A stretch of 64,000 nucleotides of DNA from the IMG/VR virus record IMGVR_UViG_3300021964_009400; one strand, 5' to 3'. Of this stretch, positions 1 through 64,000 are shown one piece after another. Under the pieces are notes generated by a model. It was not told the origin of the DNA, did not search any database, and saw only the letters and a program-made list of their open reading frames with translations. Both the position numbers and the translations under genes were made by a program. Each line of letters begins with the position of its first letter. Position 1 is the first letter of the stretch. Origin of the DNA: a virus (lineage: Duplodnaviria; Caudoviricetes).

Positions 1-411
1 ACAAATTTACTTAAAAAATTTAAAGCACCAAATATAATTGATGTACTTGCACTCGATATAGAAGGACATGAATTAAATGTATTAACAGAGTATTTTAAAA
101 ATTCAAAAATAAAAATAAATACTATTATTTTGGAATATGGTTCACCATCAGAAATACAAAACTTTTTCTTTGATAAACCTTATATTCAAATAAAAAATCC
201 ACTACTAGATTTTGCAAGAATTGATAGAAAAAGAGATGTAATTGTAACCTGGCAAAACAACGATTGGGTTGGGTTAGATAAAAAAGTATATTCTAATTTA
301 AAAGAAATAAATGATTTAGAAGAGGTAGATTGGGAATATTATTTTGTTCACATTGACCTTTTAAAAGAATATCCAAATTTAAAAAAACTAATAGTAACCA
401 CCAACTTATAA
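1..411 (+). CDS. FkbM-family SAM-dependent methyltransferase (5' partial)
   Basis: Frame 1 is open from base 1: TNLLKKFKAPNIIDVLALDIEGHELNVL carries the FkbM IDxLxxDIEGxE motif. The ORF track shows only 130-411. Confidence 0.75.
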   Translation, partial: TNLLKKFKAPNIIDVLALDIEGHELNVLTEYFKNSKIKINTIILEYGSPSEIQNFFFDKPYIQIKNPLLDFARIDRKRDVIVTWQNNDWVGLDKKVYSNLKEINDLEEVDWEYYFVHIDLLKEYPNLKKLIVTTNL

Positions 412-422
412 AATATACAATA

Positions 423-668
423 ATGAATATAGAACAATTAGTAAATGAGTATCCCAACGATATGGAACTTGGAAAAAAAGTAAGAGAATTATATCTTAAA
501 GGAATTAAATACAGAGAAGAACTTTCTGAAAAAATGAAAGATGCTAAAATCTTTGAATCACCTGATGGGGGTAAAACAGTTTATGTAAGAGGATGGGGAC
601 ATCCGATTTCTGAAAGAAAATTAGTAGAAAATACAAACCAATTAAATTTATTTAATGATGTTAATTAA
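423..668 (+). CDS. small hypothetical phage protein (YPNDxELGxxVR and FESPDGGKTVY motifs)
   Basis: 81-aa ORF in operon context; function unknown. Confidence 0.6.
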   Translation: MNIEQLVNEYPNDMELGKKVRELYLKGIKYREELSEKMKDAKIFESPDGGKTVYVRGWGHPISERKLVENTNQLNLFNDVN

Positions 669-1272
669 AGACCCAAGTAAACTTAAAAGAAAAATAGAAC
701 CATCTACTTTTACTAAAGAAGAAATAGAAGATATTTCTGTTAAGCTATTAAATGGTTTAAAAAAATATGGAGGTATCGGATTATCAGCAAATCAAATAGG
801 AATAGATAAAAGAGCCTGTGTAATCAATGTAAAAGACCCATTGGTACTCATAAACCCTCGTGTTGTTGAAGTATCGGATGATGCAGTTGCTTATGTAGAA
901 CAGTGTTTATCAATTCCCAAATCAATGCGTAAACCAGTTAAGACAGTAAGACATAAATCATTTACAGTTGAGTGTGATAATTTAGGAACAGTTATATTCT
1001 CACCTGATTCAGAAACAGGTACATGGAAAAATTCAGAAGAATTTTTTTCAGATGAGGGAATGTTAGAATCTGTTGTTGCTCAACACGAAATAGACCATCT
1101 TAACGGTGTTTTAATTACAGATTCTATAAGAAAATATACTGAAACTGTTGTTAGAAAAAAGAAGTATGGAAGAAACGAAAGAGTAATGGTTAAACTACCA
1201 AATGGTGAAACCGAATTTATGAAATACAAAAAAGCACAACCATTATTAACACAAGGAGCAGAAATCCTATAA
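655..1272 (+). CDS. def: peptide deformylase with C-terminal extension
   Basis: GIGLSANQ, EQCLS (variant of EGCLS) and QHEIDHLNG motifs. Confidence 0.92.
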   Translation: MMLIKDPSKLKRKIEPSTFTKEEIEDISVKLLNGLKKYGGIGLSANQIGIDKRACVINVKDPLVLINPRVVEVSDDAVAYVEQCLSIPKSMRKPVKTVRHKSFTVECDNLGTVIFSPDSETGTWKNSEEFFSDEGMLESVVAQHEIDHLNGVLITDSIRKYTETVVRKKKYGRNERVMVKLPNGETEFMKYKKAQPLLTQGAEIL

Positions 1273-1281
1273 AACGAAAAA

Positions 1282-1551
1282 ATGAGTAAACTTATATTTA
1301 CATATACAGATAAAGAGTTTGTAGAGGCAAACAGAGAAGCATCTAAAATAGAATTTGAAGTACCAGATGATATGAACATCAACGAGTACAAAATTGTTTG
1401 TGTTAGGTTAGCAGCAGCATTAGGTTATAGTGATAAATCAATCAAAAAATCCTTTGGTGATTTGGTTTTAGGAGATGAGAATATAAACGAATTAAAAGAT
1501 TTATTAAATGAACTTAACATCAAAAAAAATAATAAAGAGATTACAAAGTAA
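1282..1551 (+). CDS. hypothetical protein
   Basis: 89-aa ATG ORF closely following def. Confidence 0.6.
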   Translation: MSKLIFTYTDKEFVEANREASKIEFEVPDDMNINEYKIVCVRLAAALGYSDKSIKKSFGDLVLGDENINELKDLLNELNIKKNNKEITK

Positions 1552-1792
1552 ATTACTTACTCAAAGTTTAGTAACACAAAGTATCATGGATTTGCTTATA
1601 CAGAAAAATGTTTTCACAAAAAAAGAAATACTAAATAAAATAGATTTCAATGTAAAGTTATGGGAGAATGTAACGAAAGAAAACAAAGCTCTCCTTGAAA
1701 TGACTAATGATATACTAGAAGATACGCAAGAAAATGAAGATTTAGATGAGGAGTTTAGTGGGTTATACTATGGACCAACAGGTGAGTGTTAA
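1508..1792 (+). CDS. hypothetical protein, acidic C-terminus
   Basis: 94-aa ORF overlapping the previous gene; exact start uncertain. Confidence 0.55.
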   Translation: MNLTSKKIIKRLQSKLLTQSLVTQSIMDLLIQKNVFTKKEILNKIDFNVKLWENVTKENKALLEMTNDILEDTQENEDLDEEFSGLYYGPTGEC

Positions 1793-1808
1793 AAAAACTC
1801 CCTAAAAA

Positions 1809-1841
1809 TTTGGATATATCGAAAATTTTTCGTATATTTAC
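1809..1841 (+). promoter_or_regulatory. Bacteroidota-type sigma70 promoter (TTTG-N21-TATATTTA)
   Basis: TTTG at 1809-1812 and TATATTTA at 1834-1841; a near-identical copy lies at 27486. Confidence 0.6.
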
Positions 1842-1867
1842 ATAGTAAATCAAAAGGAGCAATCCCT

Positions 1868-2455
1868 ATGAGAAAACAAATATTAACGGTAGTAATTTCA
1901 ATGTTTGTAACATTGGGATTAGTTGGATTCACAGCCAACATTATATTACCAACAGTTCAGCCAGTAGCAGAGGTATTAGAACCTAAACCAGTTGAACTTA
2001 TAGAAATAGAAATAGAGCCTATTAAAATAGAAATAAATCAACACGATATGTTTCTTGAAGCAATAGGAATGAGAGAATCCTCAAACAGATACGATGTTGT
2101 AAATGGTTGGGGTTATATGGGAAAATACCAATTCGGTAAACGAACTCTCAAATCATTAGGATACGATGTATCAAAAGAACAATTTCTTAATTCACCTTAC
2201 TTACAAGAAAAAGCAATGTTAGATTTACTTTTACATAATAAAAAAATACTTCAGAAGTATATTGATAAATGGGAAGGTAAATCCATACATGGTAGAGAGA
2301 TTACCGAAAGTGGTATTCTTGCAGCTGCACACTTAGCAGGACCAGGTAATGTTAAAAGATTCTTAAAAAAAGGAAAAGAATTCAGAGATGGTAACGGTAC
2401 AAAATTAACTTCCTACCTTACACAATTTAGTGGATACAAATTAAACTTAGAATAA
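1868..2455 (+). CDS. lysozyme-like/transglycosylase with N-terminal membrane anchor
   Basis: Hydrophobic N-terminus; FLEAIGMRESSNRY (catalytic Glu), GKYQFG and AAAHLAG motifs. Confidence 0.75.
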   Translation: MRKQILTVVISMFVTLGLVGFTANIILPTVQPVAEVLEPKPVELIEIEIEPIKIEINQHDMFLEAIGMRESSNRYDVVNGWGYMGKYQFGKRTLKSLGYDVSKEQFLNSPYLQEKAMLDLLLHNKKILQKYIDKWEGKSIHGREITESGILAAAHLAGPGNVKRFLKKGKEFRDGNGTKLTSYLTQFSGYKLNLE

Positions 2456-2456
2456 T

Positions 2457-2732
2457 ATGTTAGAAATATTTACAACCTATAATATCATTATAGGAGTTTC
2501 AGTAATACTGAACATTGTCTTATTAATAGGTGTTAGAAACCTTTTAAGACAGAATGAACAACTTGAAGATAGATTTATAAATACGATAGATTCTACAAGA
2601 GAGCAAGTTTCAGCTGCTCTCAACAATATGAGAAAATTGGATAATAGAGAAGCTTTTGAAAAAGATGATGAAGTTGGAGTTACATTTGATGAGATAAAAA
2701 AAATAATAGAGAACCTTGATAACGAATTATAA
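2457..2732 (+). CDS. single-TM coiled-coil membrane protein (possible lysis accessory)
   Basis: One N-terminal TM helix followed by a coiled coil; lies directly after the lysozyme-like gene. Confidence 0.5.
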   Translation: MLEIFTTYNIIIGVSVILNIVLLIGVRNLLRQNEQLEDRFINTIDSTREQVSAALNNMRKLDNREAFEKDDEVGVTFDEIKKIIENLDNEL

Positions 2733-2733
2733 T

Positions 2734-3501
2734 ATGCCAAAGAAAAGAAGAAAAAAATCCAAAATATATTTCGGTACACCTGCGCAAGAAGCAATTATCG
2801 AATATAACAAATGTAAAGACCCGGTAGAGAGGTCTAAAATTTACGAGGAACGAATTAAATTTCCTTTTGAAAAATTGGCAGAGAATGTAATGAATACATT
2901 TAAATTTACTTATTTTGATGTGCCAAAAAAAGATGTTCAAATGGAAGTAGTTTCTGTTATGGTGGAAAAGATGCATATGTTTCAAGAAGGTAAAGGTAGG
3001 GCTTTTTCTTATTTTACTATTATTGCAAAGAACCATTTGATTTTAGCAAACAATGGTAATTACAAAAGATGGAAACAAAATTCTTTATTATCTCAAATGC
3101 CAGAAACCTGGAACCCTGAAAATGATTTTGTAAAAAAACAAGTAGATAATGAATTTAATGAATTTAAAAACATAATGTTAAAATATTGGGATAAAAACCT
3201 AAATATAGTATTTACAAAAAAAAGAGATTTACAGATTGCAGATTCTATACTTGAATTATTTAGAAGAAGTGAACATATAGAAAACTTTAATAAAAAGCAT
3301 TTATATCTACTTATAAGAGAGATGACTGATTGTAAAACTCATTACATCACCAAAGTTGTAAATGTAATGAAAAAACATCAGAAAAAACTTTTAAATGATT
3401 TTTTAGAATATGGAGAAATAATTGATGTAAAAAAATCTCCATTTTGGAAACAAGAAGAAGAGGTTGACGAAAATCCTTTTCTAGATAATGAATATTTGTA
3501 A
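2734..3501 (+). CDS. phage sigma factor, T4 gp55-like (late transcription)
   Basis: YFGTPAQEAIIEYN and FQEGKGRAFSYFTIIAKN resemble gp55-type sigma region 2. The ATG at 2734 is preferred over the track start at 2716. Confidence 0.65.
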   Translation: MPKKRRKKSKIYFGTPAQEAIIEYNKCKDPVERSKIYEERIKFPFEKLAENVMNTFKFTYFDVPKKDVQMEVVSVMVEKMHMFQEGKGRAFSYFTIIAKNHLILANNGNYKRWKQNSLLSQMPETWNPENDFVKKQVDNEFNEFKNIMLKYWDKNLNIVFTKKRDLQIADSILELFRRSEHIENFNKKHLYLLIREMTDCKTHYITKVVNVMKKHQKKLLNDFLEYGEIIDVKKSPFWKQEEEVDENPFLDNEYL

Positions 3502-5216
3502 TGAGTTATATTTTAGGAATAAGTTGTGGATATCATGATAGTGCAGCTGCATTAATTAAGGATGGAAAAGTTCTAGGTGCGTGTGAAGAAGAAAGATTTA
3601 CAGGCATCAAACACGATTATTCGTTTCCAAGTAACACTATTAATTGGTTACTAAAAACATATAATGTAGATAACGAAAGTATAAATGCAATATGTTTTTA
3701 TGAAATACCCAAACAAAAATTAGATAGAATAGAAGTTAGTACAAAAAAGAAACCTAAAAAATGGTATGATTTTTTTTCAAGTAAAGAAAATAAAATTTTA
3801 ACTAGAAATCAAGAATCATATGAAGTATTAAAAAAACAAATAAAAAATATTGCTGGTAAAAATACCAAAATATATTATACTGACCATCATCAATCCCATT
3901 TAGCATATTCATACTACACTTCAGAATTTCAAGATGCAGCAATTTTATCAGTAGATGGTGTGGGTGAATGGGAAACCACTTGCTTTGCACAAGGACATAA
4001 AAACAAAATCAAGAAATTACATAGTATAAACTTTCCACATTCATTAGGAATGTTATATTCTACCTTCACTGCCTTTCTTGGTTTCAAACCAAACGAAGGT
4101 GAATATAAAGTTATGGGATTAGCCCCATATGGCGATAACCAAAAGTATTTAAAAGAATTTAAACAACTATATAAAGTAAATTCAGAAGATGGTACATTCG
4201 AATTAAATATGGATTACTTTACTTATGAATATGATGATAAAAGTATGTTTAATGAAAAACTTGGAAAGTTATTTAAGATACCAAATAGATTGCCTGAAGA
4301 TGAATTAACCCAAGACCATAAAGATATTGCAGCTTGTCTACAAACTATATATGAGTTTTTATTTTTTAAATTATTAAATTCATTATATAAAAAAACCAAA
4401 TCAGAAAATCTTTGTTTAAGTGGTGGTTGTGCATATAATGGAACTGCTAATGGTAAAATTTTAACAAAAACAAAATTTAAAAAATTATACATACCACCAG
4501 CACCATCAGATGCAGGTTCTGCAATTGGTTGTGCATTAGATTATCATTATAAATCAAATGAAACAAGAGTATTAAACAACAATCCATATCTTGGTCCAAG
4601 TTATAATAAAGAAGAAATTTTGACTGCAATAGAAAAATATAAAGATGTTATATGGATAGAAACAAAATTATATGAACAAATTATTCCTGTTATAGCAAAA
4701 GAAATTAAAGAAGGAAATGTAGTTGGTTGGTTTCAAGGAAGAATGGAGTTTGGTGCTAGAGCATTGGGTAATCGTTCTATACTTGCGAATCCAAGAGACC
4801 CTCAAATGAAATCTCGATTAAATAAAATGATTAAAAAGAGAGAAGGGTTTAGACCTTTTGCTCCTATTGTAATAGAAGAACAATCTACATCTTATTTTAA
4901 ATATGATGATAAAGTTCCTTATATGAATCAAGTTGTAAAAGTAAAATCAGAACACATAGAAAACTTACCAGCCATAACTCATATTGATTCATCTGCAAGA
5001 ATACAAACTTTAAATAAACAACAACACAGATATATATATTCTTTATTACAAAGTTTAGAAGAAATAAATGGATATCCAATTGTTATTAACACTTCATTTA
5101 ATTTAAAAGACCAAACAATGGTTCTTACACCAGAAGATGCAATTAAAACATTTTTAAATTGTGAAATGGATATTCTAGTTCTTCACAATAATATTTTAAG
5201 AAAGAAAATCATTTAA
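3501..5216 (+). CDS. carbamoyltransferase (NodU/CmcH/TobZ family)
   Basis: YHDSAAAL, EEERF, HHQSH, DGVGE, GEYKVMGLAPYG, LSGGCAYN, EFGARALGNRS, REGFRPFAP and NTSFN motifs. Confidence 0.93.
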   Translation: MSYILGISCGYHDSAAALIKDGKVLGACEEERFTGIKHDYSFPSNTINWLLKTYNVDNESINAICFYEIPKQKLDRIEVSTKKKPKKWYDFFSSKENKILTRNQESYEVLKKQIKNIAGKNTKIYYTDHHQSHLAYSYYTSEFQDAAILSVDGVGEWETTCFAQGHKNKIKKLHSINFPHSLGMLYSTFTAFLGFKPNEGEYKVMGLAPYGDNQKYLKEFKQLYKVNSEDGTFELNMDYFTYEYDDKSMFNEKLGKLFKIPNRLPEDELTQDHKDIAACLQTIYEFLFFKLLNSLYKKTKSENLCLSGGCAYNGTANGKILTKTKFKKLYIPPAPSDAGSAIGCALDYHYKSNETRVLNNNPYLGPSYNKEEILTAIEKYKDVIWIETKLYEQIIPVIAKEIKEGNVVGWFQGRMEFGARALGNRSILANPRDPQMKSRLNKMIKKREGFRPFAPIVIEEQSTSYFKYDDKVPYMNQVVKVKSEHIENLPAITHIDSSARIQTLNKQQHRYIYSLLQSLEEINGYPIVINTSFNLKDQTMVLTPEDAIKTFLNCEMDILVLHNNILRKKII

Positions 5217-5257
5217 CCTTTCCATAATATTTACTTAACAATTTCTTAACATTGGTA

Positions 5258-5265
5258 TATTTATA
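5258..5265 (+). promoter_or_regulatory. TATTTATA phage promoter motif (first of ~14 intergenic copies)
   Basis: Also at 5768, 6157, 6936, 7162, 10387, 22654, 22695, 24657, 25836, 32953, 32976, 42542, 44201 and 58733, and on the minus strand at 32957-32964. Confidence 0.7.
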
Positions 5266-5279
5266 CTAAAGGAGGAATT

Positions 5280-5657
5280 ATGAATGAACAATTATTCAAA
5301 GTAAAGGTTGTTCAAATAATAGCAATCCTATTATTTTCTCTGTGTACCATTCCACTCTTTGGACAACAAACCAAAGTTATTACACAGATAGATAACAATC
5401 TTTACGAGTATAGAGCATTCAACGAAGATGGTTCTATACACCAAAAAGGAACATACATCAAAACCGAAGATGGTAAATTATTAGTCCACTCTTATTGGAG
5501 TGATGATGTAGGTACTAAAGCTCTCTATAACAAAGGAAAGTTAGTATGGATTAAACCAAAAGGACATTCTCGTTATACTTATAAAGAGATAGAGTACGAA
5601 CAAATGAAGGCTCGTATTAGAGACTTAGAAAATAAACTGGCAATATTAAAGCCCTAA
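5280..5657 (+). CDS. exported protein with Sec signal peptide
   Basis: Hydrophobic leader ending LFG|QQ; strong AAGGAGG upstream; has its own promoter and terminator. Confidence 0.65.
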   Translation: MNEQLFKVKVVQIIAILLFSLCTIPLFGQQTKVITQIDNNLYEYRAFNEDGSIHQKGTYIKTEDGKLLVHSYWSDDVGTKALYNKGKLVWIKPKGHSRYTYKEIEYEQMKARIRDLENKLAILKP

Positions 5658-5686
5658 TCGTAATTCAAAGTGATTAGTAAAGTTTC

Positions 5687-5713
5687 AACCCCACAATTAG
5701 TGGGGTTTTTTTT
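5687..5713 (+). terminator. Rho-independent terminator
   Basis: AACCCCAC-AATTA-GTGGGGTT followed by a T-tract. Confidence 0.88.
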
Positions 5714-5860
5714 ATTGACACCCAATATTGTTTACCTATTGGGTGTGAAAATCAAAAACATACTTTTTATTTTATATATATTATAGTTATTCGTGGACAA
5801 GTCCAATGTTTTGGAATATGAAAAAGTTATTATTCTTAATTAAAACAAAGGAGAAACAAT

Positions 5861-6091
5861 ATGGATTTTTTAAAGAAAATCGGCTCTTGGGCTGATGAAT
5901 TAACAAAAATCGGTATTAGTATCGTTGCCTTGGGAGTTGTACTAGAAGTATTATTCAAGGGTACAAACATTCCATTCTGGCCAGAAGTATCAGTAGTTGA
6001 TAACATTATGGGCATTTTAGGAAGTTTGAGTGCTGAAGGTCTGTTAGGACTGGTTGGTGCTTTCGTACTTTACCATATTATTAAGAAGTAA
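5861..6091 (+). CDS. small two-TM membrane protein
   Basis: Two hydrophobic helices; AAAGGAG RBS; has its own promoter and terminator. Confidence 0.75.
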   Translation: MDFLKKIGSWADELTKIGISIVALGVVLEVLFKGTNIPFWPEVSVVDNIMGILGSLSAEGLLGLVGAFVLYHIIKK

Positions 6092-6126
6092 GATTTACTT
6101 ATTAATATTCAAAACGCGTTAAGAAA

Positions 6127-6155
6127 AAAACCCCTTACAGAAATGTAGGGGTTTT
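6127..6155 (+). terminator. Rho-independent terminator (possibly bidirectional)
   Basis: AAAACCCC-T-TACA-GAAA-TGTA-GGGGTTTT with an upstream A-tract. Confidence 0.75.
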
Positions 6156-6167
6156 ATATTTATATAT

Positions 6168-6935
6168 ATGATATTAGATAGAGAATTATTATTAAAACAA
6201 GGGTTTCTACATTTTAATTTAAAAGAAATAGATGAGGAACTGTATAATAAATTATACACAGAGTTTAATCAAAAGCCAATTAGTACTAAAAATTGGAGCT
6301 TTCGATATGAAAAGAAACTCTATGTAGAATCTGAAACAGAGATACGAGATACGATATCGAAACTTACTGAAAACTGTGAAAGAGCAAGATTTAGTATAGA
6401 TGAACCAATACCTCCTCGTAGCGCAATGATACGACTTTTGATTGAAGAAGAAGATTTTGATAAATTACATTCTATACAAAAACAATTAGATAGTTACAAA
6501 TCTTTCAACAATGGTCAAAATTGGTATTTCAAAAATAAAATTCCATTTAATAGAAAAATTCTTAAAGAAGTTTTCGATAAAACAATTATAACAGATTTAT
6601 ACAATGAAAATATAATAGATAAAACTAAGTATTCCGAGTTTGAACATATATATCGTGAAACTGATTTTACACTATATGTAAAAAATAATTTTATTGAAGA
6701 GCATGCAGATGCAGAAGATAGTGGAAGGTTGTGTGTATTTTTAATGTATTTATCTGATGATTACAAAGATGGATATGGTGGGGAAATCGTAATTAATAAA
6801 TCTGTTAAAATTACTCCTGAATTTGGTAACATTGTTATTTTGGATTTTACAAAACATAATTTAAACCACGAAGTATTAGCAGTAACAGAACCAGATTTTA
6901 AACGATACGCTATTATCAATTTTTTATACCAATAA
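6168..6935 (+). CDS. 2OG-Fe(II) oxygenase (prolyl-hydroxylase-like)
   Basis: HAD...H(EV)...R triad: EEHADAED, LMYLSDDY..GYGGEI, NHEV, KRYA. Confidence 0.82.
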   Translation: MILDRELLLKQGFLHFNLKEIDEELYNKLYTEFNQKPISTKNWSFRYEKKLYVESETEIRDTISKLTENCERARFSIDEPIPPRSAMIRLLIEEEDFDKLHSIQKQLDSYKSFNNGQNWYFKNKIPFNRKILKEVFDKTIITDLYNENIIDKTKYSEFEHIYRETDFTLYVKNNFIEEHADAEDSGRLCVFLMYLSDDYKDGYGGEIVINKSVKITPEFGNIVILDFTKHNLNHEVLAVTEPDFKRYAIINFLYQ

Positions 6936-6943
6936 TATTTATA

Positions 6944-7127
6944 TGTAGACCGTGTGGACTGGTCTTTACAATACAGTCGCGGGTGGAGTGAACGCATCCG
7001 AAACAATCGTTGCATATGTTGAACCTTTAAAAGAAAGGATTGATATGAGCGATGAATATTTAATGGCACTTGAACCAAACCAAGGTCATCTCCAGGCTCT
7101 CTCGAAGGACACGGAAGAATAGAGATT
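6944..7127 (+). ncRNA. candidate structured ncRNA (unassigned family)
   Basis: GC-richer island between a TATTTATA motif and a terminator; ends pair (CCGTGT 6950-55 with ACACGG 7109-14) and there are three internal hairpins. Confidence 0.6.
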
Positions 7128-7153
7128 AAACCTCTCTTCGGAGAGGTTTTTTT
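7128..7153 (+). terminator. Rho-independent terminator with UUCG loop
   Basis: AAACCTCTC-TTCG-GAGAGGTTT followed by a T-tract. Confidence 0.92.
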
Positions 7154-7191
7154 ATTTACTATATTTATATACAAGAAAATATGGTATAATC

Positions 7192-7602
7192 ATGAGTACA
7201 AATTTTGAATTATTTCCTGGCAAAAACTTAAGTGGGTTGTTTGAGGATATCTATGAAAACCAACAAACAAAAAAACAAAGAATATCAGAACTAATTGCTG
7301 AAATGAAAAAGGTAATCAGACATTCTGGTGATATGGCAGTAATAGGACCCATTATAAAAGATTTAGTTGATACTTCGGTAAGAAATGATGAAACATTAAT
7401 CAAAATGGCAGCAATAGCACAAAGAATGATTGCATCAAAAGATAAATCAGAAGGAGATACTGGTTTCCTTACTGATAAAGAAAAAGAACAATTACTACAA
7501 CAGTTAGAAGAAACTGTTTACGAAGTAGAAACTGAAAAAACAAAGGTTGATGATTTAACAAACGAAGTTGAAGAATTAAAACAAAAAGTAAATAATGAAT
7601 AG
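7192..7602 (+). CDS. hypothetical helical phage protein
   Basis: 136-aa ORF downstream of a TATTTATA motif. Confidence 0.7.
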   Translation: MSTNFELFPGKNLSGLFEDIYENQQTKKQRISELIAEMKKVIRHSGDMAVIGPIIKDLVDTSVRNDETLIKMAAIAQRMIASKDKSEGDTGFLTDKEKEQLLQQLEETVYEVETEKTKVDDLTNEVEELKQKVNNE

Positions 7603-8908
7603 AGGAGTAGGTGCATCAGTAACCATACAAAATACAAGTCAAAGAGGAGCATTTGATGTATCTTCAAAAAGCGGTATTGTTTTAGATATAGTTTATAATG
7701 ATGCCCACCCTAAAATAGAAGAAATAGAAGCAAACAGTATTCCAGAAACTGTTGATAAAAGACGAGTTGATTTTTTATATTACGCAAAGGTAAGAAAGGA
7801 TTCTGATGTATCGAGTAAATTAAGCGATGGACAATGGATACCACCACATAGTTATACTGATTTGGATTTACCAGTCAAAGGAGAACGAGTGCATCTAATT
7901 GATGTACAAGGTAGACAGTGTTATAAAAGAATAGGAAGTTTTGATTTAAATTTAGGAAATTTTGACCCAAATGGTTTAATAGCATCAAATCCAGTCGTAG
8001 ATATAAGAGAAAGAAATAAAAAAAATAAATACAAAGAAGTATCAAAGAGTGGTACACCGACCTCCAAATCTCAAGGTAGTGATGAATCACAATTACAAAA
8101 TAATTTTATTAAACCCCAACAAATAAATCCACTAAAAGTATTTGAAGGAGATAAAGTAATTCAATCACGATTTGGTCAATCAATTAGATTTAGTGCTCAT
8201 TATAATAATACACAAGAGTTTTCTCCAACTATTGTAATCAGAAATAGACAAGGAAATAAACAAACTTCTGAATTATTAGAAAAAACTCCAACACTAGAAG
8301 ATTTTAAAGATGATGGTTCTATTATTGCATTAACAAGTAATAATCAAAAACTTCCATATACAAAAGATTTTTTAGATGCACAAGTAACTGCATTTGGTGG
8401 GGGATATACTGATGGTGGAGAGTTTGAGGAAAGTACATATCCTGCAGAATTTACTGGCGATAACATCTTAATTAAAAGTTCAAGAATAGCACTTGCATCA
8501 CAAGAAGGAGAAATGATATTTTTATCTAAAGGAAACTATGGATTTATTTCTGATGGTTTATTTACTATTGATAATTTTAATCCTAATGCTCAAGAAGATG
8601 AAAAGGGTGGTGGTGGTGCACTTTTAAATTTTGGTGGAGATGTTGTAATAAAAACCAATGGTGATGATATAAAGTTATTAGGAGATGATGCAGGATTGGT
8701 TTATATTAATACATTAAATCAAGATGAACCAATTGTAAAAGGTAATACATTATTAGACCTATTAACAGAACTAATAAATTTAATCAACGCACAACAATAT
8801 CAAACACCATCTGGTCCTAGTGCATTAGGACCTGATAACAGAGAGGATTTTAACAAGTTACGAGATAGGTTAAATGCTTTCTTATCAGAAAAAAACTTTA
8901 CGGAGTAA
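7595..8908 (+). CDS. baseplate hub/central spike protein (gp5/Vgr-like)
   Basis: OB-fold-like PVKGERV; FEGDKVIQSRFGQSIRF; C-terminal PIVKGNTL...TPSGPS; sits upstream of gp25 and gp6. Confidence 0.65.
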   Translation: MNRGVGASVTIQNTSQRGAFDVSSKSGIVLDIVYNDAHPKIEEIEANSIPETVDKRRVDFLYYAKVRKDSDVSSKLSDGQWIPPHSYTDLDLPVKGERVHLIDVQGRQCYKRIGSFDLNLGNFDPNGLIASNPVVDIRERNKKNKYKEVSKSGTPTSKSQGSDESQLQNNFIKPQQINPLKVFEGDKVIQSRFGQSIRFSAHYNNTQEFSPTIVIRNRQGNKQTSELLEKTPTLEDFKDDGSIIALTSNNQKLPYTKDFLDAQVTAFGGGYTDGGEFEESTYPAEFTGDNILIKSSRIALASQEGEMIFLSKGNYGFISDGLFTIDNFNPNAQEDEKGGGGALLNFGGDVVIKTNGDDIKLLGDDAGLVYINTLNQDEPIVKGNTLLDLLTELINLINAQQYQTPSGPSALGPDNREDFNKLRDRLNAFLSEKNFTE

Positions 8909-8911
8909 ACA

Positions 8912-10366
8912 ATGTCTTTCCAAGTATTCAAAAGAAATATGAGTTCATGGATGCAAACACCAGATAAGCGCGCAACTGGTAATGCAGAATCGTATGAAGA
9001 TTTCGCTGATAAATTAACAAAAGAATATGATTTAGCAGTCAAAAGTGGATTTCAATCAATAAATTTAGTAAATGTAGCAAAAGGTAATACTGAGTTAATG
9101 AAATCATTAATAAATATTGCTTGTCTTAAAGCTTTATCTGTAAAGGGTGGTAAACATAATTTCATAGATGATATTGGAAAAGCAGTAGTAGGATATTGGA
9201 CTGGTGTACGATTATCATCTGGATTACCACCAGTTATGCCTGCGTTTGGTGCAACATATAACATTTCAACAATATATGCTTTTTGTAGTACATCGGGTGT
9301 GTGGATACCAATTGGTCCAATAGAACCTATAAACGATAGTAATATATTTTTAGATAGATTGATTTCTTCAATGCAAATGCATTTAACTACTTTAACATTT
9401 GTTTATTTTACATTATCAATATATCCTAGTCCTATATTATTAGGACCTGCTCCTGGTGTTTTACTTTCAGCCACATATACTATTCCACCTCAAAAACCAA
9501 CACCTCCGAACTTAATTCAAGAAGTTCAAAAAGATATTATAGAACCAATTTTAGATAAAAATGATATTTTAAGTGATGTTGAAGTTCAAATTATAAAAGA
9601 AAAAGTTGAAGCTGCTAATATATTGTTACAAAAAGATTCGAGTTTACCAGAACAAGAACAAGCTACAATAAGCTCAGTTGCATTAGAATATAAATCTAGA
9701 GGAGCACAATTAATAGAAACAAAACAACACGATTCTACTCCTGCTGATTTAAAGGATAACCAATTAAATAAAATCGATGAAATACAACCTAACGAATTTT
9801 TATGTAAAAGTGGTGCAAAAGTTGTTGCAGCTGCAAAAGCAGATTTGCAGATAGCAGAATACAAAAATAGAAACTATGGAGGATTTCCCAATGGTGAGCA
9901 GAAAAATGAAGCAGGAAGAATTGATGCTATGCATTTACCGGATATCGATAATCCAAAACTTTGGAGAAGAAAAGGTAAAGGTGCTTTTTGGTGTGCATCT
10001 GCAGTAAAAACTTGGTGGAGCGAAGCAGGTTTACCAATTCCAACATACGGTGAACCAAAGGTAAAAGGATACAACACTGGTCCTGCTCTATGTAATCGTT
10101 GGTTACAATGGGCAAAAGATAATGGATATTTTTCAAGTACACCAAAACAAGGAGCAGCTATTTTATATAGAGGAAAGAGAAAACCAGGAGCAGTTCACAT
10201 TGGAATTGTAGAAGCTCTTTTACCAGGTATTGGAGTTGTGACCATAGAGGGAAATACTACCGGCGGATCCAGATTTTCAGATAATGGTGGGGGTTGTTAT
10301 AGAAAAATTGCAAAATGGAGTAAAGGTAATATAATAGGGTTTGTAATTCCACCCGATTGTCTATAA
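8912..10366 (+). CDS. baseplate-associated protein with C-terminal CHAP amidase
   Basis: FWCASAV (Cys), HIGIVE (His) and TIEGNT motifs. Confidence 0.8.
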   Translation: MSFQVFKRNMSSWMQTPDKRATGNAESYEDFADKLTKEYDLAVKSGFQSINLVNVAKGNTELMKSLINIACLKALSVKGGKHNFIDDIGKAVVGYWTGVRLSSGLPPVMPAFGATYNISTIYAFCSTSGVWIPIGPIEPINDSNIFLDRLISSMQMHLTTLTFVYFTLSIYPSPILLGPAPGVLLSATYTIPPQKPTPPNLIQEVQKDIIEPILDKNDILSDVEVQIIKEKVEAANILLQKDSSLPEQEQATISSVALEYKSRGAQLIETKQHDSTPADLKDNQLNKIDEIQPNEFLCKSGAKVVAAAKADLQIAEYKNRNYGGFPNGEQKNEAGRIDAMHLPDIDNPKLWRRKGKGAFWCASAVKTWWSEAGLPIPTYGEPKVKGYNTGPALCNRWLQWAKDNGYFSSTPKQGAAILYRGKRKPGAVHIGIVEALLPGIGVVTIEGNTTGGSRFSDNGGGCYRKIAKWSKGNIIGFVIPPDCL

Positions 10367-10417
10367 CCATAAAATCAATAATAATATATTTATATTAGTA
10401 AGGAAAATTATATAATT

Positions 10418-10990
10418 ATGAATTCAAAACAATTAGTAAAAGTAATAAAAACTATTGTAGAAGCAGAAGTTGCTAAAAAGCACGCAAGTTTTTTAACAAA
10501 AACTTTTCCTAAAATATTAGAGGAAGAAGTTAACAAAAGATTAAAAGAGGTGAAGGGGGGTGTTGTGCCGTCCTCTACGCAATTAGTAGAAGATGATATA
10601 GTAGACCCTTTTGCACAAGCAGAACTTGCTTTACAAGAAGAAAGAACACAACCTAAAAGACAATTCACTAAAAACGAAGTGTTAAATGAGGTTCTTAATA
10701 ACACAAAACCGTTTTCTTCAGACGAAAGAAAAGGAACAACACCATCAAAATCTGTATTGGATAATTTCCAATCAGTAAATGAAAGTATGGATAAAACAGT
10801 TACATTTAATCAACAAGGTGCTGGTGCAGGATTACAAGGTATGAAAGCAAATATGGCAGCACAAATGGGATATGGTAATGTATCTCAAGTTCAAAATAAA
10901 ACTGGTCTTGGTGTTAAAACTGGTTTGCCAGGATTAGATAGAATTTTAAATAGAGATAATTCAGAACTTGTTAAAAAGTTTAAAAGATAG
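10418..10990 (+). CDS. probable head-internal/scaffold-like protein
   Basis: Seven hydrophobic-x-E motifs in the first ~122 aa; has its own TATTTATA motif. Confidence 0.5.
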   Translation: MNSKQLVKVIKTIVEAEVAKKHASFLTKTFPKILEEEVNKRLKEVKGGVVPSSTQLVEDDIVDPFAQAELALQEERTQPKRQFTKNEVLNEVLNNTKPFSSDERKGTTPSKSVLDNFQSVNESMDKTVTFNQQGAGAGLQGMKANMAAQMGYGNVSQVQNKTGLGVKTGLPGLDRILNRDNSELVKKFKR

Positions 10991-11000
10991 GAGATAGTAA

Positions 11001-11432
11001 GTGGCTTATATTCTTGATAAAAAAGTAGTAACTGATACTGAAGAATTTTCAAATCAGGCATATGGTATTACTTTACCTGCACAACGAGGTAATTCAGGTT
11101 TCTTTGCACAAGCTTTTAATTCTTTTGAACAAGCAAAAAGTAATTTAAAGAATTTACTTTTAACAAGAAAAGGAGAAAGAGTATTTCAACCAAACTTTGG
11201 CTCTGGTATTCACGAGTTATTGTTTGAACAAGCAACTGATAATCTTGAACAAAGATTACAAGAAAATATAACAAATAGTGTAAATTTTTGGTTACCTTAC
11301 ATAGATATATCTACGATTGAGGTAAACATGACCGATGCAATGAAAGATAAAAATACTGCAGAAATGAAAGTACAATTTACTGTCGGTAATGTTTTTGAAC
11401 CACAAGAAATTACATTTTTAGTTGAGGGATAA
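11001..11432 (+). CDS. gp25: baseplate wedge subunit, gp25-like
   Basis: GTG start; NLKNLLLTRKGERVFQPNFGSGIHELLFE. Confidence 0.9.
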   Translation: MAYILDKKVVTDTEEFSNQAYGITLPAQRGNSGFFAQAFNSFEQAKSNLKNLLLTRKGERVFQPNFGSGIHELLFEQATDNLEQRLQENITNSVNFWLPYIDISTIEVNMTDAMKDKNTAEMKVQFTVGNVFEPQEITFLVEG

Positions 11433-11438
11433 TAAAAT

Positions 11439-13463
11439 ATGGCATTAAATAGTTTAGATAGAAAACCAAATACTGGAAGAAATATAAAGTATCTTAATAA
11501 AGATTTTGCTCAATTTAGAGAAAATCTAATTCAGTATGCTAAAACTTATTTTCCAACAACCTATTCTGATTTTAATGAATCATCACCAGGTATGATGTTT
11601 ATAGAAATGGCATCTTATATTGGGGATGTTCTTTCTTATTATACTGATGATACTTTAAAAGAATCTTTAATTACAACTGCAGAAGATAGAGAAAATATTA
11701 TTGCACTTGCAGAGTATTTAGGATATAAACCAAAAGTAACTTCACCAGCAGTTGTAAAATTAGCAGTTTATCAAACAGTTCCTCCATTAGAAGCAGGAAC
11801 AACTAATGTTAGACCAGATGATAAATATTATTTAAGAGTTAAACAAGGAATGGTAGTTACTGCAACCATAGGCGACCAAAATTTTAGAACAACAGAGATA
11901 TTAGATTTTGCAGATGATAATGAAAGAGAAATTTCTGTTTACCAAACTGATGAAAATGGAGAACCTACGCTTTATTTAATAAAAAAATACATAAATGCAA
12001 TTTCAGGTGATTTAAAAACTATTACAAAAGATTTTGGTTCCACACCACAACAATTTGCAAAAGTATCATTGATTGAAAGTAATGTTGTTGATATCGTAGA
12101 TGTAAGAGATGAAAACAATAATAAGTGGTATGAAGTACCTTATCTTGCACAAGAAATGGTATTCACAGATTATGCAACAGGAGAGGCAAATGATAAAACT
12201 CTTGCACAATTTAAAGATAGTGTATCTAGTGTTTTAACAACACTAAAAACCTCAAGAAGATTTACAACAAAAGTAAATGCAAATAATACAACAACTCTTG
12301 TATTTGGTGCAGGTAATGCAACATCATCAGATGAACAACTAGTACCATCATTTAAAAATGTAGGATTGGGATTAAAATCATCTATTGATAAATTAGGTTC
12401 ATCATTTGACCCTGCTAACTTTTTGAAAACAACTTCATATGGACAATCACCAACTGGCACATTTACTATTCAATATGTAGTAGGTGGTGGAGTAGATTCA
12501 AATGTTGGTGTTGGTGAGTTAGTACAAATAGATAGAATAGAATTTGAAGATGATAGAGAAGTATTTTCAAGCGATGGAGAACGAATATTATTACAACAAT
12601 GTAAAAACTCAATAGCATGTGATAATGAACAACCTGCAACAGGTGGTAAAGGTGCAGATACAACAGAAGAAATTAGACAAAATGCATTGGCAAACTTTGG
12701 TACACAAAACAGAGCAGTAACAAGAAAGGATTATCAAGTAAGAGCATTATCACTACCATCAAAGTATGGTGGTATTGCAAAAGCATATTGTGCTCCTGAT
12801 GGAGAGTTAGATAATAACTCACCAAGTTCTATACTTACTGATAAAGATTCATTAGAAGAATTTGTAGGATTGGTAGAACAACTTAAAAATTCAGATTCAT
12901 CTGAAAAAGAAATTAAAGAAAGAGTTGTTCAATATCTAGGTGCTAAAAAGAAAAATGTAAATGAAAAAAATAATCCATTTGCTATTAACTTATATGTCTT
13001 GGGTTATGATTCTACAAAAGCTCTTACAACTTTAAATCAAGCAATAAAAGAAAATCTTAAAACTTATTTAAGTGAATATAGAATGTTAACTGATGGTGTT
13101 AATATAATAAATGGATTTATTATTAATATTGGTGTTGATTTTGAAATAAAAGTTTATAGTGGATACAATAAAAGACAAGTTCTTACACGAGTACAAATAG
13201 AATTAGAAAACTATTTTAATATAGATAATTGGACTTTTAATATGCCAATTAATATTTCTGAAGTTGAATTATTAATCGCAGGTGTAGAAGGAGTACAATC
13301 AGTACCAAAGTGTGAAATTACTAATAAATGTTTAGGAAACTATTCACAAAATTCATATAATATATCAGATGCAACTAAAGGTAAAATTGTTTACCCATCT
13401 TTAGACCCATCTGTATTTGAAGTGAAGTTTCCAAACAAAGATATAAGGGGGAGGGTAGTATAA
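11439..13463 (+). CDS. gp6: baseplate wedge subunit, gp6/baseplate-J-like
   Basis: YLNKDFAQFRENL, DFNESSPG, YIGDVLSYY, GGKGADTTEEIR and QNRAVTRKDY motifs. Confidence 0.9.
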   Translation: MALNSLDRKPNTGRNIKYLNKDFAQFRENLIQYAKTYFPTTYSDFNESSPGMMFIEMASYIGDVLSYYTDDTLKESLITTAEDRENIIALAEYLGYKPKVTSPAVVKLAVYQTVPPLEAGTTNVRPDDKYYLRVKQGMVVTATIGDQNFRTTEILDFADDNEREISVYQTDENGEPTLYLIKKYINAISGDLKTITKDFGSTPQQFAKVSLIESNVVDIVDVRDENNNKWYEVPYLAQEMVFTDYATGEANDKTLAQFKDSVSSVLTTLKTSRRFTTKVNANNTTTLVFGAGNATSSDEQLVPSFKNVGLGLKSSIDKLGSSFDPANFLKTTSYGQSPTGTFTIQYVVGGGVDSNVGVGELVQIDRIEFEDDREVFSSDGERILLQQCKNSIACDNEQPATGGKGADTTEEIRQNALANFGTQNRAVTRKDYQVRALSLPSKYGGIAKAYCAPDGELDNNSPSSILTDKDSLEEFVGLVEQLKNSDSSEKEIKERVVQYLGAKKKNVNEKNNPFAINLYVLGYDSTKALTTLNQAIKENLKTYLSEYRMLTDGVNIINGFIINIGVDFEIKVYSGYNKRQVLTRVQIELENYFNIDNWTFNMPINISEVELLIAGVEGVQSVPKCEITNKCLGNYSQNSYNISDATKGKIVYPSLDPSVFEVKFPNKDIRGRVV

Positions 13464-14521
13464 TGTATTATTTTACAACGGCATCAAAAGATGCAACAAT
13501 TTATTTACAACAACCTACCCAAAATACAGGTAGAGATGAAATATTAGAAATATCAAAAGTTTATTATGGTAACCTAAAAGATATATCTCGTTCACTAATT
13601 AAATTTGATACAAATCTTTTATCACAATCCATAGCAAGTGGTGATGTTACTATGAGTAGTGCAGAACTTATTGTTAGAGAATGTGAATCAAATGAAATAC
13701 CAAATGAATATTCAATCTATGCATATCCTGTTTCTCAATCATGGGATGTGGGTATAGGAACAAGATTTGATGAAATATCAACCGATGGTGTTTCGTGGGA
13801 AAAAAGAAAAACATCAACAAATTGGTTAGTAGGTTCAGCATCTCTTGAAAGTTCTGGTTCATTTAATGGTAAAGGTGGTATGTGGTACACTGGTTCATAT
13901 GTAACACAATCTTTTAGTTATGAATCAGCAGATATTGTAATGGATGTACTAACCCCATTAAACACATGGATAAGTGGAACTTTACCCAACGAAGGCTTTA
14001 TATTAAAACACGATTCTGCAAAAGAAAATGATACTATTGATTATGGTCAATTAAAATTCTTCTCAAAAGAAACAAATACCATATACCAACCAAAGATAAG
14101 AATTGGTTGGGATGATTCTACATTTGTAACTGGTTCATTAACCGCATTAACTGCTGATGATATTCATGTAACTTTTAAAAGATTGAAAACTAGATACAAA
14201 GTTGGAAGTAAACCTGAAATCAGAGTTTTTGGAAGAGAAAAATATCCTCTAAAAACTTACACCAATCAATATTCTTATACTGATGTTTATTATTTACCAA
14301 CCTCTAGTTATTATCAAGTTAAAGATATAGTTACAGAGGAAATAGTTGTACCTTTTGGAGATTATACAAAATTATCTTGTGATTCAAATGGAAATTACTT
14401 TAAACTTAATTTAACAAATTGGGAATATAATAGAGATTATTATTTAGAAATTAAAATAGATAGAGATGGTGTAATTGAATATTTTACTGATAAGGATTTA
14501 ACTTTCACCGTAGAAAAGTAA
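13463..14521 (+). CDS. virion structural protein (baseplate region)
   Basis: Translationally coupled to gp6; beta-rich; 3 [ST]GS motifs. Confidence 0.6.
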   Translation: MYYFTTASKDATIYLQQPTQNTGRDEILEISKVYYGNLKDISRSLIKFDTNLLSQSIASGDVTMSSAELIVRECESNEIPNEYSIYAYPVSQSWDVGIGTRFDEISTDGVSWEKRKTSTNWLVGSASLESSGSFNGKGGMWYTGSYVTQSFSYESADIVMDVLTPLNTWISGTLPNEGFILKHDSAKENDTIDYGQLKFFSKETNTIYQPKIRIGWDDSTFVTGSLTALTADDIHVTFKRLKTRYKVGSKPEIRVFGREKYPLKTYTNQYSYTDVYYLPTSSYYQVKDIVTEEIVVPFGDYTKLSCDSNGNYFKLNLTNWEYNRDYYLEIKIDRDGVIEYFTDKDLTFTVEK

Positions 14522-14522
14522 T

Positions 14523-15713
14523 ATGGCATTAACTGATAAATTTAGAATTAACGAACTCACACAAAAAGGTTCCAAGGTAGAGAGAAGAGATTCTGCTGGT
14601 AGAATATCTGTGCGCAGGGTTGATGGTAAAGAAGTTAAACCAAAAAATCAAAAATCAGATAAAGATTTTGGTCAAGAAGTAATCAAATTAAAAAACAAAG
14701 ACCCTAGATTTAAATCAGAACTTAATGAGGTGGATATTACACCTAACGAAGAACAAATTTCTTTTAGTGGAGAATCTACTGGCTATGTAGAAAAACCAAA
14801 ATATAATGAAGAAGAATTAAAAAAAGCAATAGATGTTAAGGTTGATGAACTTATAAAAGAAAAAAAACCTAAACGAGGACCATATATTTTAAAATCAAAA
14901 TATGATGATTTAAGAAAAAAGTACGAAGATGCGTTAGAACAAATTGCAGATTTAAGGAGACAATTATCCGAAGCAAATGCTGAAATTCAAAGATTACAAG
15001 GAGTGATACAACAACTTGAGGTAGAAACCGATTCAGCAAAATTACAACAAGCAGCTGCAGAAAACGAATTACAAGCTGCAAATCAAAGATATATTACTTT
15101 ACTTAGTGATTTCCAACAGGCAATTACAAAAGGTACAAAGGAAGCAATTGAAAGAGTATCATTAGAAGCACAAGTAAGAGGTTTACAAGCACAGAAAGAA
15201 ACACTAATTAGAATAGAAGAACAAGAAGAAGCAGCACAAGAAGAAACGGCAATTAGAGCAAACTTAAGTGGACCTGATAATTCATATGACCAAAAAGGTG
15301 ATAGTGGTTGGAAAATTCCTGGTCCATTCGGAGATAACCAATTATTAGAAAAAGGTAATTTTTATTTTAGAAGTAATAGAAAATCTTCAGGTTGGAATGG
15401 TCAAGATAGTCTTGAATTATATAACTTTAATGAAGAACAAGAAATTAGTTATTCGATTACTATTCAAGCAGGAAGAGGTGGACATGGTTCTCCTTGGATT
15501 GGGTTCTCAAAGCAATCTGGTACAATACCACCAAGAAGTGGAGAAACACCTGGTAAGGTAACTTTAGATGCAAAAAAAGTAAGAAATGTAAACTCACCAA
15601 GAGGAAGAAAAAGAGAATTTATAGATGATATTAAACTTACTATTGGAGAAGAAAGTTATGATTTAACTGCATATTTCTATCGTAAACTACGAACTGGAGG
15701 AAAAGGTAATTAA
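14523..15713 (+). CDS. structural protein with long central coiled coil
   Basis: Heptad-rich centre (about aa 125-250); lies in the tail operon. Confidence 0.55.
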   Translation: MALTDKFRINELTQKGSKVERRDSAGRISVRRVDGKEVKPKNQKSDKDFGQEVIKLKNKDPRFKSELNEVDITPNEEQISFSGESTGYVEKPKYNEEELKKAIDVKVDELIKEKKPKRGPYILKSKYDDLRKKYEDALEQIADLRRQLSEANAEIQRLQGVIQQLEVETDSAKLQQAAAENELQAANQRYITLLSDFQQAITKGTKEAIERVSLEAQVRGLQAQKETLIRIEEQEEAAQEETAIRANLSGPDNSYDQKGDSGWKIPGPFGDNQLLEKGNFYFRSNRKSSGWNGQDSLELYNFNEEQEISYSITIQAGRGGHGSPWIGFSKQSGTIPPRSGETPGKVTLDAKKVRNVNSPRGRKREFIDDIKLTIGEESYDLTAYFYRKLRTGGKGN

Positions 15714-17437
15714 TGGCTATACAAGACTTTAAAGATATAGAAGGAAGAAAAGGCTATCTTGTTGAAAAAGAAGATAGAAAGATATTTCAAAAAGAAATAT
15801 CAAAGGCAAACTTTGGTCTTGGTTGTGCTGATATGATTGAGTTTATTCTTTATGATGTTAGTGATAACAAATTACCACAAGGAGATGATGGAAAATTAGT
15901 TCGTTATATACACCTTGATGATGCAAATATTTCAAAATACTTTTTAATATCAGATAATATTTTAACAAAAAAGAAAGGCGATGTACCAGAATTTGTTGTA
16001 GATTTAGAAACTCTTATTAGAGAAGCTGGATATAGTAATGGTATATTTAAAACACAAGTAACTCTTTTAAACAGAAGATTGGGTAACGAAGGTGATGAAA
16101 ATGATAAACTGTGGATACACGAAATATCTCCTTCACGAACTGAAATTAGAGTTTTACCAATAAGAGCAAAAAAAGAAAATAAAGATTTAGAAAAAAGATA
16201 TAATGTTTTTACAAATGAAGATACTTTTAGAGATGATGTAATTTATTATATTGAAAATTTTATTGAAAGTTTTGATTTACAAAAAATTATATCAACATTT
16301 TTACTTTCAAAGGGAAAAGAATCTGATGGAAAGCAATATATAAATAAAATCAAAAAAGAATTTAAAATTCAAAACTTTGAAATATTCATGTATCAAGTTG
16401 AAAGAAAACTTGTAGAATCAATGAAGTATTATGCAAACAAACGAGTTTGGAATATAAATGATGTAAATTATGGGAAACCATCTGAAGCACAAGATTGTAT
16501 AGAATTATCAATTAAGAAATTAAAAGAAGATACAATTACTGCATTAATTAATTCTATTGATTATCATTTACCAAAAAGAAATATTTTAGATAATAGTGTT
16601 TTAACTAAAGAAGAACAAATAACTTTAGATAAAGTAAAACAATTATTAAAAACTAGAACATCTAATAATATTTACCAAACAACAGAACCAGAGGTAGTAG
16701 TTAGAGGTTGTACAGACCCTAAAGCAACAAATTACAATGAAACTGCAACAACAGACGATGGTAGTTGTTTGTATGCAACTAGAATTACAATAAAAGGTTG
16801 TACTGATTCAGCAGCTTTAAACTATGACCCTAAGGCAACTGAAGATGATGGTAGTTGTCAATATCCAACACAACAAGAAAAGAAAAATTACTATATATGG
16901 TCTGATATAGCATCATTTCAGTATAGAGATGGGAGTGGTATTTTACAAACTATTAATGGAGTTGAATATGATTCATTCTCAGTAAATCAAGAAAAAGGAA
17001 GCTTAAATGTATTGAATGGAGATGTAAGAGAAGTTCCTAAATTATCAGTAGCCGTTAATACATATTTTTATATAATACGAAATGATTGGAATCAGCAAAA
17101 CTTATTTAATGGTGAAATAAACTTAGGAGTTGGACAAATTGGGAATGTAAGTTATATAGATGCAAGTGGAAGCCCTAAAAATTCAAGTCAAATTAGACCT
17201 GGAGAACAAATTACTATTTGTGCACAAGAAGATAGCATACATGGGGCACACTATTTAACAGTCAATAAAACTGGTCAATGTATTATAAATGATTTAGGAG
17301 CAGGTGATACTATAATTGGTAGTGGAAGAATTAAACCAATTTATTCGAACCAAGATACAGTTAGCGTTGCTAATGATAGAGATATAATATCAAGAGAAGA
17401 AATACTATTAAACATAACAGAAAGGAGTGATTACTAA
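15713..17437 (+). CDS. structural protein with two GCTDxxAxNY...DDGSC repeats
   Basis: Repeats at 16706-16858; TAATG coupling on both sides. Confidence 0.6.
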   Translation: MAIQDFKDIEGRKGYLVEKEDRKIFQKEISKANFGLGCADMIEFILYDVSDNKLPQGDDGKLVRYIHLDDANISKYFLISDNILTKKKGDVPEFVVDLETLIREAGYSNGIFKTQVTLLNRRLGNEGDENDKLWIHEISPSRTEIRVLPIRAKKENKDLEKRYNVFTNEDTFRDDVIYYIENFIESFDLQKIISTFLLSKGKESDGKQYINKIKKEFKIQNFEIFMYQVERKLVESMKYYANKRVWNINDVNYGKPSEAQDCIELSIKKLKEDTITALINSIDYHLPKRNILDNSVLTKEEQITLDKVKQLLKTRTSNNIYQTTEPEVVVRGCTDPKATNYNETATTDDGSCLYATRITIKGCTDSAALNYDPKATEDDGSCQYPTQQEKKNYYIWSDIASFQYRDGSGILQTINGVEYDSFSVNQEKGSLNVLNGDVREVPKLSVAVNTYFYIIRNDWNQQNLFNGEINLGVGQIGNVSYIDASGSPKNSSQIRPGEQITICAQEDSIHGAHYLTVNKTGQCIINDLGAGDTIIGSGRIKPIYSNQDTVSVANDRDIISREEILLNITERSDY

Positions 17438-20400
17438 TGGCAGATAATAACGAAACTTTATTGTCTACAAATTCAACTAGTGGTACAACTCCAAAAAAGA
17501 TTGTTGACAACATAGCTGTCTTTGATACAAGTGGAGTTGGTACTACCATATTGACAAATAATTTAGTACCTAAAGCCGGTCAATTACCAATAAACAATTT
17601 AAATATTAATAACTTGGTATTGCCTATCAATAAAGGTTGTATGGATAGGTCAGCGTTAAATTACAATCCATTAGCAACTGTTGCCGATAATACAAGTTGT
17701 ATATATTCAACAAATATAGAAAATCCACTTTCGTTAAGTCCAAACTTAACAGTTGTTGTTAAATCAAATAGAGAATCGCAAATAATCATTGATGGTAATG
17801 ATTCACAACAAAGAACTACTGCTACATTTAATTATTCTGCGAAAGAATTGTTAAGTGGTAAAACATTTACAGTTAGAGCAAGTGAAAACTTTAAATCAAA
17901 TGATACATACAAAATTGCTGCAGTACAAAAAAGTTTTTTAAAAAATCTTAAACCAATTGTACCAGTTGAAAATTTTGAAATTGAATTAAATGAAAGAAGA
18001 TTAAATGATTTAGAAACTTTAAGACCTTTAGAAATTGGTAGTGTTAAATATTCTTATTATGAATTTCAAGTATTAAAAAATGGAAAACCATTTAAAACAT
18101 TCGAACTTGATTATAGAAATTTATTAGAAAATAGATTAGTAGAACTGAGTTTTAATCTTGAGAGTGATGGTATAAGAATAGACCCATCATCAGTTGGTAC
18201 TAATGTTTTAATCACATCTAATGTATCTTCAAATGATATAATAAGATATAAAACATCAACTGGTCAAAGTGATTTTTTACTTACAGATGACGAGGTAGAA
18301 TTACAACTTTCACGAAACTCATCAGATACACCATTATTTATTGAGTTTTTTGGTGTTGGTATAGATGATACAACACATACAGTAACTTATACATTTGATA
18401 CTCCAAACAATAGAGCAAAAAAAGTTGTAACTAATATTGATTACAAAATTGAATTACAAGAAGGTACTACAAATATAATCGTAGATGCAATAAAAATACC
18501 ACGAGTAAAACCACCATCTATACCTCTTTTAAATGTAAGTTCAAATCAATTCAAGTATAATATCAATGATAAAAACCCATTAAAAATAGTTTACAAAACT
18601 GTCAATGCTGATATTGTTGAATACTCATTAGGAAAATTAAAAAGAGAAATTGGACCAAATGGTAGTATTACTTTAAGTAGTAACGATTTTTCAAATGGTG
18701 TTGGTTCATATACCTTGTACCTACAACCAATAAATAAAGCAGGTGTTGGTGATATTGAAAAGGTTAGTATTATAGTTGAGAGTAAAGAATATTTACCAGG
18801 ACCGGATATTACAAACATAAACTATCCACAGAGTATTAAAGGTGCAGATTTCAAAGAATTTAATGTTCCATTTGATATTAGTTGGCAATCTATTAATACA
18901 GATTATATTAGAGTTTACGCTGGAAAGTATAACCCACAAGCAGAAAAAGATTTCTTTTTAGGACAGTTTTCTAAAACAGGCAATGCAAGATTTACAGTTG
19001 AAGATGTTTTAAGAGCTGCGAAAAGACAGTTTGATGAAGATGATAACATATTACAATTCCAATTATTCTTAATACCATTTAATGCACAAGGAGATGAATT
19101 AACTTCTGGTAAAGTAGAAAAGATAACAATTACTTTTGATAAAGGAGATTTAACTTTAAGAAGGGGAGATGTTATTGGTGATATTAGAAAAGCGTTTGAA
19201 TATTGTTTTGATTATTCAACCTTTGATGAAAGCACATCAACTCTTTTAACTCATTATTTACATCTTGGAGAAGGTGATAATAAATTAATATCAACTTATG
19301 GTATTGATACAGAAACATTTTCAGAGTACGAATTTATAAACGATACAAATGAAAGAAAAAAGATAAAAGAATCTAAATCCATTGTTTTAAAACTATACGA
19401 ACCACTAGATGGTGCAATCGATGTAAATGATAAGATATGGATTTCTAAAATTCAATCTATACCATTAATAGACCAGATAACAATTATAGATGATGTAACT
19501 ACAAATTGTATTCCTCTAACACCAAATTTAAGTTTAGAGTTAAACGATGATATTGGTTATCAAATTTATGATGAATTGGTTGCAAGTGGTTCGACATCAT
19601 CAGAATCAGTAATACAAGAATTTGTATCAGGTAGTGGATTTTCATTAGATACACTTCAGTTAGAATATACATCGGGTAGTGCAATACAATGGGGTAATTT
19701 TGTAAAATATTCATCTGCAAAAGAAAGAGTTGCAAACTTCTATTACAAAATCAAGTTATTAGAATCATATAGAAGTAAACACGAGTTACTAGCAACTGCA
19801 ACTGGTTCTGCAGGCTCAGTTTCAAGTCAAAACGAACAAAAAAGAATACTTGGAAAGATATCAGAAATTAAACAAAACTTCGATGCATTTGAAAAACATC
19901 TTTATACAGTAAGTGGTTCATTACAATATCCAAAAAGTGGAAGTGTTGTTGGTGATATTAAACTTACTAATACTGGTAGTTTATTAAATCCAACTGGCTC
20001 TGATGCAATTAATTGGTATAACGATACTTATGCAACTGCATCTTTATATGATAGAAATAATACAGAAAGATTAGTAAATAATTTGCCTATTCATATACAA
20101 GAAGATGATAAAGGACAAGAGTTTGTTTTATTCTTTGATATGATTGGACAGCATTTTGATATTTTATATCACTATATTAATAGATTATCAAAATCTAAAA
20201 AAGCTGAAAATAAATTTAAAGATGGAATTATAAGTGATTTAATGTATGAAATGTTAAGTTCACTTGGTTGGGATGCTGATTTAGGAATATCATCTGAAAC
20301 TCTTTGGGAATATGCATTTGGTGAACATTCAGATGGTACTCAAGTTTCTACAATGTCAGGTAAAGATAGACAACAAGAAACATGGAGAAGAATTTTAAAT

Positions 20401-22653
20401 AACTTACCTTATCTATATAAACACAAAGGTACTAAGAGGGCAATTCATGCAGCATTATCGATATATGGAATTCCAAATTCTATGTTAACAATAATGGAAT
20501 TTGGTGGACCAAAAGATAACACCACTTCAAGATTAGTTAAATATACATACGATGATACAACATCTGCATTAAATATTTCTGGTTCTCAACAACTTATTAT
20601 TCCTTGGAAAGCATATACTGGTTCTTTGTATCCAAGTTCTGTTGAAGTAAGAGTTGAAACTAATACAAAACAATCTCAAACATTACTTTCAAGTAGTGGT
20701 TGGAGTTTAGATTTAAATTACATATCGGGTTCAGATGCAAAATTACAATTAAATGTATTATCTGGTTCAACTTACTATTCAGAATCAACAGACCAATTTC
20801 CTTATTTTAATCAAGATTATACACAGATAGTTGTAAATAAAACATCTGGTTCATCTACCACATTTGAAGTATTTGCAAAAGAAGGATTCCAAGAAAGAAT
20901 TAGAAATCAAGTAAGTGCATCACTTACACTTACAAATCATAGTTGGGATACCGGTACAGAATTATTAATTGGTGGTTTGGGTGTTAGTGGTAGTTCATTT
21001 ACTGGTTCAGTAGATGAAATTAGATTATGGAAAACTCCACTATCACAATCAAGAATTGATAATCATGCATTGAATGGAGATGCAATAGATGGTAACCATT
21101 CATCTTCCTCAACTGAAGATTTATTATTAAGAGTTGATTTTGAACATCCACGAAATTTAGATTCAACTGGTAGTAATTGGAGAAACACACTTGTTTCAGC
21201 ATCTATGGTTTCGGATGGATTAAGTTCATTATCAGGTTCATTAGAAAGTGTTTCCCCAATAACAACTTATGCAAACTTTATAACTGCATCTAATTTCCCA
21301 TCTGCTTCATATCCATATGGATTTACATTTTATGATAGAAAAAATACATCAAATGTACCAAGTGTTGGTTTAAGTGTTGGTGATAAAATTAGGTTTGAAA
21401 CACAAACTTTAGAATCAGATTTAAATTACAGAAGTAGAGCAACTAAAAAATCATATGACCAATCACCATTAGACTCGGATAAATTAGGATTATTCTTCTC
21501 ACCAGCAAAAGAATTAAATCTTGACATTGTAAAAACAATAGGAGATTTTAGTATAGATGATTTAATCGGTGACCCAAGTGATTATTATGAAGATAGTTAT
21601 TCATCATTAAATAATTTTAGAAATTACTATTTTAGTAGATATAATGTAAACTTCTCTGAATATATTCAATTAGTAAAGTATATTGATAAATCCTTATTTA
21701 AACTTTTAGAATCTCTTGTACCTGCAAGAGCCAAAGTTACAACTGGTTTATTGATAGAACCTCACATGCTAGAGAGAAGTAAAATTAAAAGAACAAAACC
21801 TACTGCAGAAAATAAACAATATGAAACTTCAATTGGTATTCAAGATAATTTAGTTGTAACATCATCAAAAGATGATTACTTAGTTGAACTTGATTTAAAA
21901 GAAGAAGTGTTCTTAAGTGGTTCAAAGGATTCATATGAAGTTGAAATACAAAATGTAGTAAGTAGTAGTTTGGTAGGAACAAACGATACCTACGAAAGCA
22001 TAATTTCAGCATCAGATAATTATGTTACTACTGGTGATATTACTAGAAACTCTGGTTCAGATATGGCAGGATTTGATATTACAATCGAAGCAACAATATC
22101 TCAATCAGTACAAGGTGAGTATGATTCAACTGCATATGAACAAATAGGAATGGAACCAGACTCATTAACAGTAGCTGGCTTTGGTTTATATGGTAGTGGT
22201 TCACATACAATTATTACAAAATTAGATAAAAACAATAACTTTGTTAGAGAAAGAGCTAAAGTATTTTTAATTAAAGAATCATATACAGTTAATGTACCAA
22301 AATTATTAAATTCAGCATCTTTATATACAGAATTGGAAACAGTAACTAAGTTTAGACATAAAGTAAATATTTTACCATTTACTGGCTCTGATGGAAATGA
22401 AACATCTGGCTCAGTTGTAGGTGGTAATATTGTAGAGGTAACTCCATTAAATGGTGCATTTCCAACACATTATATAACCACTGGTGATTTAACAACTGGT
22501 CTAGAAAATTCATTCTTTAATGGTTCAAAACAAACTGCAGCAACTACATTAGATGGTAGTTCACCAGTTCAATCATTTACTACAAACCCAAATACATTAA
22601 AAGTTTCTGATAGTGGTAGAGGTAGTGGAGAGCCAATTTTAGAGGTAGAATAG
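17437..22653 (+). CDS. large baseplate wedge/tail protein (gp7-like) with LamG-like domain
   Basis: NNLPYLYKHKGTKRAIHAALSIYG resembles the P2 gpI/gp7-type motif; FTGSVDEIRLW is LamG-like. Confidence 0.65.
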   Translation: MADNNETLLSTNSTSGTTPKKIVDNIAVFDTSGVGTTILTNNLVPKAGQLPINNLNINNLVLPINKGCMDRSALNYNPLATVADNTSCIYSTNIENPLSLSPNLTVVVKSNRESQIIIDGNDSQQRTTATFNYSAKELLSGKTFTVRASENFKSNDTYKIAAVQKSFLKNLKPIVPVENFEIELNERRLNDLETLRPLEIGSVKYSYYEFQVLKNGKPFKTFELDYRNLLENRLVELSFNLESDGIRIDPSSVGTNVLITSNVSSNDIIRYKTSTGQSDFLLTDDEVELQLSRNSSDTPLFIEFFGVGIDDTTHTVTYTFDTPNNRAKKVVTNIDYKIELQEGTTNIIVDAIKIPRVKPPSIPLLNVSSNQFKYNINDKNPLKIVYKTVNADIVEYSLGKLKREIGPNGSITLSSNDFSNGVGSYTLYLQPINKAGVGDIEKVSIIVESKEYLPGPDITNINYPQSIKGADFKEFNVPFDISWQSINTDYIRVYAGKYNPQAEKDFFLGQFSKTGNARFTVEDVLRAAKRQFDEDDNILQFQLFLIPFNAQGDELTSGKVEKITITFDKGDLTLRRGDVIGDIRKAFEYCFDYSTFDESTSTLLTHYLHLGEGDNKLISTYGIDTETFSEYEFINDTNERKKIKESKSIVLKLYEPLDGAIDVNDKIWISKIQSIPLIDQITIIDDVTTNCIPLTPNLSLELNDDIGYQIYDELVASGSTSSESVIQEFVSGSGFSLDTLQLEYTSGSAIQWGNFVKYSSAKERVANFYYKIKLLESYRSKHELLATATGSAGSVSSQNEQKRILGKISEIKQNFDAFEKHLYTVSGSLQYPKSGSVVGDIKLTNTGSLLNPTGSDAINWYNDTYATASLYDRNNTERLVNNLPIHIQEDDKGQEFVLFFDMIGQHFDILYHYINRLSKSKKAENKFKDGIISDLMYEMLSSLGWDADLGISSETLWEYAFGEHSDGTQVSTMSGKDRQQETWRRILNNLPYLYKHKGTKRAIHAALSIYGIPNSMLTIMEFGGPKDNTTSRLVKYTYDDTTSALNISGSQQLIIPWKAYTGSLYPSSVEVRVETNTKQSQTLLSSSGWSLDLNYISGSDAKLQLNVLSGSTYYSESTDQFPYFNQDYTQIVVNKTSGSSTTFEVFAKEGFQERIRNQVSASLTLTNHSWDTGTELLIGGLGVSGSSFTGSVDEIRLWKTPLSQSRIDNHALNGDAIDGNHSSSSTEDLLLRVDFEHPRNLDSTGSNWRNTLVSASMVSDGLSSLSGSLESVSPITTYANFITASNFPSASYPYGFTFYDRKNTSNVPSVGLSVGDKIRFETQTLESDLNYRSRATKKSYDQSPLDSDKLGLFFSPAKELNLDIVKTIGDFSIDDLIGDPSDYYEDSYSSLNNFRNYYFSRYNVNFSEYIQLVKYIDKSLFKLLESLVPARAKVTTGLLIEPHMLERSKIKRTKPTAENKQYETSIGIQDNLVVTSSKDDYLVELDLKEEVFLSGSKDSYEVEIQNVVSSSLVGTNDTYESIISASDNYVTTGDITRNSGSDMAGFDITIEATISQSVQGEYDSTAYEQIGMEPDSLTVAGFGLYGSGSHTIITKLDKNNNFVRERAKVFLIKESYTVNVPKLLNSASLYTELETVTKFRHKVNILPFTGSDGNETSGSVVGGNIVEVTPLNGAFPTHYITTGDLTTGLENSFFNGSKQTAATTLDGSSPVQSFTTNPNTLKVSDSGRGSGEPILEVE

Positions 22654-22728
22654 TATTTATAGGTAATAAAAATTATTAAAAATATAAATCGTTATATTTA
22701 TATATTGTAACATAATAGGGAAAAAACT

Positions 22729-23352
22729 ATGGCATATTTAGATAATACAGAAATAACAGTAGATGCAATTCTTACTAAAAAAGGTAGAGAGAAACTTGCA
22801 TCGGGTGAAGGTCTTAATATCACCAAGTTCGCTTTAGGTGATGATGAGATTGATTACACATTATACGAACCGGCACACCCAAAAGGTTCAGCATACTATG
22901 ATGCAGCAATTAAAGCAATACCAATAACTGAAGCATCGCCAGATGAAACGCAAATTTTAAGATATAAATTAGTTACTCTTCCAAAGGGTACTACAAAAAT
23001 TCCAAAGGTAGAATTTGGTGTACCATCTATTTCTGTAAATCAGAATTCAGGTCAAGTTTCCCTTACACCAACTACATCACCAAGTGGAAATACACAAAGT
23101 GGATATACCGTAGTTTTATCAAATAAAAATGCAGGTAGTATTGTTGGAGCAGGTTTATCGGGTGTTGCAAGTTCAGTACCAACATTCTTAGGAGATGAAA
23201 TAACTGCAACAGCAGCAATAGAGACAGGATTAACATTTACATTTATACCTAATCCAAATATAACTGCTACAATTGCAACAACAATTACAGTATATGGTAA
23301 TGAAACTGGAGGTTCAGCAACGATACCAGTAACAATAACATATGTATCATAA
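22729..23352 (+). CDS. virion structural protein (baseplate/tail)
   Basis: DAILTKKGRE.LA.G...ITKFALGDDEIDY; lies in the tail operon. Confidence 0.6.
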   Translation: MAYLDNTEITVDAILTKKGREKLASGEGLNITKFALGDDEIDYTLYEPAHPKGSAYYDAAIKAIPITEASPDETQILRYKLVTLPKGTTKIPKVEFGVPSISVNQNSGQVSLTPTTSPSGNTQSGYTVVLSNKNAGSIVGAGLSGVASSVPTFLGDEITATAAIETGLTFTFIPNPNITATIATTITVYGNETGGSATIPVTITYVS

Positions 23353-23372
23353 TTTAAAGAGGAAATAATAAA

Positions 23373-24602
23373 ATGGCACAAATACAAGGACAAGCAGGAG
23401 TAAATTTGACACAAGAGTTGGCAAATTATTTAGATGCCAGTGGTGGTAGTCTTACTTCAGAACAATTATCAACGATTATCAACCAATATCTTTCAGGTGG
23501 TGATAAACTAGGTGCAACTGGTGGTTCAATTTCAAATGGTATATATAAAAGATTTGGAGAATTTGACCAAGTAAGTGGAAAAGTACAAGTTGTAACTACT
23601 GGTCTTTGGAGTGGAGATACTGGTTCCTTAACTACATTTTTTACTTCATCTACACAAGCTTCAGCAAATAGTTCAAATTATTATGTAAATGTATATGATA
23701 CTGCAGCTAATGATAATGTACAATTTGCAGTTGCATATGGACATAAATTTGGTAGTGGTTCAGTATCACTTGCAAATGATGATACATCTACTTTAGCAAC
23801 TAAAGCAACTTACGCACAATATAAATCAATTCTTTTAGACCAAGATGATACTAAATTTGTAGTTCCTAACATTTCTGGTTCAACTCAAGAAATAGATGAT
23901 ATCTTTGTTATTAACTTATCAAGAGCAAGATACAAAGAGAAAATGGATGCAGGAAACTGGTCATTAACATTAAATGGAGAAAGTGGTTCATTTACATTCA
24001 TTGATGATAGTGGAAAGAAATTTTCAGATACAGTTGGAAAAGCAGGTAGAGTATTTGATGTAGTAAAGGGTTCACTAAACTTAGGTTCAGAAAACGAAGC
24101 AACAATTGAATCAAAATATGCAAGTGGTTCCGATGCACAAGGACAAGGATTTGGTAAATTTTATCCAGACCAAGGAATTATAATTCTCAACCCAAAGGCT
24201 ATTCAAGATGAACTAAAAACATTTCCAAGAAATGCAGCAGGTGCAGTATCACAATCGTTATCATATGGAATTGCATCAGAAGCAAAAAATCATTTCTTAT
24301 TAGAAAGTGCAATTTCAGGTGGAGGAGATTTTGAAGCAAGAAGAACAGAAAATGTTTCTACATCACACTATTTTGTAAGAGCAACGAATAGAGAATTTAA
24401 CTTCTCAAATAACCCAACATTTGTAAGTGGTTCAGATAATTCATTTGCTGAATCATCTTTTGAAAAAGACCCAAAAACATTTATTACAACTATTGGATTA
24501 TATAGTGATTCAAACGAAATATTAGCAGTGGCTAAAACATCACAACCAATCGCTAAATCATTTGATAAAGAAGTATTAATCAAAGTAAAACTTGATTTCT
24601 AA
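23373..24602 (+). CDS. baseplate/tail-collar-like structural protein
   Basis: C-terminal FITTIGLYSDSNEILAVAKTSQPIAK; shares this C-terminus with the 24683 gene. Confidence 0.6.
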   Translation: MAQIQGQAGVNLTQELANYLDASGGSLTSEQLSTIINQYLSGGDKLGATGGSISNGIYKRFGEFDQVSGKVQVVTTGLWSGDTGSLTTFFTSSTQASANSSNYYVNVYDTAANDNVQFAVAYGHKFGSGSVSLANDDTSTLATKATYAQYKSILLDQDDTKFVVPNISGSTQEIDDIFVINLSRARYKEKMDAGNWSLTLNGESGSFTFIDDSGKKFSDTVGKAGRVFDVVKGSLNLGSENEATIESKYASGSDAQGQGFGKFYPDQGIIILNPKAIQDELKTFPRNAAGAVSQSLSYGIASEAKNHFLLESAISGGGDFEARRTENVSTSHYFVRATNREFNFSNNPTFVSGSDNSFAESSFEKDPKTFITTIGLYSDSNEILAVAKTSQPIAKSFDKEVLIKVKLDF

Positions 24603-24622
24603 AATTATTAAACTTTAATAAG

Positions 24623-24647
24623 AACCCCACTTCGAGTGGGGTTTTTT
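24623..24647 (+). terminator. Rho-independent terminator
   Basis: AACCCCAC-TTCGA-GTGGGGTT plus T-tract; same stem as the terminator at 5687. Confidence 0.9.
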
Positions 24648-24682
24648 GTTTTAATATATTTATATAGAGGAGCAATACTATC

Positions 24683-25822
24683 ATGTTAAAACCAATACCT
24701 AAATCGAGTATAAATCAAAGAACTTTTAAAGTTCACAAAAAGTTTATACAAACAGATGCAACTAATCCAATTTATATTGGTGCTTTATCTAGTGGTAGTG
24801 CATACGATTCTGGTTCAGAGGCAACTACAAATGGTGTTTCTAATCATTCTTTATATGCATCTATAAAATCTAAATATTATAGAAATGATGGTAATATATT
24901 TACCACCTATGGTAATTATGGTAATTTAGGACAAATTTCACAAGAAAGAATTATTGGTGGTCAAATTAGAGTTATTACAATTCCACAAAATAAAAAAGGA
25001 TTAGGAATTAAAAAAGGTAGTGTACTTTTAACAGATATAGATACATCAACTGTTTACAGAGATACTGGTGAAGGAAATATAGCATCTCTAACACCACGAT
25101 ACACCTTAACAGAACTTGATTTTAATACTGGTGTTATAACAATTACTGATGCAGATGACCAGAATTTTACTGGTACCATAACAAGTATCGATTTTAATAC
25201 AGGTAACTCAGTATTAACATTTGGAGTAGAAACCAAAGATGTTACAATTACTCAACTTGATTTTAATACAGGTATTTTATTGACAGCTGAACCTTTAGAT
25301 TTTGATGGTTTGGATATCGATGAGGCAAGATATGGAAATATATTTTATTCAGATGGATTAATAGTTTTATCAGATGTTACAAGTTTAGTTTCATATAGTT
25401 TAGAGTATCGTTCAACTGAAACAATAACAGAACAAGAAGTTTTACTTACTGCAAAAGCAGGAGAGTTTAACTATTCTCAAAACCCATCGGCAGTTGAATC
25501 ACAATTAAGTGGTTCATATGATTTTACAACTACTGCAATACCAAATGTTTCTTCGGCAAGAACAAGAAAAATAAAAGAGTATAGTGATATAAAACGAAGA
25601 GAATTTTTCTCTGGTTCTTTTAACTCAACAATAAGTGGTAGTTGGGATGATTATTATGCATCTGCATCAGTAGATACAACTGGTTCATATTTATCAACAT
25701 ATATTAGTACAATTGGATTATATGATAAAAGTGGAGATATGGTAGCCGTTGCTAAACTACCAAAACCAATAAAGAATTTACCAGACTACGATGTAAATTT
25801 TATAGTAAGATTTGATGTATAA
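24683..25822 (+). CDS. baseplate/tail-collar-like structural protein with TxLDFNTG repeats
   Basis: C-terminal YISTIGLYDKSGDMVAVAKLPKPIK; three ELDFNTG/SIDFNTG/QLDFNTG repeats. Confidence 0.6.
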   Translation: MLKPIPKSSINQRTFKVHKKFIQTDATNPIYIGALSSGSAYDSGSEATTNGVSNHSLYASIKSKYYRNDGNIFTTYGNYGNLGQISQERIIGGQIRVITIPQNKKGLGIKKGSVLLTDIDTSTVYRDTGEGNIASLTPRYTLTELDFNTGVITITDADDQNFTGTITSIDFNTGNSVLTFGVETKDVTITQLDFNTGILLTAEPLDFDGLDIDEARYGNIFYSDGLIVLSDVTSLVSYSLEYRSTETITEQEVLLTAKAGEFNYSQNPSAVESQLSGSYDFTTTAIPNVSSARTRKIKEYSDIKRREFFSGSFNSTISGSWDDYYASASVDTTGSYLSTYISTIGLYDKSGDMVAVAKLPKPIKNLPDYDVNFIVRFDV

Positions 25823-25862
25823 CTAAAATTTGTTATATTTATATAAAAACAAAGATAATATT

Positions 25863-26081
25863 ATGGCTTATCAAATTTTAAAAGTGAATAAAGAAGTAGT
25901 AGAAGATAACCTAGAGTTAACTGATGAACAAATACAAGAGTATTTTGCATCAGAAGAATTCAATTACTTTATTTATGATAGTTACGAAGATGATACAGAT
26001 ATCTTTTCTGCACTTTTAGAAGAAAAAGGTGAAGCAGGTTGTGAAGATATTAGAATAATAAAACCAATAATAGAGGAGTAA
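25863..26081 (+). CDS. small acidic protein
   Basis: ATG 19 nt after a TATTTATA motif (track start 25830 is TTG); 21 D/E in 72 aa. Confidence 0.6.
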   Translation: MAYQILKVNKEVVEDNLELTDEQIQEYFASEEFNYFIYDSYEDDTDIFSALLEEKGEAGCEDIRIIKPIIEE

Positions 26082-26086
26082 AAATT

Positions 26087-26290
26087 ATGGCATTACAATA
26101 TAATATTTGTGATATTGATGGAAACATTATAGATGAAAATGTTTCAATTGATATAATCAACGAAAAACTTGAAGGAGATGTAAATATATTTTGGGACGAT
26201 GAAGGATTAGTTGAAAGACTAAAAGAAGGAGACGAAGATGTTTCAGAACATTTACTTATTAAAACAATAGAAATAGACGAAGAGGAATAA
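26087..26290 (+). CDS. small acidic protein
   Basis: 22 D/E versus 4 K/R in 67 aa; GAGGAG upstream. Confidence 0.6.
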   Translation: MALQYNICDIDGNIIDENVSIDIINEKLEGDVNIFWDDEGLVERLKEGDEDVSEHLLIKTIEIDEEE

Positions 26291-26293
26291 GAT

Positions 26294-26482
26294 ATGGCTT
26301 CACTTGAAGAATTATATAATAAATCTGAGTTTTCTAAATTAGGAAAATCTAACAAAGATAAAACACCTTTATCAGCTGGCGATTACGAAGTTTCTGGTTT
26401 GCAAAAAAATGAAAAGCAACTTAACAAAGCCAGAGGTGGAAAGCTTAATTTAAAGAAATATTCTGATTCTGTAAAACTATAA
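26294..26482 (+). CDS. small basic protein
   Basis: 62-aa ORF ending KARGGKLNLKKYSDSV. Confidence 0.55.
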   Translation: MASLEELYNKSEFSKLGKSNKDKTPLSAGDYEVSGLQKNEKQLNKARGGKLNLKKYSDSVKL

Positions 26483-26492
26483 ATTCTCTAAT

Positions 26493-27074
26493 TTGAGTTT
26501 ACTTATAAACCATTACTCAAAATGGGCATTCGTTCATATACCAAAAACTGGTGGAACATCATTAACAAACATTTTATTAAAAGATAAAAATACCGAACAA
26601 GTTTCGGTGCACGATTCTTTAAGAATGTTAGATGCTGATTCCTCTTACTATATTTTTACAATAGTAAGAAATCCATTTACTCGAATATGTAGTGCTTTTG
26701 AAGATGAGTATAGAAAAGGAAATACCAAACACGATTTTAGCTTTTATCTAAAAAATATTGACGAAACAAATGTTTGGTTGTTACCTCAAAGTTACTTTAT
26801 TGAGGCGGGAAAAACAAAAAATAAAAAAGTTTCATTCATAGGAAGATATGAAAACTATGATACTGATTGTAATCAAATTTTACAAAAATTAAAATATTCA
26901 GAAAAAATTCCGCATCTTAACCGAAATCCAATATATGATAGACATCCAAATTTAAATCAAGAACAGTATTATAGTAAAATATATTACACAGAAGATTGGA
27001 TGATAGATTGGGTAAAAGAAAGGTACGAAAATGATTTTAAAATTCTTAACTATGGCATGGAATTACCAAGGTAG
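26493..27074 (+). CDS. sulfotransferase (Sulfotransfer_2-like)
   Basis: PAPS-binding motifs FVHIPKTGGTS and FTIVRNPFTR..S. Confidence 0.85.
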   Translation: MSLLINHYSKWAFVHIPKTGGTSLTNILLKDKNTEQVSVHDSLRMLDADSSYYIFTIVRNPFTRICSAFEDEYRKGNTKHDFSFYLKNIDETNVWLLPQSYFIEAGKTKNKKVSFIGRYENYDTDCNQILQKLKYSEKIPHLNRNPIYDRHPNLNQEQYYSKIYYTEDWMIDWVKERYENDFKILNYGMELPR

Positions 27075-27498
27075 AACAATAACAGAAATTTCTGATATGC
27101 CCGAGGGGACTATCGGATTTATATACAAAATAACAAATCACCAAACAGGTCAATACTATATAGGGAAAAAATCTTTATATGCAAAAAGAACACTACCACC
27201 ACTAAAAGGGTATAAAAGAAAACGAAAGGTAATCAAAGAATCCAAATGGATAGATTATCGTTCTTCAAATCCATCAGTACAATTATGGTTTCATGAACAC
27301 GAGGCTGCAAAATTAGATGGTAATCGAGATAAAATAAATGATAGTTTGGAGTTAAAAATACTTAGATTTTGTAAAACACCAAAATCATTAACTTATTATG
27401 AAGTAGAAGAATTGTTTCAAAATAAGGTTTTAGAAGATAAATTATCGTTAAATGATAATATATTAGGCAAATTTTTTAGAAAAGATTTGGATATTTAA
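27052..27498 (+). CDS. GIY-YIG nuclease-like protein
   Basis: GFIYKITNHQTGQYYIGKK; conserved Glu in YYEVE; LNDNI. Confidence 0.7.
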   Translation: MAWNYQGRTITEISDMPEGTIGFIYKITNHQTGQYYIGKKSLYAKRTLPPLKGYKRKRKVIKESKWIDYRSSNPSVQLWFHEHEAAKLDGNRDKINDSLELKILRFCKTPKSLTYYEVEELFQNKVLEDKLSLNDNILGKFFRKDLDI

Positions 27499-27517
27499 AT
27501 TATTTTTCGTATATTTG
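27486..27517 (+). promoter_or_regulatory. Bacteroidota-type sigma70 promoter (TTTG-N20-TATATTTG)
   Basis: Matches the -33 TTTG / -7 TAnnTTTG consensus; upstream of the primase gene. Confidence 0.7.
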
Positions 27518-27537
27518 TATAGTTTTAAGTAGTAACC

Positions 27538-28482
27538 ATGCTTTCACAACACGATAAACAACAAGTTATAACAATATTAGATGAGGTATTGGGTGTAGGT
27601 ACATCCATGAAAGGAGATGAACAGGCTCACTATTGTCCTTTCTGTCATCATCATAAGAAAAAGTTACAAGTTAATTTGATAAATCAATATTGGCATTGTT
27701 GGGTTTGTGATGCAAAAGGAAGAAAGATACAGAGGTTATTAAAACGACTTCATGTAGATTCTCGCAAATTAAAGAAAATATATGAAATCTATGGAGATGA
27801 TTATGTAGTTTATTCTAAAGATACCGAAGATGAAAAGGTAGAATTGAGGTTACCTAACGAGTTTCAGTCACTTTTAAAGATACCAAAGGGTAAAGTTAAC
27901 CCTTTATATAGAAAGGCATTAAAATATGCAGACGAACGAGGAATTACTAAAGAAGATATTAGAAGATATAATATCGGTTATTGTGATTCTGGTCATTATG
28001 CCAATCGTATTATTATTCCTTCTTATGATAGAGATAACAGACTCAATTACTTCATCGCGAGGTCTGTATTTAGTGAGGAGAAATTTAAATACAAAAATCC
28101 ACCAGTTTCGAAAAATGTTATCATGTTCGAAAACCAAATAAATTGGAATGAACCAATAACATTAGTAGAAGGTGTATTTGATGCATTGACAGTTAAACGA
28201 AACGCAATACCAATACTAGGAAAATTCATACCAAAAAAATTATCCGATGCGATACTTAAAAATGGAGTAAGTAGTATTAATATTTTATTAGATGAAGACG
28301 CACAACAAGAAGCATTAAGATATACTATGCAATTTAGTAATCAAGGCATTAGTACAAAAAACATAATTCCATCAGATAAAGATGCATCTGAAATGGGTTT
28401 TAAAGAAGTAAACGAAAAACTAAAACAAACAAAAGAGACTGGTTTTGAAGATATCATATTACAAAAATTAAAAGGATTATGA
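27538..28482 (+). CDS. DNA primase (Zn-finger + TOPRIM)
   Basis: CPFC..H...CWVC zinc finger; RIIIP; LVEGVFDA; LLDEDA. Confidence 0.9.
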   Translation: MLSQHDKQQVITILDEVLGVGTSMKGDEQAHYCPFCHHHKKKLQVNLINQYWHCWVCDAKGRKIQRLLKRLHVDSRKLKKIYEIYGDDYVVYSKDTEDEKVELRLPNEFQSLLKIPKGKVNPLYRKALKYADERGITKEDIRRYNIGYCDSGHYANRIIIPSYDRDNRLNYFIARSVFSEEKFKYKNPPVSKNVIMFENQINWNEPITLVEGVFDALTVKRNAIPILGKFIPKKLSDAILKNGVSSINILLDEDAQQEALRYTMQFSNQGISTKNIIPSDKDASEMGFKEVNEKLKQTKETGFEDIILQKLKGL

Positions 28483-29621
28483 TTCATGTAATACCACATC
28501 ATATTGGAAAAGGTTCATACGCTGCATGGTATGATGTTATAGATTTTGAAACAGAAACTCAAGAAGTTAAATTTCATAAGTTTGATAATAGTGTTTCTAT
28601 TGAAGATAAATACATTTTTGAAGAACAACCACCAAACAATGATTATTTTAAATTATTAGAATCACATATACAAGAAATAAAACCAAAACCAAATGATTGG
28701 ATTGTTTGTGATTTTCAATATTTAAATTACCAAGAACAACCTGATAATGAAATAATTAAATTAGCAGAAAAATATAAAGTTAAATTTGTTTTCATAGATG
28801 ATGATAATTATCAATGTTTTATGGATACTAAATATTTTACATTTCACTCTAATAAATTTTATTTAAAGGATTCAACAAAGGTTTTCAACTATTACAGATA
28901 TAGAATACCACACACAGATTTTTATAAAAATCTTGATACTATTCACATTCCATTTTTTGATAACATAAGAGAAAAAAAATTAAATATGTTTGTTGGTGTG
29001 GATAAAAAAGAAAGATTTGAAGTATTTAAGCATATACATAATATAGGTTTAGATAAGGATTCATATCTTGCATATAGTGCATTTACAAGCAATTATTCAG
29101 ATGATGAGTTATCTTCGGATTTATTAAAATGGAAAAAACAATATATACCAAAAATATTAGATACACCACTTAAAAAAAGCTCTCATGGTGGAGTAAATCC
29201 AGACATACCACCATTACCATATTGTATGAATAGTTATGTTTCTTGTATATTAGAAACACAACTAATGATTGATACTGATAATATAGAAATACACTTAAGT
29301 GAAAAAAGTTGGAATCCTTTTGCATCATTTAATATACCACTTTATCTATGTGCACATGGAACTCGTAGATATTTAAAAAGACATGGATTTTGGTTGGCAT
29401 CTGATTTATTTGATACAACTGAAAAAAACTCAAGAAGAGAAATAATTGAACAATTTAAATCTAATTTAGATATTATAAATAAAATGTCTAAGGAAGAACT
29501 ACGAAAATATTATACAAATAATTGGAATAAAATCCAAAACAATTATAATAAGTTGATGAAACAAAAATTTACATTTAGTAAAAAAAATTATATTCAACCA
29601 AAATATAAAACAATTTTATGA
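28479..29621 (+). CDS. putative glycosyltransferase (GT10-like paralogue 1 of 4)
   Basis: YVSCILET...HLSEKSWNP; similar to the genes at 49932, 53512 and 57181. Confidence 0.5.
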   Translation: MIHVIPHHIGKGSYAAWYDVIDFETETQEVKFHKFDNSVSIEDKYIFEEQPPNNDYFKLLESHIQEIKPKPNDWIVCDFQYLNYQEQPDNEIIKLAEKYKVKFVFIDDDNYQCFMDTKYFTFHSNKFYLKDSTKVFNYYRYRIPHTDFYKNLDTIHIPFFDNIREKKLNMFVGVDKKERFEVFKHIHNIGLDKDSYLAYSAFTSNYSDDELSSDLLKWKKQYIPKILDTPLKKSSHGGVNPDIPPLPYCMNSYVSCILETQLMIDTDNIEIHLSEKSWNPFASFNIPLYLCAHGTRRYLKRHGFWLASDLFDTTEKNSRREIIEQFKSNLDIINKMSKEELRKYYTNNWNKIQNNYNKLMKQKFTFSKKNYIQPKYKTIL

Positions 29622-32600
29622 TTATAAATAAGGTTTATCATTTGGCAGATTTGCATATTAGAAATCTCCAAAGACATAAAGAATATCGTTTAGTATTCAA
29701 AAAGTTTTTAAAACAAGTTAAACAAGATAAAATAGAAGATTCGGTTATTTATATCGCTGGTGATATTGCACATGCTAAAACAGAGATGTCACCAGAGTTA
29801 ATAAAAGAAATTTCATGGTTTCTAACAGAATGTTCTAAATTAAGAGAAACTATAATAATTACAGGTAATCACGATTGTAATTTAAACAATTCACATAGAT
29901 TGGATGTTTTATCACCCATCGTTGAGAATTTAAATAATCCAAGAATACATTACTTAAAAGATACTGGTGTTTATAATATCCATAATCTTACTTTCTGTGT
30001 GTATTCTATTTTAGATGATAAAGAAAACTGGCCAAAAGGAAAAGATGTAAATGGAGAAAATACAATCTGTTTATTTCATGGACCAGTAAACAAAGCACAA
30101 ACTGATATTGGATATACAGTTTCCTCTAATTCATTCCAAGTGGATATGTTTGATGGATTCGATATGGCAATGTTAGGTGATATTCACAAGAGACAAACAT
30201 TTGGTAAAGGATACGAGTGGGTTGCCTACGCAGGTTCAATGATTCAACAGAATCATGGAGAACTACTCGAAAATCATGGTTACTTATTATGGGATATTCC
30301 CACTCGAACCTTTACTGAACATCATATACACAATGATTATGGATTCTTAACAGTTGATGTAGTAAATGGTAAGATACCTCAATGGGTGTATGATGAAGTT
30401 GGTACTAAACTTCCAAAGTATCCAAGATTAAGATTGAGATTCACAAGAACAGAAGCTTCTGATATGAAAAGAAGAATAACTGAACTAAAAAAGTTATTCA
30501 AAGTTGCTGAAGTTACTGTAACGAGAACCGATACAATCGGACAATTAAAAACAAATCAAAAGGTAAATAAAAACATTGTTGGTGATGTTAAAAATGAAAC
30601 ATTTCAAAACTCACTCATTCGAGATTACTTAGAAAGACAGTATCTATTAGAAAACGAAGAATTAGATAAGATACAAGAAATAAATTCAGAATTAAATTCA
30701 CAGATAGATGATTCAGATTCAATGGGTAATATTCTGTGGACACCAAAAACTTTTGAATTCTCTAATATGTTTTCATATGGAGAAAATAATTTAGTTCGAT
30801 TTGATAAAGCACAAGGTATTATGGGTATCTTTGCTCCCAACGCATCAGGTAAATCTTCTATGTGGGATGCTTTATCTTTCTGTATCTATGATAAAACTTC
30901 TCGTACAACCTCATCTAAAAACATTTTAAATAATCGTAGGGATAACTTTTATTGTAAGTTTAACTTTGAGATAGATGGAATAAATTACTTTATTGAAAGA
31001 CGTGCTAAGTGGACAAGAAAGCAAACCAATCTTAAAGTAGATGTATCTTTTTGGAGAGAAACTGGTGGAGTTATAGAATCACTCAATGGAGAACAACGAA
31101 GAGAAACTAACAAGAACATTGAAAAGTATTTAGGTAAGTTTGAGGATTTTGTACTAACAACACTTTCACTACAAGGAAATAATGCTTTATTTATTGATAA
31201 ATCACAATCGGAAAGAAAAGAAATTCTTTCTCAATTTATTGGAGTAGATATCTTTGATAAATTATATCAAAAGGCAAGTGATGAAAATAGGGATAATGCA
31301 ACACTTATCAGAAAATTCAAGTCTGATGATTTTACACAAAAATTAGCGGACATCGACACTGATTTAAAAGAAAACAAAAATGAATATAAATTAATAGAAT
31401 TAAGTCAAAAAGCATTAAAAGAAGAAGAAGAACTTTTAAACAAAAAGATTATATCCCTAAACGAGAAAATCGTTAAGTTGAATGCTGATAGTGGAGTTTC
31501 AATCGAAGAATTAGAAAAGAGATTAGGAATCCTCGAAAATAAAAAAGGAGATATTGAAACCTCGAAAAGTTCTATACAAGATAGGATTACTCATAGAGAA
31601 GAATTACAAATTCAATTAGAAGAAATCTTAGATAAATTTGATGAAGAAGATTTAGAAGAAGGAATTACAAAATTAAAAATATTTAAAAAAGATTTATCTA
31701 ACAATGATTTAGAAATTCAAAAAATTTCTATTAAACTAGAAACATTATACGAAAGAAAAGACCATTTAGATTCTCACAAATATAATGAAGATTGTGATGT
31801 TTGTATGGAAAATTCTAAATCTATTTTAGAAACAAAAGATGAAGTTAATACTAAAATAAAAGAAAATGAAGAAACTCTACAAGAGTTTGAAAAGCAAAAG
31901 TTAAATTTAAATATTGAAATAGATTCTTTAAAAGATTACGAAAAAGAATGGAGTAATTTCCAAGAAGCAAAAGAAAAAGAAGATAAGATAGATAGAGAGA
32001 TATCTCAACTTATTAACAAGTTATCAACAATTGAAACTGAAGAATTACGAAATTCACAACAGATTACCCAGCAAGACCAACTTATAAATGAATATTATAA
32101 GAACGAAGAACAGATTATTAAGAATAAAGAAATAAGAAATGAAATCAAAGGAGTACGAGAAAAACTAAATCTTGTAAAAGATGAATTAAAAGATGTAAAC
32201 TCAAATATTCTTAAATTAAATGGTAAAGTATCAGCATTACAAAATCAAAAAGAAACAATCGAAGATAGAATACAAGAAGTAAAAAATTTAGAAGAACAAT
32301 CTAAGTTATTTGATTTTTACTTAAATGCACTTTCAAAAGATGGTGTATCTTATGAGTTGATTGAAAAATCATTACCGATGATTGAAGGTGAGGTAAATAA
32401 TATCCTTGCGCAAATTGTAGAGTTTGGAATGCAACTTGAAATGGATGGTAAGAACATTAATGCATATCTTGTGTATGGTGACCAAAGATGGAGTTTGGAA
32501 ATGTGTAGTGGTATGGAAAGGTTTATTAGTGGTTTGGCAATCAGAGTTGCTCTAATCAACGTATGTAACCTTCCAAGACCAAATTTCCTTGTTATAGATG

Positions 32601-32776
32601 AAGGATTTGGTACATTGGATAGTGAGAACCTACAATCTTTATTTATGTTGTTTACATACCTTAAAACTCAGTTTGATTTCGTTATGGTGATTTCACACAT
32701 TGACTCGATGAGAGATGTTGTAGATGGTCTTATAGAGATTAAAAAAGAAAAAGGATTTTCCCAAGTTAAGTTTTAA
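29618..32776 (+). CDS. fused SbcD/Mre11 nuclease - SbcC/Rad50 ATPase (gp47-gp46 fusion)
   Basis: Nuclease motifs DLH, GD, GNHD, HG, GDIH; Walker A APNASGKS; Zn hook CDVC; CSGME signature; VIDEGFGTLD; ISH. Confidence 0.92.
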   Translation: MIINKVYHLADLHIRNLQRHKEYRLVFKKFLKQVKQDKIEDSVIYIAGDIAHAKTEMSPELIKEISWFLTECSKLRETIIITGNHDCNLNNSHRLDVLSPIVENLNNPRIHYLKDTGVYNIHNLTFCVYSILDDKENWPKGKDVNGENTICLFHGPVNKAQTDIGYTVSSNSFQVDMFDGFDMAMLGDIHKRQTFGKGYEWVAYAGSMIQQNHGELLENHGYLLWDIPTRTFTEHHIHNDYGFLTVDVVNGKIPQWVYDEVGTKLPKYPRLRLRFTRTEASDMKRRITELKKLFKVAEVTVTRTDTIGQLKTNQKVNKNIVGDVKNETFQNSLIRDYLERQYLLENEELDKIQEINSELNSQIDDSDSMGNILWTPKTFEFSNMFSYGENNLVRFDKAQGIMGIFAPNASGKSSMWDALSFCIYDKTSRTTSSKNILNNRRDNFYCKFNFEIDGINYFIERRAKWTRKQTNLKVDVSFWRETGGVIESLNGEQRRETNKNIEKYLGKFEDFVLTTLSLQGNNALFIDKSQSERKEILSQFIGVDIFDKLYQKASDENRDNATLIRKFKSDDFTQKLADIDTDLKENKNEYKLIELSQKALKEEEELLNKKIISLNEKIVKLNADSGVSIEELEKRLGILENKKGDIETSKSSIQDRITHREELQIQLEEILDKFDEEDLEEGITKLKIFKKDLSNNDLEIQKISIKLETLYERKDHLDSHKYNEDCDVCMENSKSILETKDEVNTKIKENEETLQEFEKQKLNLNIEIDSLKDYEKEWSNFQEAKEKEDKIDREISQLINKLSTIETEELRNSQQITQQDQLINEYYKNEEQIIKNKEIRNEIKGVREKLNLVKDELKDVNSNILKLNGKVSALQNQKETIEDRIQEVKNLEEQSKLFDFYLNALSKDGVSYELIEKSLPMIEGEVNNILAQIVEFGMQLEMDGKNINAYLVYGDQRWSLEMCSGMERFISGLAIRVALINVCNLPRPNFLVIDEGFGTLDSENLQSLFMLFTYLKTQFDFVMVISHIDSMRDVVDGLIEIKKEKGFSQVKF

Positions 32777-32927
32777 CCCTTAATACATTACTTGGCTTTG
32801 GTTGATTAATTCTTTGTTTAATCAATCTTTCTATCAATCCACTTTTGGTATATCCATTCTCACAACAGTAATCGTGTAATTCCTTATATAATTCCCTTTT
32901 AACTTGTATCGTAGTATATTTTCCCAT
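32766..32927 (-). CDS. ribbon-helix-helix (Arc/CopG-like) DNA-binding protein
   Basis: Not in the track (53 aa): MGKYTTIQVKRELYKELHDYCCENGYTKSGLIERLIKQRINQPKPSNVLRVKT; TATTTATA motif upstream on the minus strand. Confidence 0.72.
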   Translation of the reverse strand: MGKYTTIQVKRELYKELHDYCCENGYTKSGLIERLIKQRINQPKPSNVLRVKT

Positions 32928-33004
32928 AATCTATATAATTCTATATAATATATATTTATAAATATTATTTGAAGATATTTATATAAAGAAATTAGAAAAT
33001 CTTT

Positions 33005-36000
33005 ATGGCAATAATAAAATCATTTGCACCATTCCAAAATCTAACGAACTTTCAAGTGTTCGAAAATGATACTTTGTCTACCTCTGAATATTTTAGAATT
33101 ACAGAATTAAGCGAAACTTTAACAGGTGGAAAAAATGGATTTTTAATTGAAGGTTCTGAATTTTTAAAAGAAACAACAGAGGTAAAAATAGAAATACTTG
33201 ATGTTGAAGGAAATCCAATATATTTTGAGCCAGGAAAGGGTGCACCTGATTATTATGAAGGAAACTCTACATTAGTTTCTGTTCATGTGTATGATGATAC
33301 ACCAATTGGTATTGGAAAAATTACAATTTTAGGTGAATTAAAAAGTGTTTTAGGAGAGGAGAATGCAGTTGTTGATATACCCCAAGAATGGAAGGGTGTA
33401 TATAATGTCAAATGGGAACGACAAATACAAATAAATAAAAATATTGCAAATGAAACAATTGTAAGATTTTATAAAAGACCATTAGTAACGATTTCAGAAA
33501 TAGTAAAACCAGTATTTAGTAAAACAATAAATGATACAACAGATACTGGTAGTGTAAATGGATTTCCTTTACAACCACCATTAGGTCAAAACTTATCAGA
33601 GTGGAGAGCGGGTACAAATTATTTATTACAAAGAACATCAGGTAGTTGGGATAGTGATGTTGATGAAAATGTTATAAATATTACTATAACTAAAGATGGT
33701 AATGGAGATGTTTACAATAATGAAACTGGTTCTATATACACGGCATCTCAATTTCCAAATCAAACTCCAGCTACACAATCAGTACTTAGTGCAACAATTA
33801 TAGAAGTTCTAAATGATACAGATGTAATAATTGATATTCCATATGTTAGTTCAAGTTTAGTACAAAATATTTCTGATGAGGCATTTTCAGTATCATATCA
33901 AGATATAGAAAACGAAACAACAAGTGAAACTGCTATTACAGGTTCTTTTGCAAAGATTGATATTACACAACTAAAAACATTTGTTGGTGATGTTGCAAGA
34001 GTAAAGATATTTAGAAAATCAAGAAACGCAGTTGGTGATTTCCAATTTGTACAAGAAGCGAAATTAGAATCTCAAGAATTACTAAGAGATGTAACAACTA
34101 CAACAGATACAGAAGTATTTTATGGAAGATTATCAACCGATAACCTTTCTACATATTGGGAAACTTCAAATAGTGACCATCCAATAACAGTTGATTCTTC
34201 TCAGCTATTTAGAGCTGCAAAAATAGATTACAATAATGATAGTGGTAGTGTACAACAATTAATAACTTCTCAATCAATAAATGTATCAAAAGATGTTGAA
34301 TATACATTAGAATTCAAAACTCTTTTAAGTGGTTCAATAGATGATTCAAATAAATCTATAAGAGCATTTTTTAGTGCATCAAACTTTACACAAGATTTTT
34401 TAACAGTAAGTGGTTCTGCAATTTACCAATCAAGACAAGATATATCACAAAATATAATATTACAAAATTCAGGTAGTGCAAAATTAGTTTTTGAAGTTCA
34501 AGGAGATGATTGGTACATATCAAATATATCTTTAAGAAACGCACAAGATACTTCATTCTCACCAGATGAGTTTACAATCATACAAGATATACCGAGAAAA
34601 ACTGCAACTGAAACTTTTGATTTTAGATTTGAGTTTTATGATATAAATAATAATTTTATACCAGTAGAAGTAAAAGCAACAAAAGAATTTGATGGTGGTA
34701 ACGATTTTCCAACGAGTGGTAAATTATTTACTTTTGAATCAGATAGAAACGCATTTAGATTTTCAAGTGGTTCAATAGGTAATCCACCATTTCAACAAAT
34801 ACAATTTAAAACATCACAACAAAACCTTACAGGCACAACAACTTACGCATCTGCTGCATTTGATGAAGATGGTAATTATATAGACCCAAGTTCTTATGGT
34901 GGTGATTATCCTGGTGGTTTAACAAGTATTACTCCAGCAGGTTCTATAATTACAATAGCAAACTTTAGTGGTAGTGAAGATGATGTTGTAGTTGGTTCTA
35001 TTATTTATACTGCTTCACTAGATGGATTAGAAGAATTTGAAACTGTATATAGATTAGAAGATGGTGATAATGCACCTCAACTTATAGTAACTTCTAATGC
35101 AAATCAATTTATATACGAACCAACAACTCTTTCACCAAAACCAAGTGGACAAAGTATAACTGTAAGAGCACAGAGAAAAAACTTAGCATCTTTAGTAACT
35201 CCTATAACTGTTAATAGTGGTAGTAATAAACCAGCGTTAACATTTGTAGATACAGTAAATGGAATAGATACTTATACTATCTCTGCAACTCAATTTTCAT
35301 CTAACTCATTTGAATCTAATTCATTTGAGGAAGTAACATATGAATTTACTGGTTCAGATATTTTTGGAAACGAACAAACAGATGAAATAACATTATCTAA
35401 GGTAATAAATTTTGATGCAGTTTCTATTGTTTTAACAAATGAATCAACATCTTTTCCAGCAAAATCAACTGGTGAAATTTTAGGAGATTTAATACCATCA
35501 AGTGGTTCGGTACAAATGTTTATTGGTGGAAATCAAATTGAACATGATGATGAAATTGGTGATAGAACAAAAAATACATTTAACATAACATCTTCAATTG
35601 GTGATAATGTAACTCCAACAGATACAACTCCAAATACTTCAAATTATTCTATATCAGCATTTGAAACTACAAAAGATAGTGGTTCATTAACATTAACAAT
35701 TGATTATCTTGCTGGAGATGGTATTACATCACAATCATTTCAAAAGATTGTTTCATATACAAAATCTAAAAAAGCAGTTCCAACTGTCTTAACAAAAGTA
35801 TCACCATCAACACAAACGATTAATTCAAGTTCTGCCTTATTTGAAACTCCTCAAACTATGGAGGTAATTGTTCAAGAAGGTGGTGATGAGTATTCTTATG
35901 ATAGTAGTTTAACAGGTGGTGGTGATATAAACGCAAGAAAATTTGTAATAGATTCATTATCTGTTAATGTTGGTTCTGCCTCTTTTGATGATAATATTAT

Positions 36001-39000
36001 TACTTTATTTACAACATCGACTGTAGATGATATTCCAGAATTTACTGATGTAACTAATGGATTAACTGGTTCTGCATTTCTTAATTATGTAAATTCTGAA
36101 GGAACTTATGTAACTGGTTCAAGAGTTAGATTTGATTTATCAGTTTCTAAAATTGGGGTTGATGGTGTAAATGGTGCAAGTGGTTCAAATGCAAGAGCAG
36201 TATCTCTTTCATCAGATAAATACGCAATAGTATATGATGGTGATGGTAATCTACATCCATCAAATCAAAACTTTACACTTAATGGTTCTGCACAAAACTT
36301 TAACACACCTGAATTCCAATTCTTAAGTGGTGGAGCAGTAATACACGATTTCGCAACTACTTCTGAAGTTGTAATATCATCTTCTGGTTATCCATCAGCT
36401 GGAACTTCAATTATTTATGAAGTAAGAACAAGAGAACAAGGTGGTTCTTATGAAGGTGTGTTTGATAATATAGATGTGTTTGCAGTTCAATCTGGTTCTG
36501 ATGCTTTCACAGTATTTTTAACTAATGAAGCCCATGTATTCTCTGCAACATCAGAATCGGTAGTAACAAGTGATTTATCAGATGGTGCATTTGAGGTTAG
36601 ATTTTTTAGAGGAGGAGAACAATATAATAGTGGTTCAACTGGTAAAACATATAGCGTTTCAGCAACTACATCAAATATAATATTATCAGAGTCACTTGAA
36701 TCAAATAATCAAGCTAAATTTACTCCAACATCTATAAGTGGAGATAGTGGTAGTGCATCGATTACAATTACAGATAATAACACATCAAAAACATTTGATA
36801 AACAATATTCATTTACATTATCAAAAGAAGGTATTGCTGGACAAGATGGACAAGATGGTTCAGCAGGAGAAGATTTTAAAGCAGTAAAACTAACTTCTGC
36901 AAACTACATTATTTCATATAATGCAGCAGGCAGTTCACCATCACCAAGTGGTACAATAACATTAACTGCAACTTCACAAAACTTTACAAATGCATTTTTT
37001 AAATTTACAGGCGAAGGTATAACAGATGAAACTTCTTATACAGATGGTAGTGGAGCAAACTCCGATACATTCGATTTTTCAGTACCTTCATCATATTTTT
37101 CAACTCCAAAAGATATTAGAGTTGGTGTAGCAGAAGGAAATCAATCTGAATTAGCATTTGATACAATTACAATTACTGCAGTTCAGCCTGGTTCAGATGG
37201 ACAAGATGGAGACCCTGGCGATGCTGGTGCTGATGCATATACTGTTATTGTTACAAATGAAGCCCATACACTTCCAACTACAAATACTGGTACCGTAACC
37301 TACACTGGTTCGGGCACTTCGATTATAGTTTATAAAGGTGCAACTGAATTAAATAGTGTAACAAGTACACCAACTAGTGGACAATTTAAAGTAACTGCAA
37401 CTGCAACAAATATTACTGCAGGTTCACAAACTGTAACTGGTAATCCATCGGTATTTGCAAATGCAAGTTCAATTACTTCTACTACCGCACAAATTTCATT
37501 TGCAATTAATATTGAAAATCAAGTAACTATTACAAAAATACAAACTTTTAGTAAATCAATACAAGGAGACGATGGAGAAGATGGAGAAGATGGACAAGAT
37601 GGACAAGATGGTGGAACTGGACCTCAAGGAGATGCTGGTTTAAGAACTGCACAAGGTATGGTACATTATAATACTACTTCAGCTACTGCACCAAGTAGTC
37701 CTAATGATGGTACAACTTCATTTAATTTTAGTACTGGTGTAATGAGTGGTATGAGAAGTGGGTGGCAAATGGGTACACCTACTTATGAAGCTGGTAACTC
37801 AAATAAATATTGGTATGCAACCTTTACTTCAGTAGAAAATTCATCTGGTGCAGGAGTTGGTACAAATTCTAATAACTCATTTGGTACAGTAACACAAGCA
37901 ATTAACTTTACTGGTTTAGTTTCATTTACTGCAACAGATACAATTGGTGATGGTACTGATAATTTATCTTTTGGTGTTGCAGGTTCAACTTTAATTAATG
38001 GTGATAACATTTCAACTGGTCGAATTATATCTACAAATTATGTAACTGGTTCTGGCGATGGGTTTACAAATACTGGTACAGAATTTAGTTTAGATGAAGG
38101 ATTACTTGCTTCTAAAAACTTTACAATAAAACCAAACGGTAGTGCTTTCTTTAAAGGAGATTTGACTGGTGCAAGTGGTACATTCTCTGGTACTGTTCAA
38201 GTTGGTGGAACTACTTTAACAACTGGTAATACATTAAATTCTAACACAACTAAAGACGATGTAAATTTAGGTAATGTAGATAATCAATCTGCAGCAACAA
38301 TACAAGCAGGGACAACTGCTGCTAATGTTGGTTTAGGTAATGTTCAAGACTTAAATGCTCAAAACCAAGCACAGACAGGATTAATAGCAGGTACTACAAT
38401 TACTGGTGGTGGTATAACATTAAATGCTGGTGGTAACATAAAAGGTGGACAAACTGCATTTAATACTGGTACTGGTTTCTTTTTAGGATATAGTAGTGGA
38501 TATAAATTTTCAATCGGAGATGGTTCTACTAAGGGTATAACTTGGGATGGAAGTACTTTAACTATTGGTGGTAATGCACAGATTGGTGTAGATTCTATTT
38601 CTACTATACAATCAAATGCAAATAGTGCCTTACAAAGTGGAGATAATATTTCAGTATTAACTAATAATTCAGGCTACCAAAATAATAGTGCTGCAAAAAC
38701 TGCAGGAAGTGTTGGTGGTTGGACAATTGATTCAAATGCAATTTATAGAGGAACCGAATTAGCAGATAATACTTATGGAACTTCAACTGGTCAAATAACT
38801 TTAGGTGCAGGTTTTATAGGTGCAAAAGAATTTAAAATCAGCGCAGCTGGTGTTGCTTCATTTAAGGGTGGAGTTGAAAATGGTGCAACATTAGGTAATT
38901 GGAGTGTAAGTGGTGGGGATTTAGTAGATTCTACTGGTGTAATACAGTTAGACCCGAATGATAAGGCTATTAGATTAAAAGAAACAGATGGAACTGTTAG

Positions 39001-40297
39001 AGTAACATTAAGTTCAGCTGATTTAGCAAATATATCACCAACTAGAGATATTGATGCGAGTAACGCTGCACTTAATGAAGAATTAATATTTAATTCTAAT
39101 TCAACTTATTCAGGTCTAAATACATCATTTAATGGTGGTTCTTCATTGAGTTATAGTCAATTGACGATAGGAACAAGTGCAAAAACTTATGGTGCTACAA
39201 ATAAAGAATTAAATGAAGCAACTAGTAGTGCATATACACATGGTGGAGGGGGGTTACCAATTATAATACCAATTGGAAGTTCTGATAGGTCATCTAATAA
39301 CCACACAGGTAGAATAGAAATTAATGCACCAACTGCTTCTCCTTCTTATTATCTATACTTTGATGAAGCAGAAATGACATCAACTTTAAAATTAAAATAT
39401 GAAGTTCTATTAAAAAATACAGGTGGTTCATCAGCTGGGGCATTTTCACCAACTGGTAGTGCAGTTACAATTGATGTTGCTTCAATAAATACGACAGGTG
39501 GTGATGAATTAGTAGTTAGAAAAGGAGATTTTGTAAGCATTGGTCAACCTGCTGGAGCTAATTATCAAGCAATAAAATATTGGGAAGATTATGGGTTTGA
39601 ATGGAATGATTTCACAATAGAAACCACAGTAGCAGATGCTGCAGCTGGAGATTATAAAGTAAGATTAACATGGTTTATAGATTATGAACTTTCTGTTAAA
39701 GCAACCCAAACAGTAAATCCTTTGACATATCCTGGTCCTTATATGCAAGTTGAAGTTGATGTATTTGTACAAGATTTAAGTAATACACCTGTTACATTTG
39801 GTACATTTAATCAAGAAGTTGCAGTTGGATTAAATGGAGTACAAGTTTCGGGTGTATCGGGTTCAGTTTTAATAGGAGAAGTAAATGATTCAGGTGTAAT
39901 GTCAGTTTATGGTAATGCCCTTGTGACTGGTAAATTAACTGCCAATACAACTGCTTTATCTGATGAAAGATTAAAAAGTAATATACAAGATATACCAAAT
40001 CCACTTGATATAATTGATAGTATTCAACCTCGTTCATTTAAATGGAGAAACAATGTAAATCCAGATGAATTTAGAGAAAACTCTTTTGGATTTATTGCAC
40101 AAGAGATGACAGGTAGTTTACCACAATTTGTTAGCGTAGAACACCAACCAATAGGATATATAGAAAATATATTAACAATAGACCAAACTCCTTTAATAGC
40201 ATTAAATACTGCTGGTATAAAAGAATTGGTAACTAAAATAAGTTCATTAGAAACTAAAATAGAACAACTAGAGGCACAGATAAGTGGTTCTGAATAG
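33005..40297 (+). CDS. giant tail fibre/receptor-binding protein with collagen-like segments and C-terminal intramolecular chaperone (peptidase S74)
   Basis: SDERLKSNI chaperone motif; Gly-X-Asp triplets; repeated ~110-aa modules. Confidence 0.82.
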   Translation: MAIIKSFAPFQNLTNFQVFENDTLSTSEYFRITELSETLTGGKNGFLIEGSEFLKETTEVKIEILDVEGNPIYFEPGKGAPDYYEGNSTLVSVHVYDDTPIGIGKITILGELKSVLGEENAVVDIPQEWKGVYNVKWERQIQINKNIANETIVRFYKRPLVTISEIVKPVFSKTINDTTDTGSVNGFPLQPPLGQNLSEWRAGTNYLLQRTSGSWDSDVDENVINITITKDGNGDVYNNETGSIYTASQFPNQTPATQSVLSATIIEVLNDTDVIIDIPYVSSSLVQNISDEAFSVSYQDIENETTSETAITGSFAKIDITQLKTFVGDVARVKIFRKSRNAVGDFQFVQEAKLESQELLRDVTTTTDTEVFYGRLSTDNLSTYWETSNSDHPITVDSSQLFRAAKIDYNNDSGSVQQLITSQSINVSKDVEYTLEFKTLLSGSIDDSNKSIRAFFSASNFTQDFLTVSGSAIYQSRQDISQNIILQNSGSAKLVFEVQGDDWYISNISLRNAQDTSFSPDEFTIIQDIPRKTATETFDFRFEFYDINNNFIPVEVKATKEFDGGNDFPTSGKLFTFESDRNAFRFSSGSIGNPPFQQIQFKTSQQNLTGTTTYASAAFDEDGNYIDPSSYGGDYPGGLTSITPAGSIITIANFSGSEDDVVVGSIIYTASLDGLEEFETVYRLEDGDNAPQLIVTSNANQFIYEPTTLSPKPSGQSITVRAQRKNLASLVTPITVNSGSNKPALTFVDTVNGIDTYTISATQFSSNSFESNSFEEVTYEFTGSDIFGNEQTDEITLSKVINFDAVSIVLTNESTSFPAKSTGEILGDLIPSSGSVQMFIGGNQIEHDDEIGDRTKNTFNITSSIGDNVTPTDTTPNTSNYSISAFETTKDSGSLTLTIDYLAGDGITSQSFQKIVSYTKSKKAVPTVLTKVSPSTQTINSSSALFETPQTMEVIVQEGGDEYSYDSSLTGGGDINARKFVIDSLSVNVGSASFDDNIITLFTTSTVDDIPEFTDVTNGLTGSAFLNYVNSEGTYVTGSRVRFDLSVSKIGVDGVNGASGSNARAVSLSSDKYAIVYDGDGNLHPSNQNFTLNGSAQNFNTPEFQFLSGGAVIHDFATTSEVVISSSGYPSAGTSIIYEVRTREQGGSYEGVFDNIDVFAVQSGSDAFTVFLTNEAHVFSATSESVVTSDLSDGAFEVRFFRGGEQYNSGSTGKTYSVSATTSNIILSESLESNNQAKFTPTSISGDSGSASITITDNNTSKTFDKQYSFTLSKEGIAGQDGQDGSAGEDFKAVKLTSANYIISYNAAGSSPSPSGTITLTATSQNFTNAFFKFTGEGITDETSYTDGSGANSDTFDFSVPSSYFSTPKDIRVGVAEGNQSELAFDTITITAVQPGSDGQDGDPGDAGADAYTVIVTNEAHTLPTTNTGTVTYTGSGTSIIVYKGATELNSVTSTPTSGQFKVTATATNITAGSQTVTGNPSVFANASSITSTTAQISFAINIENQVTITKIQTFSKSIQGDDGEDGEDGQDGQDGGTGPQGDAGLRTAQGMVHYNTTSATAPSSPNDGTTSFNFSTGVMSGMRSGWQMGTPTYEAGNSNKYWYATFTSVENSSGAGVGTNSNNSFGTVTQAINFTGLVSFTATDTIGDGTDNLSFGVAGSTLINGDNISTGRIISTNYVTGSGDGFTNTGTEFSLDEGLLASKNFTIKPNGSAFFKGDLTGASGTFSGTVQVGGTTLTTGNTLNSNTTKDDVNLGNVDNQSAATIQAGTTAANVGLGNVQDLNAQNQAQTGLIAGTTITGGGITLNAGGNIKGGQTAFNTGTGFFLGYSSGYKFSIGDGSTKGITWDGSTLTIGGNAQIGVDSISTIQSNANSALQSGDNISVLTNNSGYQNNSAAKTAGSVGGWTIDSNAIYRGTELADNTYGTSTGQITLGAGFIGAKEFKISAAGVASFKGGVENGATLGNWSVSGGDLVDSTGVIQLDPNDKAIRLKETDGTVRVTLSSADLANISPTRDIDASNAALNEELIFNSNSTYSGLNTSFNGGSSLSYSQLTIGTSAKTYGATNKELNEATSSAYTHGGGGLPIIIPIGSSDRSSNNHTGRIEINAPTASPSYYLYFDEAEMTSTLKLKYEVLLKNTGGSSAGAFSPTGSAVTIDVASINTTGGDELVVRKGDFVSIGQPAGANYQAIKYWEDYGFEWNDFTIETTVADAAAGDYKVRLTWFIDYELSVKATQTVNPLTYPGPYMQVEVDVFVQDLSNTPVTFGTFNQEVAVGLNGVQVSGVSGSVLIGEVNDSGVMSVYGNALVTGKLTANTTALSDERLKSNIQDIPNPLDIIDSIQPRSFKWRNNVNPDEFRENSFGFIAQEMTGSLPQFVSVEHQPIGYIENILTIDQTPLIALNTAGIKELVTKISSLETKIEQLEAQISGSE
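37565..37640 (+). repeat. collagen-like G-X-Y coding repeat (9-bp units)
   Basis: GATGGAGAA/GATGGACAA tandem units encoding GDDGEDGEDGQDGQDGGTGPQGDAG. Confidence 0.8.
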
Positions 40298-40304
40298 GTA
40301 GAAT

Positions 40305-41336
40305 ATGAAAATAATACAAACATTAGCAACAGATACATGGGTAAATTTAAGTGAAAGAAATATTACTAATAGATTATTATGGCATTTCATAAGTGCTACA
40401 ACAATTAGAAAAACTTATGGGATAGACCAAGAGATGATTTTAATTAGTGATACTAAAGGTAAACAAATAATAGAAGAACTTGGTTGTTTTCCTTATGATA
40501 CAATTACTAATGATTTAGATAACTTTCCTTATACAAGACCACACATACCAGTTGGATATAAATTATATTGTTTTGAATTATATCCAAATGATGATGTTGT
40601 ACATATAGATAATGATGTACTTATAAAAAATCAGCTACCAAGTTTTACAGATACCATAGTACAAAGCAATGATGGAGATTGGATTATGTATGATATTGAC
40701 GAAGATTGGTTTTTTGGAAATTTAGATTTATGGACGTTCCCCCCTTCTATTGTTTCAGATGGTAGAGTTAATTTAACTAATTCATATAATCCTGGTGTAT
40801 TAGGATTTAAATCAAATTCTACAATTAAAGAACAGTATGTTTCGGATTATTATGAATATTTACAAATTAATACTAATATGTTAAATCAATTAAAAATTGA
40901 TGATTTAGAAACTTATAATACTATTTCTGATAAACACAAGCAGGGAGTAAATACTATTTTAGAAGAAGGATATCTTTATCATTTATGTGAAACAAATGGG
41001 GTAAATGTAGTAGAAGTATTGGATTCAAACATTGTTCCAAGTGTACCACAATTTTTACCCAATGGAAATGCTGAGTTAGAACGAAAAAAAATACATCAAA
41101 GATATTTTAATCATTATGTAGAATTAGGATACATTCACTTTTCTATGGCATCAAAGGGCAACAAAAGTTGGTTATACGATACGATAGGTAATCTAGATAC
41201 CGATTCTAATACTACATTTATTCCTTATATTTCTGATGAAATAAAACAATTTTTAAATACAAGAGTGGGTTTACCAAAAAATCCTATAAATCAATTTGTG
41301 AATATATTAATTAAAGATATAATTGAAAAATATTAA
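40305..41336 (+). CDS. putative GT-A glycosyltransferase
   Basis: DxD-like VVHIDNDV; YNPGVLG; first gene of the sugar cluster. Confidence 0.55.
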   Translation: MKIIQTLATDTWVNLSERNITNRLLWHFISATTIRKTYGIDQEMILISDTKGKQIIEELGCFPYDTITNDLDNFPYTRPHIPVGYKLYCFELYPNDDVVHIDNDVLIKNQLPSFTDTIVQSNDGDWIMYDIDEDWFFGNLDLWTFPPSIVSDGRVNLTNSYNPGVLGFKSNSTIKEQYVSDYYEYLQINTNMLNQLKIDDLETYNTISDKHKQGVNTILEEGYLYHLCETNGVNVVEVLDSNIVPSVPQFLPNGNAELERKKIHQRYFNHYVELGYIHFSMASKGNKSWLYDTIGNLDTDSNTTFIPYISDEIKQFLNTRVGLPKNPINQFVNILIKDIIEKY

Positions 41337-41348
41337 AAAAACAAGGTT

Positions 41349-42539
41349 ATGGCAATTCTAAAAGATAAAGAAAAAGATGATATTAAAAGTAGTATTGTCA
41401 ATTATTTATTACATTGTAATAAAGAAGTTGATACTAATATTTTAGTAAATAAAATAAATAGTTACTTACCTTTTGAAGAAAAACTAAAAGACCCAAAATC
41501 ATTTTCATCAAGTATGAATGTATTAGTTACTACTGGTGCAGGTAATACAATTCAAGGTGGGGCTGATATATGGACAAATCACTTTTTAAAATTAATCTGG
41601 CCACATTTACCAAAAAGAAAAAATTGGAGATTATTAATCGATTCAAAAAGACCTACTAATTTTGATGAAAATTCTTTACCAGAAGGATTAGTTTTTCACT
41701 TCCATGGAGATGACCCAAACAAAACAGAAAAATGGTTATCAGAATGTATGGGGATTCATTTTTTACATTCACATTATCATAAAAGAGACCATGTTTGGAA
41801 ATGGGAAAGTAAATTTAAAACTATTTTTGTTCATGCGTATCCAAAAGAAATGGAAGAAGTTGTTAACAAATTACCAGAATTAAAAAGATTACAATTTAAT
41901 ACAAAAGTTGAAAGTAAATTTTACAACGAATTTTTACAAACATTTAAAAAACGAATATGGATTGGAAATAATCCAAGTGAGGTACTAACAGATTTCCCAA
42001 ATTACACATATACAATACCAAACTTTTATGAGTTTAAACACAACTTACTTCCACCTAAAGAAATAAACAATACAATTGGATTTGCATCAAGAGCGGAATC
42101 AAGAAAGTGTTTACATTGGATACATGGTCATAACGGATATGTTTTAACAAACAAATATGATTTTCAAAATTTAAAAGATACCACAACATATACTTTTCCT
42201 AATATAAAGTTTTTTCAATGGGATTCTTCTATACACGATAGTTTTATGAAAAAAGATTTTAGTATATTTCATGGAGCATACTTTAAAGAACCATTTGGAT
42301 ATTCTATATTTCAAGCAGTTGATTATGGTAAAATTCCAATTATCCATACTAATTGGGCAACTGAAGTAGATTACAAATATAGAGCCTCTAATAAAAATGA
42401 ATTTGATAAGATGGTTAAAAAAATAGTAGGTGATGATAACAATACAAGATTTGAAGAATTTATAAAATTGAAAACTTATATGATGACTTTTGATAATACA
42501 AAAAATTGGACATCAAAAATATTAGAAAAATTTATTTAA
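41349..42539 (+). CDS. GT-B glycosyltransferase (GT4-like)
   Basis: EPFGYSIFQAVDYGKIPI matches the GT4 E-x-FG...A...G-x-P-V motif. Confidence 0.7.
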   Translation: MAILKDKEKDDIKSSIVNYLLHCNKEVDTNILVNKINSYLPFEEKLKDPKSFSSSMNVLVTTGAGNTIQGGADIWTNHFLKLIWPHLPKRKNWRLLIDSKRPTNFDENSLPEGLVFHFHGDDPNKTEKWLSECMGIHFLHSHYHKRDHVWKWESKFKTIFVHAYPKEMEEVVNKLPELKRLQFNTKVESKFYNEFLQTFKKRIWIGNNPSEVLTDFPNYTYTIPNFYEFKHNLLPPKEINNTIGFASRAESRKCLHWIHGHNGYVLTNKYDFQNLKDTTTYTFPNIKFFQWDSSIHDSFMKKDFSIFHGAYFKEPFGYSIFQAVDYGKIPIIHTNWATEVDYKYRASNKNEFDKMVKKIVGDDNNTRFEEFIKLKTYMMTFDNTKNWTSKILEKFI

Positions 42540-42564
42540 TATATTTATATATACAAGAGATACT

Positions 42565-43341
42565 ATGTCTATTATTAACTATATCTTAGTTAAAGAGTTT
42601 TTTACCAACAACTTCAAGATAAAAAAAGATACAAACCAAAAAGAGTTCAAAGAATTTACACCTGTAAAATACAGATGGACACATGGGGCTACTGATTTTC
42701 ATCTTGGAGATGGTTTGCTCATTTATTCAGCTATTCAGTATATGAGAGCCAAGACTTGTGTCTGTTTAGGAAGTGGTGGTGGATTTATTCCAAGAATAAT
42801 GTCACAAGCAAGAATGGATTTACATGACCAAGGTATATTTGAAGGAGAAAAAAATATGGAATGGGGAGATGTAGGAACAACAATTTTAGTTGATGCATCA
42901 AATGGAGTTGGTGGTTTTACTGATTGGGTTGAAAAAGATTCTTTTTATCGAACACATTTTCCAAGTAGAGTTATATTAGATACAACAGAAAATGCATATT
43001 ATAATTTTTTTGTTAAAGAGGATATACAAATTGACTATTTACATATTGATGCAGGACACTCATACGAAGATGTAAAAAAAGATTTTGAATTATATTCAAA
43101 AGTATTATCACCAAATGGAATTATATCTATTCACGATACTGATGAAAGTTTTGAAAAAGAACATATCATTACTGATGATATATTAGATGATTTTCATCAA
43201 GAATATGCTAATGGACCAGCACAATTTATAAAAGAATTAAAAGAAAACAAAGAGTGGGAAGTATTTAACTTCTTTAATAATGGTATTTTAAGAGATAAGC
43301 CATCTTCTACTGGTCTAACATTTATTAGAAAAAATGCATAA
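42565..43341 (+). CDS. class I SAM-dependent methyltransferase (Methyltransf_24-like)
   Basis: CLGSGGG; IDYLHIDAGHSYEDVKKDF...LSPNGIISIHDT. Confidence 0.85.
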   Translation: MSIINYILVKEFFTNNFKIKKDTNQKEFKEFTPVKYRWTHGATDFHLGDGLLIYSAIQYMRAKTCVCLGSGGGFIPRIMSQARMDLHDQGIFEGEKNMEWGDVGTTILVDASNGVGGFTDWVEKDSFYRTHFPSRVILDTTENAYYNFFVKEDIQIDYLHIDAGHSYEDVKKDFELYSKVLSPNGIISIHDTDESFEKEHIITDDILDDFHQEYANGPAQFIKELKENKEWEVFNFFNNGILRDKPSSTGLTFIRKNA

Positions 43342-44188
43342 GATAAATTTAGTAACTGTTGTGGGACATAATATAACAATGTTACCACATATGTTAAATC
43401 ATTATAAAGATATAGTAAACGAAGTATATGTAGTTGTTTACAGACAACATGAAGATGATGGTATAGTTAATGAAATAAAAAAATTAGGTATAACTCCATA
43501 TAAGATTGTAACTGAACCAAAATTTAATTGGGAAAAGGTTACTGAGTTATACAACGAAGTAAAAAAAACAAAACCAAACGAATGGTGGGTGGTTTCGGAC
43601 GATGATGAATTCCATGTGTATCCTAAACCTTTACAAGAAATGATAAATGATTGTGAAGAAAATGGTTGGGAGTTTATAACAGGTGGATTCATCGATAGGA
43701 TAGGAGAGGATGGTACATTTCCAAAAGTTTATAATAAAACTAATATATGGAAAAAATTTCCTTATGGTGGATTTTTTAGATATCCACTTTCTCAAGCTTG
43801 TCCAAATAAATGTTGTGTTATGAAGGGGAGAGTAAGAGTAACACACGGACAACATTATGGTATTATTAAAAATAAACATATTTGGGGAAAAGAAAATTTA
43901 AATCATCCTCTTCGATATCCACCGGGTAGAGGAGAAGGGTTTATACAAGTACACCACTTTAAGTGGGATTCGACTGTTTTAGAAAGATTAAAAGAAGTTT
44001 CTGAAACAAAAAATGATTACACTTTTTGGGAAGAATACCAAAAAATGTATGATGCAATAAAAGATTCTGATTGGAAAATTGATATTTTAAATGAAGAATT
44101 TTTTATGGAACGATTACATAAAAATCCAAGTGAACATTGGGAATATTCAAAATGGAATCGTTTGTTAAAAAAAATTATTATTGTTTAA
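43334..44188 (+). CDS. GT2-like glycosyltransferase
   Basis: WWVVSDDDEF; VTHGQH; VHHFKW. Confidence 0.7.
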   Translation: MHKINLVTVVGHNITMLPHMLNHYKDIVNEVYVVVYRQHEDDGIVNEIKKLGITPYKIVTEPKFNWEKVTELYNEVKKTKPNEWWVVSDDDEFHVYPKPLQEMINDCEENGWEFITGGFIDRIGEDGTFPKVYNKTNIWKKFPYGGFFRYPLSQACPNKCCVMKGRVRVTHGQHYGIIKNKHIWGKENLNHPLRYPPGRGEGFIQVHHFKWDSTVLERLKEVSETKNDYTFWEEYQKMYDAIKDSDWKIDILNEEFFMERLHKNPSEHWEYSKWNRLLKKIIIV

Positions 44189-44238
44189 TAAATTTTTATA
44201 TATTTATATATGTATTGAAAAACATAAATTAAAAAGTT

Positions 44239-44424
44239 ATGGCAACTAAAAAAGACGAAACAGCAAAAATCTTAGAAGAAAGAAAAGTTAAAGCTCTTGA
44301 AAAGATAGGAAATTCACTTGATGCTCTTACTTTATGGTTTGAAGAAATCGATAAAGAAGAATGGGGACCAAGATTAGAATGGTATCTTTCAGAGTGGTAC
44401 GAAAATAAAATTAAAAAAGACTAA
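44239..44424 (+). CDS. small hypothetical protein
   Basis: 61-aa ORF downstream of a TATTTATA motif. Confidence 0.6.
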   Translation: MATKKDETAKILEERKVKALEKIGNSLDALTLWFEEIDKEEWGPRLEWYLSEWYENKIKKD

Positions 44425-44427
44425 TAT

Positions 44428-45849
44428 ATGTCTAAAATCGGTATCATTGTTCCATACAGAAACCGAAGAACACACTTAAATCATTTTACTACTGCAATTA
44501 AAAATCATTTTCTTAATTCAAAAATAGATTATGAATTAATTATTGTCGAGCAGGCAGATAAAAAATCGTTCAATCGAGGTTCATTACTAAATATTGGTGT
44601 ATTAAAAGCAAAAGAACTCAAATGTACTTATGTTGCACTACATGATGTTGATATGATACCTTCTGATGTTGATTATTCTGAAGTAAGTGTTCCTACCCAT
44701 CTTGCAACAAATTTCATTTCACATAATGGTAAAATGAAACGAGTTGTATTTGATGAGTACTTTGGTGGCGTTACCTTATTCCCAATAAATGATTATTTTC
44801 ATGTTAATGGATATTCAAACAAATATTGGGGTTGGGGTTATGAAGATGATGACCTATTGTGGAGATGTAAAGAAAACTTTTTTGATTTTAACACAAAACA
44901 ATTACCAACAAAAGCACATAGTAGTGTGGGTTTATATTTTAATGGACATACTAGTCAAGTTACAATTCCAAAATCATTCAAGTTAAAAAATTATACAATG
45001 TTTTGTTCATTTAATCCTTCAGAAATTGAATGTAATGACGGGTATATGTTTGATGAATATAATGTGGTTGCCATACCAGGCATGGATACTGGCTTTACTT
45101 ATAATTCTTATAAAAGATACAAATTTGAAACTTGGACTAGTCAAAAAGAATGTATAAGTTTAAAATCAAATATTACTCCACCAAAACAAACTACTTTATG
45201 TGCAACTATAAATTCAGATGATAATGTAGTAAAATTTTATCATGATGGTGAACTTGTTGATGAGACAAAATACGATGGAAGGGTTCTTCATTATTTAAAT
45301 GAAAAACAAATTTATCTTGGAAACTCACCATCATTAAAACATAATCAAAGGAGACCATTTAAAGGAACGATTGATTATTTTGCATTATTTAATCATTCCT
45401 TAGAAGAAGGTCAAGTAAAAGAAATTTCAAAAAATGAAGGAATGGGATTGACTGAATCTTATGGCGATTATGTTGCACCACACACTTTGGAAATGTGTTA
45501 TGATATGAAAAACTCTACATTTTCAGAACTTTATGATACTTCACACAGAAGAGAAATTGCAGAAATAAAAGATTGTGATAGGCATCAAATAAATCAAGCA
45601 AATGAATTTATTGAAATACCAATACCTTGGAGAAGAGAATCAACATTTGAACTATTATATCACAAGGAAAATGGATTTTATGAAAACAAATGGACTTGGA
45701 CAGAAACACGAAAAAATCAACTTCATTTTTATAATAAAGTTCTAAAAGGAAAATCTGATTATAAAAGAGATGGTATAGATAATGTTAGATACGATTTATT
45801 ATCCGATACAAAAATGGAGGATTATCACTTTATATCAGTAGAACTATGA
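44428..45849 (+). CDS. GT7 (beta-1,4-galactosyltransferase-like) with inserted LamG domain
   Basis: IVPYRNR, FNRG, HDVD, YFGGV, NGYSNKYWGWGYEDDDL; LamG motif FKGTIDYFALFN. Confidence 0.85.
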   Translation: MSKIGIIVPYRNRRTHLNHFTTAIKNHFLNSKIDYELIIVEQADKKSFNRGSLLNIGVLKAKELKCTYVALHDVDMIPSDVDYSEVSVPTHLATNFISHNGKMKRVVFDEYFGGVTLFPINDYFHVNGYSNKYWGWGYEDDDLLWRCKENFFDFNTKQLPTKAHSSVGLYFNGHTSQVTIPKSFKLKNYTMFCSFNPSEIECNDGYMFDEYNVVAIPGMDTGFTYNSYKRYKFETWTSQKECISLKSNITPPKQTTLCATINSDDNVVKFYHDGELVDETKYDGRVLHYLNEKQIYLGNSPSLKHNQRRPFKGTIDYFALFNHSLEEGQVKEISKNEGMGLTESYGDYVAPHTLEMCYDMKNSTFSELYDTSHRREIAEIKDCDRHQINQANEFIEIPIPWRRESTFELLYHKENGFYENKWTWTETRKNQLHFYNKVLKGKSDYKRDGIDNVRYDLLSDTKMEDYHFISVEL

Positions 45850-46256
45850 TGAGTATGTATAAAATAGGAGTAATTGCAGGAAACTTTGATGTTATACATC
45901 CAGGTTATATTAAAATGTTTAAAGAATGTAAATCATATTGTGAAAACTTTATAATTCTTTTACACACCGACCCATCAATAGAAAGACCAGAAAAATTAAA
46001 ACCAATTTTATCAAAAGAAGAAAGAACAGAAGTTTTAACTTCAATAAAATGGATAGATTCAATTGCTTATTATACTTATGAAAAAGAGTTGGTAGAACTA
46101 CTAAAAGGATTAGAACCAGATATCAGATTTTTGGGTGATGATTATCGAGGTAAAACATATACAGGTTTCGAATTAGATATACCAGTTCATTATTTAAACA
46201 GAGACCATGGTTGGAGTACAACAAAATTTAAAAAACTAATTGCTGATACGATATGA
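45846..46256 (+). CDS. cytidylyltransferase (TagD/RfaE-like)
   Basis: AGNFDVIHPGY, GDDY and WSTT motifs. Confidence 0.82.
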   Translation: MMSMYKIGVIAGNFDVIHPGYIKMFKECKSYCENFIILLHTDPSIERPEKLKPILSKEERTEVLTSIKWIDSIAYYTYEKELVELLKGLEPDIRFLGDDYRGKTYTGFELDIPVHYLNRDHGWSTTKFKKLIADTI

Positions 46257-47722
46257 AGTTAGGGGTATGTGTACCATATAGAAATAGAGAAACTCACTTA
46301 AAAGAGTTTATACCAACTGTTAGTAAATATTTAGAATCACAAGGTATTGAGTATGGTATTTATTTTGGACATCAAGTTGATGATAAATTATTTAATAGAG
46401 GGGCCACTAAAAATGTAGCAGCAAAACATGCATTTGAAGATGGTTGTGATTATATTGTATGGCATGATATCGATATGATACCAGAAGAAGGTTGTGATTA
46501 TTCTTTTCCAAAAAAACATCCCATACACATTGCAACAAATATATCTCAAATGGATTACAAACTAAAGTATGAGGAATACTTTGGTGGTGCAGTTTTGTTT
46601 TCAAAAGAACAAGTTGAAAAAACCAATGGATATTCAAATGATTATTGGGATTGGGGAATGGAAGATGATGATTTGTTTTGGAGATGTGTTCTTGAAGGAT
46701 ATGCAAATACATCTTATATGGACTATCCTACTGAAAAACAAAGTTATTTAAATTTCAATGGACAAAATTCATTTATTAAAATAGGTAAAGATTCAAAATT
46801 AAGAAACATCACATCTCGTTCTCATACAGTTTCAGTTTTAGTTCGTGCCTATCAACAAGAAGATAAAGTAAACATTTGGTTAGTAGGTGATGAAGAAAGA
46901 AGATTTTGTGAATATCCAATAATTCGTAGACCAGGATATGATTGGGGATTGAGTTATAATAATTCAAGAGCATATACAGCACAACTTTGGGATAATCAAC
47001 GAAATCATTTATATCAATGGATAAAAAGATATGAAGGACAATGGACATGGGTTACTTTAAGTGTTGATACTGCAAATCAAAAAATTCATTTTTATTTAAA
47101 TGGTAAAGAATCAGATGCAAGACATGGTCATGGTACACAATCTCCTTTACATTATGAGAATAGATTAAAATCATATGGATTAGATGATTGGTATATAGGA
47201 ACAACTACTTCTGCACGAAAAAATGATATTAATCGTTGGTTGAAAGGAGATATTGGAAAAGTATATATTTGGAATAGAGTATTAAGTGAAGAAGAAATAC
47301 AAAATGTACACAAATCAGTACCAAAAAATAATTTAGTTTTACAATATGATTTTAATTCTGATTTACAAAAAAATTCTCCATACACCGCAGTTGATTTAAG
47401 TGGAAACGAATTACATGGTAGTATTAGAAATTGTGAATTGCATGAGGGAGAAATTAAAATTCCATACACAGTTTTACCCCACAGAATACCTGGTAGATTA
47501 AAGTGTTTACCACACAAAGATGAGGGTTTAGTAACAAACGAAGATGGTAAACAGGTTTGGGCAAAGGGAGAAACTACTGCTAGAAACGAAAGAAGATATG
47601 TTCTTCAAATGCAACAAGGTACATGGGATTATAAATCAGATGGTATAAAACAACTAAAATATGAATTGGTTGGAATTGAAGAAATAGCACCCAATGTAAA
47701 ACTAATAAATGTTAAATTTTAA
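46253..47722 (+). CDS. second GT7 with inserted LamG domain
   Basis: VPYRNR, FNRG, HDID, YFGGA, NGYSNDYWDWGMEDDDL; LamG motif LKGDIGKVYIWN. Confidence 0.85.
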   Translation: MKLGVCVPYRNRETHLKEFIPTVSKYLESQGIEYGIYFGHQVDDKLFNRGATKNVAAKHAFEDGCDYIVWHDIDMIPEEGCDYSFPKKHPIHIATNISQMDYKLKYEEYFGGAVLFSKEQVEKTNGYSNDYWDWGMEDDDLFWRCVLEGYANTSYMDYPTEKQSYLNFNGQNSFIKIGKDSKLRNITSRSHTVSVLVRAYQQEDKVNIWLVGDEERRFCEYPIIRRPGYDWGLSYNNSRAYTAQLWDNQRNHLYQWIKRYEGQWTWVTLSVDTANQKIHFYLNGKESDARHGHGTQSPLHYENRLKSYGLDDWYIGTTTSARKNDINRWLKGDIGKVYIWNRVLSEEEIQNVHKSVPKNNLVLQYDFNSDLQKNSPYTAVDLSGNELHGSIRNCELHEGEIKIPYTVLPHRIPGRLKCLPHKDEGLVTNEDGKQVWAKGETTARNERRYVLQMQQGTWDYKSDGIKQLKYELVGIEEIAPNVKLINVKF

Positions 47723-47746
47723 TATATATTAATACAAAGATATTCA

Positions 47747-49195
47747 ATGGCAGATTTAATAGCAAAACAAGAAGAGAAAAAAAGAAAAATTAATATTGAT
47801 GATGATAGTCCATTTTATGTGGATATTAGAACATCATTAAATGACCAAGGACCTGGGTTTTGTTTAGCAAAGTGGACACAAGTTACAATGCATTTACAAT
47901 TAGGTCATACTCATTCTTGTCATCACCCTAAAACACATCAAGTTCCTTTAAGAGAATTAAAAAGAAATCCAACTGCTCTTCACAATACAATGTACAAGAA
48001 AAGAAGAAGAAAAGAAATGTTGGAAGGACAAAGACCAGATGAATGTGATTATTGTTGGAATGTAGAAGATAGTTCAAATAGATTTTCAGATAGAACTTTT
48101 AAATCTGCAGAGAACTGGTCATATCCTTATATGGATGAAATTAAATCATTGGGTTGGAGAGATGATTATAATCCAAAGTATGTTGAGGTTTCATTTTCAA
48201 ATGCATGTAATTTTAAATGTTCTTATTGTGGACCAGCATTTTCTACAAAATGGATGGAAGAAGCTGAAAAATTCGGAGCATATCCAACAACAGATGCTTT
48301 TAATGATTTAACTTATTTAAAAGACGAAGGTAAAATGCCAATGCCAGTAACCCAAGTAAATCCATATGTAGATGCATTTTGGAAATGGTGGCCGGATTTA
48401 TATAAAGATTTACATACTTTTAGAATTACAGGTGGTGAACCTTTAATGTCACAAGATACTTGGAAAGTTTTAGATTATATAATAGAACATCCAAATCCAA
48501 ACAGAGAACTCAACCTTGCGATTAATTCAAATCTAGGAGTACCTGATAAATTAATTGATAAGTTTATTGATAAAGTTTCTAGAATATGTGATGAGAATAG
48601 AGTAAAAGAATTTGTAATATTTACATCAGTTGATAGTTGGGGTAAACAAGCAGAATATATTAGAAATGGTTTAGAATTTAATAGATTTTGGGACAACTGT
48701 CATAAAGTTTTGCAAAAATGTCCAAAGGTTATTTTAACTTACATGGTTACATATAATGCATTATCAGTTCCAAACTATCATAAACTTATTAGAGGTGTTT
48801 ATGACCTAAAAACTACTTATGGTTCTGATGATAGATATTGGAATTCAGCAACCTTTTTAGATACATCTTATTTAAGACACCCAACACACCAAACAGTTCA
48901 AGTTTTAGAACCACATTGGGCGGATAAAATTTATCAAGATGCTCAATTGGTTGATTTTTTAGGAGTTCCATTATTTGAAAAAGAATATATTGGTTATTCT
49001 GATGTAGAAATACAAAAACTTAAAAGAACATACGATTGGATGAAATCACCAATTGATGAAAAAAGATTACAAACTCAAAGAAGAAATTTTGGATATTATT
49101 TTAGAGCACATGATGAAAGACGAGGAACTGATTTCTGTGCAACCTTTCCTGAATTAGAAGAATTTTATAGAAAATGTTTAGAAATTAAGATATGA
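47747..49195 (+). CDS. radical SAM protein with N-terminal Cys/His-rich (SPASM/twitch-like) region
   Basis: CNFKCSYC; ITGGEP; FCLAKW...HSCHHP...CDYCW. Confidence 0.88.
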   Translation: MADLIAKQEEKKRKINIDDDSPFYVDIRTSLNDQGPGFCLAKWTQVTMHLQLGHTHSCHHPKTHQVPLRELKRNPTALHNTMYKKRRRKEMLEGQRPDECDYCWNVEDSSNRFSDRTFKSAENWSYPYMDEIKSLGWRDDYNPKYVEVSFSNACNFKCSYCGPAFSTKWMEEAEKFGAYPTTDAFNDLTYLKDEGKMPMPVTQVNPYVDAFWKWWPDLYKDLHTFRITGGEPLMSQDTWKVLDYIIEHPNPNRELNLAINSNLGVPDKLIDKFIDKVSRICDENRVKEFVIFTSVDSWGKQAEYIRNGLEFNRFWDNCHKVLQKCPKVILTYMVTYNALSVPNYHKLIRGVYDLKTTYGSDDRYWNSATFLDTSYLRHPTHQTVQVLEPHWADKIYQDAQLVDFLGVPLFEKEYIGYSDVEIQKLKRTYDWMKSPIDEKRLQTQRRNFGYYFRAHDERRGTDFCATFPELEEFYRKCLEIKI

Positions 49196-49926
49196 TAGAA
49201 CTTAAAGGAGATAATGCTTTTTTTATTCCACCAAAAAATAGATATGGATTATCTAAAAAAGAAACTTTCGATTTAACAGAAAAAGATTTTTCTATTTGTG
49301 TTAAAGTAAAAATTGATTGGGATTCAATGATACCAGGTACTCCAACACATGAGGGTGGTATTGTTGCAAAAAATGGTAGACATTGTGGATTGAGTGCACT
49401 AAAATTAAATGAAAATCAATGTTATATAAAAGCACAATTTTGGACATGGGTAAGTAGAGAAGTTGGTGTTGAATTTCATGATACATGGATTGATATTAAA
49501 GAAAAAAAAGATTGGATGTCAATCGCAATGATTCACGAAAAAAATAAAAAAATAATCACTTGTTATGTTGACGGTGAAGTATCAAAAATATCATATACAG
49601 GTGAAATTATAGATTACAGAGATTCTTGGATTTGGGTTGGTTGTAATAACTCACTTGATAGTTGTGCACCGGAACATAGAGGATTTATGAAAGGTAGTAT
49701 TAAACATATATCAATTTTTGAATCTGCGTTATCACTAGAATCCATTGAAGAAACTTTTAAAATACAAAATACAGATGATGTAGATTTTGAAAAAAACCCT
49801 TGTGGTATTTATTCTTTTAATCCAGAATGGCAAACTCCATATAAAATTATGGATATTACTCACAATGGTAATTCAATGATTTTATTTGATAAAAAATGGA
49901 TGGCAGAAGAAACAAAATTAATGTAG
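49192..49926 (+). CDS. stand-alone LamG/concanavalin A-like domain protein
   Basis: WMSIAM..., YVDG, IWVG, FMKGSIKHISIFESALS. Confidence 0.7.
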   Translation: MIELKGDNAFFIPPKNRYGLSKKETFDLTEKDFSICVKVKIDWDSMIPGTPTHEGGIVAKNGRHCGLSALKLNENQCYIKAQFWTWVSREVGVEFHDTWIDIKEKKDWMSIAMIHEKNKKIITCYVDGEVSKISYTGEIIDYRDSWIWVGCNNSLDSCAPEHRGFMKGSIKHISIFESALSLESIEETFKIQNTDDVDFEKNPCGIYSFNPEWQTPYKIMDITHNGNSMILFDKKWMAEETKLM

Positions 49927-49931
49927 TTTAA

Positions 49932-51356
49932 ATGAAAAAACATATTCACTTTGTATATGATTTTAAATTTCCAAATGGGTATCTACAATTTGGATATGAT
50001 AAAAGTACCATAAGAAATAACTTTTTTCATCAACTTGAAAGTGATTTAATAGAATCTATTATTTTACCAAATCCACATAATCCATCTGTTCTAACAGAAC
50101 AAAGTGGTATGTTTGCTGATGAATATATTAGTACAAATGTAAATTGGAATAAATTAGGAGTTAATCAAATTCAAGATGTACTCGATAGAAAACATTATAA
50201 TAATACACAAAATTATTTTATAATTTGTTTAGAGGCAACAAATAATTCATCGTTCTTTGAATATTATTCAAATCCAAATATTAATTTTGATAATTTATTT
50301 TCTCCAAAACTTTTAGATTTTTTTAAAAAAAGACAAGAATTTAAATTGGTATTACTTGATAATAGAGAAGGAAGTTACTATCATGACCCGGCATTGTTTA
50401 CAAAAATAAGTAAATGGTTGGATAAGAATAATATAGTAGGTAAAAATAAAGTTATTGTTTCTACTTGTAATGAAAAAATAAATGATATACCTATAAAGGA
50501 TAACAGAATCAAAACTTACAATAATGATTATTATTTATATTATTCAGGTAAATTTATAGTAGAATGTGAAGAACGAAATAATCTAATTACAGAAGATGGT
50601 AAAGATTATCAGTATTCATTACAAGATAAAATAAAATTTAATAAAAGAGAAAAGTATTTTTTAAATTATAATAGAAACTCTGGTAGATTTCATAGACCAT
50701 TTTTAATAAATAAATTATATAATAAAAATATTTTAGATAAAGGTATAGTATCATTACTCAAAACTAATGAATTTGATAGTATCATTAATGATATAAAAAA
50801 TAATTTAAAAGATTATAATCCAGATTTTGGTTTAGATTTACAAAATGAAGATTATAAAACGATATATTTAAATCACAAAAATTGGTATCCATTGGTAATT
50901 GATAATGAGAATGAAGAAGAAGTGGCATGGTACCATAATTTTTTAAGTAGAAAAGATGAATACGAAAAAACATATTTTTCAATAGTTTCTGAGACAAATG
51001 CAGAAGATATATATTTATTTATAACAGAAAAAACTTTAAAACCAATAATGAATTTGCATCCATTTTTAATAAATGGTAATCCATATACATTAAGACACTT
51101 AAAAAGTTTAGGGTTTCAAACATTTGAAAAATGGTGGGATGAGAGTTATGATACTGAAACTAATTTTAAAAAAAGAATTTTATTATTAGTAGAACAAATA
51201 AATATTCTCTGTAATAAAACACATGAAGAATGGATAAAAATGTTAGAAGAAATGCAACCAATTTTGCATTATAATAAAAATCTTCTAAAACAAAAATATA
51301 CAAGTAAAAAATTTGAAGATAATTTCTTAAAACAATTTCAAATTGAGTTATTATAA
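49932..51356 (+). CDS. putative glycosyltransferase (GT10-like paralogue 2 of 4)
   Basis: FLNYNRN..RFHR; YFSIVSET...FITEKTLKPI...HPF...LGFQTF..WWDESYD. Confidence 0.55.
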   Translation: MKKHIHFVYDFKFPNGYLQFGYDKSTIRNNFFHQLESDLIESIILPNPHNPSVLTEQSGMFADEYISTNVNWNKLGVNQIQDVLDRKHYNNTQNYFIICLEATNNSSFFEYYSNPNINFDNLFSPKLLDFFKKRQEFKLVLLDNREGSYYHDPALFTKISKWLDKNNIVGKNKVIVSTCNEKINDIPIKDNRIKTYNNDYYLYYSGKFIVECEERNNLITEDGKDYQYSLQDKIKFNKREKYFLNYNRNSGRFHRPFLINKLYNKNILDKGIVSLLKTNEFDSIINDIKNNLKDYNPDFGLDLQNEDYKTIYLNHKNWYPLVIDNENEEEVAWYHNFLSRKDEYEKTYFSIVSETNAEDIYLFITEKTLKPIMNLHPFLINGNPYTLRHLKSLGFQTFEKWWDESYDTETNFKKRILLLVEQINILCNKTHEEWIKMLEEMQPILHYNKNLLKQKYTSKKFEDNFLKQFQIELL

Positions 51357-51365
51357 AAAAAAGTT

Positions 51366-52331
51366 ATGAAAATATTAATTACAGGTGGTTCTGGTTATTT
51401 AGGTTCAGTTATTACAGAAAAATTACTAAACAAAAACTATAAAGTTACTGTTTTGGATAATTTGATGTATAATCAAACCTCATCAATTATTTTTGCACAC
51501 AATCCTAATTTTGATTTTATATATGGGGATGTTAGAGATAAATCACTACTTAAATCTTTAGTAAATGATTTCGATGTAATTATTCCTCTAGCAGCAATAG
51601 TAGGATTTCCAGCTTGTGATAAAGATAAAGATTTAGCAACTGCAATTAATTATGAACACGTCCGCTACATTTGTGAGTTAGTAAAAGATTCTGATATACG
51701 AATAGTTTACCCAAATACAAATAGTGGATATGGGATAGGAGAGAATGGAGAGTGTACTGAAGAAAGCCCACTTAATCCAATATCACATTATGGGGTAACA
51801 AAAGTCAAAGCAGAGAGTGAGGTTTTGAGTATTGGTGGAATATCTGTAAGATTAGCAACAGTATTTGGCTCTTCCCCAAGAATGAGAATGGATTTATTGG
51901 TAAACGAATTTGTTTACAAGGCATTAACAGATAAATACATTACAATCTTTGAAAAGAATTTTGTAAGAAATTACATACACATTAGAGATGTTGCAAATGT
52001 ATTTTTGTTTATGATTGAAAATTATGAAACTCATAGTGGGGAGGTTTTCAATGTAGGTTTATCAGATGCTAATTTATCTAAACAACAATTAGTAGAAAAA
52101 ATACAAGAATATGTACCAGATTTTGCAATCACATATTCTGATTATTATGAGGATCCTGATAAAAGAGATTATATAGTTTCTAATGATAAAATTGAATCAA
52201 CAGGTTGGAAGCCTGAATTTTCATTAGATACTGGTATTGAAGAATTAATTAAAACATATACCATTCTTATACAAGATTTAAGTTCAAAGTATAGAAATGG
52301 GTTTCCATTAGGTTATGGCAAAAGGACATAG
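51366..52331 (+). CDS. NAD-dependent epimerase/dehydratase (extended SDR)
   Basis: TGGSGYLG; YGVTK. Confidence 0.9.
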   Translation: MKILITGGSGYLGSVITEKLLNKNYKVTVLDNLMYNQTSSIIFAHNPNFDFIYGDVRDKSLLKSLVNDFDVIIPLAAIVGFPACDKDKDLATAINYEHVRYICELVKDSDIRIVYPNTNSGYGIGENGECTEESPLNPISHYGVTKVKAESEVLSIGGISVRLATVFGSSPRMRMDLLVNEFVYKALTDKYITIFEKNFVRNYIHIRDVANVFLFMIENYETHSGEVFNVGLSDANLSKQQLVEKIQEYVPDFAITYSDYYEDPDKRDYIVSNDKIESTGWKPEFSLDTGIEELIKTYTILIQDLSSKYRNGFPLGYGKRT

Positions 52332-52899
52332 TATATTTTATAAACAAAGAGACTGGGATGATTTTCATTTCTATCATGGTTCTAAGTTAAATGAAGTAAA
52401 GGTTATACAACCCTCGGTTTATTATGAACAAAGAGGTTCTATATCTACAACTTATCATACAGATTATTACGATAGAATCTTGCCTGCTGAGGAAAGGACT
52501 AAGGGATTAAAATTTAAACATGATAGATTTTCTAAATCTAAACAAAATGTACTCAGAGGATTACACTATGATGATAAAACATGGAAGTTAGTAAGTTGTT
52601 TACATGGTAAAATTTATTTAGTAGTTTTAGATTTAAGACAAAAACAAGATAACTATGGAAAATGGGAATCTTTTATTCTTTCACCAGAAACAACAACACA
52701 GGTATTAATACCACCAATGTTTGCTAATGGACATTATGTATATGAAGATGATTCAATTTTTTATTATAAAATGGCATATCATGGTGAATACAATGATGAA
52801 AATAAACAACAAACAATTAAATGGGATAGTAAAAAGTTTAACATAGAATGGCCTTGTACAAATCCTATAATTTCAAAAAGAGATGCAAATGGAAATTAA
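52315..52899 (+). CDS. rmlC: dTDP-4-dehydrorhamnose 3,5-epimerase (RmlC-like)
   Basis: NVLRGLHY, KLVSCLHG, VVLDLR, FANGH motifs. Confidence 0.85.
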   Translation: MAKGHSIFYKQRDWDDFHFYHGSKLNEVKVIQPSVYYEQRGSISTTYHTDYYDRILPAEERTKGLKFKHDRFSKSKQNVLRGLHYDDKTWKLVSCLHGKIYLVVLDLRQKQDNYGKWESFILSPETTTQVLIPPMFANGHYVYEDDSIFYYKMAYHGEYNDENKQQTIKWDSKKFNIEWPCTNPIISKRDANGN

Positions 52900-53527
52900 A
52901 AATTTAGATTATCACGAAAATCGATGGGTTGATGGAAACTATTCAAAAGAAGAATTAATTGCTTTTGAAGATGATATTATAACACATTGGGAAGGTGGAG
53001 ATATTAGAGGACCAATTCATTTATCTAATGGAAACGAAAAACAACTTATAGAAATATTTAAAAAAATTGGAATAAGTGATTGGGTATTTTCAACTTGGAG
53101 GTCACATTATCATGCTTTATTACATGGAGTAGACCCAAAGTATTTAAAACAAAAGATTTTAGAAGGTAAATCAATAACTATTATAGATAAATCATCTAAT
53201 TTTTATTCTTCGGCAATAGTAACTGGTATTTTACCAATTGCATTGGGAGTTGCAAAAGGTTTAAAAGAAAAAGGAAGTGATGAAAAGGTTTGGTGTTTCA
53301 TTGGTGATATGACTTTTGAAACTGGTATCTTTTACGAGGTACACAAATATGCAAGAAACTTTGATTTACCAATTTATTTTGTAGTGGAGGATAACGAAGT
53401 ATCAACAAACACACCTACTGGTGCAACTTGGAATAATATTCAGAGAGAAATACCAGAAGATGTAATATATTACAAATATAAATCAAAATATCCCCATTAT
53501 GGGACAGGAAAATGGGTAGTATTTTAA
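52883..53527 (+). CDS. ThDP-dependent enzyme, E1-alpha/transketolase N-terminal-like
   Basis: HLSNGNE, WRSHYHAL, GD...N ThDP motif (IGDMTFETG...VEDN). Confidence 0.82.
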   Translation: MQMEIKNLDYHENRWVDGNYSKEELIAFEDDIITHWEGGDIRGPIHLSNGNEKQLIEIFKKIGISDWVFSTWRSHYHALLHGVDPKYLKQKILEGKSITIIDKSSNFYSSAIVTGILPIALGVAKGLKEKGSDEKVWCFIGDMTFETGIFYEVHKYARNFDLPIYFVVEDNEVSTNTPTGATWNNIQREIPEDVIYYKYKSKYPHYGTGKWVVF

Positions 53528-54699
53528 ATTTTGTTTCTTTATTTGGAGAGGACGATAGACCAGATTGGGTTATAAGAGGTCCTCTAACTGATTATCTTGA
53601 AAATAATTACAAACATACAATTGGAATTGATTTCGATAATAGTTTAAACAATATTATTGTATTAGAAACAGTAGAACATTTTAAAGGTTGTTTCCAAAAT
53701 CTTCGAACCAAGTTTTCAGGCACATCATTAGTTGAAATATTAAAAAACAATGATATAAAAATAATATTTGGGTCAATTGCAGACCCTTCCAGTCGTATTG
53801 ATAAAAACAAATTAATGAATCAAATCGAACTATTAAATTTAACAGATAAAGTTTACTATTTAGATAGTGTTATAAATCATCAAGAAGATAAAAATACTTT
53901 TTGTTATCATCATTTTTTAGAAGAACCTGGTATTCATTATGAAAACTTTGGAAACTATAATTTTTTTGAAGAAATTAATGATTTAGGTTATAAAAGTAAA
54001 GATATAGATGAAACTGAAATAGATACATTTAGAGAAAAAAAGTTTTTATCATTTAACAGAACCGTAGATAAAGATAATCGATTAAGTTTATATCACACTT
54101 ATTTAGAAAACGATTTTTCAGATTCATATTTTAGTTTCTTAAATATGTCAAGTGATTATAATGATGATATGGACGGTTGTAATTTTTTTACAAGTACACC
54201 AAAATTGAGTTATAGTAGTTATAAAGATAAATTGCCAATTGAACTTGATACAAAAGATATTGATGTAAATTTGTGTAATTTTAAAACAAGTAATACATTT
54301 AAAAAAAAATTATTTTTAAATTCTTGTATTAACATCGTAACAGAAACATCATTTAGCACTAATAGTATTTTTATATCAGAAAAAATTATAAAACCAATTT
54401 TATGTTTTCAACCCTTTTTAGTTTTAGGACCACAGTACTATCTTAAAGAATTAAAAAAATTGGGTTACAAAACTTTCTCTGAATTTTGGGATGAAAGTTA
54501 TGATGAAATAAAGAGTGGTGCACAAAGATATTTTGCAATAGAAAAAATAATATTAGAATTAAATAATAAAACAATTGAAGAAATAAATGAACTTTATCAG
54601 AAAACTAAAAATATATGTATATATAATAGGAAAGTATTTGATAATTTTAGACAAAATTCAATTCCACAAATAATAAAACAAATAGAAAATGAAGGATAA
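53512..54699 (+). CDS. putative glycosyltransferase (GT10-like paralogue 3 of 4)
   Basis: FLSFNR...NR; INIVTET...FISEKIIKPI...QPF...LGYKTFSEFWDESYD. Confidence 0.55.
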   Translation: MGSILNFVSLFGEDDRPDWVIRGPLTDYLENNYKHTIGIDFDNSLNNIIVLETVEHFKGCFQNLRTKFSGTSLVEILKNNDIKIIFGSIADPSSRIDKNKLMNQIELLNLTDKVYYLDSVINHQEDKNTFCYHHFLEEPGIHYENFGNYNFFEEINDLGYKSKDIDETEIDTFREKKFLSFNRTVDKDNRLSLYHTYLENDFSDSYFSFLNMSSDYNDDMDGCNFFTSTPKLSYSSYKDKLPIELDTKDIDVNLCNFKTSNTFKKKLFLNSCINIVTETSFSTNSIFISEKIIKPILCFQPFLVLGPQYYLKELKKLGYKTFSEFWDESYDEIKSGAQRYFAIEKIILELNNKTIEEINELYQKTKNICIYNRKVFDNFRQNSIPQIIKQIENEG

Positions 54700-55654
54700 A
54701 AAGGTTTTGATAACAGGTGCCAATGGATTGGTTGGTAACTATATGGTTCAAAAATGTATCGATAAAGGTGCATTTGTTACTGCGGTTGATATTAAACAAC
54801 CAGACAATCAAATTCAAAAATATAAAGATGAAAACTATCAATTCATCAAGGCAGATTTAAGAGAGTTCTCTTCTTGTAAAAGAGTTGTAGAAGGTCAAGA
54901 TATCATATTTCATATTGCAGGTGTTAAAGGTTCTCCTAAGAGGGCTATGGAACAACCCGCTGATTACTTTGTACCGATGTTACAATTCAATACTAATATG
55001 ATGGAGGCGGCTCGATTGGAAGATGTTGAATGGTATGTTTACACATCAACAGTTGGAGTTTATCAACCAGCTGAAGTATTTTACGAAGATGATGTATGGA
55101 AAACCTTCCCATCAGAAAAAGATAAGTATGCTGGATGGGCAAAGAGATTAGGTGAATTACAAGCTGAAGTTTATTCTGTATCATTCGATTGGAACAAAGC
55201 ATCAGTTGTAAGACCAGCAAACATTTATGGTAGACACGATAACTTCGGACCAGAATCAACAGTAATCGCATCACTTATCAAAAGATTATTTGGTGAAAAA
55301 GAACATCCACTAATTTGTTGGGGAGATGGTTCACCAATTAGAGATTTTATTTACGCTGGTGATGTTGCTGATGGAATCATAAAAGCATATGAACAAAAAT
55401 TAACACAACCAATCAACTTAGGTAGTGGTACTGGTGTTACCATTAGAGAACTTGCTGAAACTCTTGTAGATATCTACGAAGAAATGTATGGAGTTAAAGT
55501 TGGTATCGAATGGGATAGTACAAAACCAAATGGAGATGCAAAAAGATTAATGAGCACAGAAAGAGCTGAATCTTTCGGAGTTATTCAACAGGTATCTCTT
55601 AGAGAAGGATTAAAAGAAACAATAGATTATTATTTAAACGAATTTACAAAATGA
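54689..55654 (+). CDS. NAD-dependent sugar epimerase/reductase (GDP-fucose synthase / GDP-mannose epimerase-like)
   Basis: TGANGLVG; YAGWAK; RPANIYG; WGDGSPIRDF. Confidence 0.87.
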   Translation: MKDKKVLITGANGLVGNYMVQKCIDKGAFVTAVDIKQPDNQIQKYKDENYQFIKADLREFSSCKRVVEGQDIIFHIAGVKGSPKRAMEQPADYFVPMLQFNTNMMEAARLEDVEWYVYTSTVGVYQPAEVFYEDDVWKTFPSEKDKYAGWAKRLGELQAEVYSVSFDWNKASVVRPANIYGRHDNFGPESTVIASLIKRLFGEKEHPLICWGDGSPIRDFIYAGDVADGIIKAYEQKLTQPINLGSGTGVTIRELAETLVDIYEEMYGVKVGIEWDSTKPNGDAKRLMSTERAESFGVIQQVSLREGLKETIDYYLNEFTK

Positions 55655-56643
55655 AAAAAACAGACAAAATTTTAGTTACAGGCGCAAGTGGATTTATAGG
55701 TTCACGATTAATTAAGATGTTATACGAATTAGGTTACACTAACTTAAGAGCAACATCTTGGAGTAGAGATTTAAGAAACGATTTCGAAGGATGTGAAAAT
55801 ATAGAACATATCAAAGGTAATTTACAAGATGCAGATTTTTGTGAGATTGTATCAAAAGATTGTAATGTTGTAATTCATGCAGCTGCTAATACATCTAATG
55901 CATTAGATACACGATTTAATCCTTTACTTCATGTTACACCAAATGTAGAGATGAATGTAAACCTTATGGAACAATCATGGAAACATAAAGTAAGAAAATT
56001 TATTTTTATATCTTCGAATACAACTTATCCTGATAAAGGAGATGTTCCTTGTACTGAAGATATGGAAGTACAAACATCTGATATCGTACCAGTTTACAAA
56101 GCAGTAGGTTGGATGAAAAGATATTGTGAAACTCTTTGTGATTTCTTTTCAAACCAAATTCATGACCCAATGCAATGTGTAATCATCAGACCTTCAAATG
56201 CATTCGGACCAAACGATAAGTATGATTTTGAAAAATGTCATGTAACTCCAGCTAATATCAGAAAAGTTGCAGATAACTTAAACCCAATACCAGTTTGGGG
56301 TGATGGTACTGAAGTAAGAGATGTTATTCATGTTGATGATATGGTAAGTGGATTTATAACAGTTGCTGAAAAAGTTGATACATACGATATTTACAATGTA
56401 TCTTATGGTGAAGGATATACTGTTATGGAAGTGCTTGATAAAATTAAAGAAATCGAAGGAAACACAAACCCAGTCGAATTCGTAAACAACAAGGCACCAA
56501 TGATACCAGTTAGATTATTAGATAATACAAAATTAAAAGCACTTGGTTGGAAACCTAAATATGATTTAGAAAGTGGTTTAAGAGATGCACTTTCTTGGTA
56601 TAAAGAAAACAAAGACCAATTTAATCCTAATTCAAAACCATAA
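55651..56643 (+). CDS. NAD-dependent sugar epimerase/reductase (GDP-fucose synthase-like)
   Basis: TGASGFIG; VGWMKR; RPSNAFG; WGDGTEVRD. Confidence 0.87.
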   Translation: MKKTDKILVTGASGFIGSRLIKMLYELGYTNLRATSWSRDLRNDFEGCENIEHIKGNLQDADFCEIVSKDCNVVIHAAANTSNALDTRFNPLLHVTPNVEMNVNLMEQSWKHKVRKFIFISSNTTYPDKGDVPCTEDMEVQTSDIVPVYKAVGWMKRYCETLCDFFSNQIHDPMQCVIIRPSNAFGPNDKYDFEKCHVTPANIRKVADNLNPIPVWGDGTEVRDVIHVDDMVSGFITVAEKVDTYDIYNVSYGEGYTVMEVLDKIKEIEGNTNPVEFVNNKAPMIPVRLLDNTKLKALGWKPKYDLESGLRDALSWYKENKDQFNPNSKP

Positions 56644-57191
56644 TGGCAGAACCAAAGTTTACACCTTATTTAGATGCATTAACAGAGGCAATGAAACTTT
56701 GTATGGAAGATGATAAAACAATATTCATCGGACAACAGATAGTTTATTATGGAAACCCAATGAGTAAAACTATTGAGGGATTGCCAAAAGAAAGAATGAT
56801 AGAAACACCAGTAATGGAAGAAACCCAAATGGGAATGTCATTGGGTTTAGCAATGAGTGGATATAGTGTAGTAAGTTTTTATCCAAGATGGGATTTTGTA
56901 ATTTGTGCAGGAAATCAACTCATAAATCATCTAGATAAAATTAATGTAATGTCTGATGGTGCATGGAATCCTAATATAATTATTAGAGTTGGTAAAGGTT
57001 CTGATACTCCATTAGACCCTGGTCATCAACATAAGGCAGATTATACAGAAGAATTTAAAACAATTTTAAAACATATAAATGTGATAAAACTTGATTCTCA
57101 TGAAAAAATACTTCCTGCTTATAAAGATGCACTAAAAAAAGGTGGTATATGGTTGATGGTTGAATATCCTCAATTATATTATGAAAATTAA
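56643..57191 (+). CDS. ThDP-dependent enzyme, E1-beta pyrimidine-binding domain only
   Basis: IETPVMEETQMGMSLGLA; 182 aa with no C-terminal domain. Confidence 0.8.
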   Translation: MAEPKFTPYLDALTEAMKLCMEDDKTIFIGQQIVYYGNPMSKTIEGLPKERMIETPVMEETQMGMSLGLAMSGYSVVSFYPRWDFVICAGNQLINHLDKINVMSDGAWNPNIIIRVGKGSDTPLDPGHQHKADYTEEFKTILKHINVIKLDSHEKILPAYKDALKKGGIWLMVEYPQLYYEN

Positions 57192-58635
57192 TAGAGTATT
57201 TGATGTTATAGGTCCTAGAGGACCAGTTCCCAATGGATTAAATTGGAATTATACCGATACTTTTTGGGATTATAATTTTTACATTTATCATAAACTTATA
57301 GATGCGTTTAATAAAAAATATACACAACTATCAGTTTACGATTGTAATTTAAATCTACCAGGTGATAGTACAAAAACCTATCATATTAGTGATTTACATT
57401 TTGATGAATCAAAAAAATTAATCACAAATAATAATGAAAAATATTTCTATACCATACATCCATTTGGAAATGTTCATTTATCTACTGGTTTAGATATATC
57501 ATATCATCAAGGAAAGCATAGTTTTGATTTTATATCAAAGAAAGCAAAAATATATTCAGAAGCAACAAACTTTTGGTTTATATATGATTATAGTAGTGAG
57601 GGAGATATTAATGAGTATATATTTGAATCACTACATGAATCATGTAAGCGTACTAATATAAATCCTTCAAAAATTATTGTTATTACTGGTGCAGAAAATA
57701 CATCTGATATTTATAAAAGTTTTTTAGAAAAAAATCCACAAGATAATTTATTTTATACTGCATTTTATCCTTGGTCTCTTCTTGGAAAAGCGAAAGATAC
57801 ACAATCTATTTTGTTCGAAAGAAAAAGAATAAATTTTAATGGTTTTAATAATGAAAATTCATTGATGTTAGATGATGAGTTTGATAAATTAACTCAAAGA
57901 GAATCTTATGCACTTTGTTTAAATAGAAGATTGGCACCACATAGAATAATTTTAATTAGTTGGTTATTTGAAAACAATTTATTTGATAAAACAAAAACTT
58001 CTTATGATATAGAACTTTTACATAGAGATGATGCAGGATTGGATTTAGTATCTGGTAGTGGTCACGATGGAGAAAGTTACTTATTAAATCAAGATACCAA
58101 GAATCAGATAATGAGTGGTTACAGAAAAATGATACAAAAAGAAAAAAATATAATTGATTTCAAAGATATTAAAAATGTGTGGGGATTTGCATTTGAAAAA
58201 TCAGAAAATTACAAATCTACATATTTTTCAATTGTAACAGAAACTTTGTTTTATGAGTATGGAAATTATTTATCTGAAAAAACATGGAAACCAATTGCAC
58301 ATTTGCATCCATTTGTATTAATTAGTAGACCAGGTATGTTGAAGTTTTTACATAGTTTAGGATTTAAAACATTTTCTGAATTTTGGGATGAAAGTTATGA
58401 TACTATTGAATCAAATCCTAAAAGAATGGAAAAAATACTTAAAGTATTAACAGATTTATTATCTAAAAGTAAAGATGAATGGGATGAGTTAAATAAAAAA
58501 TTAAAACCAATACTTATTTATAATAGAAACTTACTTTTATCGTTTCAAGAAAAAAAAGTAGGTAATGCTTATAAAAATAAATTATTTAATTTAATTGAAA
58601 ATGAACCCAATCAAGAAAATTATTACTTACTTTAA
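57181..58635 (+). CDS. putative glycosyltransferase (GT10-like paralogue 4 of 4)
   Basis: LCLNRR..PHR; YFSIVTET...YLSEKTWKPI...HPF...LGFKTFSEFWDESYD; ATG at 57181. Confidence 0.55.
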   Translation: MKINRVFDVIGPRGPVPNGLNWNYTDTFWDYNFYIYHKLIDAFNKKYTQLSVYDCNLNLPGDSTKTYHISDLHFDESKKLITNNNEKYFYTIHPFGNVHLSTGLDISYHQGKHSFDFISKKAKIYSEATNFWFIYDYSSEGDINEYIFESLHESCKRTNINPSKIIVITGAENTSDIYKSFLEKNPQDNLFYTAFYPWSLLGKAKDTQSILFERKRINFNGFNNENSLMLDDEFDKLTQRESYALCLNRRLAPHRIILISWLFENNLFDKTKTSYDIELLHRDDAGLDLVSGSGHDGESYLLNQDTKNQIMSGYRKMIQKEKNIIDFKDIKNVWGFAFEKSENYKSTYFSIVTETLFYEYGNYLSEKTWKPIAHLHPFVLISRPGMLKFLHSLGFKTFSEFWDESYDTIESNPKRMEKILKVLTDLLSKSKDEWDELNKKLKPILIYNRNLLLSFQEKKVGNAYKNKLFNLIENEPNQENYYLL

Positions 58636-58717
58636 AAATAAAAAAAGAGAAAAACTTTATAAAAAAAAGTTAGAAGAACTTCGTAAAAGAGACCCATTCA
58701 TTTACAAAAACCACTAA
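58601..58717 (+). CDS. small basic protein (38 aa, RDPFIYK)
   Basis: Not in the track: MNPIKKIITYFKNKKREKLYKKKLEELRKRDPFIYKNH. Confidence 0.5.
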   Translation: MNPIKKIITYFKNKKREKLYKKKLEELRKRDPFIYKNH

Positions 58718-58762
58718 TTCTTTTTTCTTCCATATTTATATACTGATAAGGTATATTGGAAT

Positions 58763-61700
58763 ATGAACAAACTTTCACAATTTCTCGTAGAGAGTATATT
58801 GGAGGACAAAAGTCCTATTAAGAAGGTGGTAGTAATTTATGGTGGTAGATTTCAACCATTCCATAAAGGACACTACGGCACATACCAACACCTTGTCAAA
58901 AAATTCGGTAAAAATAATGTTTTTATCAGTACTTCCAACAAAGTAGAAAAACCAAAATCACCTTTTAACTTTAAAGAGAAGGTGAAAATCATGACTACGA
59001 TGTTCAATATACCTAAATCAAAAATAGTACAGGTAAAAAACAATTATGCTCCAACCGAAATCCTCAAAAAATACGATAAAAACACAACCGCCTTCATAGC
59101 CGTTGTTGGTGAAAAAGATTCCAATAGATTCCTTGGTGGAAAATATTTCAAACCATGGAAAGGGCATGCTGAAGTTGGTTATGAGGATGGTGGTTATGTT
59201 TATGCTGCTCCATCAAGTGGTGGTGGTATTAGTGGAACTGAAACTCGAAATGGTTTATCAGTTGGTTCTGATGACCAGAAGAAGTCTTTCTTTAAATCTC
59301 GTGCATATGGAAAGTTCAATGCAACGATTTTTAATATGATTACTGATAAACTTAATGAAGGGGTAATCGAGATTTCTAAAGAAAGGATAGAAGAATGGCT
59401 CATCAACGAGAGTTCGGTGATGAGTTCAGGTCAAGTGGATGATGGGCCAAACTTCTTTATTCCAAACTACGATATATTTCAACGAGTATCTGCTAAAAGA
59501 GCAGCAAAGATTGGATATGAGGTTGTAAATATGATTACTTCTAAAGAAATCGAAGATTACTATGACCATCCAAATTATCCTGATGGACCAGTAAAAGCAG
59601 TTACTTATTTCCCTGCTGGTGTTTTGGGTGCAAAAACCGCAACCAACCAAGTTGATATCTACTCATCTAAAGCATATTCGAATTGGTACAAACATATTAC
59701 TCGTAAGGCATCAATGGTAGGTTATGAGTTGGTTAAATCACTTGCAAGTAAAGAAGATTTAAAACAAGATAAGGAACAATCAGTAGATGATGCAAAAGGA
59801 GATAAGGTTTCTCAGAAAGAATACGAAGCATCTTTAAATGAGGCAATCAATCTACCAGTAGAAGTTGGTGATACTATCTTAATGGGTAGATTTAAAAACA
59901 AAAAGGTTAAAGTAAAAACTATTGGTAAAGATGAACATGGAATGCCAACTATCAATGGAAAAAAGGTTGTAACTTTCCGACTAATGAAAGAAGGTTTCGT
60001 AACCGAGCTCGCGGGAACTGAAGTAAAATGTGAAAAATGTAATCATTCTTGGGATATAGAAGAAGATGATACAGAAAAGTACCTTTGCCACTCCTGTGGT
60101 TGGGATTCACAACAACAAGAATATGATTATGCGGCATTTGATTCTTGGCAAGAAAAAATGGGTATATCTGAAGATGTGGATATAGATGAAAGAAGTAAGG
60201 GTAGATTAAGACCAGCAGATTTATTGAGAAGAAAAGCAGCGATGGCTGGTAAACGAGCTCAAATTGCAAGAAGAAGAAAAAGAACAATGATGAGGAGAAA
60301 ACCTCTTTCCAAGCTTAAAAAGATTGCATACAAAAAAGCATACCTACAAGTTTATGATGAGTTTATGCAGGATTTATTTCCTGGTATTGCTAAAAAAGAT
60401 TTATCAATTCAACAAGCAAAGATAGTTCATAAGAATGTATTAAGAAAAAAGAAAAGAGTTCTTAAAAGAGCAAGATTTAGATTCTTACCAGCATTAAGAG
60501 ATAAAGAAGCAGAAAAGTTTGGTGGTAAAAATAATACAAACGAATTAATGATTGGATATGCAGGACCTGAAGATATGAAAAGGTTTGCAAAGAGAAATAA
60601 AGAATATAGAAAAGATGCTGAATCAAGTAAAGAGTATCAATACGAACCAATCAAAGAACAATCAGATAAAAAAACACAATGTATCAATAACTTTGTAGAA
60701 TATGCTTGTAAAAGATTAAAACTTGATGGTAATCCGAAGATTTCATTAATGAGTGGTACAGAATATTCAGATACTCACAAAAGTTTAGGTGGTTTCAATC
60801 CACAAACAAAAGAAATCTATGTTGCAACTGAAAATAGATTAACTGCTGATATTTGTAGAACTATTGCACATGAATTAGTTCATAGAAAACAAGATGAGAT
60901 GGGATTATTAAAAGACCCAATCAAAGATGGAGCAGATGGTTCACCGATTGAAAACCAAGCTCATGCAGTAGCAGGTATTATTATGAGAGAATATGGTAGA
61001 ATTGATGATACAATCTACCAAGAAGAAATTAACTCTTTTTATTACGATGATTTAGCAAAGTATGTTTACAAAAAAAGAGGAGTGATAAATAAATTGTTCA
61101 AAAACTTATCTGATGAGAAAAAGGCTGAGTATTTAGAAAAACTTTACATCAAATTATTCCAAGGACCAACTTCAAGAATGGTTCACAGAGATATCAAAGG
61201 TAAAGGTGGTGATTTATTGAAGATGTTAAGAAAAGATAGAAGATTAAAAGAAGGTAATGAACTTAAAAAATTAGAAATTACCGATTTTAAATCCCTCTTT
61301 AAGAAAATGCCAAGTGATTTACAAAAGAGAGTTTACAATTTAAAGAACTTTGGACAGAGAGCAGATAAACATCCAGAGGGTAATGTACTTAAACACACAA
61401 TCACAGTTGTAAATCGTTCAATCAAAGAAGATGATATTGATATTGCAATCGCAGCAATGTTCCACGATATAGGAAAAGATGAAACTGCTGGTATTCATCC
61501 AAAGAAAGGACACATTACACACTTTGGACATGAGAAAGTATCAGCATCTTTAGTAAAGAAGTATAAAAAGTTTATAGAATCAGTTGGTGGTAATCCAGCA
61601 AATGTATTTTACATTGTTAAAAACCATATGAGATATAAACAACTATCTGTAATGACACCTAAAAAAGTAAATAAACTAAAATCATTCAGAGCATTCGATA

Positions 61701-64000
61701 AATTAGGTAAATTCTCTAAACACGATAGAGCAGGGTTAGATGAAAACAAAGCAACAAGAACAAAGTTCAATTTAACCATACCTTCTGATATTAAAAAACT
61801 TCAAAAGGCATTTAAAAAAGATAAAAAACAACTTTATGTAGTTGGTGGAGCAGTAAGAGATGCACTTGTTGGTAAGAAACCAAAAGATTTTGATTTAACA
61901 ACAGATGCAACACCAGAAGAAATGATTAAGATTGCTAAAAAAGGTAATTTTAAACATTCTACAAATAATATAAACACAAATCTTGATTTAGGAAGTATAG
62001 CAATCAATGGACATGAAGTAACTACCTTCAGACAAGATGTTGGTAAAGGTAGGAGACCAGATAAAGTAGTTTATTGTGATATTTCAACAGATTCGAAAAG
62101 AAGAGATTTAACTTGTAACTCTTTATACTACGATATTGAGAAAAAAGAGATTATTGATTTCCATGGTGGTGTAGAAGATATGAAAAAGGGAGTTATCAGA
62201 ACAGTTGGTAAACCAGCGGAAAGATTTGATGAGGACCCATTAAGAAAATTAAGAGCAGTAAGATTCGAAACTCGAATGAATGCTAAATTGGATAAAGAAA
62301 CTTTAGATGCACTTAAAAAAGATAACAACATATCACAACTTACAGGTGATAGAATAATGAGAGAGTTTAGAAGTGCAATTAAACAATCAAAAAATACTAA
62401 AGTTTATTTAGAAAGATGTGATGAAATTGGATTTACTAAACAAATCCTACCAGGTCTTAAAGTAAGTAAACCATATCCACACGATAATAACTATCTTACA
62501 TTTATTGCATTTATCCTAAGAGATAATGACCCAAATAATGTAGGAAAAGTATTAAATAAAATTGAGTATAGTAATGATGATAGAGATGATATCAAATTTT
62601 TAATATCACTAAAGAATTTTACACCTGATAAAATTATACAATTTAAAAAACTACATAATAATGTAAAAAAACTCAAAGATAAAGATATAGTAGAGTTTGG
62701 TAAACGAATTGGTAAAAAACTTGATAAGTTTGTAAAATTTAAACTATCAGTAAGTGGTAACGATGCACCAAAAGATTTAAAAGGACCTGAAATTGGATTG
62801 TGGTTAAAAAATCAAGAAAAGGAAAAGTTTATGAAAGAAATTGATGATTTAGTAAACGATATTGATAAAAAGATAGTTGAGATGTTTTTTCCAACTACTG
62901 AAATACCAAAACCAATAAACGAAGGTGGTGCGTATGGACATATGTCTCACCCATTTGATACTGATATCAATTTAACCTTTGGACAACTTAAAGATATCGT
63001 AAATCGTGCACTCGAAGGTACACTTGAGTTCACAAGAGAGAAAACAGATGGTCAAGCACTAGCTATTTCATGGAGAGATGGTAGGTTAGTAGCAGCGAGG
63101 AACAAAGGACACCTAAAGAACAGAGGTGAGAACGCTTTAGATATCAAAGGTGTATCAGATAAGTTCCAAGGTAGGGGTGGGTTAAGTGATGCATATAATT
63201 ATGCAATGAAAGACCTCTCAAATGCAATCAAATCACTTAACGATAAACAAAGAGATAAGATTTTTAAACAAGGTGCGTGTTTTATGAACCTTGAAGTGAT
63301 ATATCCAACATCAGTTAATGTGATTCCTTATGGACAGGCGCTACTTGTGTTTCATGGTACTATGGAATATGATATGGAAGGTAAAGCAATAGGTGAAAAT
63401 GGAGAAGCAGCAAGAATATTGGCAGGTATGATTAAACAAGTCAATAAAGATGTACAAGATAATTACACAATTCAAGGACCTCCTGTTGTAAAATTACCAA
63501 AATCTCAAGACCTTTCTAAGAAAAGAAGTAAATACTCATCAAAAATCTCAAAATTACAAAAAGAATTTGGATTAAAGGATACTGATGGTGTTGCAAACTA
63601 TCACCAAGGGTGGTGGGAACAATGGGTTGATAAAAATTCACCATCAACACTTGATAACAAAACCAAAATGGGGTTAGTTAAGAGATGGGCATTCATGGAT
63701 AAGAGTTTTAGATTAGATAATAAGAATATTTCTGATTCTAAAACACTTGAATGGGCTAAAAAGACAGATAAAGAGGACCAAAAGAAAATTTCCAAACAAA
63801 ATTTAATGAAGTTTGAAGAGATTTTTCTTGGTCTTGGAGCAGAAGTATTGGAATTCACCTCATCAGCACTAACAGTTAATGCAGATTCTGCAGTTCGTGA
63901 TATAAAGAAACGAATTGATAAAACAATTAAAGATGTTAAAAAATCAGGTGACCCAAAAAAGATAGAAAAACTTAAATTAGAACTTGAAAGATTAAATTCT
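58763..64000 (+). CDS. giant multidomain polyprotein (3' partial, at least 1746 aa): HxGH nucleotidyltransferase / KOW-like / Zn finger / basic / HExxH peptidase / HD / CCA-type NTase / RNA-ligase-like
   Basis: Translated by hand with no stop to the window end. GRFQPFHKGH (aa 28-37), CEKC/CHSC (423-445), HELVH (703), HPEG..FHDIGK (870-905), VGGAVRD..DFD (1027-1044), RRDLTCN, EDPLR, EKTDG (K1427). Confidence 0.88.
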   Translation, partial: MNKLSQFLVESILEDKSPIKKVVVIYGGRFQPFHKGHYGTYQHLVKKFGKNNVFISTSNKVEKPKSPFNFKEKVKIMTTMFNIPKSKIVQVKNNYAPTEILKKYDKNTTAFIAVVGEKDSNRFLGGKYFKPWKGHAEVGYEDGGYVYAAPSSGGGISGTETRNGLSVGSDDQKKSFFKSRAYGKFNATIFNMITDKLNEGVIEISKERIEEWLINESSVMSSGQVDDGPNFFIPNYDIFQRVSAKRAAKIGYEVVNMITSKEIEDYYDHPNYPDGPVKAVTYFPAGVLGAKTATNQVDIYSSKAYSNWYKHITRKASMVGYELVKSLASKEDLKQDKEQSVDDAKGDKVSQKEYEASLNEAINLPVEVGDTILMGRFKNKKVKVKTIGKDEHGMPTINGKKVVTFRLMKEGFVTELAGTEVKCEKCNHSWDIEEDDTEKYLCHSCGWDSQQQEYDYAAFDSWQEKMGISEDVDIDERSKGRLRPADLLRRKAAMAGKRAQIARRRKRTMMRRKPLSKLKKIAYKKAYLQVYDEFMQDLFPGIAKKDLSIQQAKIVHKNVLRKKKRVLKRARFRFLPALRDKEAEKFGGKNNTNELMIGYAGPEDMKRFAKRNKEYRKDAESSKEYQYEPIKEQSDKKTQCINNFVEYACKRLKLDGNPKISLMSGTEYSDTHKSLGGFNPQTKEIYVATENRLTADICRTIAHELVHRKQDEMGLLKDPIKDGADGSPIENQAHAVAGIIMREYGRIDDTIYQEEINSFYYDDLAKYVYKKRGVINKLFKNLSDEKKAEYLEKLYIKLFQGPTSRMVHRDIKGKGGDLLKMLRKDRRLKEGNELKKLEITDFKSLFKKMPSDLQKRVYNLKNFGQRADKHPEGNVLKHTITVVNRSIKEDDIDIAIAAMFHDIGKDETAGIHPKKGHITHFGHEKVSASLVKKYKKFIESVGGNPANVFYIVKNHMRYKQLSVMTPKKVNKLKSFRAFDKLGKFSKHDRAGLDENKATRTKFNLTIPSDIKKLQKAFKKDKKQLYVVGGAVRDALVGKKPKDFDLTTDATPEEMIKIAKKGNFKHSTNNINTNLDLGSIAINGHEVTTFRQDVGKGRRPDKVVYCDISTDSKRRDLTCNSLYYDIEKKEIIDFHGGVEDMKKGVIRTVGKPAERFDEDPLRKLRAVRFETRMNAKLDKETLDALKKDNNISQLTGDRIMREFRSAIKQSKNTKVYLERCDEIGFTKQILPGLKVSKPYPHDNNYLTFIAFILRDNDPNNVGKVLNKIEYSNDDRDDIKFLISLKNFTPDKIIQFKKLHNNVKKLKDKDIVEFGKRIGKKLDKFVKFKLSVSGNDAPKDLKGPEIGLWLKNQEKEKFMKEIDDLVNDIDKKIVEMFFPTTEIPKPINEGGAYGHMSHPFDTDINLTFGQLKDIVNRALEGTLEFTREKTDGQALAISWRDGRLVAARNKGHLKNRGENALDIKGVSDKFQGRGGLSDAYNYAMKDLSNAIKSLNDKQRDKIFKQGACFMNLEVIYPTSVNVIPYGQALLVFHGTMEYDMEGKAIGENGEAARILAGMIKQVNKDVQDNYTIQGPPVVKLPKSQDLSKKRSKYSSKISKLQKEFGLKDTDGVANYHQGWWEQWVDKNSPSTLDNKTKMGLVKRWAFMDKSFRLDNKNISDSKTLEWAKKTDKEDQKKISKQNLMKFEEIFLGLGAEVLEFTSSALTVNADSAVRDIKKRIDKTIKDVKKSGDPKKIEKLKLELERLNS

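What the first reader, a model, noticed from the sequence alone, without database searches (positions are those of the whole stretch)
6936..7153. Stand-alone, highly structured ~170-nt ncRNA candidate
Seen: a GC-richer island between TATTTATA (6936-43) and a UUCG terminator (7128-53). The ends pair (CCGTGT 6950-55 with ACACGG 7109-14). Enclosed are hairpin GACTG/CAGTC (6957-61/6974-78), hairpin CGGGTG/CATCCG (6980-85/6995-7000), and a long bulged helix 7006-7053 capped by CCTTT/AAAGG. The loop GAGTG (6986-90) could pair with CACTT (7067-71) as a pseudoknot or kissing loop. I could not match it to tRNA, tmRNA, SRP, RNase P or the common ribozyme cores. Alternative: a 25-aa ORF at 7045-7122 (MSDEYLMALEPNQGHLQALSKDTEE) with AAGGA upstream, whose RBS and start would be sequestered in the helix.
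Basis: partly seen in the sequence, partly recalled or inferred. Interest (0 to 1): 0.75.

Follow-up and report, generated by a model that had tools for sequence, protein, structure and literature searches.

The report
Riboswitch-like leader with micro-peptide gene
This is a small self-contained phage gene in which an almost invariant, probably knotted RNA leader hides the start codon of a conserved 25-residue peptide. The same leader, absent from Rfam, occurs in streamlined marine Flavobacteria, and its gene partners and core helix point to a new glutamine-type riboswitch.

Summary
The structured island is real, but it is not a closed 170-nt stand-alone ncRNA. It is a mini transcription unit with four parts:
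- a promoter-like box (6935-43);
- a ~70-nt ultra-conserved leader (6946-7015);
- a helix that buries the AUG (7007-7055), followed by a genuine 25-aa ORF (7045-7122);
- a terminator (7128-53).

Across 38 distinct homologues, hairpin P1 (6947-51/6961-65) covaries and about 55 leader positions are invariant. The ORF evolves like a coding sequence.

The leader has no Rfam match. It also occurs as a single copy in two genera of small-genome marine Flavobacteria. There it precedes either the same peptide family or the genome's only DUF4278 gene. DUF4278 is the family that cyanobacterial glutamine riboswitches control.

An invariant GAACG in the P2 loop can pair with an invariant CGUU 3' of P2. These are the same base pairs that form the glutamine pocket of glutamine-I and -II riboswitches, but in permuted strand order.

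Best reading: a new riboswitch-like translational control element, with glutamine as candidate ligand. Ligand binding and the pseudoknots are untested.

The parts
6935..6943 (+). Promoter-like box ATATTTATA. It overlaps the stop codon of the upstream 2OG-Fe(II) oxygenase gene (6168-6935).
   Evidence: The box occurs 14 times on the + strand and 2 times on the - strand (expected 5.7), mostly 20-30 nt before ORF starts. The same box precedes the 136-aa gene at 7161-69 in nearly all 80 relatives. Cellular copies have the Bacteroidetes -7 box TAnnTTTG (TATATTTG) at the same place. Promoter function is inferred.
6947..6965 (+). P1 hairpin: 5 bp (6947-51 with 6961-65) and a 9-nt loop GUGUGGACU.
   Evidence: Three of the five pairs change on both sides: 6949-6963 is CG/AU/GC, 6948-6964 is AU/UA/GC, and 6947-6965 is AU/GC/GU. 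All 38 distinct sequences are fully paired, and 0 of 500 shuffles reach the covariation score.
6957..6978 (+). Proposed pseudoknot PK1: loop GACU (6957-60) pairs with AGUC (6975-78) across an A-rich linker (6966-74).
Evidence: Both arms are invariant in 38 distinct sequences, so there is no covariation for or against. The topology is inferred.
6980..7000 (+). P2 hairpin: 6 bp (6980-85 with 6995-7000) and a 9-nt loop GAG(U/A)GAACG.
   Evidence: The stem is nearly invariant. One-sided changes keep pairing: G.U to G-C at 6983-6997 in 7 sequences, and G-C to G.U in 1. The closing pair 6980-7000 is broken in 3 distinct sequences.
6991..7011 (+). Proposed pseudoknot PK2: loop AACG (6991-94) pairs with CGUU (7008-11) across the A-rich linker 7001-07. 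This is the candidate ligand pocket.
   Evidence: Both arms are invariant. The four base pairs and their polarity match A37:U4, A38:U3, C39:G2 and G40:C1 of the glutamine-II PK helix, where GGAACG also sits in a hairpin loop (PMC6698751). Pairing and pocket are inferred.
7008..7015 (+). Switching segment CGUUGCAU. CGUU is shared between PK2 and the sequestor, and CAU is an anti-start codon.
   Evidence: C, G, U, U and the second C are invariant, and A and U are at least 90% conserved. In 33 of 39 distinct leaders the most probable partner of the start-codon G lies in this segment.
7007..7055 (+). Start-codon sequestor helix. It pairs 7007-13 with 7049-55 and 7015-22 with 7040-47, with an apical CCUUU/AAAGG. 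It buries AAAGGA and AUG 7045-47.
   Evidence: The MFE fold shows it. Homologues with different sequence and length keep a hairpin here.
7045..7122 (+). 25-aa peptide gene (MSDEYLMALEPNQGHLQALSKDTEE, stop TAG 7120-22).
   Evidence: About 30 peptide variants of 22-47 aa share L-x-A-L-[EA]-x-N-Q-[GS]-H. Some carry a 3-nt indel. In the 10-codon core, pairwise differences by codon position are 2.56, 1.49 and 4.16, and NQ[GS]H is kept through synonymous codons. There is no Pfam hit.
7128..7155 (+). Intrinsic terminator: 9-bp stem, UUCG loop and a U-run.
   Evidence: Found by the terminator scan. It is conserved in relatives with compensatory stem changes such as CCTCTC/GAGAGG and CCTCAC/GTGAGG.

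Best explanation
6935-7155 is an accessory mini-gene of a marine myovirus that probably infects Flavobacteriia. A promoter-like box starts a transcript at about 6946.

Its first ~70 nt form an aptamer-like domain:
- hairpin P1, whose loop probably pairs downstream (PK1);
- hairpin P2, whose loop GAACG probably pairs with CGUU just 3' of P2 (PK2).

Each element would be an H-type pseudoknot with an A-rich linker. The CGUU strand runs straight into CAU. Together they form the 5' strand of a helix that buries the AUG and first codons of a 25-aa peptide gene, and a terminator follows.

I read it as a riboswitch-like translational switch. When the aptamer is stabilised, CGUU(GCAU) is held in the pseudoknot and the start codon is freed. 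Otherwise it pairs with AUG and the following codons, and translation is blocked.

The most likely ligand is L-glutamine or a close nitrogen-status signal. That would make this a third, strand-permuted architecture around the CGUU/GAACG pocket of the glutamine-I and -II riboswitches. The phage would use it to couple production of the peptide to the host's nitrogen state. The peptide's target is unknown.

Shown: conservation, P1 covariation, coding ORF, start-codon sequestration in folds, gene associations.
Inferred: pseudoknots, switching, ligand, direction (ON).

The confidence given (0.55) is for 'cis-acting metabolite-sensing riboswitch-like translational control element'. For the narrower claim that the ligand is glutamine I put about 0.35-0.4. 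For the broader claim 'conserved structured cis-leader plus real coding micro-ORF' I put about 0.9.
For: (1) Selective constraint. About 55 of 72 leader positions are invariant in 38 distinct sequences from phages and cells. Over the same sequences P1 covaries, with 42 cells changed on both sides and 0 of 500 shuffles reaching the score, and the flanks and ORF diverge.

(2) Cis-regulatory layout. The leader is always followed 20-34 nt later by an ORF start, in front of two unrelated ORF families. In 33 of 39 distinct leaders the start-codon G is predicted to pair with the invariant CGUUxCAU segment. Blocking CGUU raises the mean unpaired probability of the AUG from 0.33 to 0.48.

(3) Gene association. 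In 12 genome-search loci from two flavobacterial genera (L169, L182, L186; L174-L181) plus the metagenome contig L130, the downstream gene is DUF4278 (37.7, 37.4 and 28.4 bits over the 25.3-bit cut-off). In 4 of 4 genomes checked, that is the only DUF4278 hit in the genome. DUF4278 was found in 0 of 400 other sampled genomes of the phylum, and in only 1 of 14 control genomes (Synechococcus). In cyanobacteria, glutamine riboswitches of types 1 and 2 sit almost exclusively in front of DUF4278 (IF17-like) genes or short ORFs, and they switch translation ON (PMC6212724; PMC2864571).

(4) Core similarity. The invariant hairpin-loop GAACG pairing with invariant CGUU reproduces the four base pairs that hold glutamine in glutamine-II, C1:G40 and G2:C39 plus U3:A38 and U4:A37. 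The loop strand GAG(U/A)G is placed to lie in that helix's major groove, as the linking strand does there (PMC6698751).

(5) Own promoter-like box and terminator.

(6) Not in Rfam 15, and no paper was found.
Against: - No ligand or structure probing exists.
- PK1, PK2 and most of P2 never vary, so covariation neither supports nor refutes them.
- The Rfam glutamine models do not score the element even at E<=10. The claimed similarity rests on a 4-5 nt helix plus topology.
- In the window's own copy the central sequestor stays closed in the thermodynamic model even with CGUU blocked: P(AUG unpaired) is 0.01 in both cases.
- Genomic neighbours of the cellular copies are mostly unrelated to nitrogen metabolism. 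They include a fatty-acid desaturase and a lycopene cyclase. Only an asparaginase and one nearby glutamine synthetase fit.
- The phage's own ORF is the peptide, not DUF4278, and the peptide has no known function.
- Transcription of the phage copy is not shown. RNA-library contigs cover only relatives of the aptamer.
Confidence: 0.55

Rival explanations
1. Same cis-acting leader, but not a glutamine sensor. It binds a different small molecule or ion, or it binds a protein such as a host regulator, a ribosomal component or the encoded small proteins themselves. It could also act as a thermometer.
For: The ligand is inferred only from the DUF4278 association and a 4-bp helix. The Rfam glutamine models do not match. 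Neighbouring genes are mostly not nitrogen-related. Two tandem pseudoknot-like modules with similar loops (GUGUG and GAGUG) could be repeated protein-binding sites.
Against: Two unrelated ORF families share the identical leader, which argues against autoregulation by the product. Invariance of loops and linkers over about 55 nt is typical of metabolite pockets and is more than a thermometer needs. The DUF4278 link is 1:1 and otherwise specific to glutamine riboswitches.
Confidence: 0.27
2. Stand-alone or dual-function trans-acting small RNA. The ~200-nt transcript would act through its conserved 5' domain on another RNA or protein, and the peptide would be secondary.
For: It has its own promoter-like box and terminator. 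The 5' domain is more conserved than the ORF. One cellular copy (L173) has the leader followed directly by a terminator with no ORF.
Against: The closing helix and kissing loop that defined the proposed fold are not conserved. In about 40 of 44 copies an ORF start follows within about 35 nt and pairs with the conserved 3' edge of the domain. The ORF is under coding selection.
Confidence: 0.1
3. 6S-like RNA that mimics an open promoter. This was another first reader's label for the same stretch (e1-5362813).
For: The size is about 200 nt, it is independently transcribed, and the MFE fold of the window copy closes the ends.
Against: The long closing helix is not conserved, and there is no conserved central bubble. 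No 6S family hit appeared in Rfam even at E<=10. The 3' half is coding.
Confidence: 0.02
4. Ordinary small mRNA. On this view the leader looks conserved only because the cassette spread recently by horizontal transfer.
For: Distribution is patchy: 7 of 80 related phage loci, 25 of 48 genomes in two flavobacterial genera, and 3 of 151 in a family sample. The phage and cellular leaders are near-identical.
Against: Within the same sequences the ORF has diverged to about 55% peptide identity with many synonymous differences. The P1 stem has changed with compensation, and the promoters, sequestor and terminators differ. The about 55 core positions stay fixed throughout. That pattern is purifying selection, not recent spread.
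Confidence: 0.04

Closest known systems
Glutamine-II riboswitch (Downstream-peptide motif, Rfam RF01704)
   Same: It is a short 5' leader in front of very short ORFs or DUF4278 genes. It is pseudoknotted. GGAACG in a hairpin loop pairs with CGUU(C) outside the hairpin to make the ligand helix. It controls translation, and it occurs in marine microbes and their phages.
   Different: The CGUU strand lies 3' of the hairpin instead of at the 5' end, so the connectivity is permuted. An extra covarying hairpin and pseudoknot module lies upstream. The fifth pair (C5:G36) is missing. There is no CM match. It is found in Bacteroidetes and their phage rather than in cyanobacteria. The ligand is untested.
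Glutamine-I riboswitch (glnA RNA, RF01739)
   Same: It has the same CGUUC/GAACG helix as its ligand site. It is associated with DUF4278 (gifB/IF17). It acts as an ON switch by freeing the ribosome-binding region.
   Different: Glutamine-I is a three-way junction with an E-loop and no pseudoknot. There is no CM match here.
H-type pseudoknot riboswitches (preQ1-I, SAM-II/V, guanidine-III)
   Same: The proposed topology matches: a short hairpin, a loop that pairs with a 3' segment, an A-rich linker, and an expression platform that overlaps the 3' pseudoknot strand.
   Different: The sequences are unrelated and give no Rfam hit. Here two such modules appear to sit in tandem.
Yfr6 of Prochlorococcus (a 'ncRNA' later shown to be a riboswitch leader plus short ORF)
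   Same: It is a ~250-nt independently transcribed RNA first taken for non-coding. It is in fact a conserved leader plus a short conserved ORF.
   Different: It has a different leader family and a different peptide.

Membership tests
Glutamine-II riboswitch (RF01704) | Scores at or above the family covariance model's gathering threshold | tested here: not met
   There was no hit at the gathering score in the window and none at E<=10 in 6800-7300. A whole-record search of the phage and 4 flavobacterial genomes gave no hit at the element.
Glutamine-II riboswitch (RF01704) | PK helix CGUUC/GAACG, with GGAACG in the P2 hairpin loop | tested here: inconclusive
   Invariant GAACG (6990-94) lies in the P2 loop and invariant CGUU lies at 7008-11, giving 4 Watson-Crick pairs. 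The strand order is permuted and the fifth pair is absent. The pairing itself cannot be tested because nothing varies.
Glutamine-II riboswitch (RF01704) | Third strand (C17 G18 C19) in the major groove, forming the G>G:C triple and a long-range C:G pair | not testable with these tools
   Two candidates exist: the loop strand GAG(U/A)G (6986-90) and the invariant CGC at 6978-80. Testing this needs 3D data.
Glutamine-I/II riboswitches | Located in the 5' UTR of DUF4278 (IF17-like) genes or short ORFs | tested here: met
   DUF4278 lies directly downstream in 12 genome-search loci (L169, L182, L186, L174-L181) plus the metagenome contig L130. It is the only DUF4278 gene in 4 of 4 genomes checked. 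Short 22-47 aa ORFs follow in the rest, including the window.
Glutamine-I/II riboswitches | Specific binding of L-glutamine | not testable with these tools
   This needs in-line probing or ITC.
Riboswitch (generic) | Conserved aptamer with covarying stems, plus a variable expression platform that overlaps the start site | tested here: met
   P1 covaries. The core is invariant. The platform is variable but always pairs the conserved 3' edge with the AUG region.
6S RNA | Conserved long closing helix and a central bubble that mimics an open promoter | tested here: not met
   The closing helix is lost in homologues, there is no Rfam 6S hit, and the 3' half is coding.
DUF4278 (PF14105) | Pfam model match of the encoded protein | tested here: not met
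   The window's 25-aa peptide has no Pfam hit at E<=1. Only the alternative downstream ORFs in cellular copies match.
tRNA / tmRNA | ARAGORN detection | tested here: not met
   ARAGORN found 0 genes in the window.

The most novel reading that the evidence does not exclude
The leader is a third, circularly permuted architecture of the glutamine riboswitch. It would be the first outside cyanobacteria and their phages. It would be native to abundant streamlined marine Flavobacteria, where it controls their sole DUF4278 gene or a 25-aa peptide. Their myoviruses would have captured it to gate a micro-peptide by the host's nitrogen status. That peptide may act on nitrogen assimilation, as IF7 and IF17 act on glutamine synthetase.
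Probability: 0.35. Interest if true: 0.85.

Novelty: new variant of a known kind. Interest (0 to 1): 0.72.

Why it matters
Glutamine riboswitches are so far considered exclusive to cyanobacteria and a few marine phages. DUF4278 proteins have no known function beyond the IF17 context.

A distinct leader with the same pocket-forming base pairs in permuted order would matter in four ways:
- It controls the only DUF4278 gene of streamlined marine Flavobacteria, and it is carried as a cassette by their phages.
- It would be a new riboswitch class with an obvious ligand to test.
- It would be a natural example of the same ligand pocket rebuilt on a different strand topology.
- It would be evidence that RNA-based nitrogen sensing, and phage hijacking of it, extends to a second major group of ocean bacteria.

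It also adds a conserved 25-aa peptide family that gene callers miss.

Even if the ligand turns out to be something else, the motif is a well-supported and undescribed structured RNA.

Tried and rejected
**Searches that found no known family**
- Rfam at gathering score found nothing. At E<=10 the only hits were weak ones driven by the terminator hairpin.
- ARAGORN found no tRNA or tmRNA.
- blastn against cultured phages found no match. CM R1 found nothing in Flavobacterium phage immuto or Microcystis phage Mel-JY01.
- 20 related phage loci that lack the element have no Rfam family in its place.

**ORFs and helices rejected**
- The long ORFs across the leader (GTG 6952-7122 on +, 6761-7174 on -) are rejected. 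Homologues carry 1-nt indels just upstream of the AUG, around 7026-7040, and there are no Pfam hits.

**Weak or uninformative results**
- Canonical glutamine models gave only sub-threshold hits elsewhere in the host-like genomes. The one I looked at, L196, looks like it lies within coding sequence.
- Conserved gene neighbourhood around the cellular copies gave no consistent nitrogen-metabolism context.
- A thermodynamic test of switching, blocking CGUU, gave only a modest average effect and none for the window copy.
- Metatranscriptome contigs from 4 studies cover relatives of the aptamer with other flanks. This shows presence in RNA libraries only. It is not evidence for the phage transcript, its ends or its level.
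- The homologue search for the 64-aa DUF4278 protein returned only close marine relatives and no bridge to cyanobacterial proteins.
- A speculative third pairing, P1-loop GUGU with xCAU (7012-15), fits 38 of 44 sequences and is left as an idea only.

**Not attempted**
- No complex-prediction job was sent. I make no binding claim for the peptide.

Full report
**What is in the window**

The window is part of an 84-kb IMG/VR virus record. It has about 28% GC and all long ORFs lie on the + strand. By baseplate-wedge similarity its nearest cultured relatives are Flavobacterium phage immuto (36.7%) and Microcystis phage Mel-JY01 (41%).

The finding lies between a 2OG-Fe(II) oxygenase gene (6168-6935; PF13640) and a 136-aa ORF (7192-7602).

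The + strand folds much better than shuffles. The z-score is -3.7 for 6936-7153 and -3.8 for 6946-7062 without the terminator. The - strand gives -2.1.

ATATTTATA (6935-43) is a recurrent, strand-biased box. It occurs 14 times on + and 2 times on -, against 5.7 expected, and usually sits 20-30 nt before ORF starts. The element therefore has its own promoter-like box and its own terminator.

**Known families**

Rfam 15 gives nothing at gathering score. At E<=10 only the terminator hairpin produces weak hits. ARAGORN finds no tRNA or tmRNA. Cultured-phage BLAST finds nothing.

**Homologues in related phages**

The neighbouring 136-aa protein retrieved 80 related phage loci. Only 7 of them carry the element. 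The others keep just the terminator and the downstream promoter-like box. The element is therefore an accessory cassette.

Alignment of the 8 copies splits the element in two.
- The 5' ~100 nt are almost invariant.
- The 3' part shows third-position changes, a 3-nt (AAA) indel right after codon 2, and a variable C-terminus with a fixed stop.

Homologues also carry 1-nt indels just upstream of the AUG, around 7026-7040. These exclude the 56-aa GTG ORF and the minus-strand ORF.

**Wider homologues**

Pattern scans of IMG/VR, JGI metagenomes and GTDB genomes gave about 45 true copies. A covariance model (R1) added 27 genomic copies.

The combined alignment has 44 sequences, 38 of them distinct. 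It shows:
- about 55 invariant positions out of 72;
All cells are paired, 42 cells changed on both sides, and 0 of 500 shuffles reach the covariation score. Slid controls collapse;
- P2 (6980-85/6995-7000), kept with only pairing-compatible one-sided changes, apart from a broken closing pair in one clade.

Two further complementarities never vary:
- GACU (P1 loop) with AGUC (6975-78);
- AACG (P2 loop) with CGUU (7008-11).

Each would make an H-type pseudoknot with an A-rich linker. This is my inference. Invariance gives no covariation test.

**The ORF is a gene**

About 30 peptide variants of 22-47 aa share L-x-A-L-[EA]-x-N-Q-[GS]-H. Across 27 distinct core coding sequences, the third codon position varies most (4.16, against 2.56 and 1.49 at positions 1 and 2). 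NQ[GS]H is kept through AAT/AAC, CAA/CAG, GGN and CAT/CAC. The peptide has no Pfam match.

**Expression platform**

In all types a hairpin follows the conserved domain. Its 5' strand starts in the invariant CGUUxCAU and its 3' strand covers the AUG and the first codons. Sequence and length vary between types while the pairing is kept.

In 33 of 39 distinct leaders the most probable partner of the start-codon G lies in CGUUxCAU(AU). In 21 of them it is the C of CAU. Blocking CGUU raises the mean AUG accessibility from 0.33 to 0.48. In the window copy, however, the central helix stays closed in that model. The switch is therefore plausible but not demonstrated.

**Cellular copies and gene association**

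The motif is a single-copy feature in 11 of 29 and 14 of 19 genomes of two genera of small-genome (0.9-1.9 Mb) marine Bacteroidetes. It occurs in 3 of 151 genomes sampled from their family. The contigs carry MnmE and T9SS-tailed proteins, so they are cellular. A Bacteroidetes -7 box (TATATTTG) sits just upstream of P1.

Downstream lies one of two things:
- the same peptide family; or
- a DUF4278 protein of 64 aa (L130, L165/L169, L182, L186) or 45 aa (L174-L181).

In 4 of 4 genomes tested, the DUF4278 gene behind the motif is the only one in the genome. DUF4278 was found in none of 400 other sampled genomes of the phylum. Among 14 control genomes it was found only in Synechococcus.

Published work shows that cyanobacterial glutamine riboswitches (glnA type 1 and Downstream-peptide type 2) lie almost exclusively before DUF4278 (IF17-like) genes or 17-100-aa ORFs. 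They turn translation on when glutamine binds, and they were thought to be restricted to cyanobacteria (PMC6212724; PMC2864571).

**Core comparison with the glutamine riboswitches**

[quoted passage not shown] That helix is made of C1:G40, G2:C39, U3:A38, U4:A37 and C5:G36. Its GGAACG strand lies in the P2 hairpin loop, and a linking strand lies in the groove. Glutamine-I builds the same pocket on a different scaffold (PMC6698751).

Here the invariant GAACG also sits in a hairpin loop. It can form the same four pairs with the invariant CGUU:
- G6994:C7008;
- C6993:G7009;
- A6992:U7010;
- A6991:U7011.

By pseudoknot topology, the loop's 5' part GAG(U/A)G would cross that helix's major groove.

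The difference is connectivity. CGUU lies 3' of the hairpin rather than at the 5' end. That would explain why the Rfam models do not score it. The resemblance is short, and I treat it as a lead strengthened by the gene association, not as proof.

**Expression data**

RNA-library contigs from four studies cover relatives of the aptamer (6946-7024) with other flanks, some at high k-mer depth. This shows presence in RNA libraries. It does not show the phage transcript.

**Verdict**

The interpretation as a closed stand-alone ncRNA is replaced by a cis-acting, riboswitch-like leader plus a real micro-gene.

Membership in RF01704 or RF01739 is not claimed. The proposal is [quoted passage not shown].

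My confidence by claim:
- conserved structured cis-leader plus coding ORF: about 0.9;
- metabolite-sensing riboswitch: about 0.55;
- glutamine as ligand: about 0.35-0.4.

No publication of this motif was found.

Noticed in passing
window 5257, 6156, 6935, 7161, 10386, 22694, 24656, 25835, 32952/32975, 42541, 44200, 58732 (+ strand): ATATTTATA is a strand-biased box just upstream of many ORFs. It resembles the Bacteroidetes -7 promoter element TAnnTTTG seen before the cellular copies of the leader (TATATTTG). It is not the T4 late box TATAAATA. This suggests the phage uses host-like promoter recognition and supports a Bacteroidetes host.
   Followed up: partly
window 25822-26493: A copy of the promoter-like box at 25835 is followed by about 650 nt with no ORF of 90 aa or more on the + strand. 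This could hold further micro-genes or an RNA.
   Followed up: no
L086, L088, L135 (IMG/VR and metagenome contigs), just 3' of the peptide stop: A second phage lineage carries the same leader and peptide. It has an extra conserved GC-rich segment of about 60 nt (...CUCGACGAAGUCGCC...) between the stop codon and the terminator. This may be another structured element.
   Followed up: no
L173 (G156:C63) and L170 (G120:C28): Two cellular copies depart from the rule. In L173 the leader is followed directly by a terminator with no ORF. In L170 neither the peptide nor DUF4278 follows; a 43-aa ORF starts about 137 nt downstream.
   Followed up: partly
L130 610-1683 and L174-L181 (about 300 nt downstream, opposite strand): A type-II-like glutamine synthetase lies two genes from one DUF4278 copy. 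An Asparaginase_2 gene converges on eight others. These are the only nitrogen-related neighbours seen.
   Followed up: partly
window 6936-7153 compared with L003-L081: The cassette sits in a hyper-variable slot. Relatives have different genes upstream but share the same terminator and downstream promoter-like box, as if cassettes are exchanged between conserved terminator and promoter boundaries.
   Followed up: partly
window 7034-7039: The AAAGGA upstream of the AUG looks like a Shine-Dalgarno sequence. The cellular flavobacterial copies lack it at the same place, so in the phage copy it may chiefly serve as the 3' arm of the apical CCUUU/AAAGG stem.
   Followed up: no

What the first reader, a model, noticed from the sequence alone, without database searches (positions are those of the whole stretch)
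13463..40297. [S/T]-G-S tripeptide strongly enriched in five tail/baseplate proteins: candidate virion glycosylation sequon
Seen (manual counts): 22 copies in the C-terminal ~1020 aa of the 17437 protein and none in its first ~715 aa; about 25 in the 33005 fibre; 6 each in the 23373 and 24683 proteins; 3 in the 13463 protein. I saw none in gp6 or gp25, and they appear rare in the enzymes. A rough expectation from composition is about 1 per 500 aa, versus about 1 per 45-120 aa here. [ST]AS variants also recur. The same window encodes about 9 glycosyltransferases plus nucleotide-sugar enzymes. Inference: phage-encoded O-glycosylation of exposed tail and baseplate loops (glycan shield or adhesion), using a sequon distinct from the Bacteroidota D-[ST]-[AILMTV] site.
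Basis: inference. Interest (0 to 1): 0.72.

Follow-up and report, generated by a model that had tools for sequence, protein, structure and literature searches.

The report
Ser/Thr-Gly-Ser tag on phage tail proteins
A three-residue motif, Ser/Thr-Gly-Ser, is far too frequent in the outer baseplate and fibre proteins of this abundant marine Flavobacteria phage lineage; it sits in exposed hairpin turns and occurs only in relatives that carry a particular pair of phage sugar-transferase genes, so it is probably an attachment signal for a phage-made sugar coat, though no chemistry has tested this.

Summary
All other ORFs of the window together hold 2 (6.2 expected). The signal is sharply specific. 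SGS is 42 observed against 5.9 expected and TGS 21 against 5.2, while SGT, TGT, NGS and SGN sit at expectation. T4 tail proteins show no enrichment (7 against 10.3). About 150 metagenomic relatives, cultured Flavobacterium phage immuto and phage Mel-JY01 are enriched in the same protein families. Their gp6, w15713 and w22729 homologues stay empty. Sites lie in loops and beta-hairpin turns and turn over fast while density is kept, which does not fit a fixed structural motif. The window's own sugar island is not the correlate, because it is accessory. The correlate is a core module outside the window: a GT4 plus a small GT2 whose nearest solved relative is the flagellin O-GlcNAc transferase GmaR. 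It is present in 5 of 5 enriched complete genomes and 0 of 2 non-enriched relatives. I read the motif as a phage O-glycosylation sequon (about 50%). A lineage-specific turn idiom is the main rival. This scan noted the same motif before in at least seven other phage genomes.

The parts
13463..14521 (+). Baseplate protein just after the gp6-like wedge (352 aa); 3 [ST]GS at residues 131, 143 and 223
   Evidence: Orthologues keep 2-4 sites. Homologues in immuto and Mel-JY01 have 3 and 4; the LR756508 homologue has 0.
17437..22653 (+). 1738-aa baseplate/tail protein; 22 [ST]GS, all in residues 717-1738; weak LamG-like (Laminin_G_3) domain at about residues 1071-1207
   Evidence: The AF2 model of residues 700-1290 places sites 1097, 1109 and 1137 at the last strand residue plus a two-residue hairpin turn, and the other sites in loops. 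62 orthologues carry 6-22 sites each, spread over 63 alignment columns.
23373..24602 (+). 409-aa tail protein of a large family (1850 representatives); 6 [ST]GS
   Evidence: The AF2 model has pLDDT 89 and puts all six sites in loops or hairpin turns. Foldseek finds no PDB fold match.
24683..25822 (+). 379-aa tail protein whose C-terminus is related to that of the 23373 protein; 6 [ST]GS
33005..40297 (+). 2430-aa tail fibre; 26 [ST]GS, 20 of them in the first 1250 aa; C-terminal Peptidase_S74 intramolecular chaperone at residues 2319-2376
   Evidence: Homologues in relatives carry 6-14 sites against 1-2 expected.
22729..23352 (+). S/T/G-rich 207-aa neighbour that never carries the motif (internal negative control, possible avoidance)
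   Evidence: 0 [ST]GS in 96 distinct orthologues against 29.9 expected, although they hold 482 [ST]G-x and 309 x-GS tripeptides.
11439..13463 (+). gp6-like baseplate wedge subunit; no motif
   Evidence: PHROG 219, E 1e-21. 0 sites here and in the immuto, Mel-JY01 and LR756508 homologues.
15713..17437 (+). 574-aa structural protein, motif-poor (1 site here)
   Evidence: 7 observed against 33.9 expected over 103 distinct orthologues.
40305..58635 (+). Accessory sugar island: DUF6734 protein, methyltransferase, GT2-like protein, two GT7+LamG fusions (44428-45849, 46253-47722), TagD-like cytidylyltransferase, radical SAM enzyme, LamG protein, three SDR epimerase/dehydratases, RmlC-like epimerase and a split TPP enzyme
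   Evidence: Pfam hits. Present in G001 at 73-98% identity. Its GT7-LamG protein is absent from G002, G003, Mel-JY01 and LR756508, and in immuto only the epimerases match.

Best explanation
[ST]-G-S is an acceptor signal (sequon) for a phage-encoded, cytoplasmic protein O-glycosylation system that decorates exposed beta-hairpin turns and loops of the outer baseplate and fibre proteins.

Proposed steps, all inferred:
1. The small GmaR-like GT2 (207 aa) of the conserved core module transfers the first sugar to a Ser (or Thr) hydroxyl of the motif on folded or assembling tail proteins.
2. The adjacent GT4 enzymes (423 and 460 aa) extend the glycan.
3. Variable islands, such as the one in this window (two GT7-LamG fusions, methyltransferase, radical SAM enzyme, nucleotide-sugar enzymes), add lineage-specific outer sugars.

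The resulting glycan coat on distal tail parts would shield, stabilise or mediate adhesion.

What is shown: the motif statistics, its specificity, its loop location, its turnover with kept density, and its phyletic link to the glycosyltransferases. What is inferred: the modification itself, the modified residue, the enzyme order and the function of the coat.
For: 1. Specificity. SGS is 7x and TGS 4x over expectation, while SGT, TGT, NGS, SGN and DGS are at expectation. This holds in the window and in 150 representatives that share at most 50% identity (SGS 459/59, TGS 220/46, SGT 69/46). General turn propensity would also raise G-N, G-T and G-D.

2. Not generic to tail proteins. T4 baseplate and fibre proteins give 7 observed against 10.3 expected.

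3. Selective within one genome. The five families are enriched in about 150 relatives, in immuto and in Mel-JY01. gp6, w15713, w22729 and the SbcC-like enzyme are empty or depleted (0/29.9, 7/33.9 and 3/21.8 for the last three).

4. Sites lie in loops and hairpin turns. In homologues without the motif, the same positions hold polar or small residues (hydrophobic 7-17% against 32% background). The fold tolerates other residues: the w17437 homologues in L097 and L098 have 0 sites.

5. Density is maintained through turnover. w17437 orthologues have 6-22 sites each over 63 columns, of which only 2 are near-fixed. The motif Gly is less conserved than other Gly.

6. Phyletic link. GT4-423 and GT2-207 are present in all 5 enriched complete genomes (G001, G002, G003, immuto, Mel-JY01). 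They are absent from both non-enriched relatives (LR756508, RM378). They occur nowhere else among 50,697 phage records, apart from one weak partial match of GT2-207 in an Enterococcus phage (E 6e-4, 57% cover).

7. A profile of GT2-207 matches the flagellin O-GlcNAc transferase domain of GmaR over its full length (E 4.8e-8). The next hits are SunS (peptide S-glycosyltransferase) and GalT1 of the Fap1 glycan pathway. GmaR's function is taken from PMC9638930. The best solved relative of GT4-460 is chlorovirus B736L.
Against: - There is no chemical evidence of any modification in any member of the lineage.
- The phyletic test rests on 7 genomes that are not phylogenetically independent. GT4-460 also occurs in the non-enriched relatives.
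- L097 and L098, which are closer relatives, lost the motif in the w17437 and w23373 homologues but keep it in the w13463 or w24683 homologues. Their glycosyltransferase content could not be read.
- In the w23373 family most of the excess sits at about 14 recurrent positions, and sporadic sites are near the chance level.
- [ST]-G-S at a two-residue hairpin is also a good type II' turn sequence (own knowledge of turn statistics).
- The GT2-207 to GmaR match is remote homology, and GT2-207 has no substrate-binding TPR domain.
Confidence: 0.5

Rival explanations
1. A lineage-specific structural idiom. [ST]-G-S is simply this lineage's preferred sequence for tight beta-hairpin turns (Gly at L1, Ser at L2) in the beta-sandwich modules that make up its outer tail proteins. 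It spreads by domain shuffling and descent and is not modified.
For: In the confident LamG part of the w17437 model, three sites occupy the same position: last strand residue plus a two-residue turn. All six w23373 sites are in loops or turns. Residues at -1 and +1 are often hydrophobic, as at strand ends. About 14 recurrent positions carry most of the excess in the w23373 family. The w23373 and w24683 families share a C-terminal domain.
Against: - It does not explain the strict Ser at position 3, with no rise of SGT, SGN or SGD.
- Beta-rich neighbours in the same genome (w22729, w15713, gp6) have none.
- T4, LR756508, RM378 and the w17437 homologues in L097 and L098 do without it.
- The motif Gly is less conserved than other Gly, while density is kept over 63 shifting columns.
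- It does not explain the link to GT4-423 and GT2-207.
Confidence: 0.28
2. A sequon for another enzymatic modification of Ser, such as phosphoglycerol or another phospho-linked group, phosphorylation or acylation. Alternatively, a docking motif for a decoration or assembly protein rather than a sugar acceptor.
For: The same statistics, specificity, exposure and turnover fit any trans-acting reader. The window island encodes a TagD-like cytidylyltransferase and a radical SAM enzyme, and a radical SAM-SPASM enzyme sits next to the core module.
Against: The genes that track the motif are glycosyltransferases, one of them GmaR-like. No kinase or phosphotransferase was found to co-vary, but this was not searched systematically.
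Confidence: 0.12
3. A chance, compositional or DNA-level artefact: Ser/Gly-rich composition, internal repeats or a nucleotide motif.
For: The five proteins are Ser-, Thr- and Gly-rich, the SG and GS dipeptides are themselves enriched, and the Gly codon in the motif is 94% GGT.
Against: - 0 of 20,000 shuffles reach the observed count for the two large proteins.
- A first-order Markov expectation still leaves SGS at z 5.4.
- Contexts are diverse and not tandem repeats.
- Matches occur only in frame 0, with synonymous Ser codons, and the GGT bias follows from GATC avoidance (2 observed, 165 expected).
Confidence: 0.02

Closest known systems
Mycobacteriophage virion O-glycosylation (Freeman et al. 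2023, Cell Host Microbe; known to me only through citations in PMC12619734 and PMC12801897, paper not held)
   Same: Phage-encoded soluble glycosyltransferases are thought to decorate the phage's own structural proteins in the cytoplasm and so form a glycan coat.
   Different: In that system the targets are the C-termini of capsid and tail-tube subunits, the hosts are Actinobacteria, and the modification was shown by chemistry. Here the candidate targets are internal hairpin turns of baseplate and fibre proteins, marked by a short [ST]GS signal, in phages of Flavobacteria. tblastn found no homologue of GT2-207, GT4-423 or GT4-460 in any mycobacteriophage record. Nothing has been shown chemically here.
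Listeria monocytogenes GmaR, flagellin beta-O-GlcNAc transferase (GT2 domain; PMC9638930)
   Same: It is the best solved relative of the motif-linked GT2-207, with a full-length profile match at E 4.8e-8. It is a cytoplasmic GT-A enzyme that puts a sugar directly on Ser/Thr of a surface-exposed structural protein before assembly.
   Different: GmaR carries TPR and anti-repressor domains, whereas GT2-207 is the bare catalytic domain. I know of no [ST]GS consensus for flagellin. The homology is remote.
Chlorovirus capsid glycosylation by virus-encoded glycosyltransferases (PBCV-1 Vp54; NY-2A B736L, PDB 3oy2)
   Same: The virus encodes its own cytoplasmic glycosyltransferases and nucleotide-sugar enzymes and uses non-canonical acceptor sites. 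B736L is the best solved relative of GT4-460 (E 1e-11).
   Different: It is a eukaryotic virus, the glycans are N-linked to Asn on the major capsid protein (own knowledge), and the acceptor context is different.
Bacteroidota general protein O-glycosylation, sequon D-[ST]-[AILVMT]
   Same: It belongs to the same host phylum and is a short three-residue O-glycosylation signal.
   Different: That system is periplasmic and built by the host on a lipid carrier, so it would not reach proteins assembled in the cytoplasm. Its sequon is not enriched in the five proteins (22 observed, 27.6 expected).
Bacterial autotransporter heptosyltransferases (Aah/TibC) acting on AIDA-I/TibA (own knowledge)
   Same: A cytoplasmic enzyme modifies many Ser residues in short loops between beta-strands of a beta-rich surface protein. 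Recognition is partly structural (strand, short loop, strand).
   Different: It is a different enzyme family using ADP-heptose, with no strict tripeptide signal, and it is not a phage system.

Membership tests
Phage virion glycosylation system (mycobacteriophage type) | The phage encodes soluble glycosyltransferases | tested here: met
   Pfam hits for GT2, GT4 and GT7 domains in the window island and in the core module. No flippase or oligosaccharyltransferase appeared among the ORFs scanned.
Phage virion glycosylation system (mycobacteriophage type) | Glycan covalently attached to virion proteins (MS or glycan staining) | not testable with these tools
   Needs purified virions. Cultured phage immuto (MW353176) would serve.
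Phage virion glycosylation system (mycobacteriophage type) | Glycosyltransferases homologous to those of glycosylated mycobacteriophages | tested here: not met
   tblastn of GT2-207, GT4-423 and GT4-460 against 50,697 phage records returned no mycobacteriophage. More remote homology was not excluded.
Phage virion glycosylation system (mycobacteriophage type) | Acceptor sites at the C-terminal tails of capsid and tail-tube subunits | tested here: not met
   Sites are internal loops of baseplate and fibre proteins. The major capsid protein has 1 site, and the other head-module ORFs have none except a 383-aa head-completion-like protein with 3.
GmaR-like protein O-glycosyltransferase (GT2, GT-A fold) | Full-length similarity to the GmaR catalytic domain | tested here: met
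   Profile A3 against PDB: GmaR at E 4.8e-8 over profile positions 4-203 of 208. SunS (E 1e-5) and GalT1 (E 8e-5) follow.
GmaR-like protein O-glycosylation (GT2, GT-A fold) | DxD-type metal and nucleotide-sugar binding motif | tested here: met
   D91-A92-D93 are invariant in the six-sequence alignment A3, whose members are 40-91% identical to the first sequence.
GmaR-like protein O-glycosyltransferase (GT2, GT-A fold) | Substrate-recognition (TPR) domain and demonstrated transfer to a protein Ser/Thr | tested here: not met
   GT2-207 consists of the catalytic domain only (207 aa). Activity cannot be tested here.
Bacteroidota general O-glycosylation | D-[ST]-[AILVMT] sequon on exported proteins | tested here: not met
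   22 observed against 27.6 expected in the five proteins. Virion proteins are assembled in the cytoplasm.
Functional sequon (any modification) | Motif density maintained while individual sites turn over, with depletion in non-target proteins | tested here: met
   The caveat is that the orthologues are not phylogenetically independent.
Functional sequon (any modification) | Co-occurrence of the motif with the modifying enzyme across genomes | tested here: inconclusive
   5 of 5 enriched against 0 of 2 non-enriched complete genomes. There are few independent contrasts, and L097 and L098 could not be read.

The most novel reading that the evidence does not exclude
An abundant, globally distributed lineage of marine Flavobacteria myophages uses a previously undescribed three-residue sequon, [ST]-G-S, read on folded beta-hairpin turns by a minimal GmaR-like GT2. 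It lays a glycan coat on baseplate and fibres. Hypervariable sugar islands next to the fibre gene diversify the outer sugars, giving a phage counterpart of O-antigen variation. The motif is selected against in every other phage protein.
Probability: 0.35. Interest if true: 0.85.

Novelty: new variant of a known kind. Interest (0 to 1): 0.7.

Why it matters
Virion glycosylation has been shown chemically in only a few phages (mycobacteriophages), and no phage sequon is known. A short, countable signal would allow glycosylated virion surfaces to be predicted from sequence alone across thousands of uncultured marine phages.

It would also name a minimal protein O-glycosyltransferase that reads a tripeptide on folded hairpins, which could be useful for glyco-engineering. 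It would explain why large phages of Bacteroidota carry several big, variable sugar islands.

A cultured member, Flavobacterium phage immuto, has 26 sites in one tail spike, so the idea can be tested directly.

Tried and rejected
- DNA-level motif: rejected. Matches are in frame 0 only, Ser codons are synonymous, and the GGT bias follows from GATC avoidance.
- Tandem or internal repeats as the source: rejected. Contexts are diverse and spacing is irregular.
- The window's GT7-LamG island as the enzyme set tied to the motif: rejected, because the island is accessory.
- All-or-none loss across sites in the w23373 family: only modest over-dispersion (variance 2.13 against 1.61 +/- 0.20).
- Stronger purifying selection on motif residues than on other Ser: weak (0.58 against 0.49, p 0.07), and the motif Gly is less conserved than other Gly.
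- Foldseek of the w23373 model against PDB: no match.
- megablast of window 8000-20000 against the phage collection: no match.
- Reading the glycosyltransferase content of the motif-poor relatives L097 and L098: their records are not held.
- Freeman et al. 2023 could not be read.
- Literature searches for an SGS-type bacterial or phage sequon found nothing relevant.
Secondary structure and substitution patterns served as proxies.
- No complex prediction was run. Enzyme-substrate pairs are a poor use of that tool.
Full report
**What the window is.** The window is AT-rich (about 29% GC) and all genes lie on the + strand. It holds the baseplate and fibre module of an uncultured marine T4-like phage. 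The gp6-like wedge protein (11439-13463; PHROG 219) is 37-41% identical to those of Flavobacterium phage vB_FspM_immuto, 'Microcystis' phage Mel-JY01 and the 484-kb uncultured phage LR756508. Downstream of the fibre gene lies a real sugar island. It encodes two GT7 domains fused to LamG lectin-like domains, a GT2-like protein, a methyltransferase, a TagD-like cytidylyltransferase, a radical SAM enzyme, three SDR epimerase/dehydratases, an RmlC-like epimerase and a split TPP enzyme.

**The observation.** The counts are exactly as reported: 3, 22, 6, 6 and 26. The first site of the 17437 protein is at residue 717. In 20,000 shuffles per protein, none reached the observed count for the two large proteins. 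The count was reached 2, 6 and 172 times for w24683, w23373 and w13463. All other ORFs together hold 2 against 6.2 expected.

An unbiased tripeptide scan ranks SGS first among non-trivial tripeptides (42 against 5.9), with TGS at 21 against 5.2. SGT, TGT, NGS, SGN, GGS and DGS are at expectation. The middle residue is Gly (5.7x), with Ala a weak second (2.2x).

The signal is at the protein level. It appears only in frame 0 and with varied Ser codons. The 94% GGT usage follows from the near absence of GATC in this genome (2 against 165 expected), which forbids GGA before TCN.

**Not a general property of tail proteins.** T4 gp5-12, wac, gp18, gp23 and gp34-37 hold 7 against 10.3 expected, and no x-G-y tripeptide stands out.

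**A lineage-wide, protein-selective trait.**
- In 80 IMG/VR relatives (63-82% identity) the same five families are enriched 4.6-8.2x. w22729, w15713 and the SbcC-like enzyme are empty or depleted.
- A second set of 76 more distant loci shows the same pattern.
- Over 96 distinct w22729 orthologues there are 482 [ST]G-x and 309 x-GS tripeptides but not one [ST]GS, against 29.9 expected. This count is not phylogenetically independent.
- Cultured phage immuto shows the pattern strongly. One tail spike has 26 against 5.9, a 211-aa protein 8 against 1.5, a 373-aa structural protein 12 against 1.3 and the sheath 7 against 1.3. Its gp6, portal and terminase have none.
- Mel-JY01 behaves the same way.
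- In 150 representatives of the w23373 family, which share at most 50% identity, SGS is 459 against 59 and TGS 220 against 46, while SGT is 69 against 46.

**Relatives without the trait.**
- LR756508 is as close by gp6 as immuto, yet its homologues hold 0, 2, 3 and 0 sites, about 5 against 1.7 expected.
- The w23373 homologue of Rhodothermus phage RM378 has 1 against 0.43.
- Two closer metagenomic relatives (L097, L098) have w17437 homologues of 1406 and 1675 aa with no site at all. At the aligned positions they carry NGY, QSK, DQN, SSA and similar tripeptides. However, L098's w24683 homologue keeps 6 sites and L097's w13463 homologue keeps 3.

The fold therefore does not need the motif.

**Structure.**
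- The AF2 model of w23373 (pLDDT 89) puts all six sites in loops or hairpin turns.
- In the confident LamG part of the w17437 model, sites 1097, 1109 and 1137 each form the last strand residue plus a two-residue hairpin turn. The other sites are in loops.
- In homologues that lack a given site, the three positions hold mostly polar or small residues (hydrophobic 7-17% against 32% background). This fits exposed turns.
- Flanking residues at -1 and +1 tend to be hydrophobic, as at strand ends.

**Evolutionary behaviour.** Motif residues are hardly more conserved than other Ser (0.58 against 0.49), and the motif Gly is less conserved than other Gly (0.62 against 0.78). Yet every one of 62 w17437 orthologues keeps 6-22 sites (2.5 expected). 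These are spread over 63 alignment columns, of which only 2 are near-fixed. The window shares about 6 sites with a typical orthologue, which has about 5 private ones. Density is conserved while positions are not. This is how sequons behave, not fixed structural elements. In the smaller w23373 family, about 14 recurrent positions hold most of the excess and sporadic sites are near the chance level, so the picture is mixed.

**Which enzymes go with it.**
- The window's island is not conserved. Only epimerases match in immuto. The GT7-LamG protein is found in G001 only and not in G002, G003, Mel-JY01 or LR756508.
- A different, core module is conserved: GT4-460, GT4-423, GT2-207 and an epimerase.
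- GT4-423 and GT2-207 are present in G001, G002, G003, immuto and Mel-JY01, all of which are enriched. They are absent from the whole LR756508 record and from RM378. They occur nowhere else among 50,697 phage records, apart from one weak partial match of GT2-207 in an Enterococcus phage.
- GT4-460 also occurs in LR756508 and RM378, so it does not discriminate.
- A profile of GT2-207 matches the flagellin O-GlcNAc transferase domain of Listeria GmaR over its full length (E 4.8e-8). The next hits are the peptide S-glycosyltransferase SunS and GalT1 of the Fap1 pathway. GmaR's activity is taken from PMC9638930.
- The nearest solved relative of GT4-460 is chlorovirus B736L.

**Reading.** The most economical account is a phage-encoded cytoplasmic O-glycosylation of exposed hairpin turns marked by [ST]GS. 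A GmaR-like GT2 would start the glycan, GT4 enzymes would extend it, and variable islands such as the one in this window would supply lineage-specific outer sugars. I put this at about 0.5.

The main rival, at about 0.28, is an unmodified, lineage-specific hairpin-turn idiom. It fits the structural positions. It does not explain the strict Ser at position 3, the empty beta-rich neighbours, the turnover or the glycosyltransferase link. Another Ser modification or a docking motif takes about 0.12. Chance or composition is excluded.

**Limits.** No chemistry exists. The co-occurrence rests on seven non-independent genomes. The glycosyltransferases could act on DNA or on the host surface. The motif-poor relatives L097 and L098 could not be checked for the module.

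**Prior knowledge.** My literature searches found no described [ST]GS sequon. The known precedent for phage virion glycosylation is the mycobacteriophage work, cited in PMC12619734. That paper is not held.

This scan had already noted the same motif in at least seven other phage genomes. Two follow-ups reached a similar reading. I treat these as leads, not as support.

Noticed in passing
window 1-64000: GATC is almost absent: 2 observed against 165 expected. This suggests avoidance of a GATC-specific restriction system or Dam site, and it shapes codon pairs (GGT rather than GGA before TCN).
   Followed up: partly
window 39959-40130 (fibre residues 2319-2376): The 2430-aa fibre ends in a Peptidase_S74 intramolecular chaperone domain, so its last roughly 110 residues are probably cleaved off after trimerisation. 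The protein ends ...SGSE.
   Followed up: no
window 52883-53527 and 56643-57191: A TPP-dependent enzyme is split into two genes (an E1/DXP-synthase-like N part and a transketolase Pyr part) separated by four other genes. With the radical SAM enzyme and methyltransferase, this hints at an unusual branched or modified sugar.
   Followed up: no
window 44428-45849 and 46253-47722: Two paralogous GT7 (beta-4-galactosyltransferase-like N and C domains) fusions to LamG lectin-like domains. GT7 is rare in phages. The pair is present only in the closest relative, G001.
   Followed up: partly
window 22729-23352: This S/T/G-rich 207-aa protein (weak RibLong hit) carries no [ST]GS in 96 distinct orthologues against about 30 expected. 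This may reflect active avoidance of the motif.
   Followed up: partly
window 23373-24602: The confident AF2 model (pLDDT 89, pTM 0.80) has no Foldseek match in PDB. The family has 1850 representatives, often with multiple paralogues per genome and with N-terminal extensions.
   Followed up: partly
L088:1534-2781 (G001, next to the core GT module): A radical SAM protein with an N-terminal SPASM-like segment, paralogous (24% identity) to the window's 47747-49195 radical SAM enzyme, lies two genes upstream of GT4-460, separated from it by a PD-(D/E)XK nuclease gene.
   Followed up: no
L098:11904-19626: A motif-poor relative on a 301-kb JGI contig carries six LamG_3-domain genes, in a run broken only by two small ORFs, downstream of the baseplate block. 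Two of them also have Gly_rich_2 domains.
   Followed up: no
L096:15773-16924 (Rhodothermus phage RM378): A UDP-galactopyranose-mutase-like gene lies three genes downstream of the w23373-like tail gene, although RM378 shows no [ST]GS enrichment.
   Followed up: no
G000:C1:82863-84014 (beyond the window end): A 383-aa homologue of immuto's putative head completion protein carries 3 [ST]GS (0.29 expected), two of them in its first 17 residues. It is the only head-module protein with an excess.
   Followed up: partly

Follow-up and report, generated by a model that had tools for sequence, protein, structure and literature searches.

The gene and its locus

The DNA analysed here (the window) is a 64,000-nt stretch of a T4-like marine phage record of 84,048 nt in full. 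It ends inside a single long gene (58763..64000, plus strand), which continues for 120 nt beyond it. The open frame that the preliminary description had drawn from the ATG at 58763 is real and runs for 1746 codons up to the window end; in the full record the stop comes 120 nt past the window, giving a product of 1785 aa, which is probably a cargo polyprotein of a T4-like myovirus. The motif TATTTATA, earlier noticed 22 nt ahead of the ATG, is present at 58733-58740, within a promoter-like motif, ATATTTATA(T) (58732..58741, plus strand), which starts 31 nt before the ATG and is one of 23 plus-strand copies across the record. In the window, the exact 10-mer has 10 copies on the plus strand (1.7 expected) and none on the minus strand. 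Most copies sit 12-61 nt before start codons, including those of tail-fibre and head-module genes; the ATATTTATA motif of the polyprotein gene also precedes structural genes. Could the gene be an assembly artefact, as the preliminary description had feared? This can be ruled out, as the same or a similar architecture recurs in many independent assemblies, one homologue being 93% identical over its full length. IMG/VR yielded 564 relatives; megablast against GenBank phages gave no match.

A terminase gene lies about 1.4 kb downstream of the polyprotein gene and is followed by the portal gene, in 78 of 78 loci, and the arrangement is found in Microcystis phage Mel-JY01 as well. No MuF or portal domain was found in the polyprotein itself by Pfam and PHROG searches. 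The gp21-type protease invoked by the preliminary description was sought elsewhere in the genome and found there: an S77 protease gene (G000:C1:72824-73255 of the record; PF03420, 92 bits) is situated 7.5 kb downstream of the polyprotein. Its product retains the catalytic motifs, aligning to T4 gp21 through GELDHP and SSRGxGS, and has a gp21-like N-terminus (..NNLLIE/T; here and below, a slash marks the predicted cut). In related loci the S77 protease was found in 28 of 28 cases, and in this phage's capsid protein LDE/A aligns on the LTE/A maturation site of T4 gp23.

Leader, modules and junctions

All features in this section are on the plus strand. The chain opens with MNKLSQFLVE/SILE/ (aa 1-14; 58763..58804), a candidate capsid-targeting propeptide with two hydrophobic-x-Glu (h-x-E) sites, so that it ends in (L/I)-x-E at MNKLSQFLVE/S and then at ILE/D. 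The consensus M[NS][EK]LS.[FY]LVE is kept in nearly all homologues. As the preliminary description had supposed, the 10-residue leader matches the capsid-targeting peptide of T4 IPII and IPIII in length and pattern: these open with MKTYQEFIAE/A (read from the T4 record), and propeptides of this type, 10-20 residues long, are a known T4 targeting signal (PMC5694885, PMC3012670). Leaders ending in h-x-E at residues 8-12 occur in 10 of about 20 ORFs of the adjacent head module, against 3 of 53 other ORFs (Fisher P=5e-5). The polyprotein leader may well act like the targeting sequence of T4 internal proteins.

The modules identified comprise an NMNAT-like HxGH transferase, a Zn ribbon, a basic segment, a zincin, an HD domain, a CCA-adding enzyme and an RNA-ligase-fold domain. 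Module 1 (aa 15-196; 58805..59350) is a putative HxGH nucleotidyltransferase (Pfam CTP_transf_like, 34 bits) with the sequence GRFQPFHKGH, identical in archaeal NMNAT 1f9a. Beyond this HxGH motif its likeness to NMNAT families is limited to the first ~55 residues (PDB E 0.002), and against the NMN adenylyltransferase (NadM/NadR) families it scores 27 bits, far under the cut-offs of 127-181. The following junction (aa 197-216; 59351..59410) holds LNE/G, VIE, IEE and INE/S, and P3 and P1 at 197-199 and 214-216 are invariant across 86 homologues. A candidate module 2 (aa 217-357; 59411..59833), for which searches gave no family match and the AF2 model was poor, ends in LNE/A (aa 358-360), a site retained in 86 of 86 homologues. 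Module 3 (aa 361-407; 59843..59983) is small, with beta strands in the model, and SH3/KOW-like by eye; MKE/G and VTE/L (aa 408-415) come after it in coil of pLDDT<50, and homologues part company immediately after this KE/G. Module 4 (aa 416-467; 60008..60163) is a CxxC...CxxC zinc ribbon, with weak HypA and MJ0042 zinc-finger matches. All its upstream contexts in homologues end in h-x-E, and it is followed by ISE/D and IDE/R (aa 468-476), with a breakpoint at 470 in 11+7 alignment ends.

Module 5 (aa 477-629; 60191..60649), an Arg/Lys-rich segment with helices in the model, contains TNE/L (594) and is closed by IKE/Q (630-632), 632 being the commonest homologue breakpoint. Module 6 (aa 633-751; 60659..61015) is a putative HExxH zincin, the motif AHELVH (aa 702-707) being read from the sequence; a protein-atlas lead connects it to Peptidase_M78-like viral proteins, and it closes at YQE/E (752-754). 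Helical module 7 (aa 755-827; 61025..61243) closes in LKE/G (828-830), which is coil in the model. Module 8 (aa 831-991; 61253..61735) is an HD phosphohydrolase resembling the HD of multifunctional CCA enzymes (Pfam HD, 31 bits; NCBIfam CCA addition/repair HD region), and closes in LDE/N (992-994), with a breakpoint at 994-998. The next module, 9 (aa 995-1356; 61745..62830), can be assigned from its matches (Pfam PolyA_pol, 98 bits against a cut-off of 23; PHROG 2244, E 6e-53; NCBIfam) as a class II tRNA nucleotidyltransferase, presumably of the CCA-adding type. A junction with MKE/I, IVE/M and INE/G (aa 1357-1387; 62831..62923) leads to the last module. The upstream contexts of this last module, as listed in about 120 close homologues, all end in h-x-E, and in many of them another site precedes it by 5-6 residues. 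GGAYGHMSHPFD.. exemplifies the predicted P1' start of a mature piece. Overlapping alignments had hinted at an internal repeat (aa 550-632 and 1291-1383), which proved not to be real.

Module 10 (aa 1388-1785; 62924..64000, the final 39 aa lying outside the window) appears to be an RNA-ligase-fold covalent nucleotidyltransferase. It is without a sequence match in Pfam, NCBIfam or PDB, and was not placed in any of the described families Rnl1-5. Its AF2 model (pLDDT 94.5) gives, in structure comparison, VIA Z scores of 8.1-8.7 over 180-200 residues to the Naegleria, T4 Rnl1, Trl1, REL1 and Rnl2 ligases; Foldseek by itself gives a weak match (E 0.008), and a helical insert of about 190 residues splits the fold. 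Ligase motifs I (KxDG), IV (EG) and V (K) are all present in the family: among 53 diverse members, K40, D42, G43, G371 and K382 are invariant and E370 nearly so. On the wider reading set out below, which we regard as evenly balanced, module 10, with its large helical insert, would represent a new family of RNA ligases.

Where the motif lies

All 17 x-x-Glu sites listed in the preliminary description are at the residues given there; two of them, TNE594 and YQE754, are without a hydrophobic P3. The warning that interior matches occur was justified by IKE at 887-889, within the HD domain. The expected enrichment of [LIVM]xE was borne out in position, not in number: the polyprotein has 25 strict motifs against 24.5 expected from composition, and so the case rests on position and comparison. 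Six of the 25 motifs fall within 8 aa of homologue breakpoints, which span 6.7% of the protein (P=0.005). In residues 280-840, seven of nine are in coil of pLDDT<50, which makes up 29% of that stretch (P=0.004; the AF2 model of aa 190-840 has a mean pLDDT of 56 and was used only to distinguish coil from structure). Both breakpoints and coil were defined independently of the motif. Inside independently defined domains there are 7 motifs against 10.8 expected, a depletion that is not significant (P=0.11). A more striking figure, 8 against 18.6 inside modules, was discarded as circular, since the junction segments had been drawn around motifs. The observed/expected ratio is 0.74 in the ligase-module family and 1.2-1.4 in the phage's other proteins, a comparison of related sequences without a proper control set. 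The ends of all-against-all alignments proved noisy as breakpoints (27-34% within 3 residues of a motif, 12% by chance), and the anchored analysis was preferred.

Homologues exchange modules and keep the junctions

Among more than 1700 homologues (1706 full-length), modules have been inserted, deleted and permuted, the breakpoints lying at about 470, 590-594, 632, 749-757, 828-834, 994-998 and 1369-1387. The N-terminal part and the basic module (aa 477-629) are the most constant; in one group (P0044-P0053) the CCA module is placed ahead of the basic module. The shuffling of modules between conserved linkers, put forward as a check on the original proposal, is therefore seen: x-x-E stands at module borders whichever modules join, often in tandem. 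Immediately before a module, h-x-E is found in 235 of 267 distinct junction contexts (background 14%), although these counts are not independent events, as the homologues are closely related. Some junctions have a non-hydrophobic P3 (ETNE, KKNE, KKDE).

Modules also exist as separate genes, with a leader of 7-16 residues ending in h-x-E at the same border. A stand-alone CCA module gene begins MNSRLLAE/SKLQL, and stand-alone ligase genes begin MITFRQYISE/GG, MRNIGPYLIE/GG or MTELLTE/GG; at one locus (L009), a GPY(I/L)xE leader is common to four separate genes, including those for the transferase and the ligase. One module stands behind the leader MRLRDLLPE/Q in a head gene of this phage, and behind VFE/VIFE/DD inside the polyprotein P0122. 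Transferase and ligase modules turn up together, either side by side or fused; in the cultured relative Mel-JY01 (PP395634), a 639-aa version joins the two through ..IIAE/GG. There are leaderless forms too: P0083 begins at the CCA border, and in L094 the ligase is a separate leaderless gene at the same locus; evidently, then, these enzymes need not be packaged in order to function. Among 126 representatives of the wider ligase family, 25 have Cys or Met directly ahead of the module, and two members begin at the module itself, so the h-h-x-E that precedes it could be partly structural. Some stand-alone ligase genes are located among replication genes. Apparent gene splits at junctions in L031 and L055 turned out to be frameshifts inside modules.

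A probable packaged precursor and its alternatives

We think it likely that the protein is packaged in the prohead and processed there by the protease, and all the computational checks put forward with the earlier proposal, that it would be loaded, cut and injected, came out in support of it, as did each refuting condition that could be examined. The polyprotein would be made together with the head proteins, and its leader MNKLSQFLVE would bring the precursor into the scaffolding core. The activated gp21-type (S77) prohead protease would then cut after the Glu of h-x-E at each module junction, releasing about ten separate proteins within the head, with loss of the short spacer peptides between tandem sites. 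At infection the mature pieces would exit with the DNA and could act before phage genes are expressed. The released enzymes would most plausibly act on tRNAs that host nucleases have damaged, healing, rebuilding and sealing them.

Might the protein instead remain uncleaved in the infected cytoplasm, as a multidomain enzyme of RNA repair and nucleotide metabolism, its junctions serving as flexible acidic linkers and its N-terminal peptide being the start of the first domain? We consider this rather unlikely, though a good deal is compatible with it: the motif shows neither an overall excess nor a significant depletion inside domains, leaderless and split versions occur, and the neighbouring or fused transferase and ligase suggest joint working. 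Furthermore, the tRNA-repair enzymes of T4 are made after infection and stay unpackaged. What such an enzyme would leave unexplained is that P3 and P1 stay constant as P2 and the flanking residues vary, that unrelated module pairs always meet at x-x-E, often in tandem, that modules can be permuted (P0044-P0053), that separate-gene versions have a short leader at the same border, and that leaders of this type are otherwise concentrated in head genes.

It is improbable, in our view, that the pieces are packaged and cut by the prohead protease yet serve mainly inside the capsid, as core or scaffold or, through the Arg/Lys-rich module, in DNA condensation. The basic helical module (aa 477-629) does resemble T4-type internal and core proteins in composition, and it is this module and the N-terminal part that are most constant among homologues. 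However, the family as a whole conserves the catalytic motifs of the ligase-fold, CCA, HD and HxGH modules, which speaks for a use as enzymes, and we know of no substrate inside a capsid on which a tRNA nucleotidyltransferase or RNA ligase could act. Self-processing of the chain by the HExxH module within it (aa 633-751), in the manner proposed for the metallopeptidases of polyvalent proteins (PMC5512222), and in line with the Peptidase_M78 lead, is very improbable and was dropped as a general mechanism, since of about 120 close homologues just 9 were found to have the zincin, while the junction motifs are universal, and the junction motif fits the specificity of the separate S77 protease.

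Comparison with known systems

A packaged precursor of this kind would be closest to IPI, IPII, IPIII and Alt of T4, which share with it a short propeptide at the N-terminus that ends in (L/I)-x-E, an S77 protease of gp21 type encoded by the genome, a constant leader ahead of highly variable cargo, and presumed counter-defence delivery with the DNA. The T4 internal proteins are, however, single cargoes cut once or twice, whereas here a single precursor of 200 kDa joins about ten unrelated modules and has sites at all of its junctions; and they are restriction inhibitors and an ADP-ribosyltransferase, in contrast to the predicted RNA-repair and nucleotide enzymes of the present cargo.

The polyvalent proteins (Iyer, Burroughs, Anand, de Souza and Aravind, 2017; PMC5512222) are described as including MuF or portal fusions and as processing themselves by an embedded metallopeptidase. 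As in that account, our polyprotein combines at least two disparate domains (HxGH transferase, HD, CCA-adding, ligase fold, zincin and Zn ribbon), is encoded beside virion genes, shows rapid shuffling and would be injected early. It differs from them in that a T4-type leader would target it and a separate prohead protease would process it at the junction motifs, the S77 protease being encoded by a gene of its own and not by the chain. Term searches of the article found no 'CCA-adding' or 'HD domain', and its authors state that they never saw the 2H domains of polyvalent proteins together with RNA ligases (PMC5512222).

In the giant phages phiKZ and SPN3US, a gp21-related protease cuts many head proteins after Glu, and fragments are ejected (PMC5694885, PMC10052503). 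Their inner-body proteins resemble our polyprotein in having a three-residue motif ending in Glu and several sites per substrate, but the motif there is (S/A/G)-x-E and not (L/I/V/M)-x-E, and the substrates lose long propeptides; as far as we could find, they do not form chains of independent enzymes with sites in between.

As to function, the polyprotein would bring healing (HD), rebuilding (CCA) and sealing (ligase fold) together in one unit, presumably against host tRNA nucleases, as do T4 tRNA repair (Pnkp and Rnl1) and bacterial multifunctional CCA enzymes. Unlike it, T4 Pnkp and Rnl1 are separate early proteins, unpackaged, and Rnl1 belongs to a family apart from the ligase-fold module with its large helical insert. 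A further difference is that the HD module lies ahead of the CCA head domain, with a junction site between them.

Wider significance

The phage proteins known to be injected are either cargoes of one protein each (T4 IPs, Alt) or giants that stay uncut (N4 RNA polymerase, P1 DarB). If the reading given here is true, a precursor that the head protease cuts at all its junctions would offer a new means of loading many enzymes on one targeting signal, and cassette exchange would account for the evolution of such cargo sets. More broadly, a lineage of T4-like marine phages may use the prohead-protease motif as a universal connector, whereby any module flanked by h-x-E would be packaged, freed and injected, providing a plug-and-play kit for healing, CCA-rebuilding and sealing of tRNA, perhaps with NAD-related and protease activities; for this wider reading we see about as much reason for belief as for doubt. 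A packaged and injected cargo would mean that tRNA repair is deliverable pre-made, which is understandable if host nucleases stop the translation on which the expression of counter-defence genes depends. Marine metagenomes hold the family in abundance, with 1706 full-length homologues and, for the ligase module, 1735 cluster representatives, and among cultured phages it is almost absent (3 of 50,697 records). The rule of leader and junction could be used to predict the packaged proteins of uncultured T4-like phages, and might aid engineered cargo loading.

The gene and its homologues

The frame from ATG 58763 runs, as the preliminary description had it, unstopped for 1746 codons up to the window edge. 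The window spans bases 1111-65110 of a record in IMG/VR (G000:C1; 84,048 nt; 30% G+C; CheckV completeness 41%), in which a stop 120 nt further on gives a polyprotein of 1785 residues. All 17 x-x-Glu sites listed earlier were found at their residues. An assembly artefact can be rejected: there is a 93% identical full-length homologue, and the same gene recurs across independent assemblies (1706 homologues, 1030-1853 aa), with 564 relatives in IMG/VR contigs. The copies in two loci, L031 and L055, are split into overlapping frames within modules, reflecting either assembly errors or gene decay.

The sequence TATTTATA does lie at 58733-58740, 22 nt 5' of the ATG. Of a promoter-like motif, (T)ATATTTATA(TA), 23 copies lie on the plus strand and 6 on the minus; ten exact copies are at window 5256-44208, one stands before the polyprotein (58732-58741), and others are at G000:C1 65255, 68220, 70423 and 82821. 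Most sit 12-61 nt 5' of start codons, the genes concerned including tail-fibre, baseplate-region and head-module genes, and a variant, TTCGTATATTTGTATA, stands ahead of the primase gene and two more. The motif does not correspond to the T4 late consensus TATAAATA.

Module borders

The expectation that homologous phages would shuffle modules and keep x-x-E borders was borne out by BLASTP against 120 homologues, among which modules are inserted, deleted, duplicated and permuted (in the homologous proteins P0044-P0053 the CCA module lies directly behind residue 470). Breakpoints recur at about 470, 590-594, 632, 749-757, 828-834, 994-998 and 1369-1387, and x-x-E stands at the border whichever modules meet (e.g. 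..EPIKE|GLKELGITDF, ..EPIRE|NINE|SKLLLE|GGAYGH, ..GGLGE|GMIME|GGAYGH, ..MGLNE|SKNFKLKVPSD and ..NFLNE|MPMSDL, bars marking predicted cuts); sites often come in tandem, 5-6 residues from each other. [LIVMFY]xE occurs within the ten residues ahead of a module in 235 of 267 distinct contexts, representing eight module types, vs 14% of random positions. The homologues are closely related, so that such counts are not of independent events. Among 86 non-identical homologues, P3 and P1 (the Glu) are nearly invariant, and P2 and adjacent residues variable, at residues 8-10, 12-14, 197-199, 214-216, 358-360, 408-410, 413-415, 468-470 and 630-632. The border rule has exceptions, P3 being polar at certain junctions (ETNE, KKNE, KKDE).

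The proposed motif enrichment held for position and failed for number: the polyprotein has 25 strict [LIVM]xE motifs vs 24.5 expected from composition, and the non-random signal is where they lie. Six of the 25 are at most 8 residues from module breakpoints (set by homologue comparison only, not by motif), in windows amounting to 6.7% of the chain (P=0.005), and across residues 280-840 seven of nine fall in coil with pLDDT<50, which is 29% of that stretch (AF2 model, P=0.004). An apparent depletion inside modules (8 vs 18.6) was dropped because the calculation was circular; within independently defined domains, depletion was not significant (7 vs 10.8 expected).

Leaders in place of junctions

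The strongest argument is that the leader of a separate gene ends where the polyprotein junction stands. In one related locus (L094 2321-7597), three genes take the place of the polyprotein ahead of the terminase, portal and S77 protease genes. Their products are transferase+cupin (737 aa), CCA+2H phosphoesterase (605 aa, with MNSRLLAE as leader) and P0259, of 396 aa and with the ligase fold. The start of the second, MNSRLLAE|SKLQLSLPPDI, is the exact module border ..LNE|SKNFKLKVPSDI of polyproteins. Stand-alone versions of the last module begin MITFRQYISE|GG, MRNIGPYLIE|GG, MTELLTE|GG or MKLKSAYRQAITE|GG. In another phage (L009, 7710-16300 of an 89-kb ENA scaffold) a leader M..(I/L/F)GPY(I/L)xE is common to four separate genes, including HxGH transferase and ligase-fold genes that each stand alone, which parallels the leader (targeting peptide) shared by T4 internal protein genes. 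A homologue without the first 620 residues, P0101, has its own leader, MIKLTDIFE|D.

The polyprotein itself begins MNKLSQFLVE|SILE|D, and the form M[NS][EK]LS.[FY]LVE is kept across nearly all complete homologues. The T4 internal proteins IPII and IPIII begin MKTYQEFIAE|A (T4 record), and such propeptides of 10-20 residues, cut off by gp21, are the T4 capsid-targeting sequence (PMC5694885, PMC3012670). Leaders ending in [LIVMF]xE at residues 8-12 are found in 10 of about 20 head-module ORFs vs 3 of 53 others (Fisher P=5e-5). The roughly ten head-module genes that share them (L003 3137-16000 = G000:C1 68247-81100, beyond the window) have 9-11-residue leaders with an L-x-E end (MKLKDILNE, MKLTQLLKE, MRLRDLLPE, MKLKDLLPE, MISMKKLLNE, MSMEKNLKE), and their products are candidate internal or core capsid proteins. 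Two head-module proteins (L003 8428-9912 and 12432-13823) are paralogous in an N-terminal module of ~40 residues (..FTAT.K..G...VFK.K..RDAAIKAGTHE) directly behind each leader, and other phages have this module within their polyproteins (P0122, P0005); the module (ETFTATNKKSGE...KAGTHE) stands behind MRLRDLLPE|Q in the phage's own head-module gene and behind VFE|VIFE|DD in P0122.

The phage and its prohead protease

The record is a T4-like myovirus, with nearest cultured capsid proteins in Microcystis phage Mel-JY01 (54%), Flavobacterium phages 'immuto' (51%) and Rhodothermus phage RM378 (39%). A gp6-like baseplate wedge gene, primase and SbcCD nuclease are followed by a large sugar-nucleotide cluster and the polyprotein, and then by two small ORFs, large terminase, T4-type portal, head module and gp23-like capsid protein. 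Directly 5' of the polyprotein, the sugar-modification cluster (window 44428-58635) includes three nucleotide-sugar epimerases, a dTDP-4-dehydrorhamnose 3,5-epimerase-like protein and a radical SAM protein; farther 5', window 3501-5216 encodes a Nol-like carbamoyltransferase. Two more giant ORFs (window 17437-22653 and 33005-40297) encode one protein of 1738 aa without a PHROG match and another of 2430 aa with weak tail-fibre matches.

The gp21-type protease anticipated in the preliminary description is present as a Peptidase_S77 gene (92 bits; G000:C1:72824-73255) between the portal and capsid genes. Its product aligns with T4 gp21 via GELDHP and SSRGxGS, and its N-terminus (..NNLLIE|T) resembles that of gp21 (MNEPQLLIE|T). 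In the local capsid protein, LDE|A falls in alignment on LTE|A, where gp23 is cut in maturation, and the start of a scaffold-like protein (MANSNLLKE|A) resembles gp22 (MLKEQLIAE|A). Terminase lies ~1.4 kb 3' of the polyprotein stop, with portal next, in all 78 IMG/VR loci where the arrangement could be judged, and the S77 protease is 7-8.8 kb downstream of the polyprotein in 28 of 28 sufficiently long loci. In Mel-JY01, which encodes an S77 protease of its own, the version upstream of terminase joins just two modules, transferase and ligase fold, through ..IIAE|GG. One related phage contig carries a gene for ribosomal protein S21 (PF01165; L093 4498-4752) beside scaffold-like and capsid-like genes; a NUDIX gene and a ligase-fold gene with a leader are close by.

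Probable processing and packaging, and alternatives

From these sequence comparisons, it seems probable that the leader would target the precursor to the prohead core, that the S77 protease would divide it into separate proteins by cutting at the junction motifs, and that these would be retained in the head and later ejected together with the DNA; of these steps, processing has more support than ejection. Several features count against prohead cargo: P0083 and P0259 (the latter in L094) are leaderless, some stand-alone ligase genes sit among replication genes, and 25 of 126 distant representatives carry, directly ahead of the ligase module, Cys (..LLLC|GG) or Met (..LLLM|GG) in place of Glu, as in P0140, P0145, P0152, P0191, P0195 and others, for which a different protease specificity, an internal start and a structural role are possibilities. 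With leaderless versions on its side, and the correspondence of leaders and junctions against it, an uncut cytoplasmic multidomain enzyme is unlikely. A mainly structural use of the packaged pieces is more doubtful still. Self-processing by the HExxH zincin module (aa 633-751; a Peptidase_M78 lead only), which few homologues have, is very improbable.

The constituent parts of packaging and processing are known: the T4 targeting leader, gp21 specificity, ejection proteins processed by the prohead protease (in phiKZ-like phages; PMC5694885) and polyvalent proteins, predicted as injected (PMC5512222, PMC9503650). A T4-type precursor with a prohead-protease site at every module border, packaged tRNA-repair enzymes and the last-module ligase-fold family were not found in the literature searched.

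Module identities

The chain begins with an HxGH nucleotidyltransferase (aa 15-196), below NMNAT family cut-offs, with GRFQPFHKGH identical to archaeal NMNAT. A module with no family match (aa 217-357), a small beta module (aa 361-407; AF2 model), a zinc ribbon (aa 416-467) and Arg/Lys-rich helices (aa 477-629) precede the zincin, and a helical module (aa 755-827; AF2 model) follows it. Then come an HD domain like that of multifunctional CCA enzymes (aa 831-991) and a class II tRNA nucleotidyltransferase (aa 995-1356; 98 bits; PHROG 2244).

The last module (aa 1388-1785) has no sequence match in Pfam, NCBIfam or PDB. Its model (pLDDT 94.5; 53-sequence alignment) matches the nucleotidyltransferase domains of the Naegleria, T4 Rnl1, Trl1, REL1 and T4 Rnl2 RNA ligases over 180-200 residues (Z 8.1-8.7; Foldseek alone was weak), with invariant KxDG, EG and K motifs and a helical insert of ~190 residues interrupting the fold. 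The family has 1735 cluster representatives, in which the module is almost always C-terminal, and occurs in only 3 of 50,697 GenBank phage records. The HD, CCA and ligase-fold modules may jointly constitute a set to heal, rebuild and seal tRNA.
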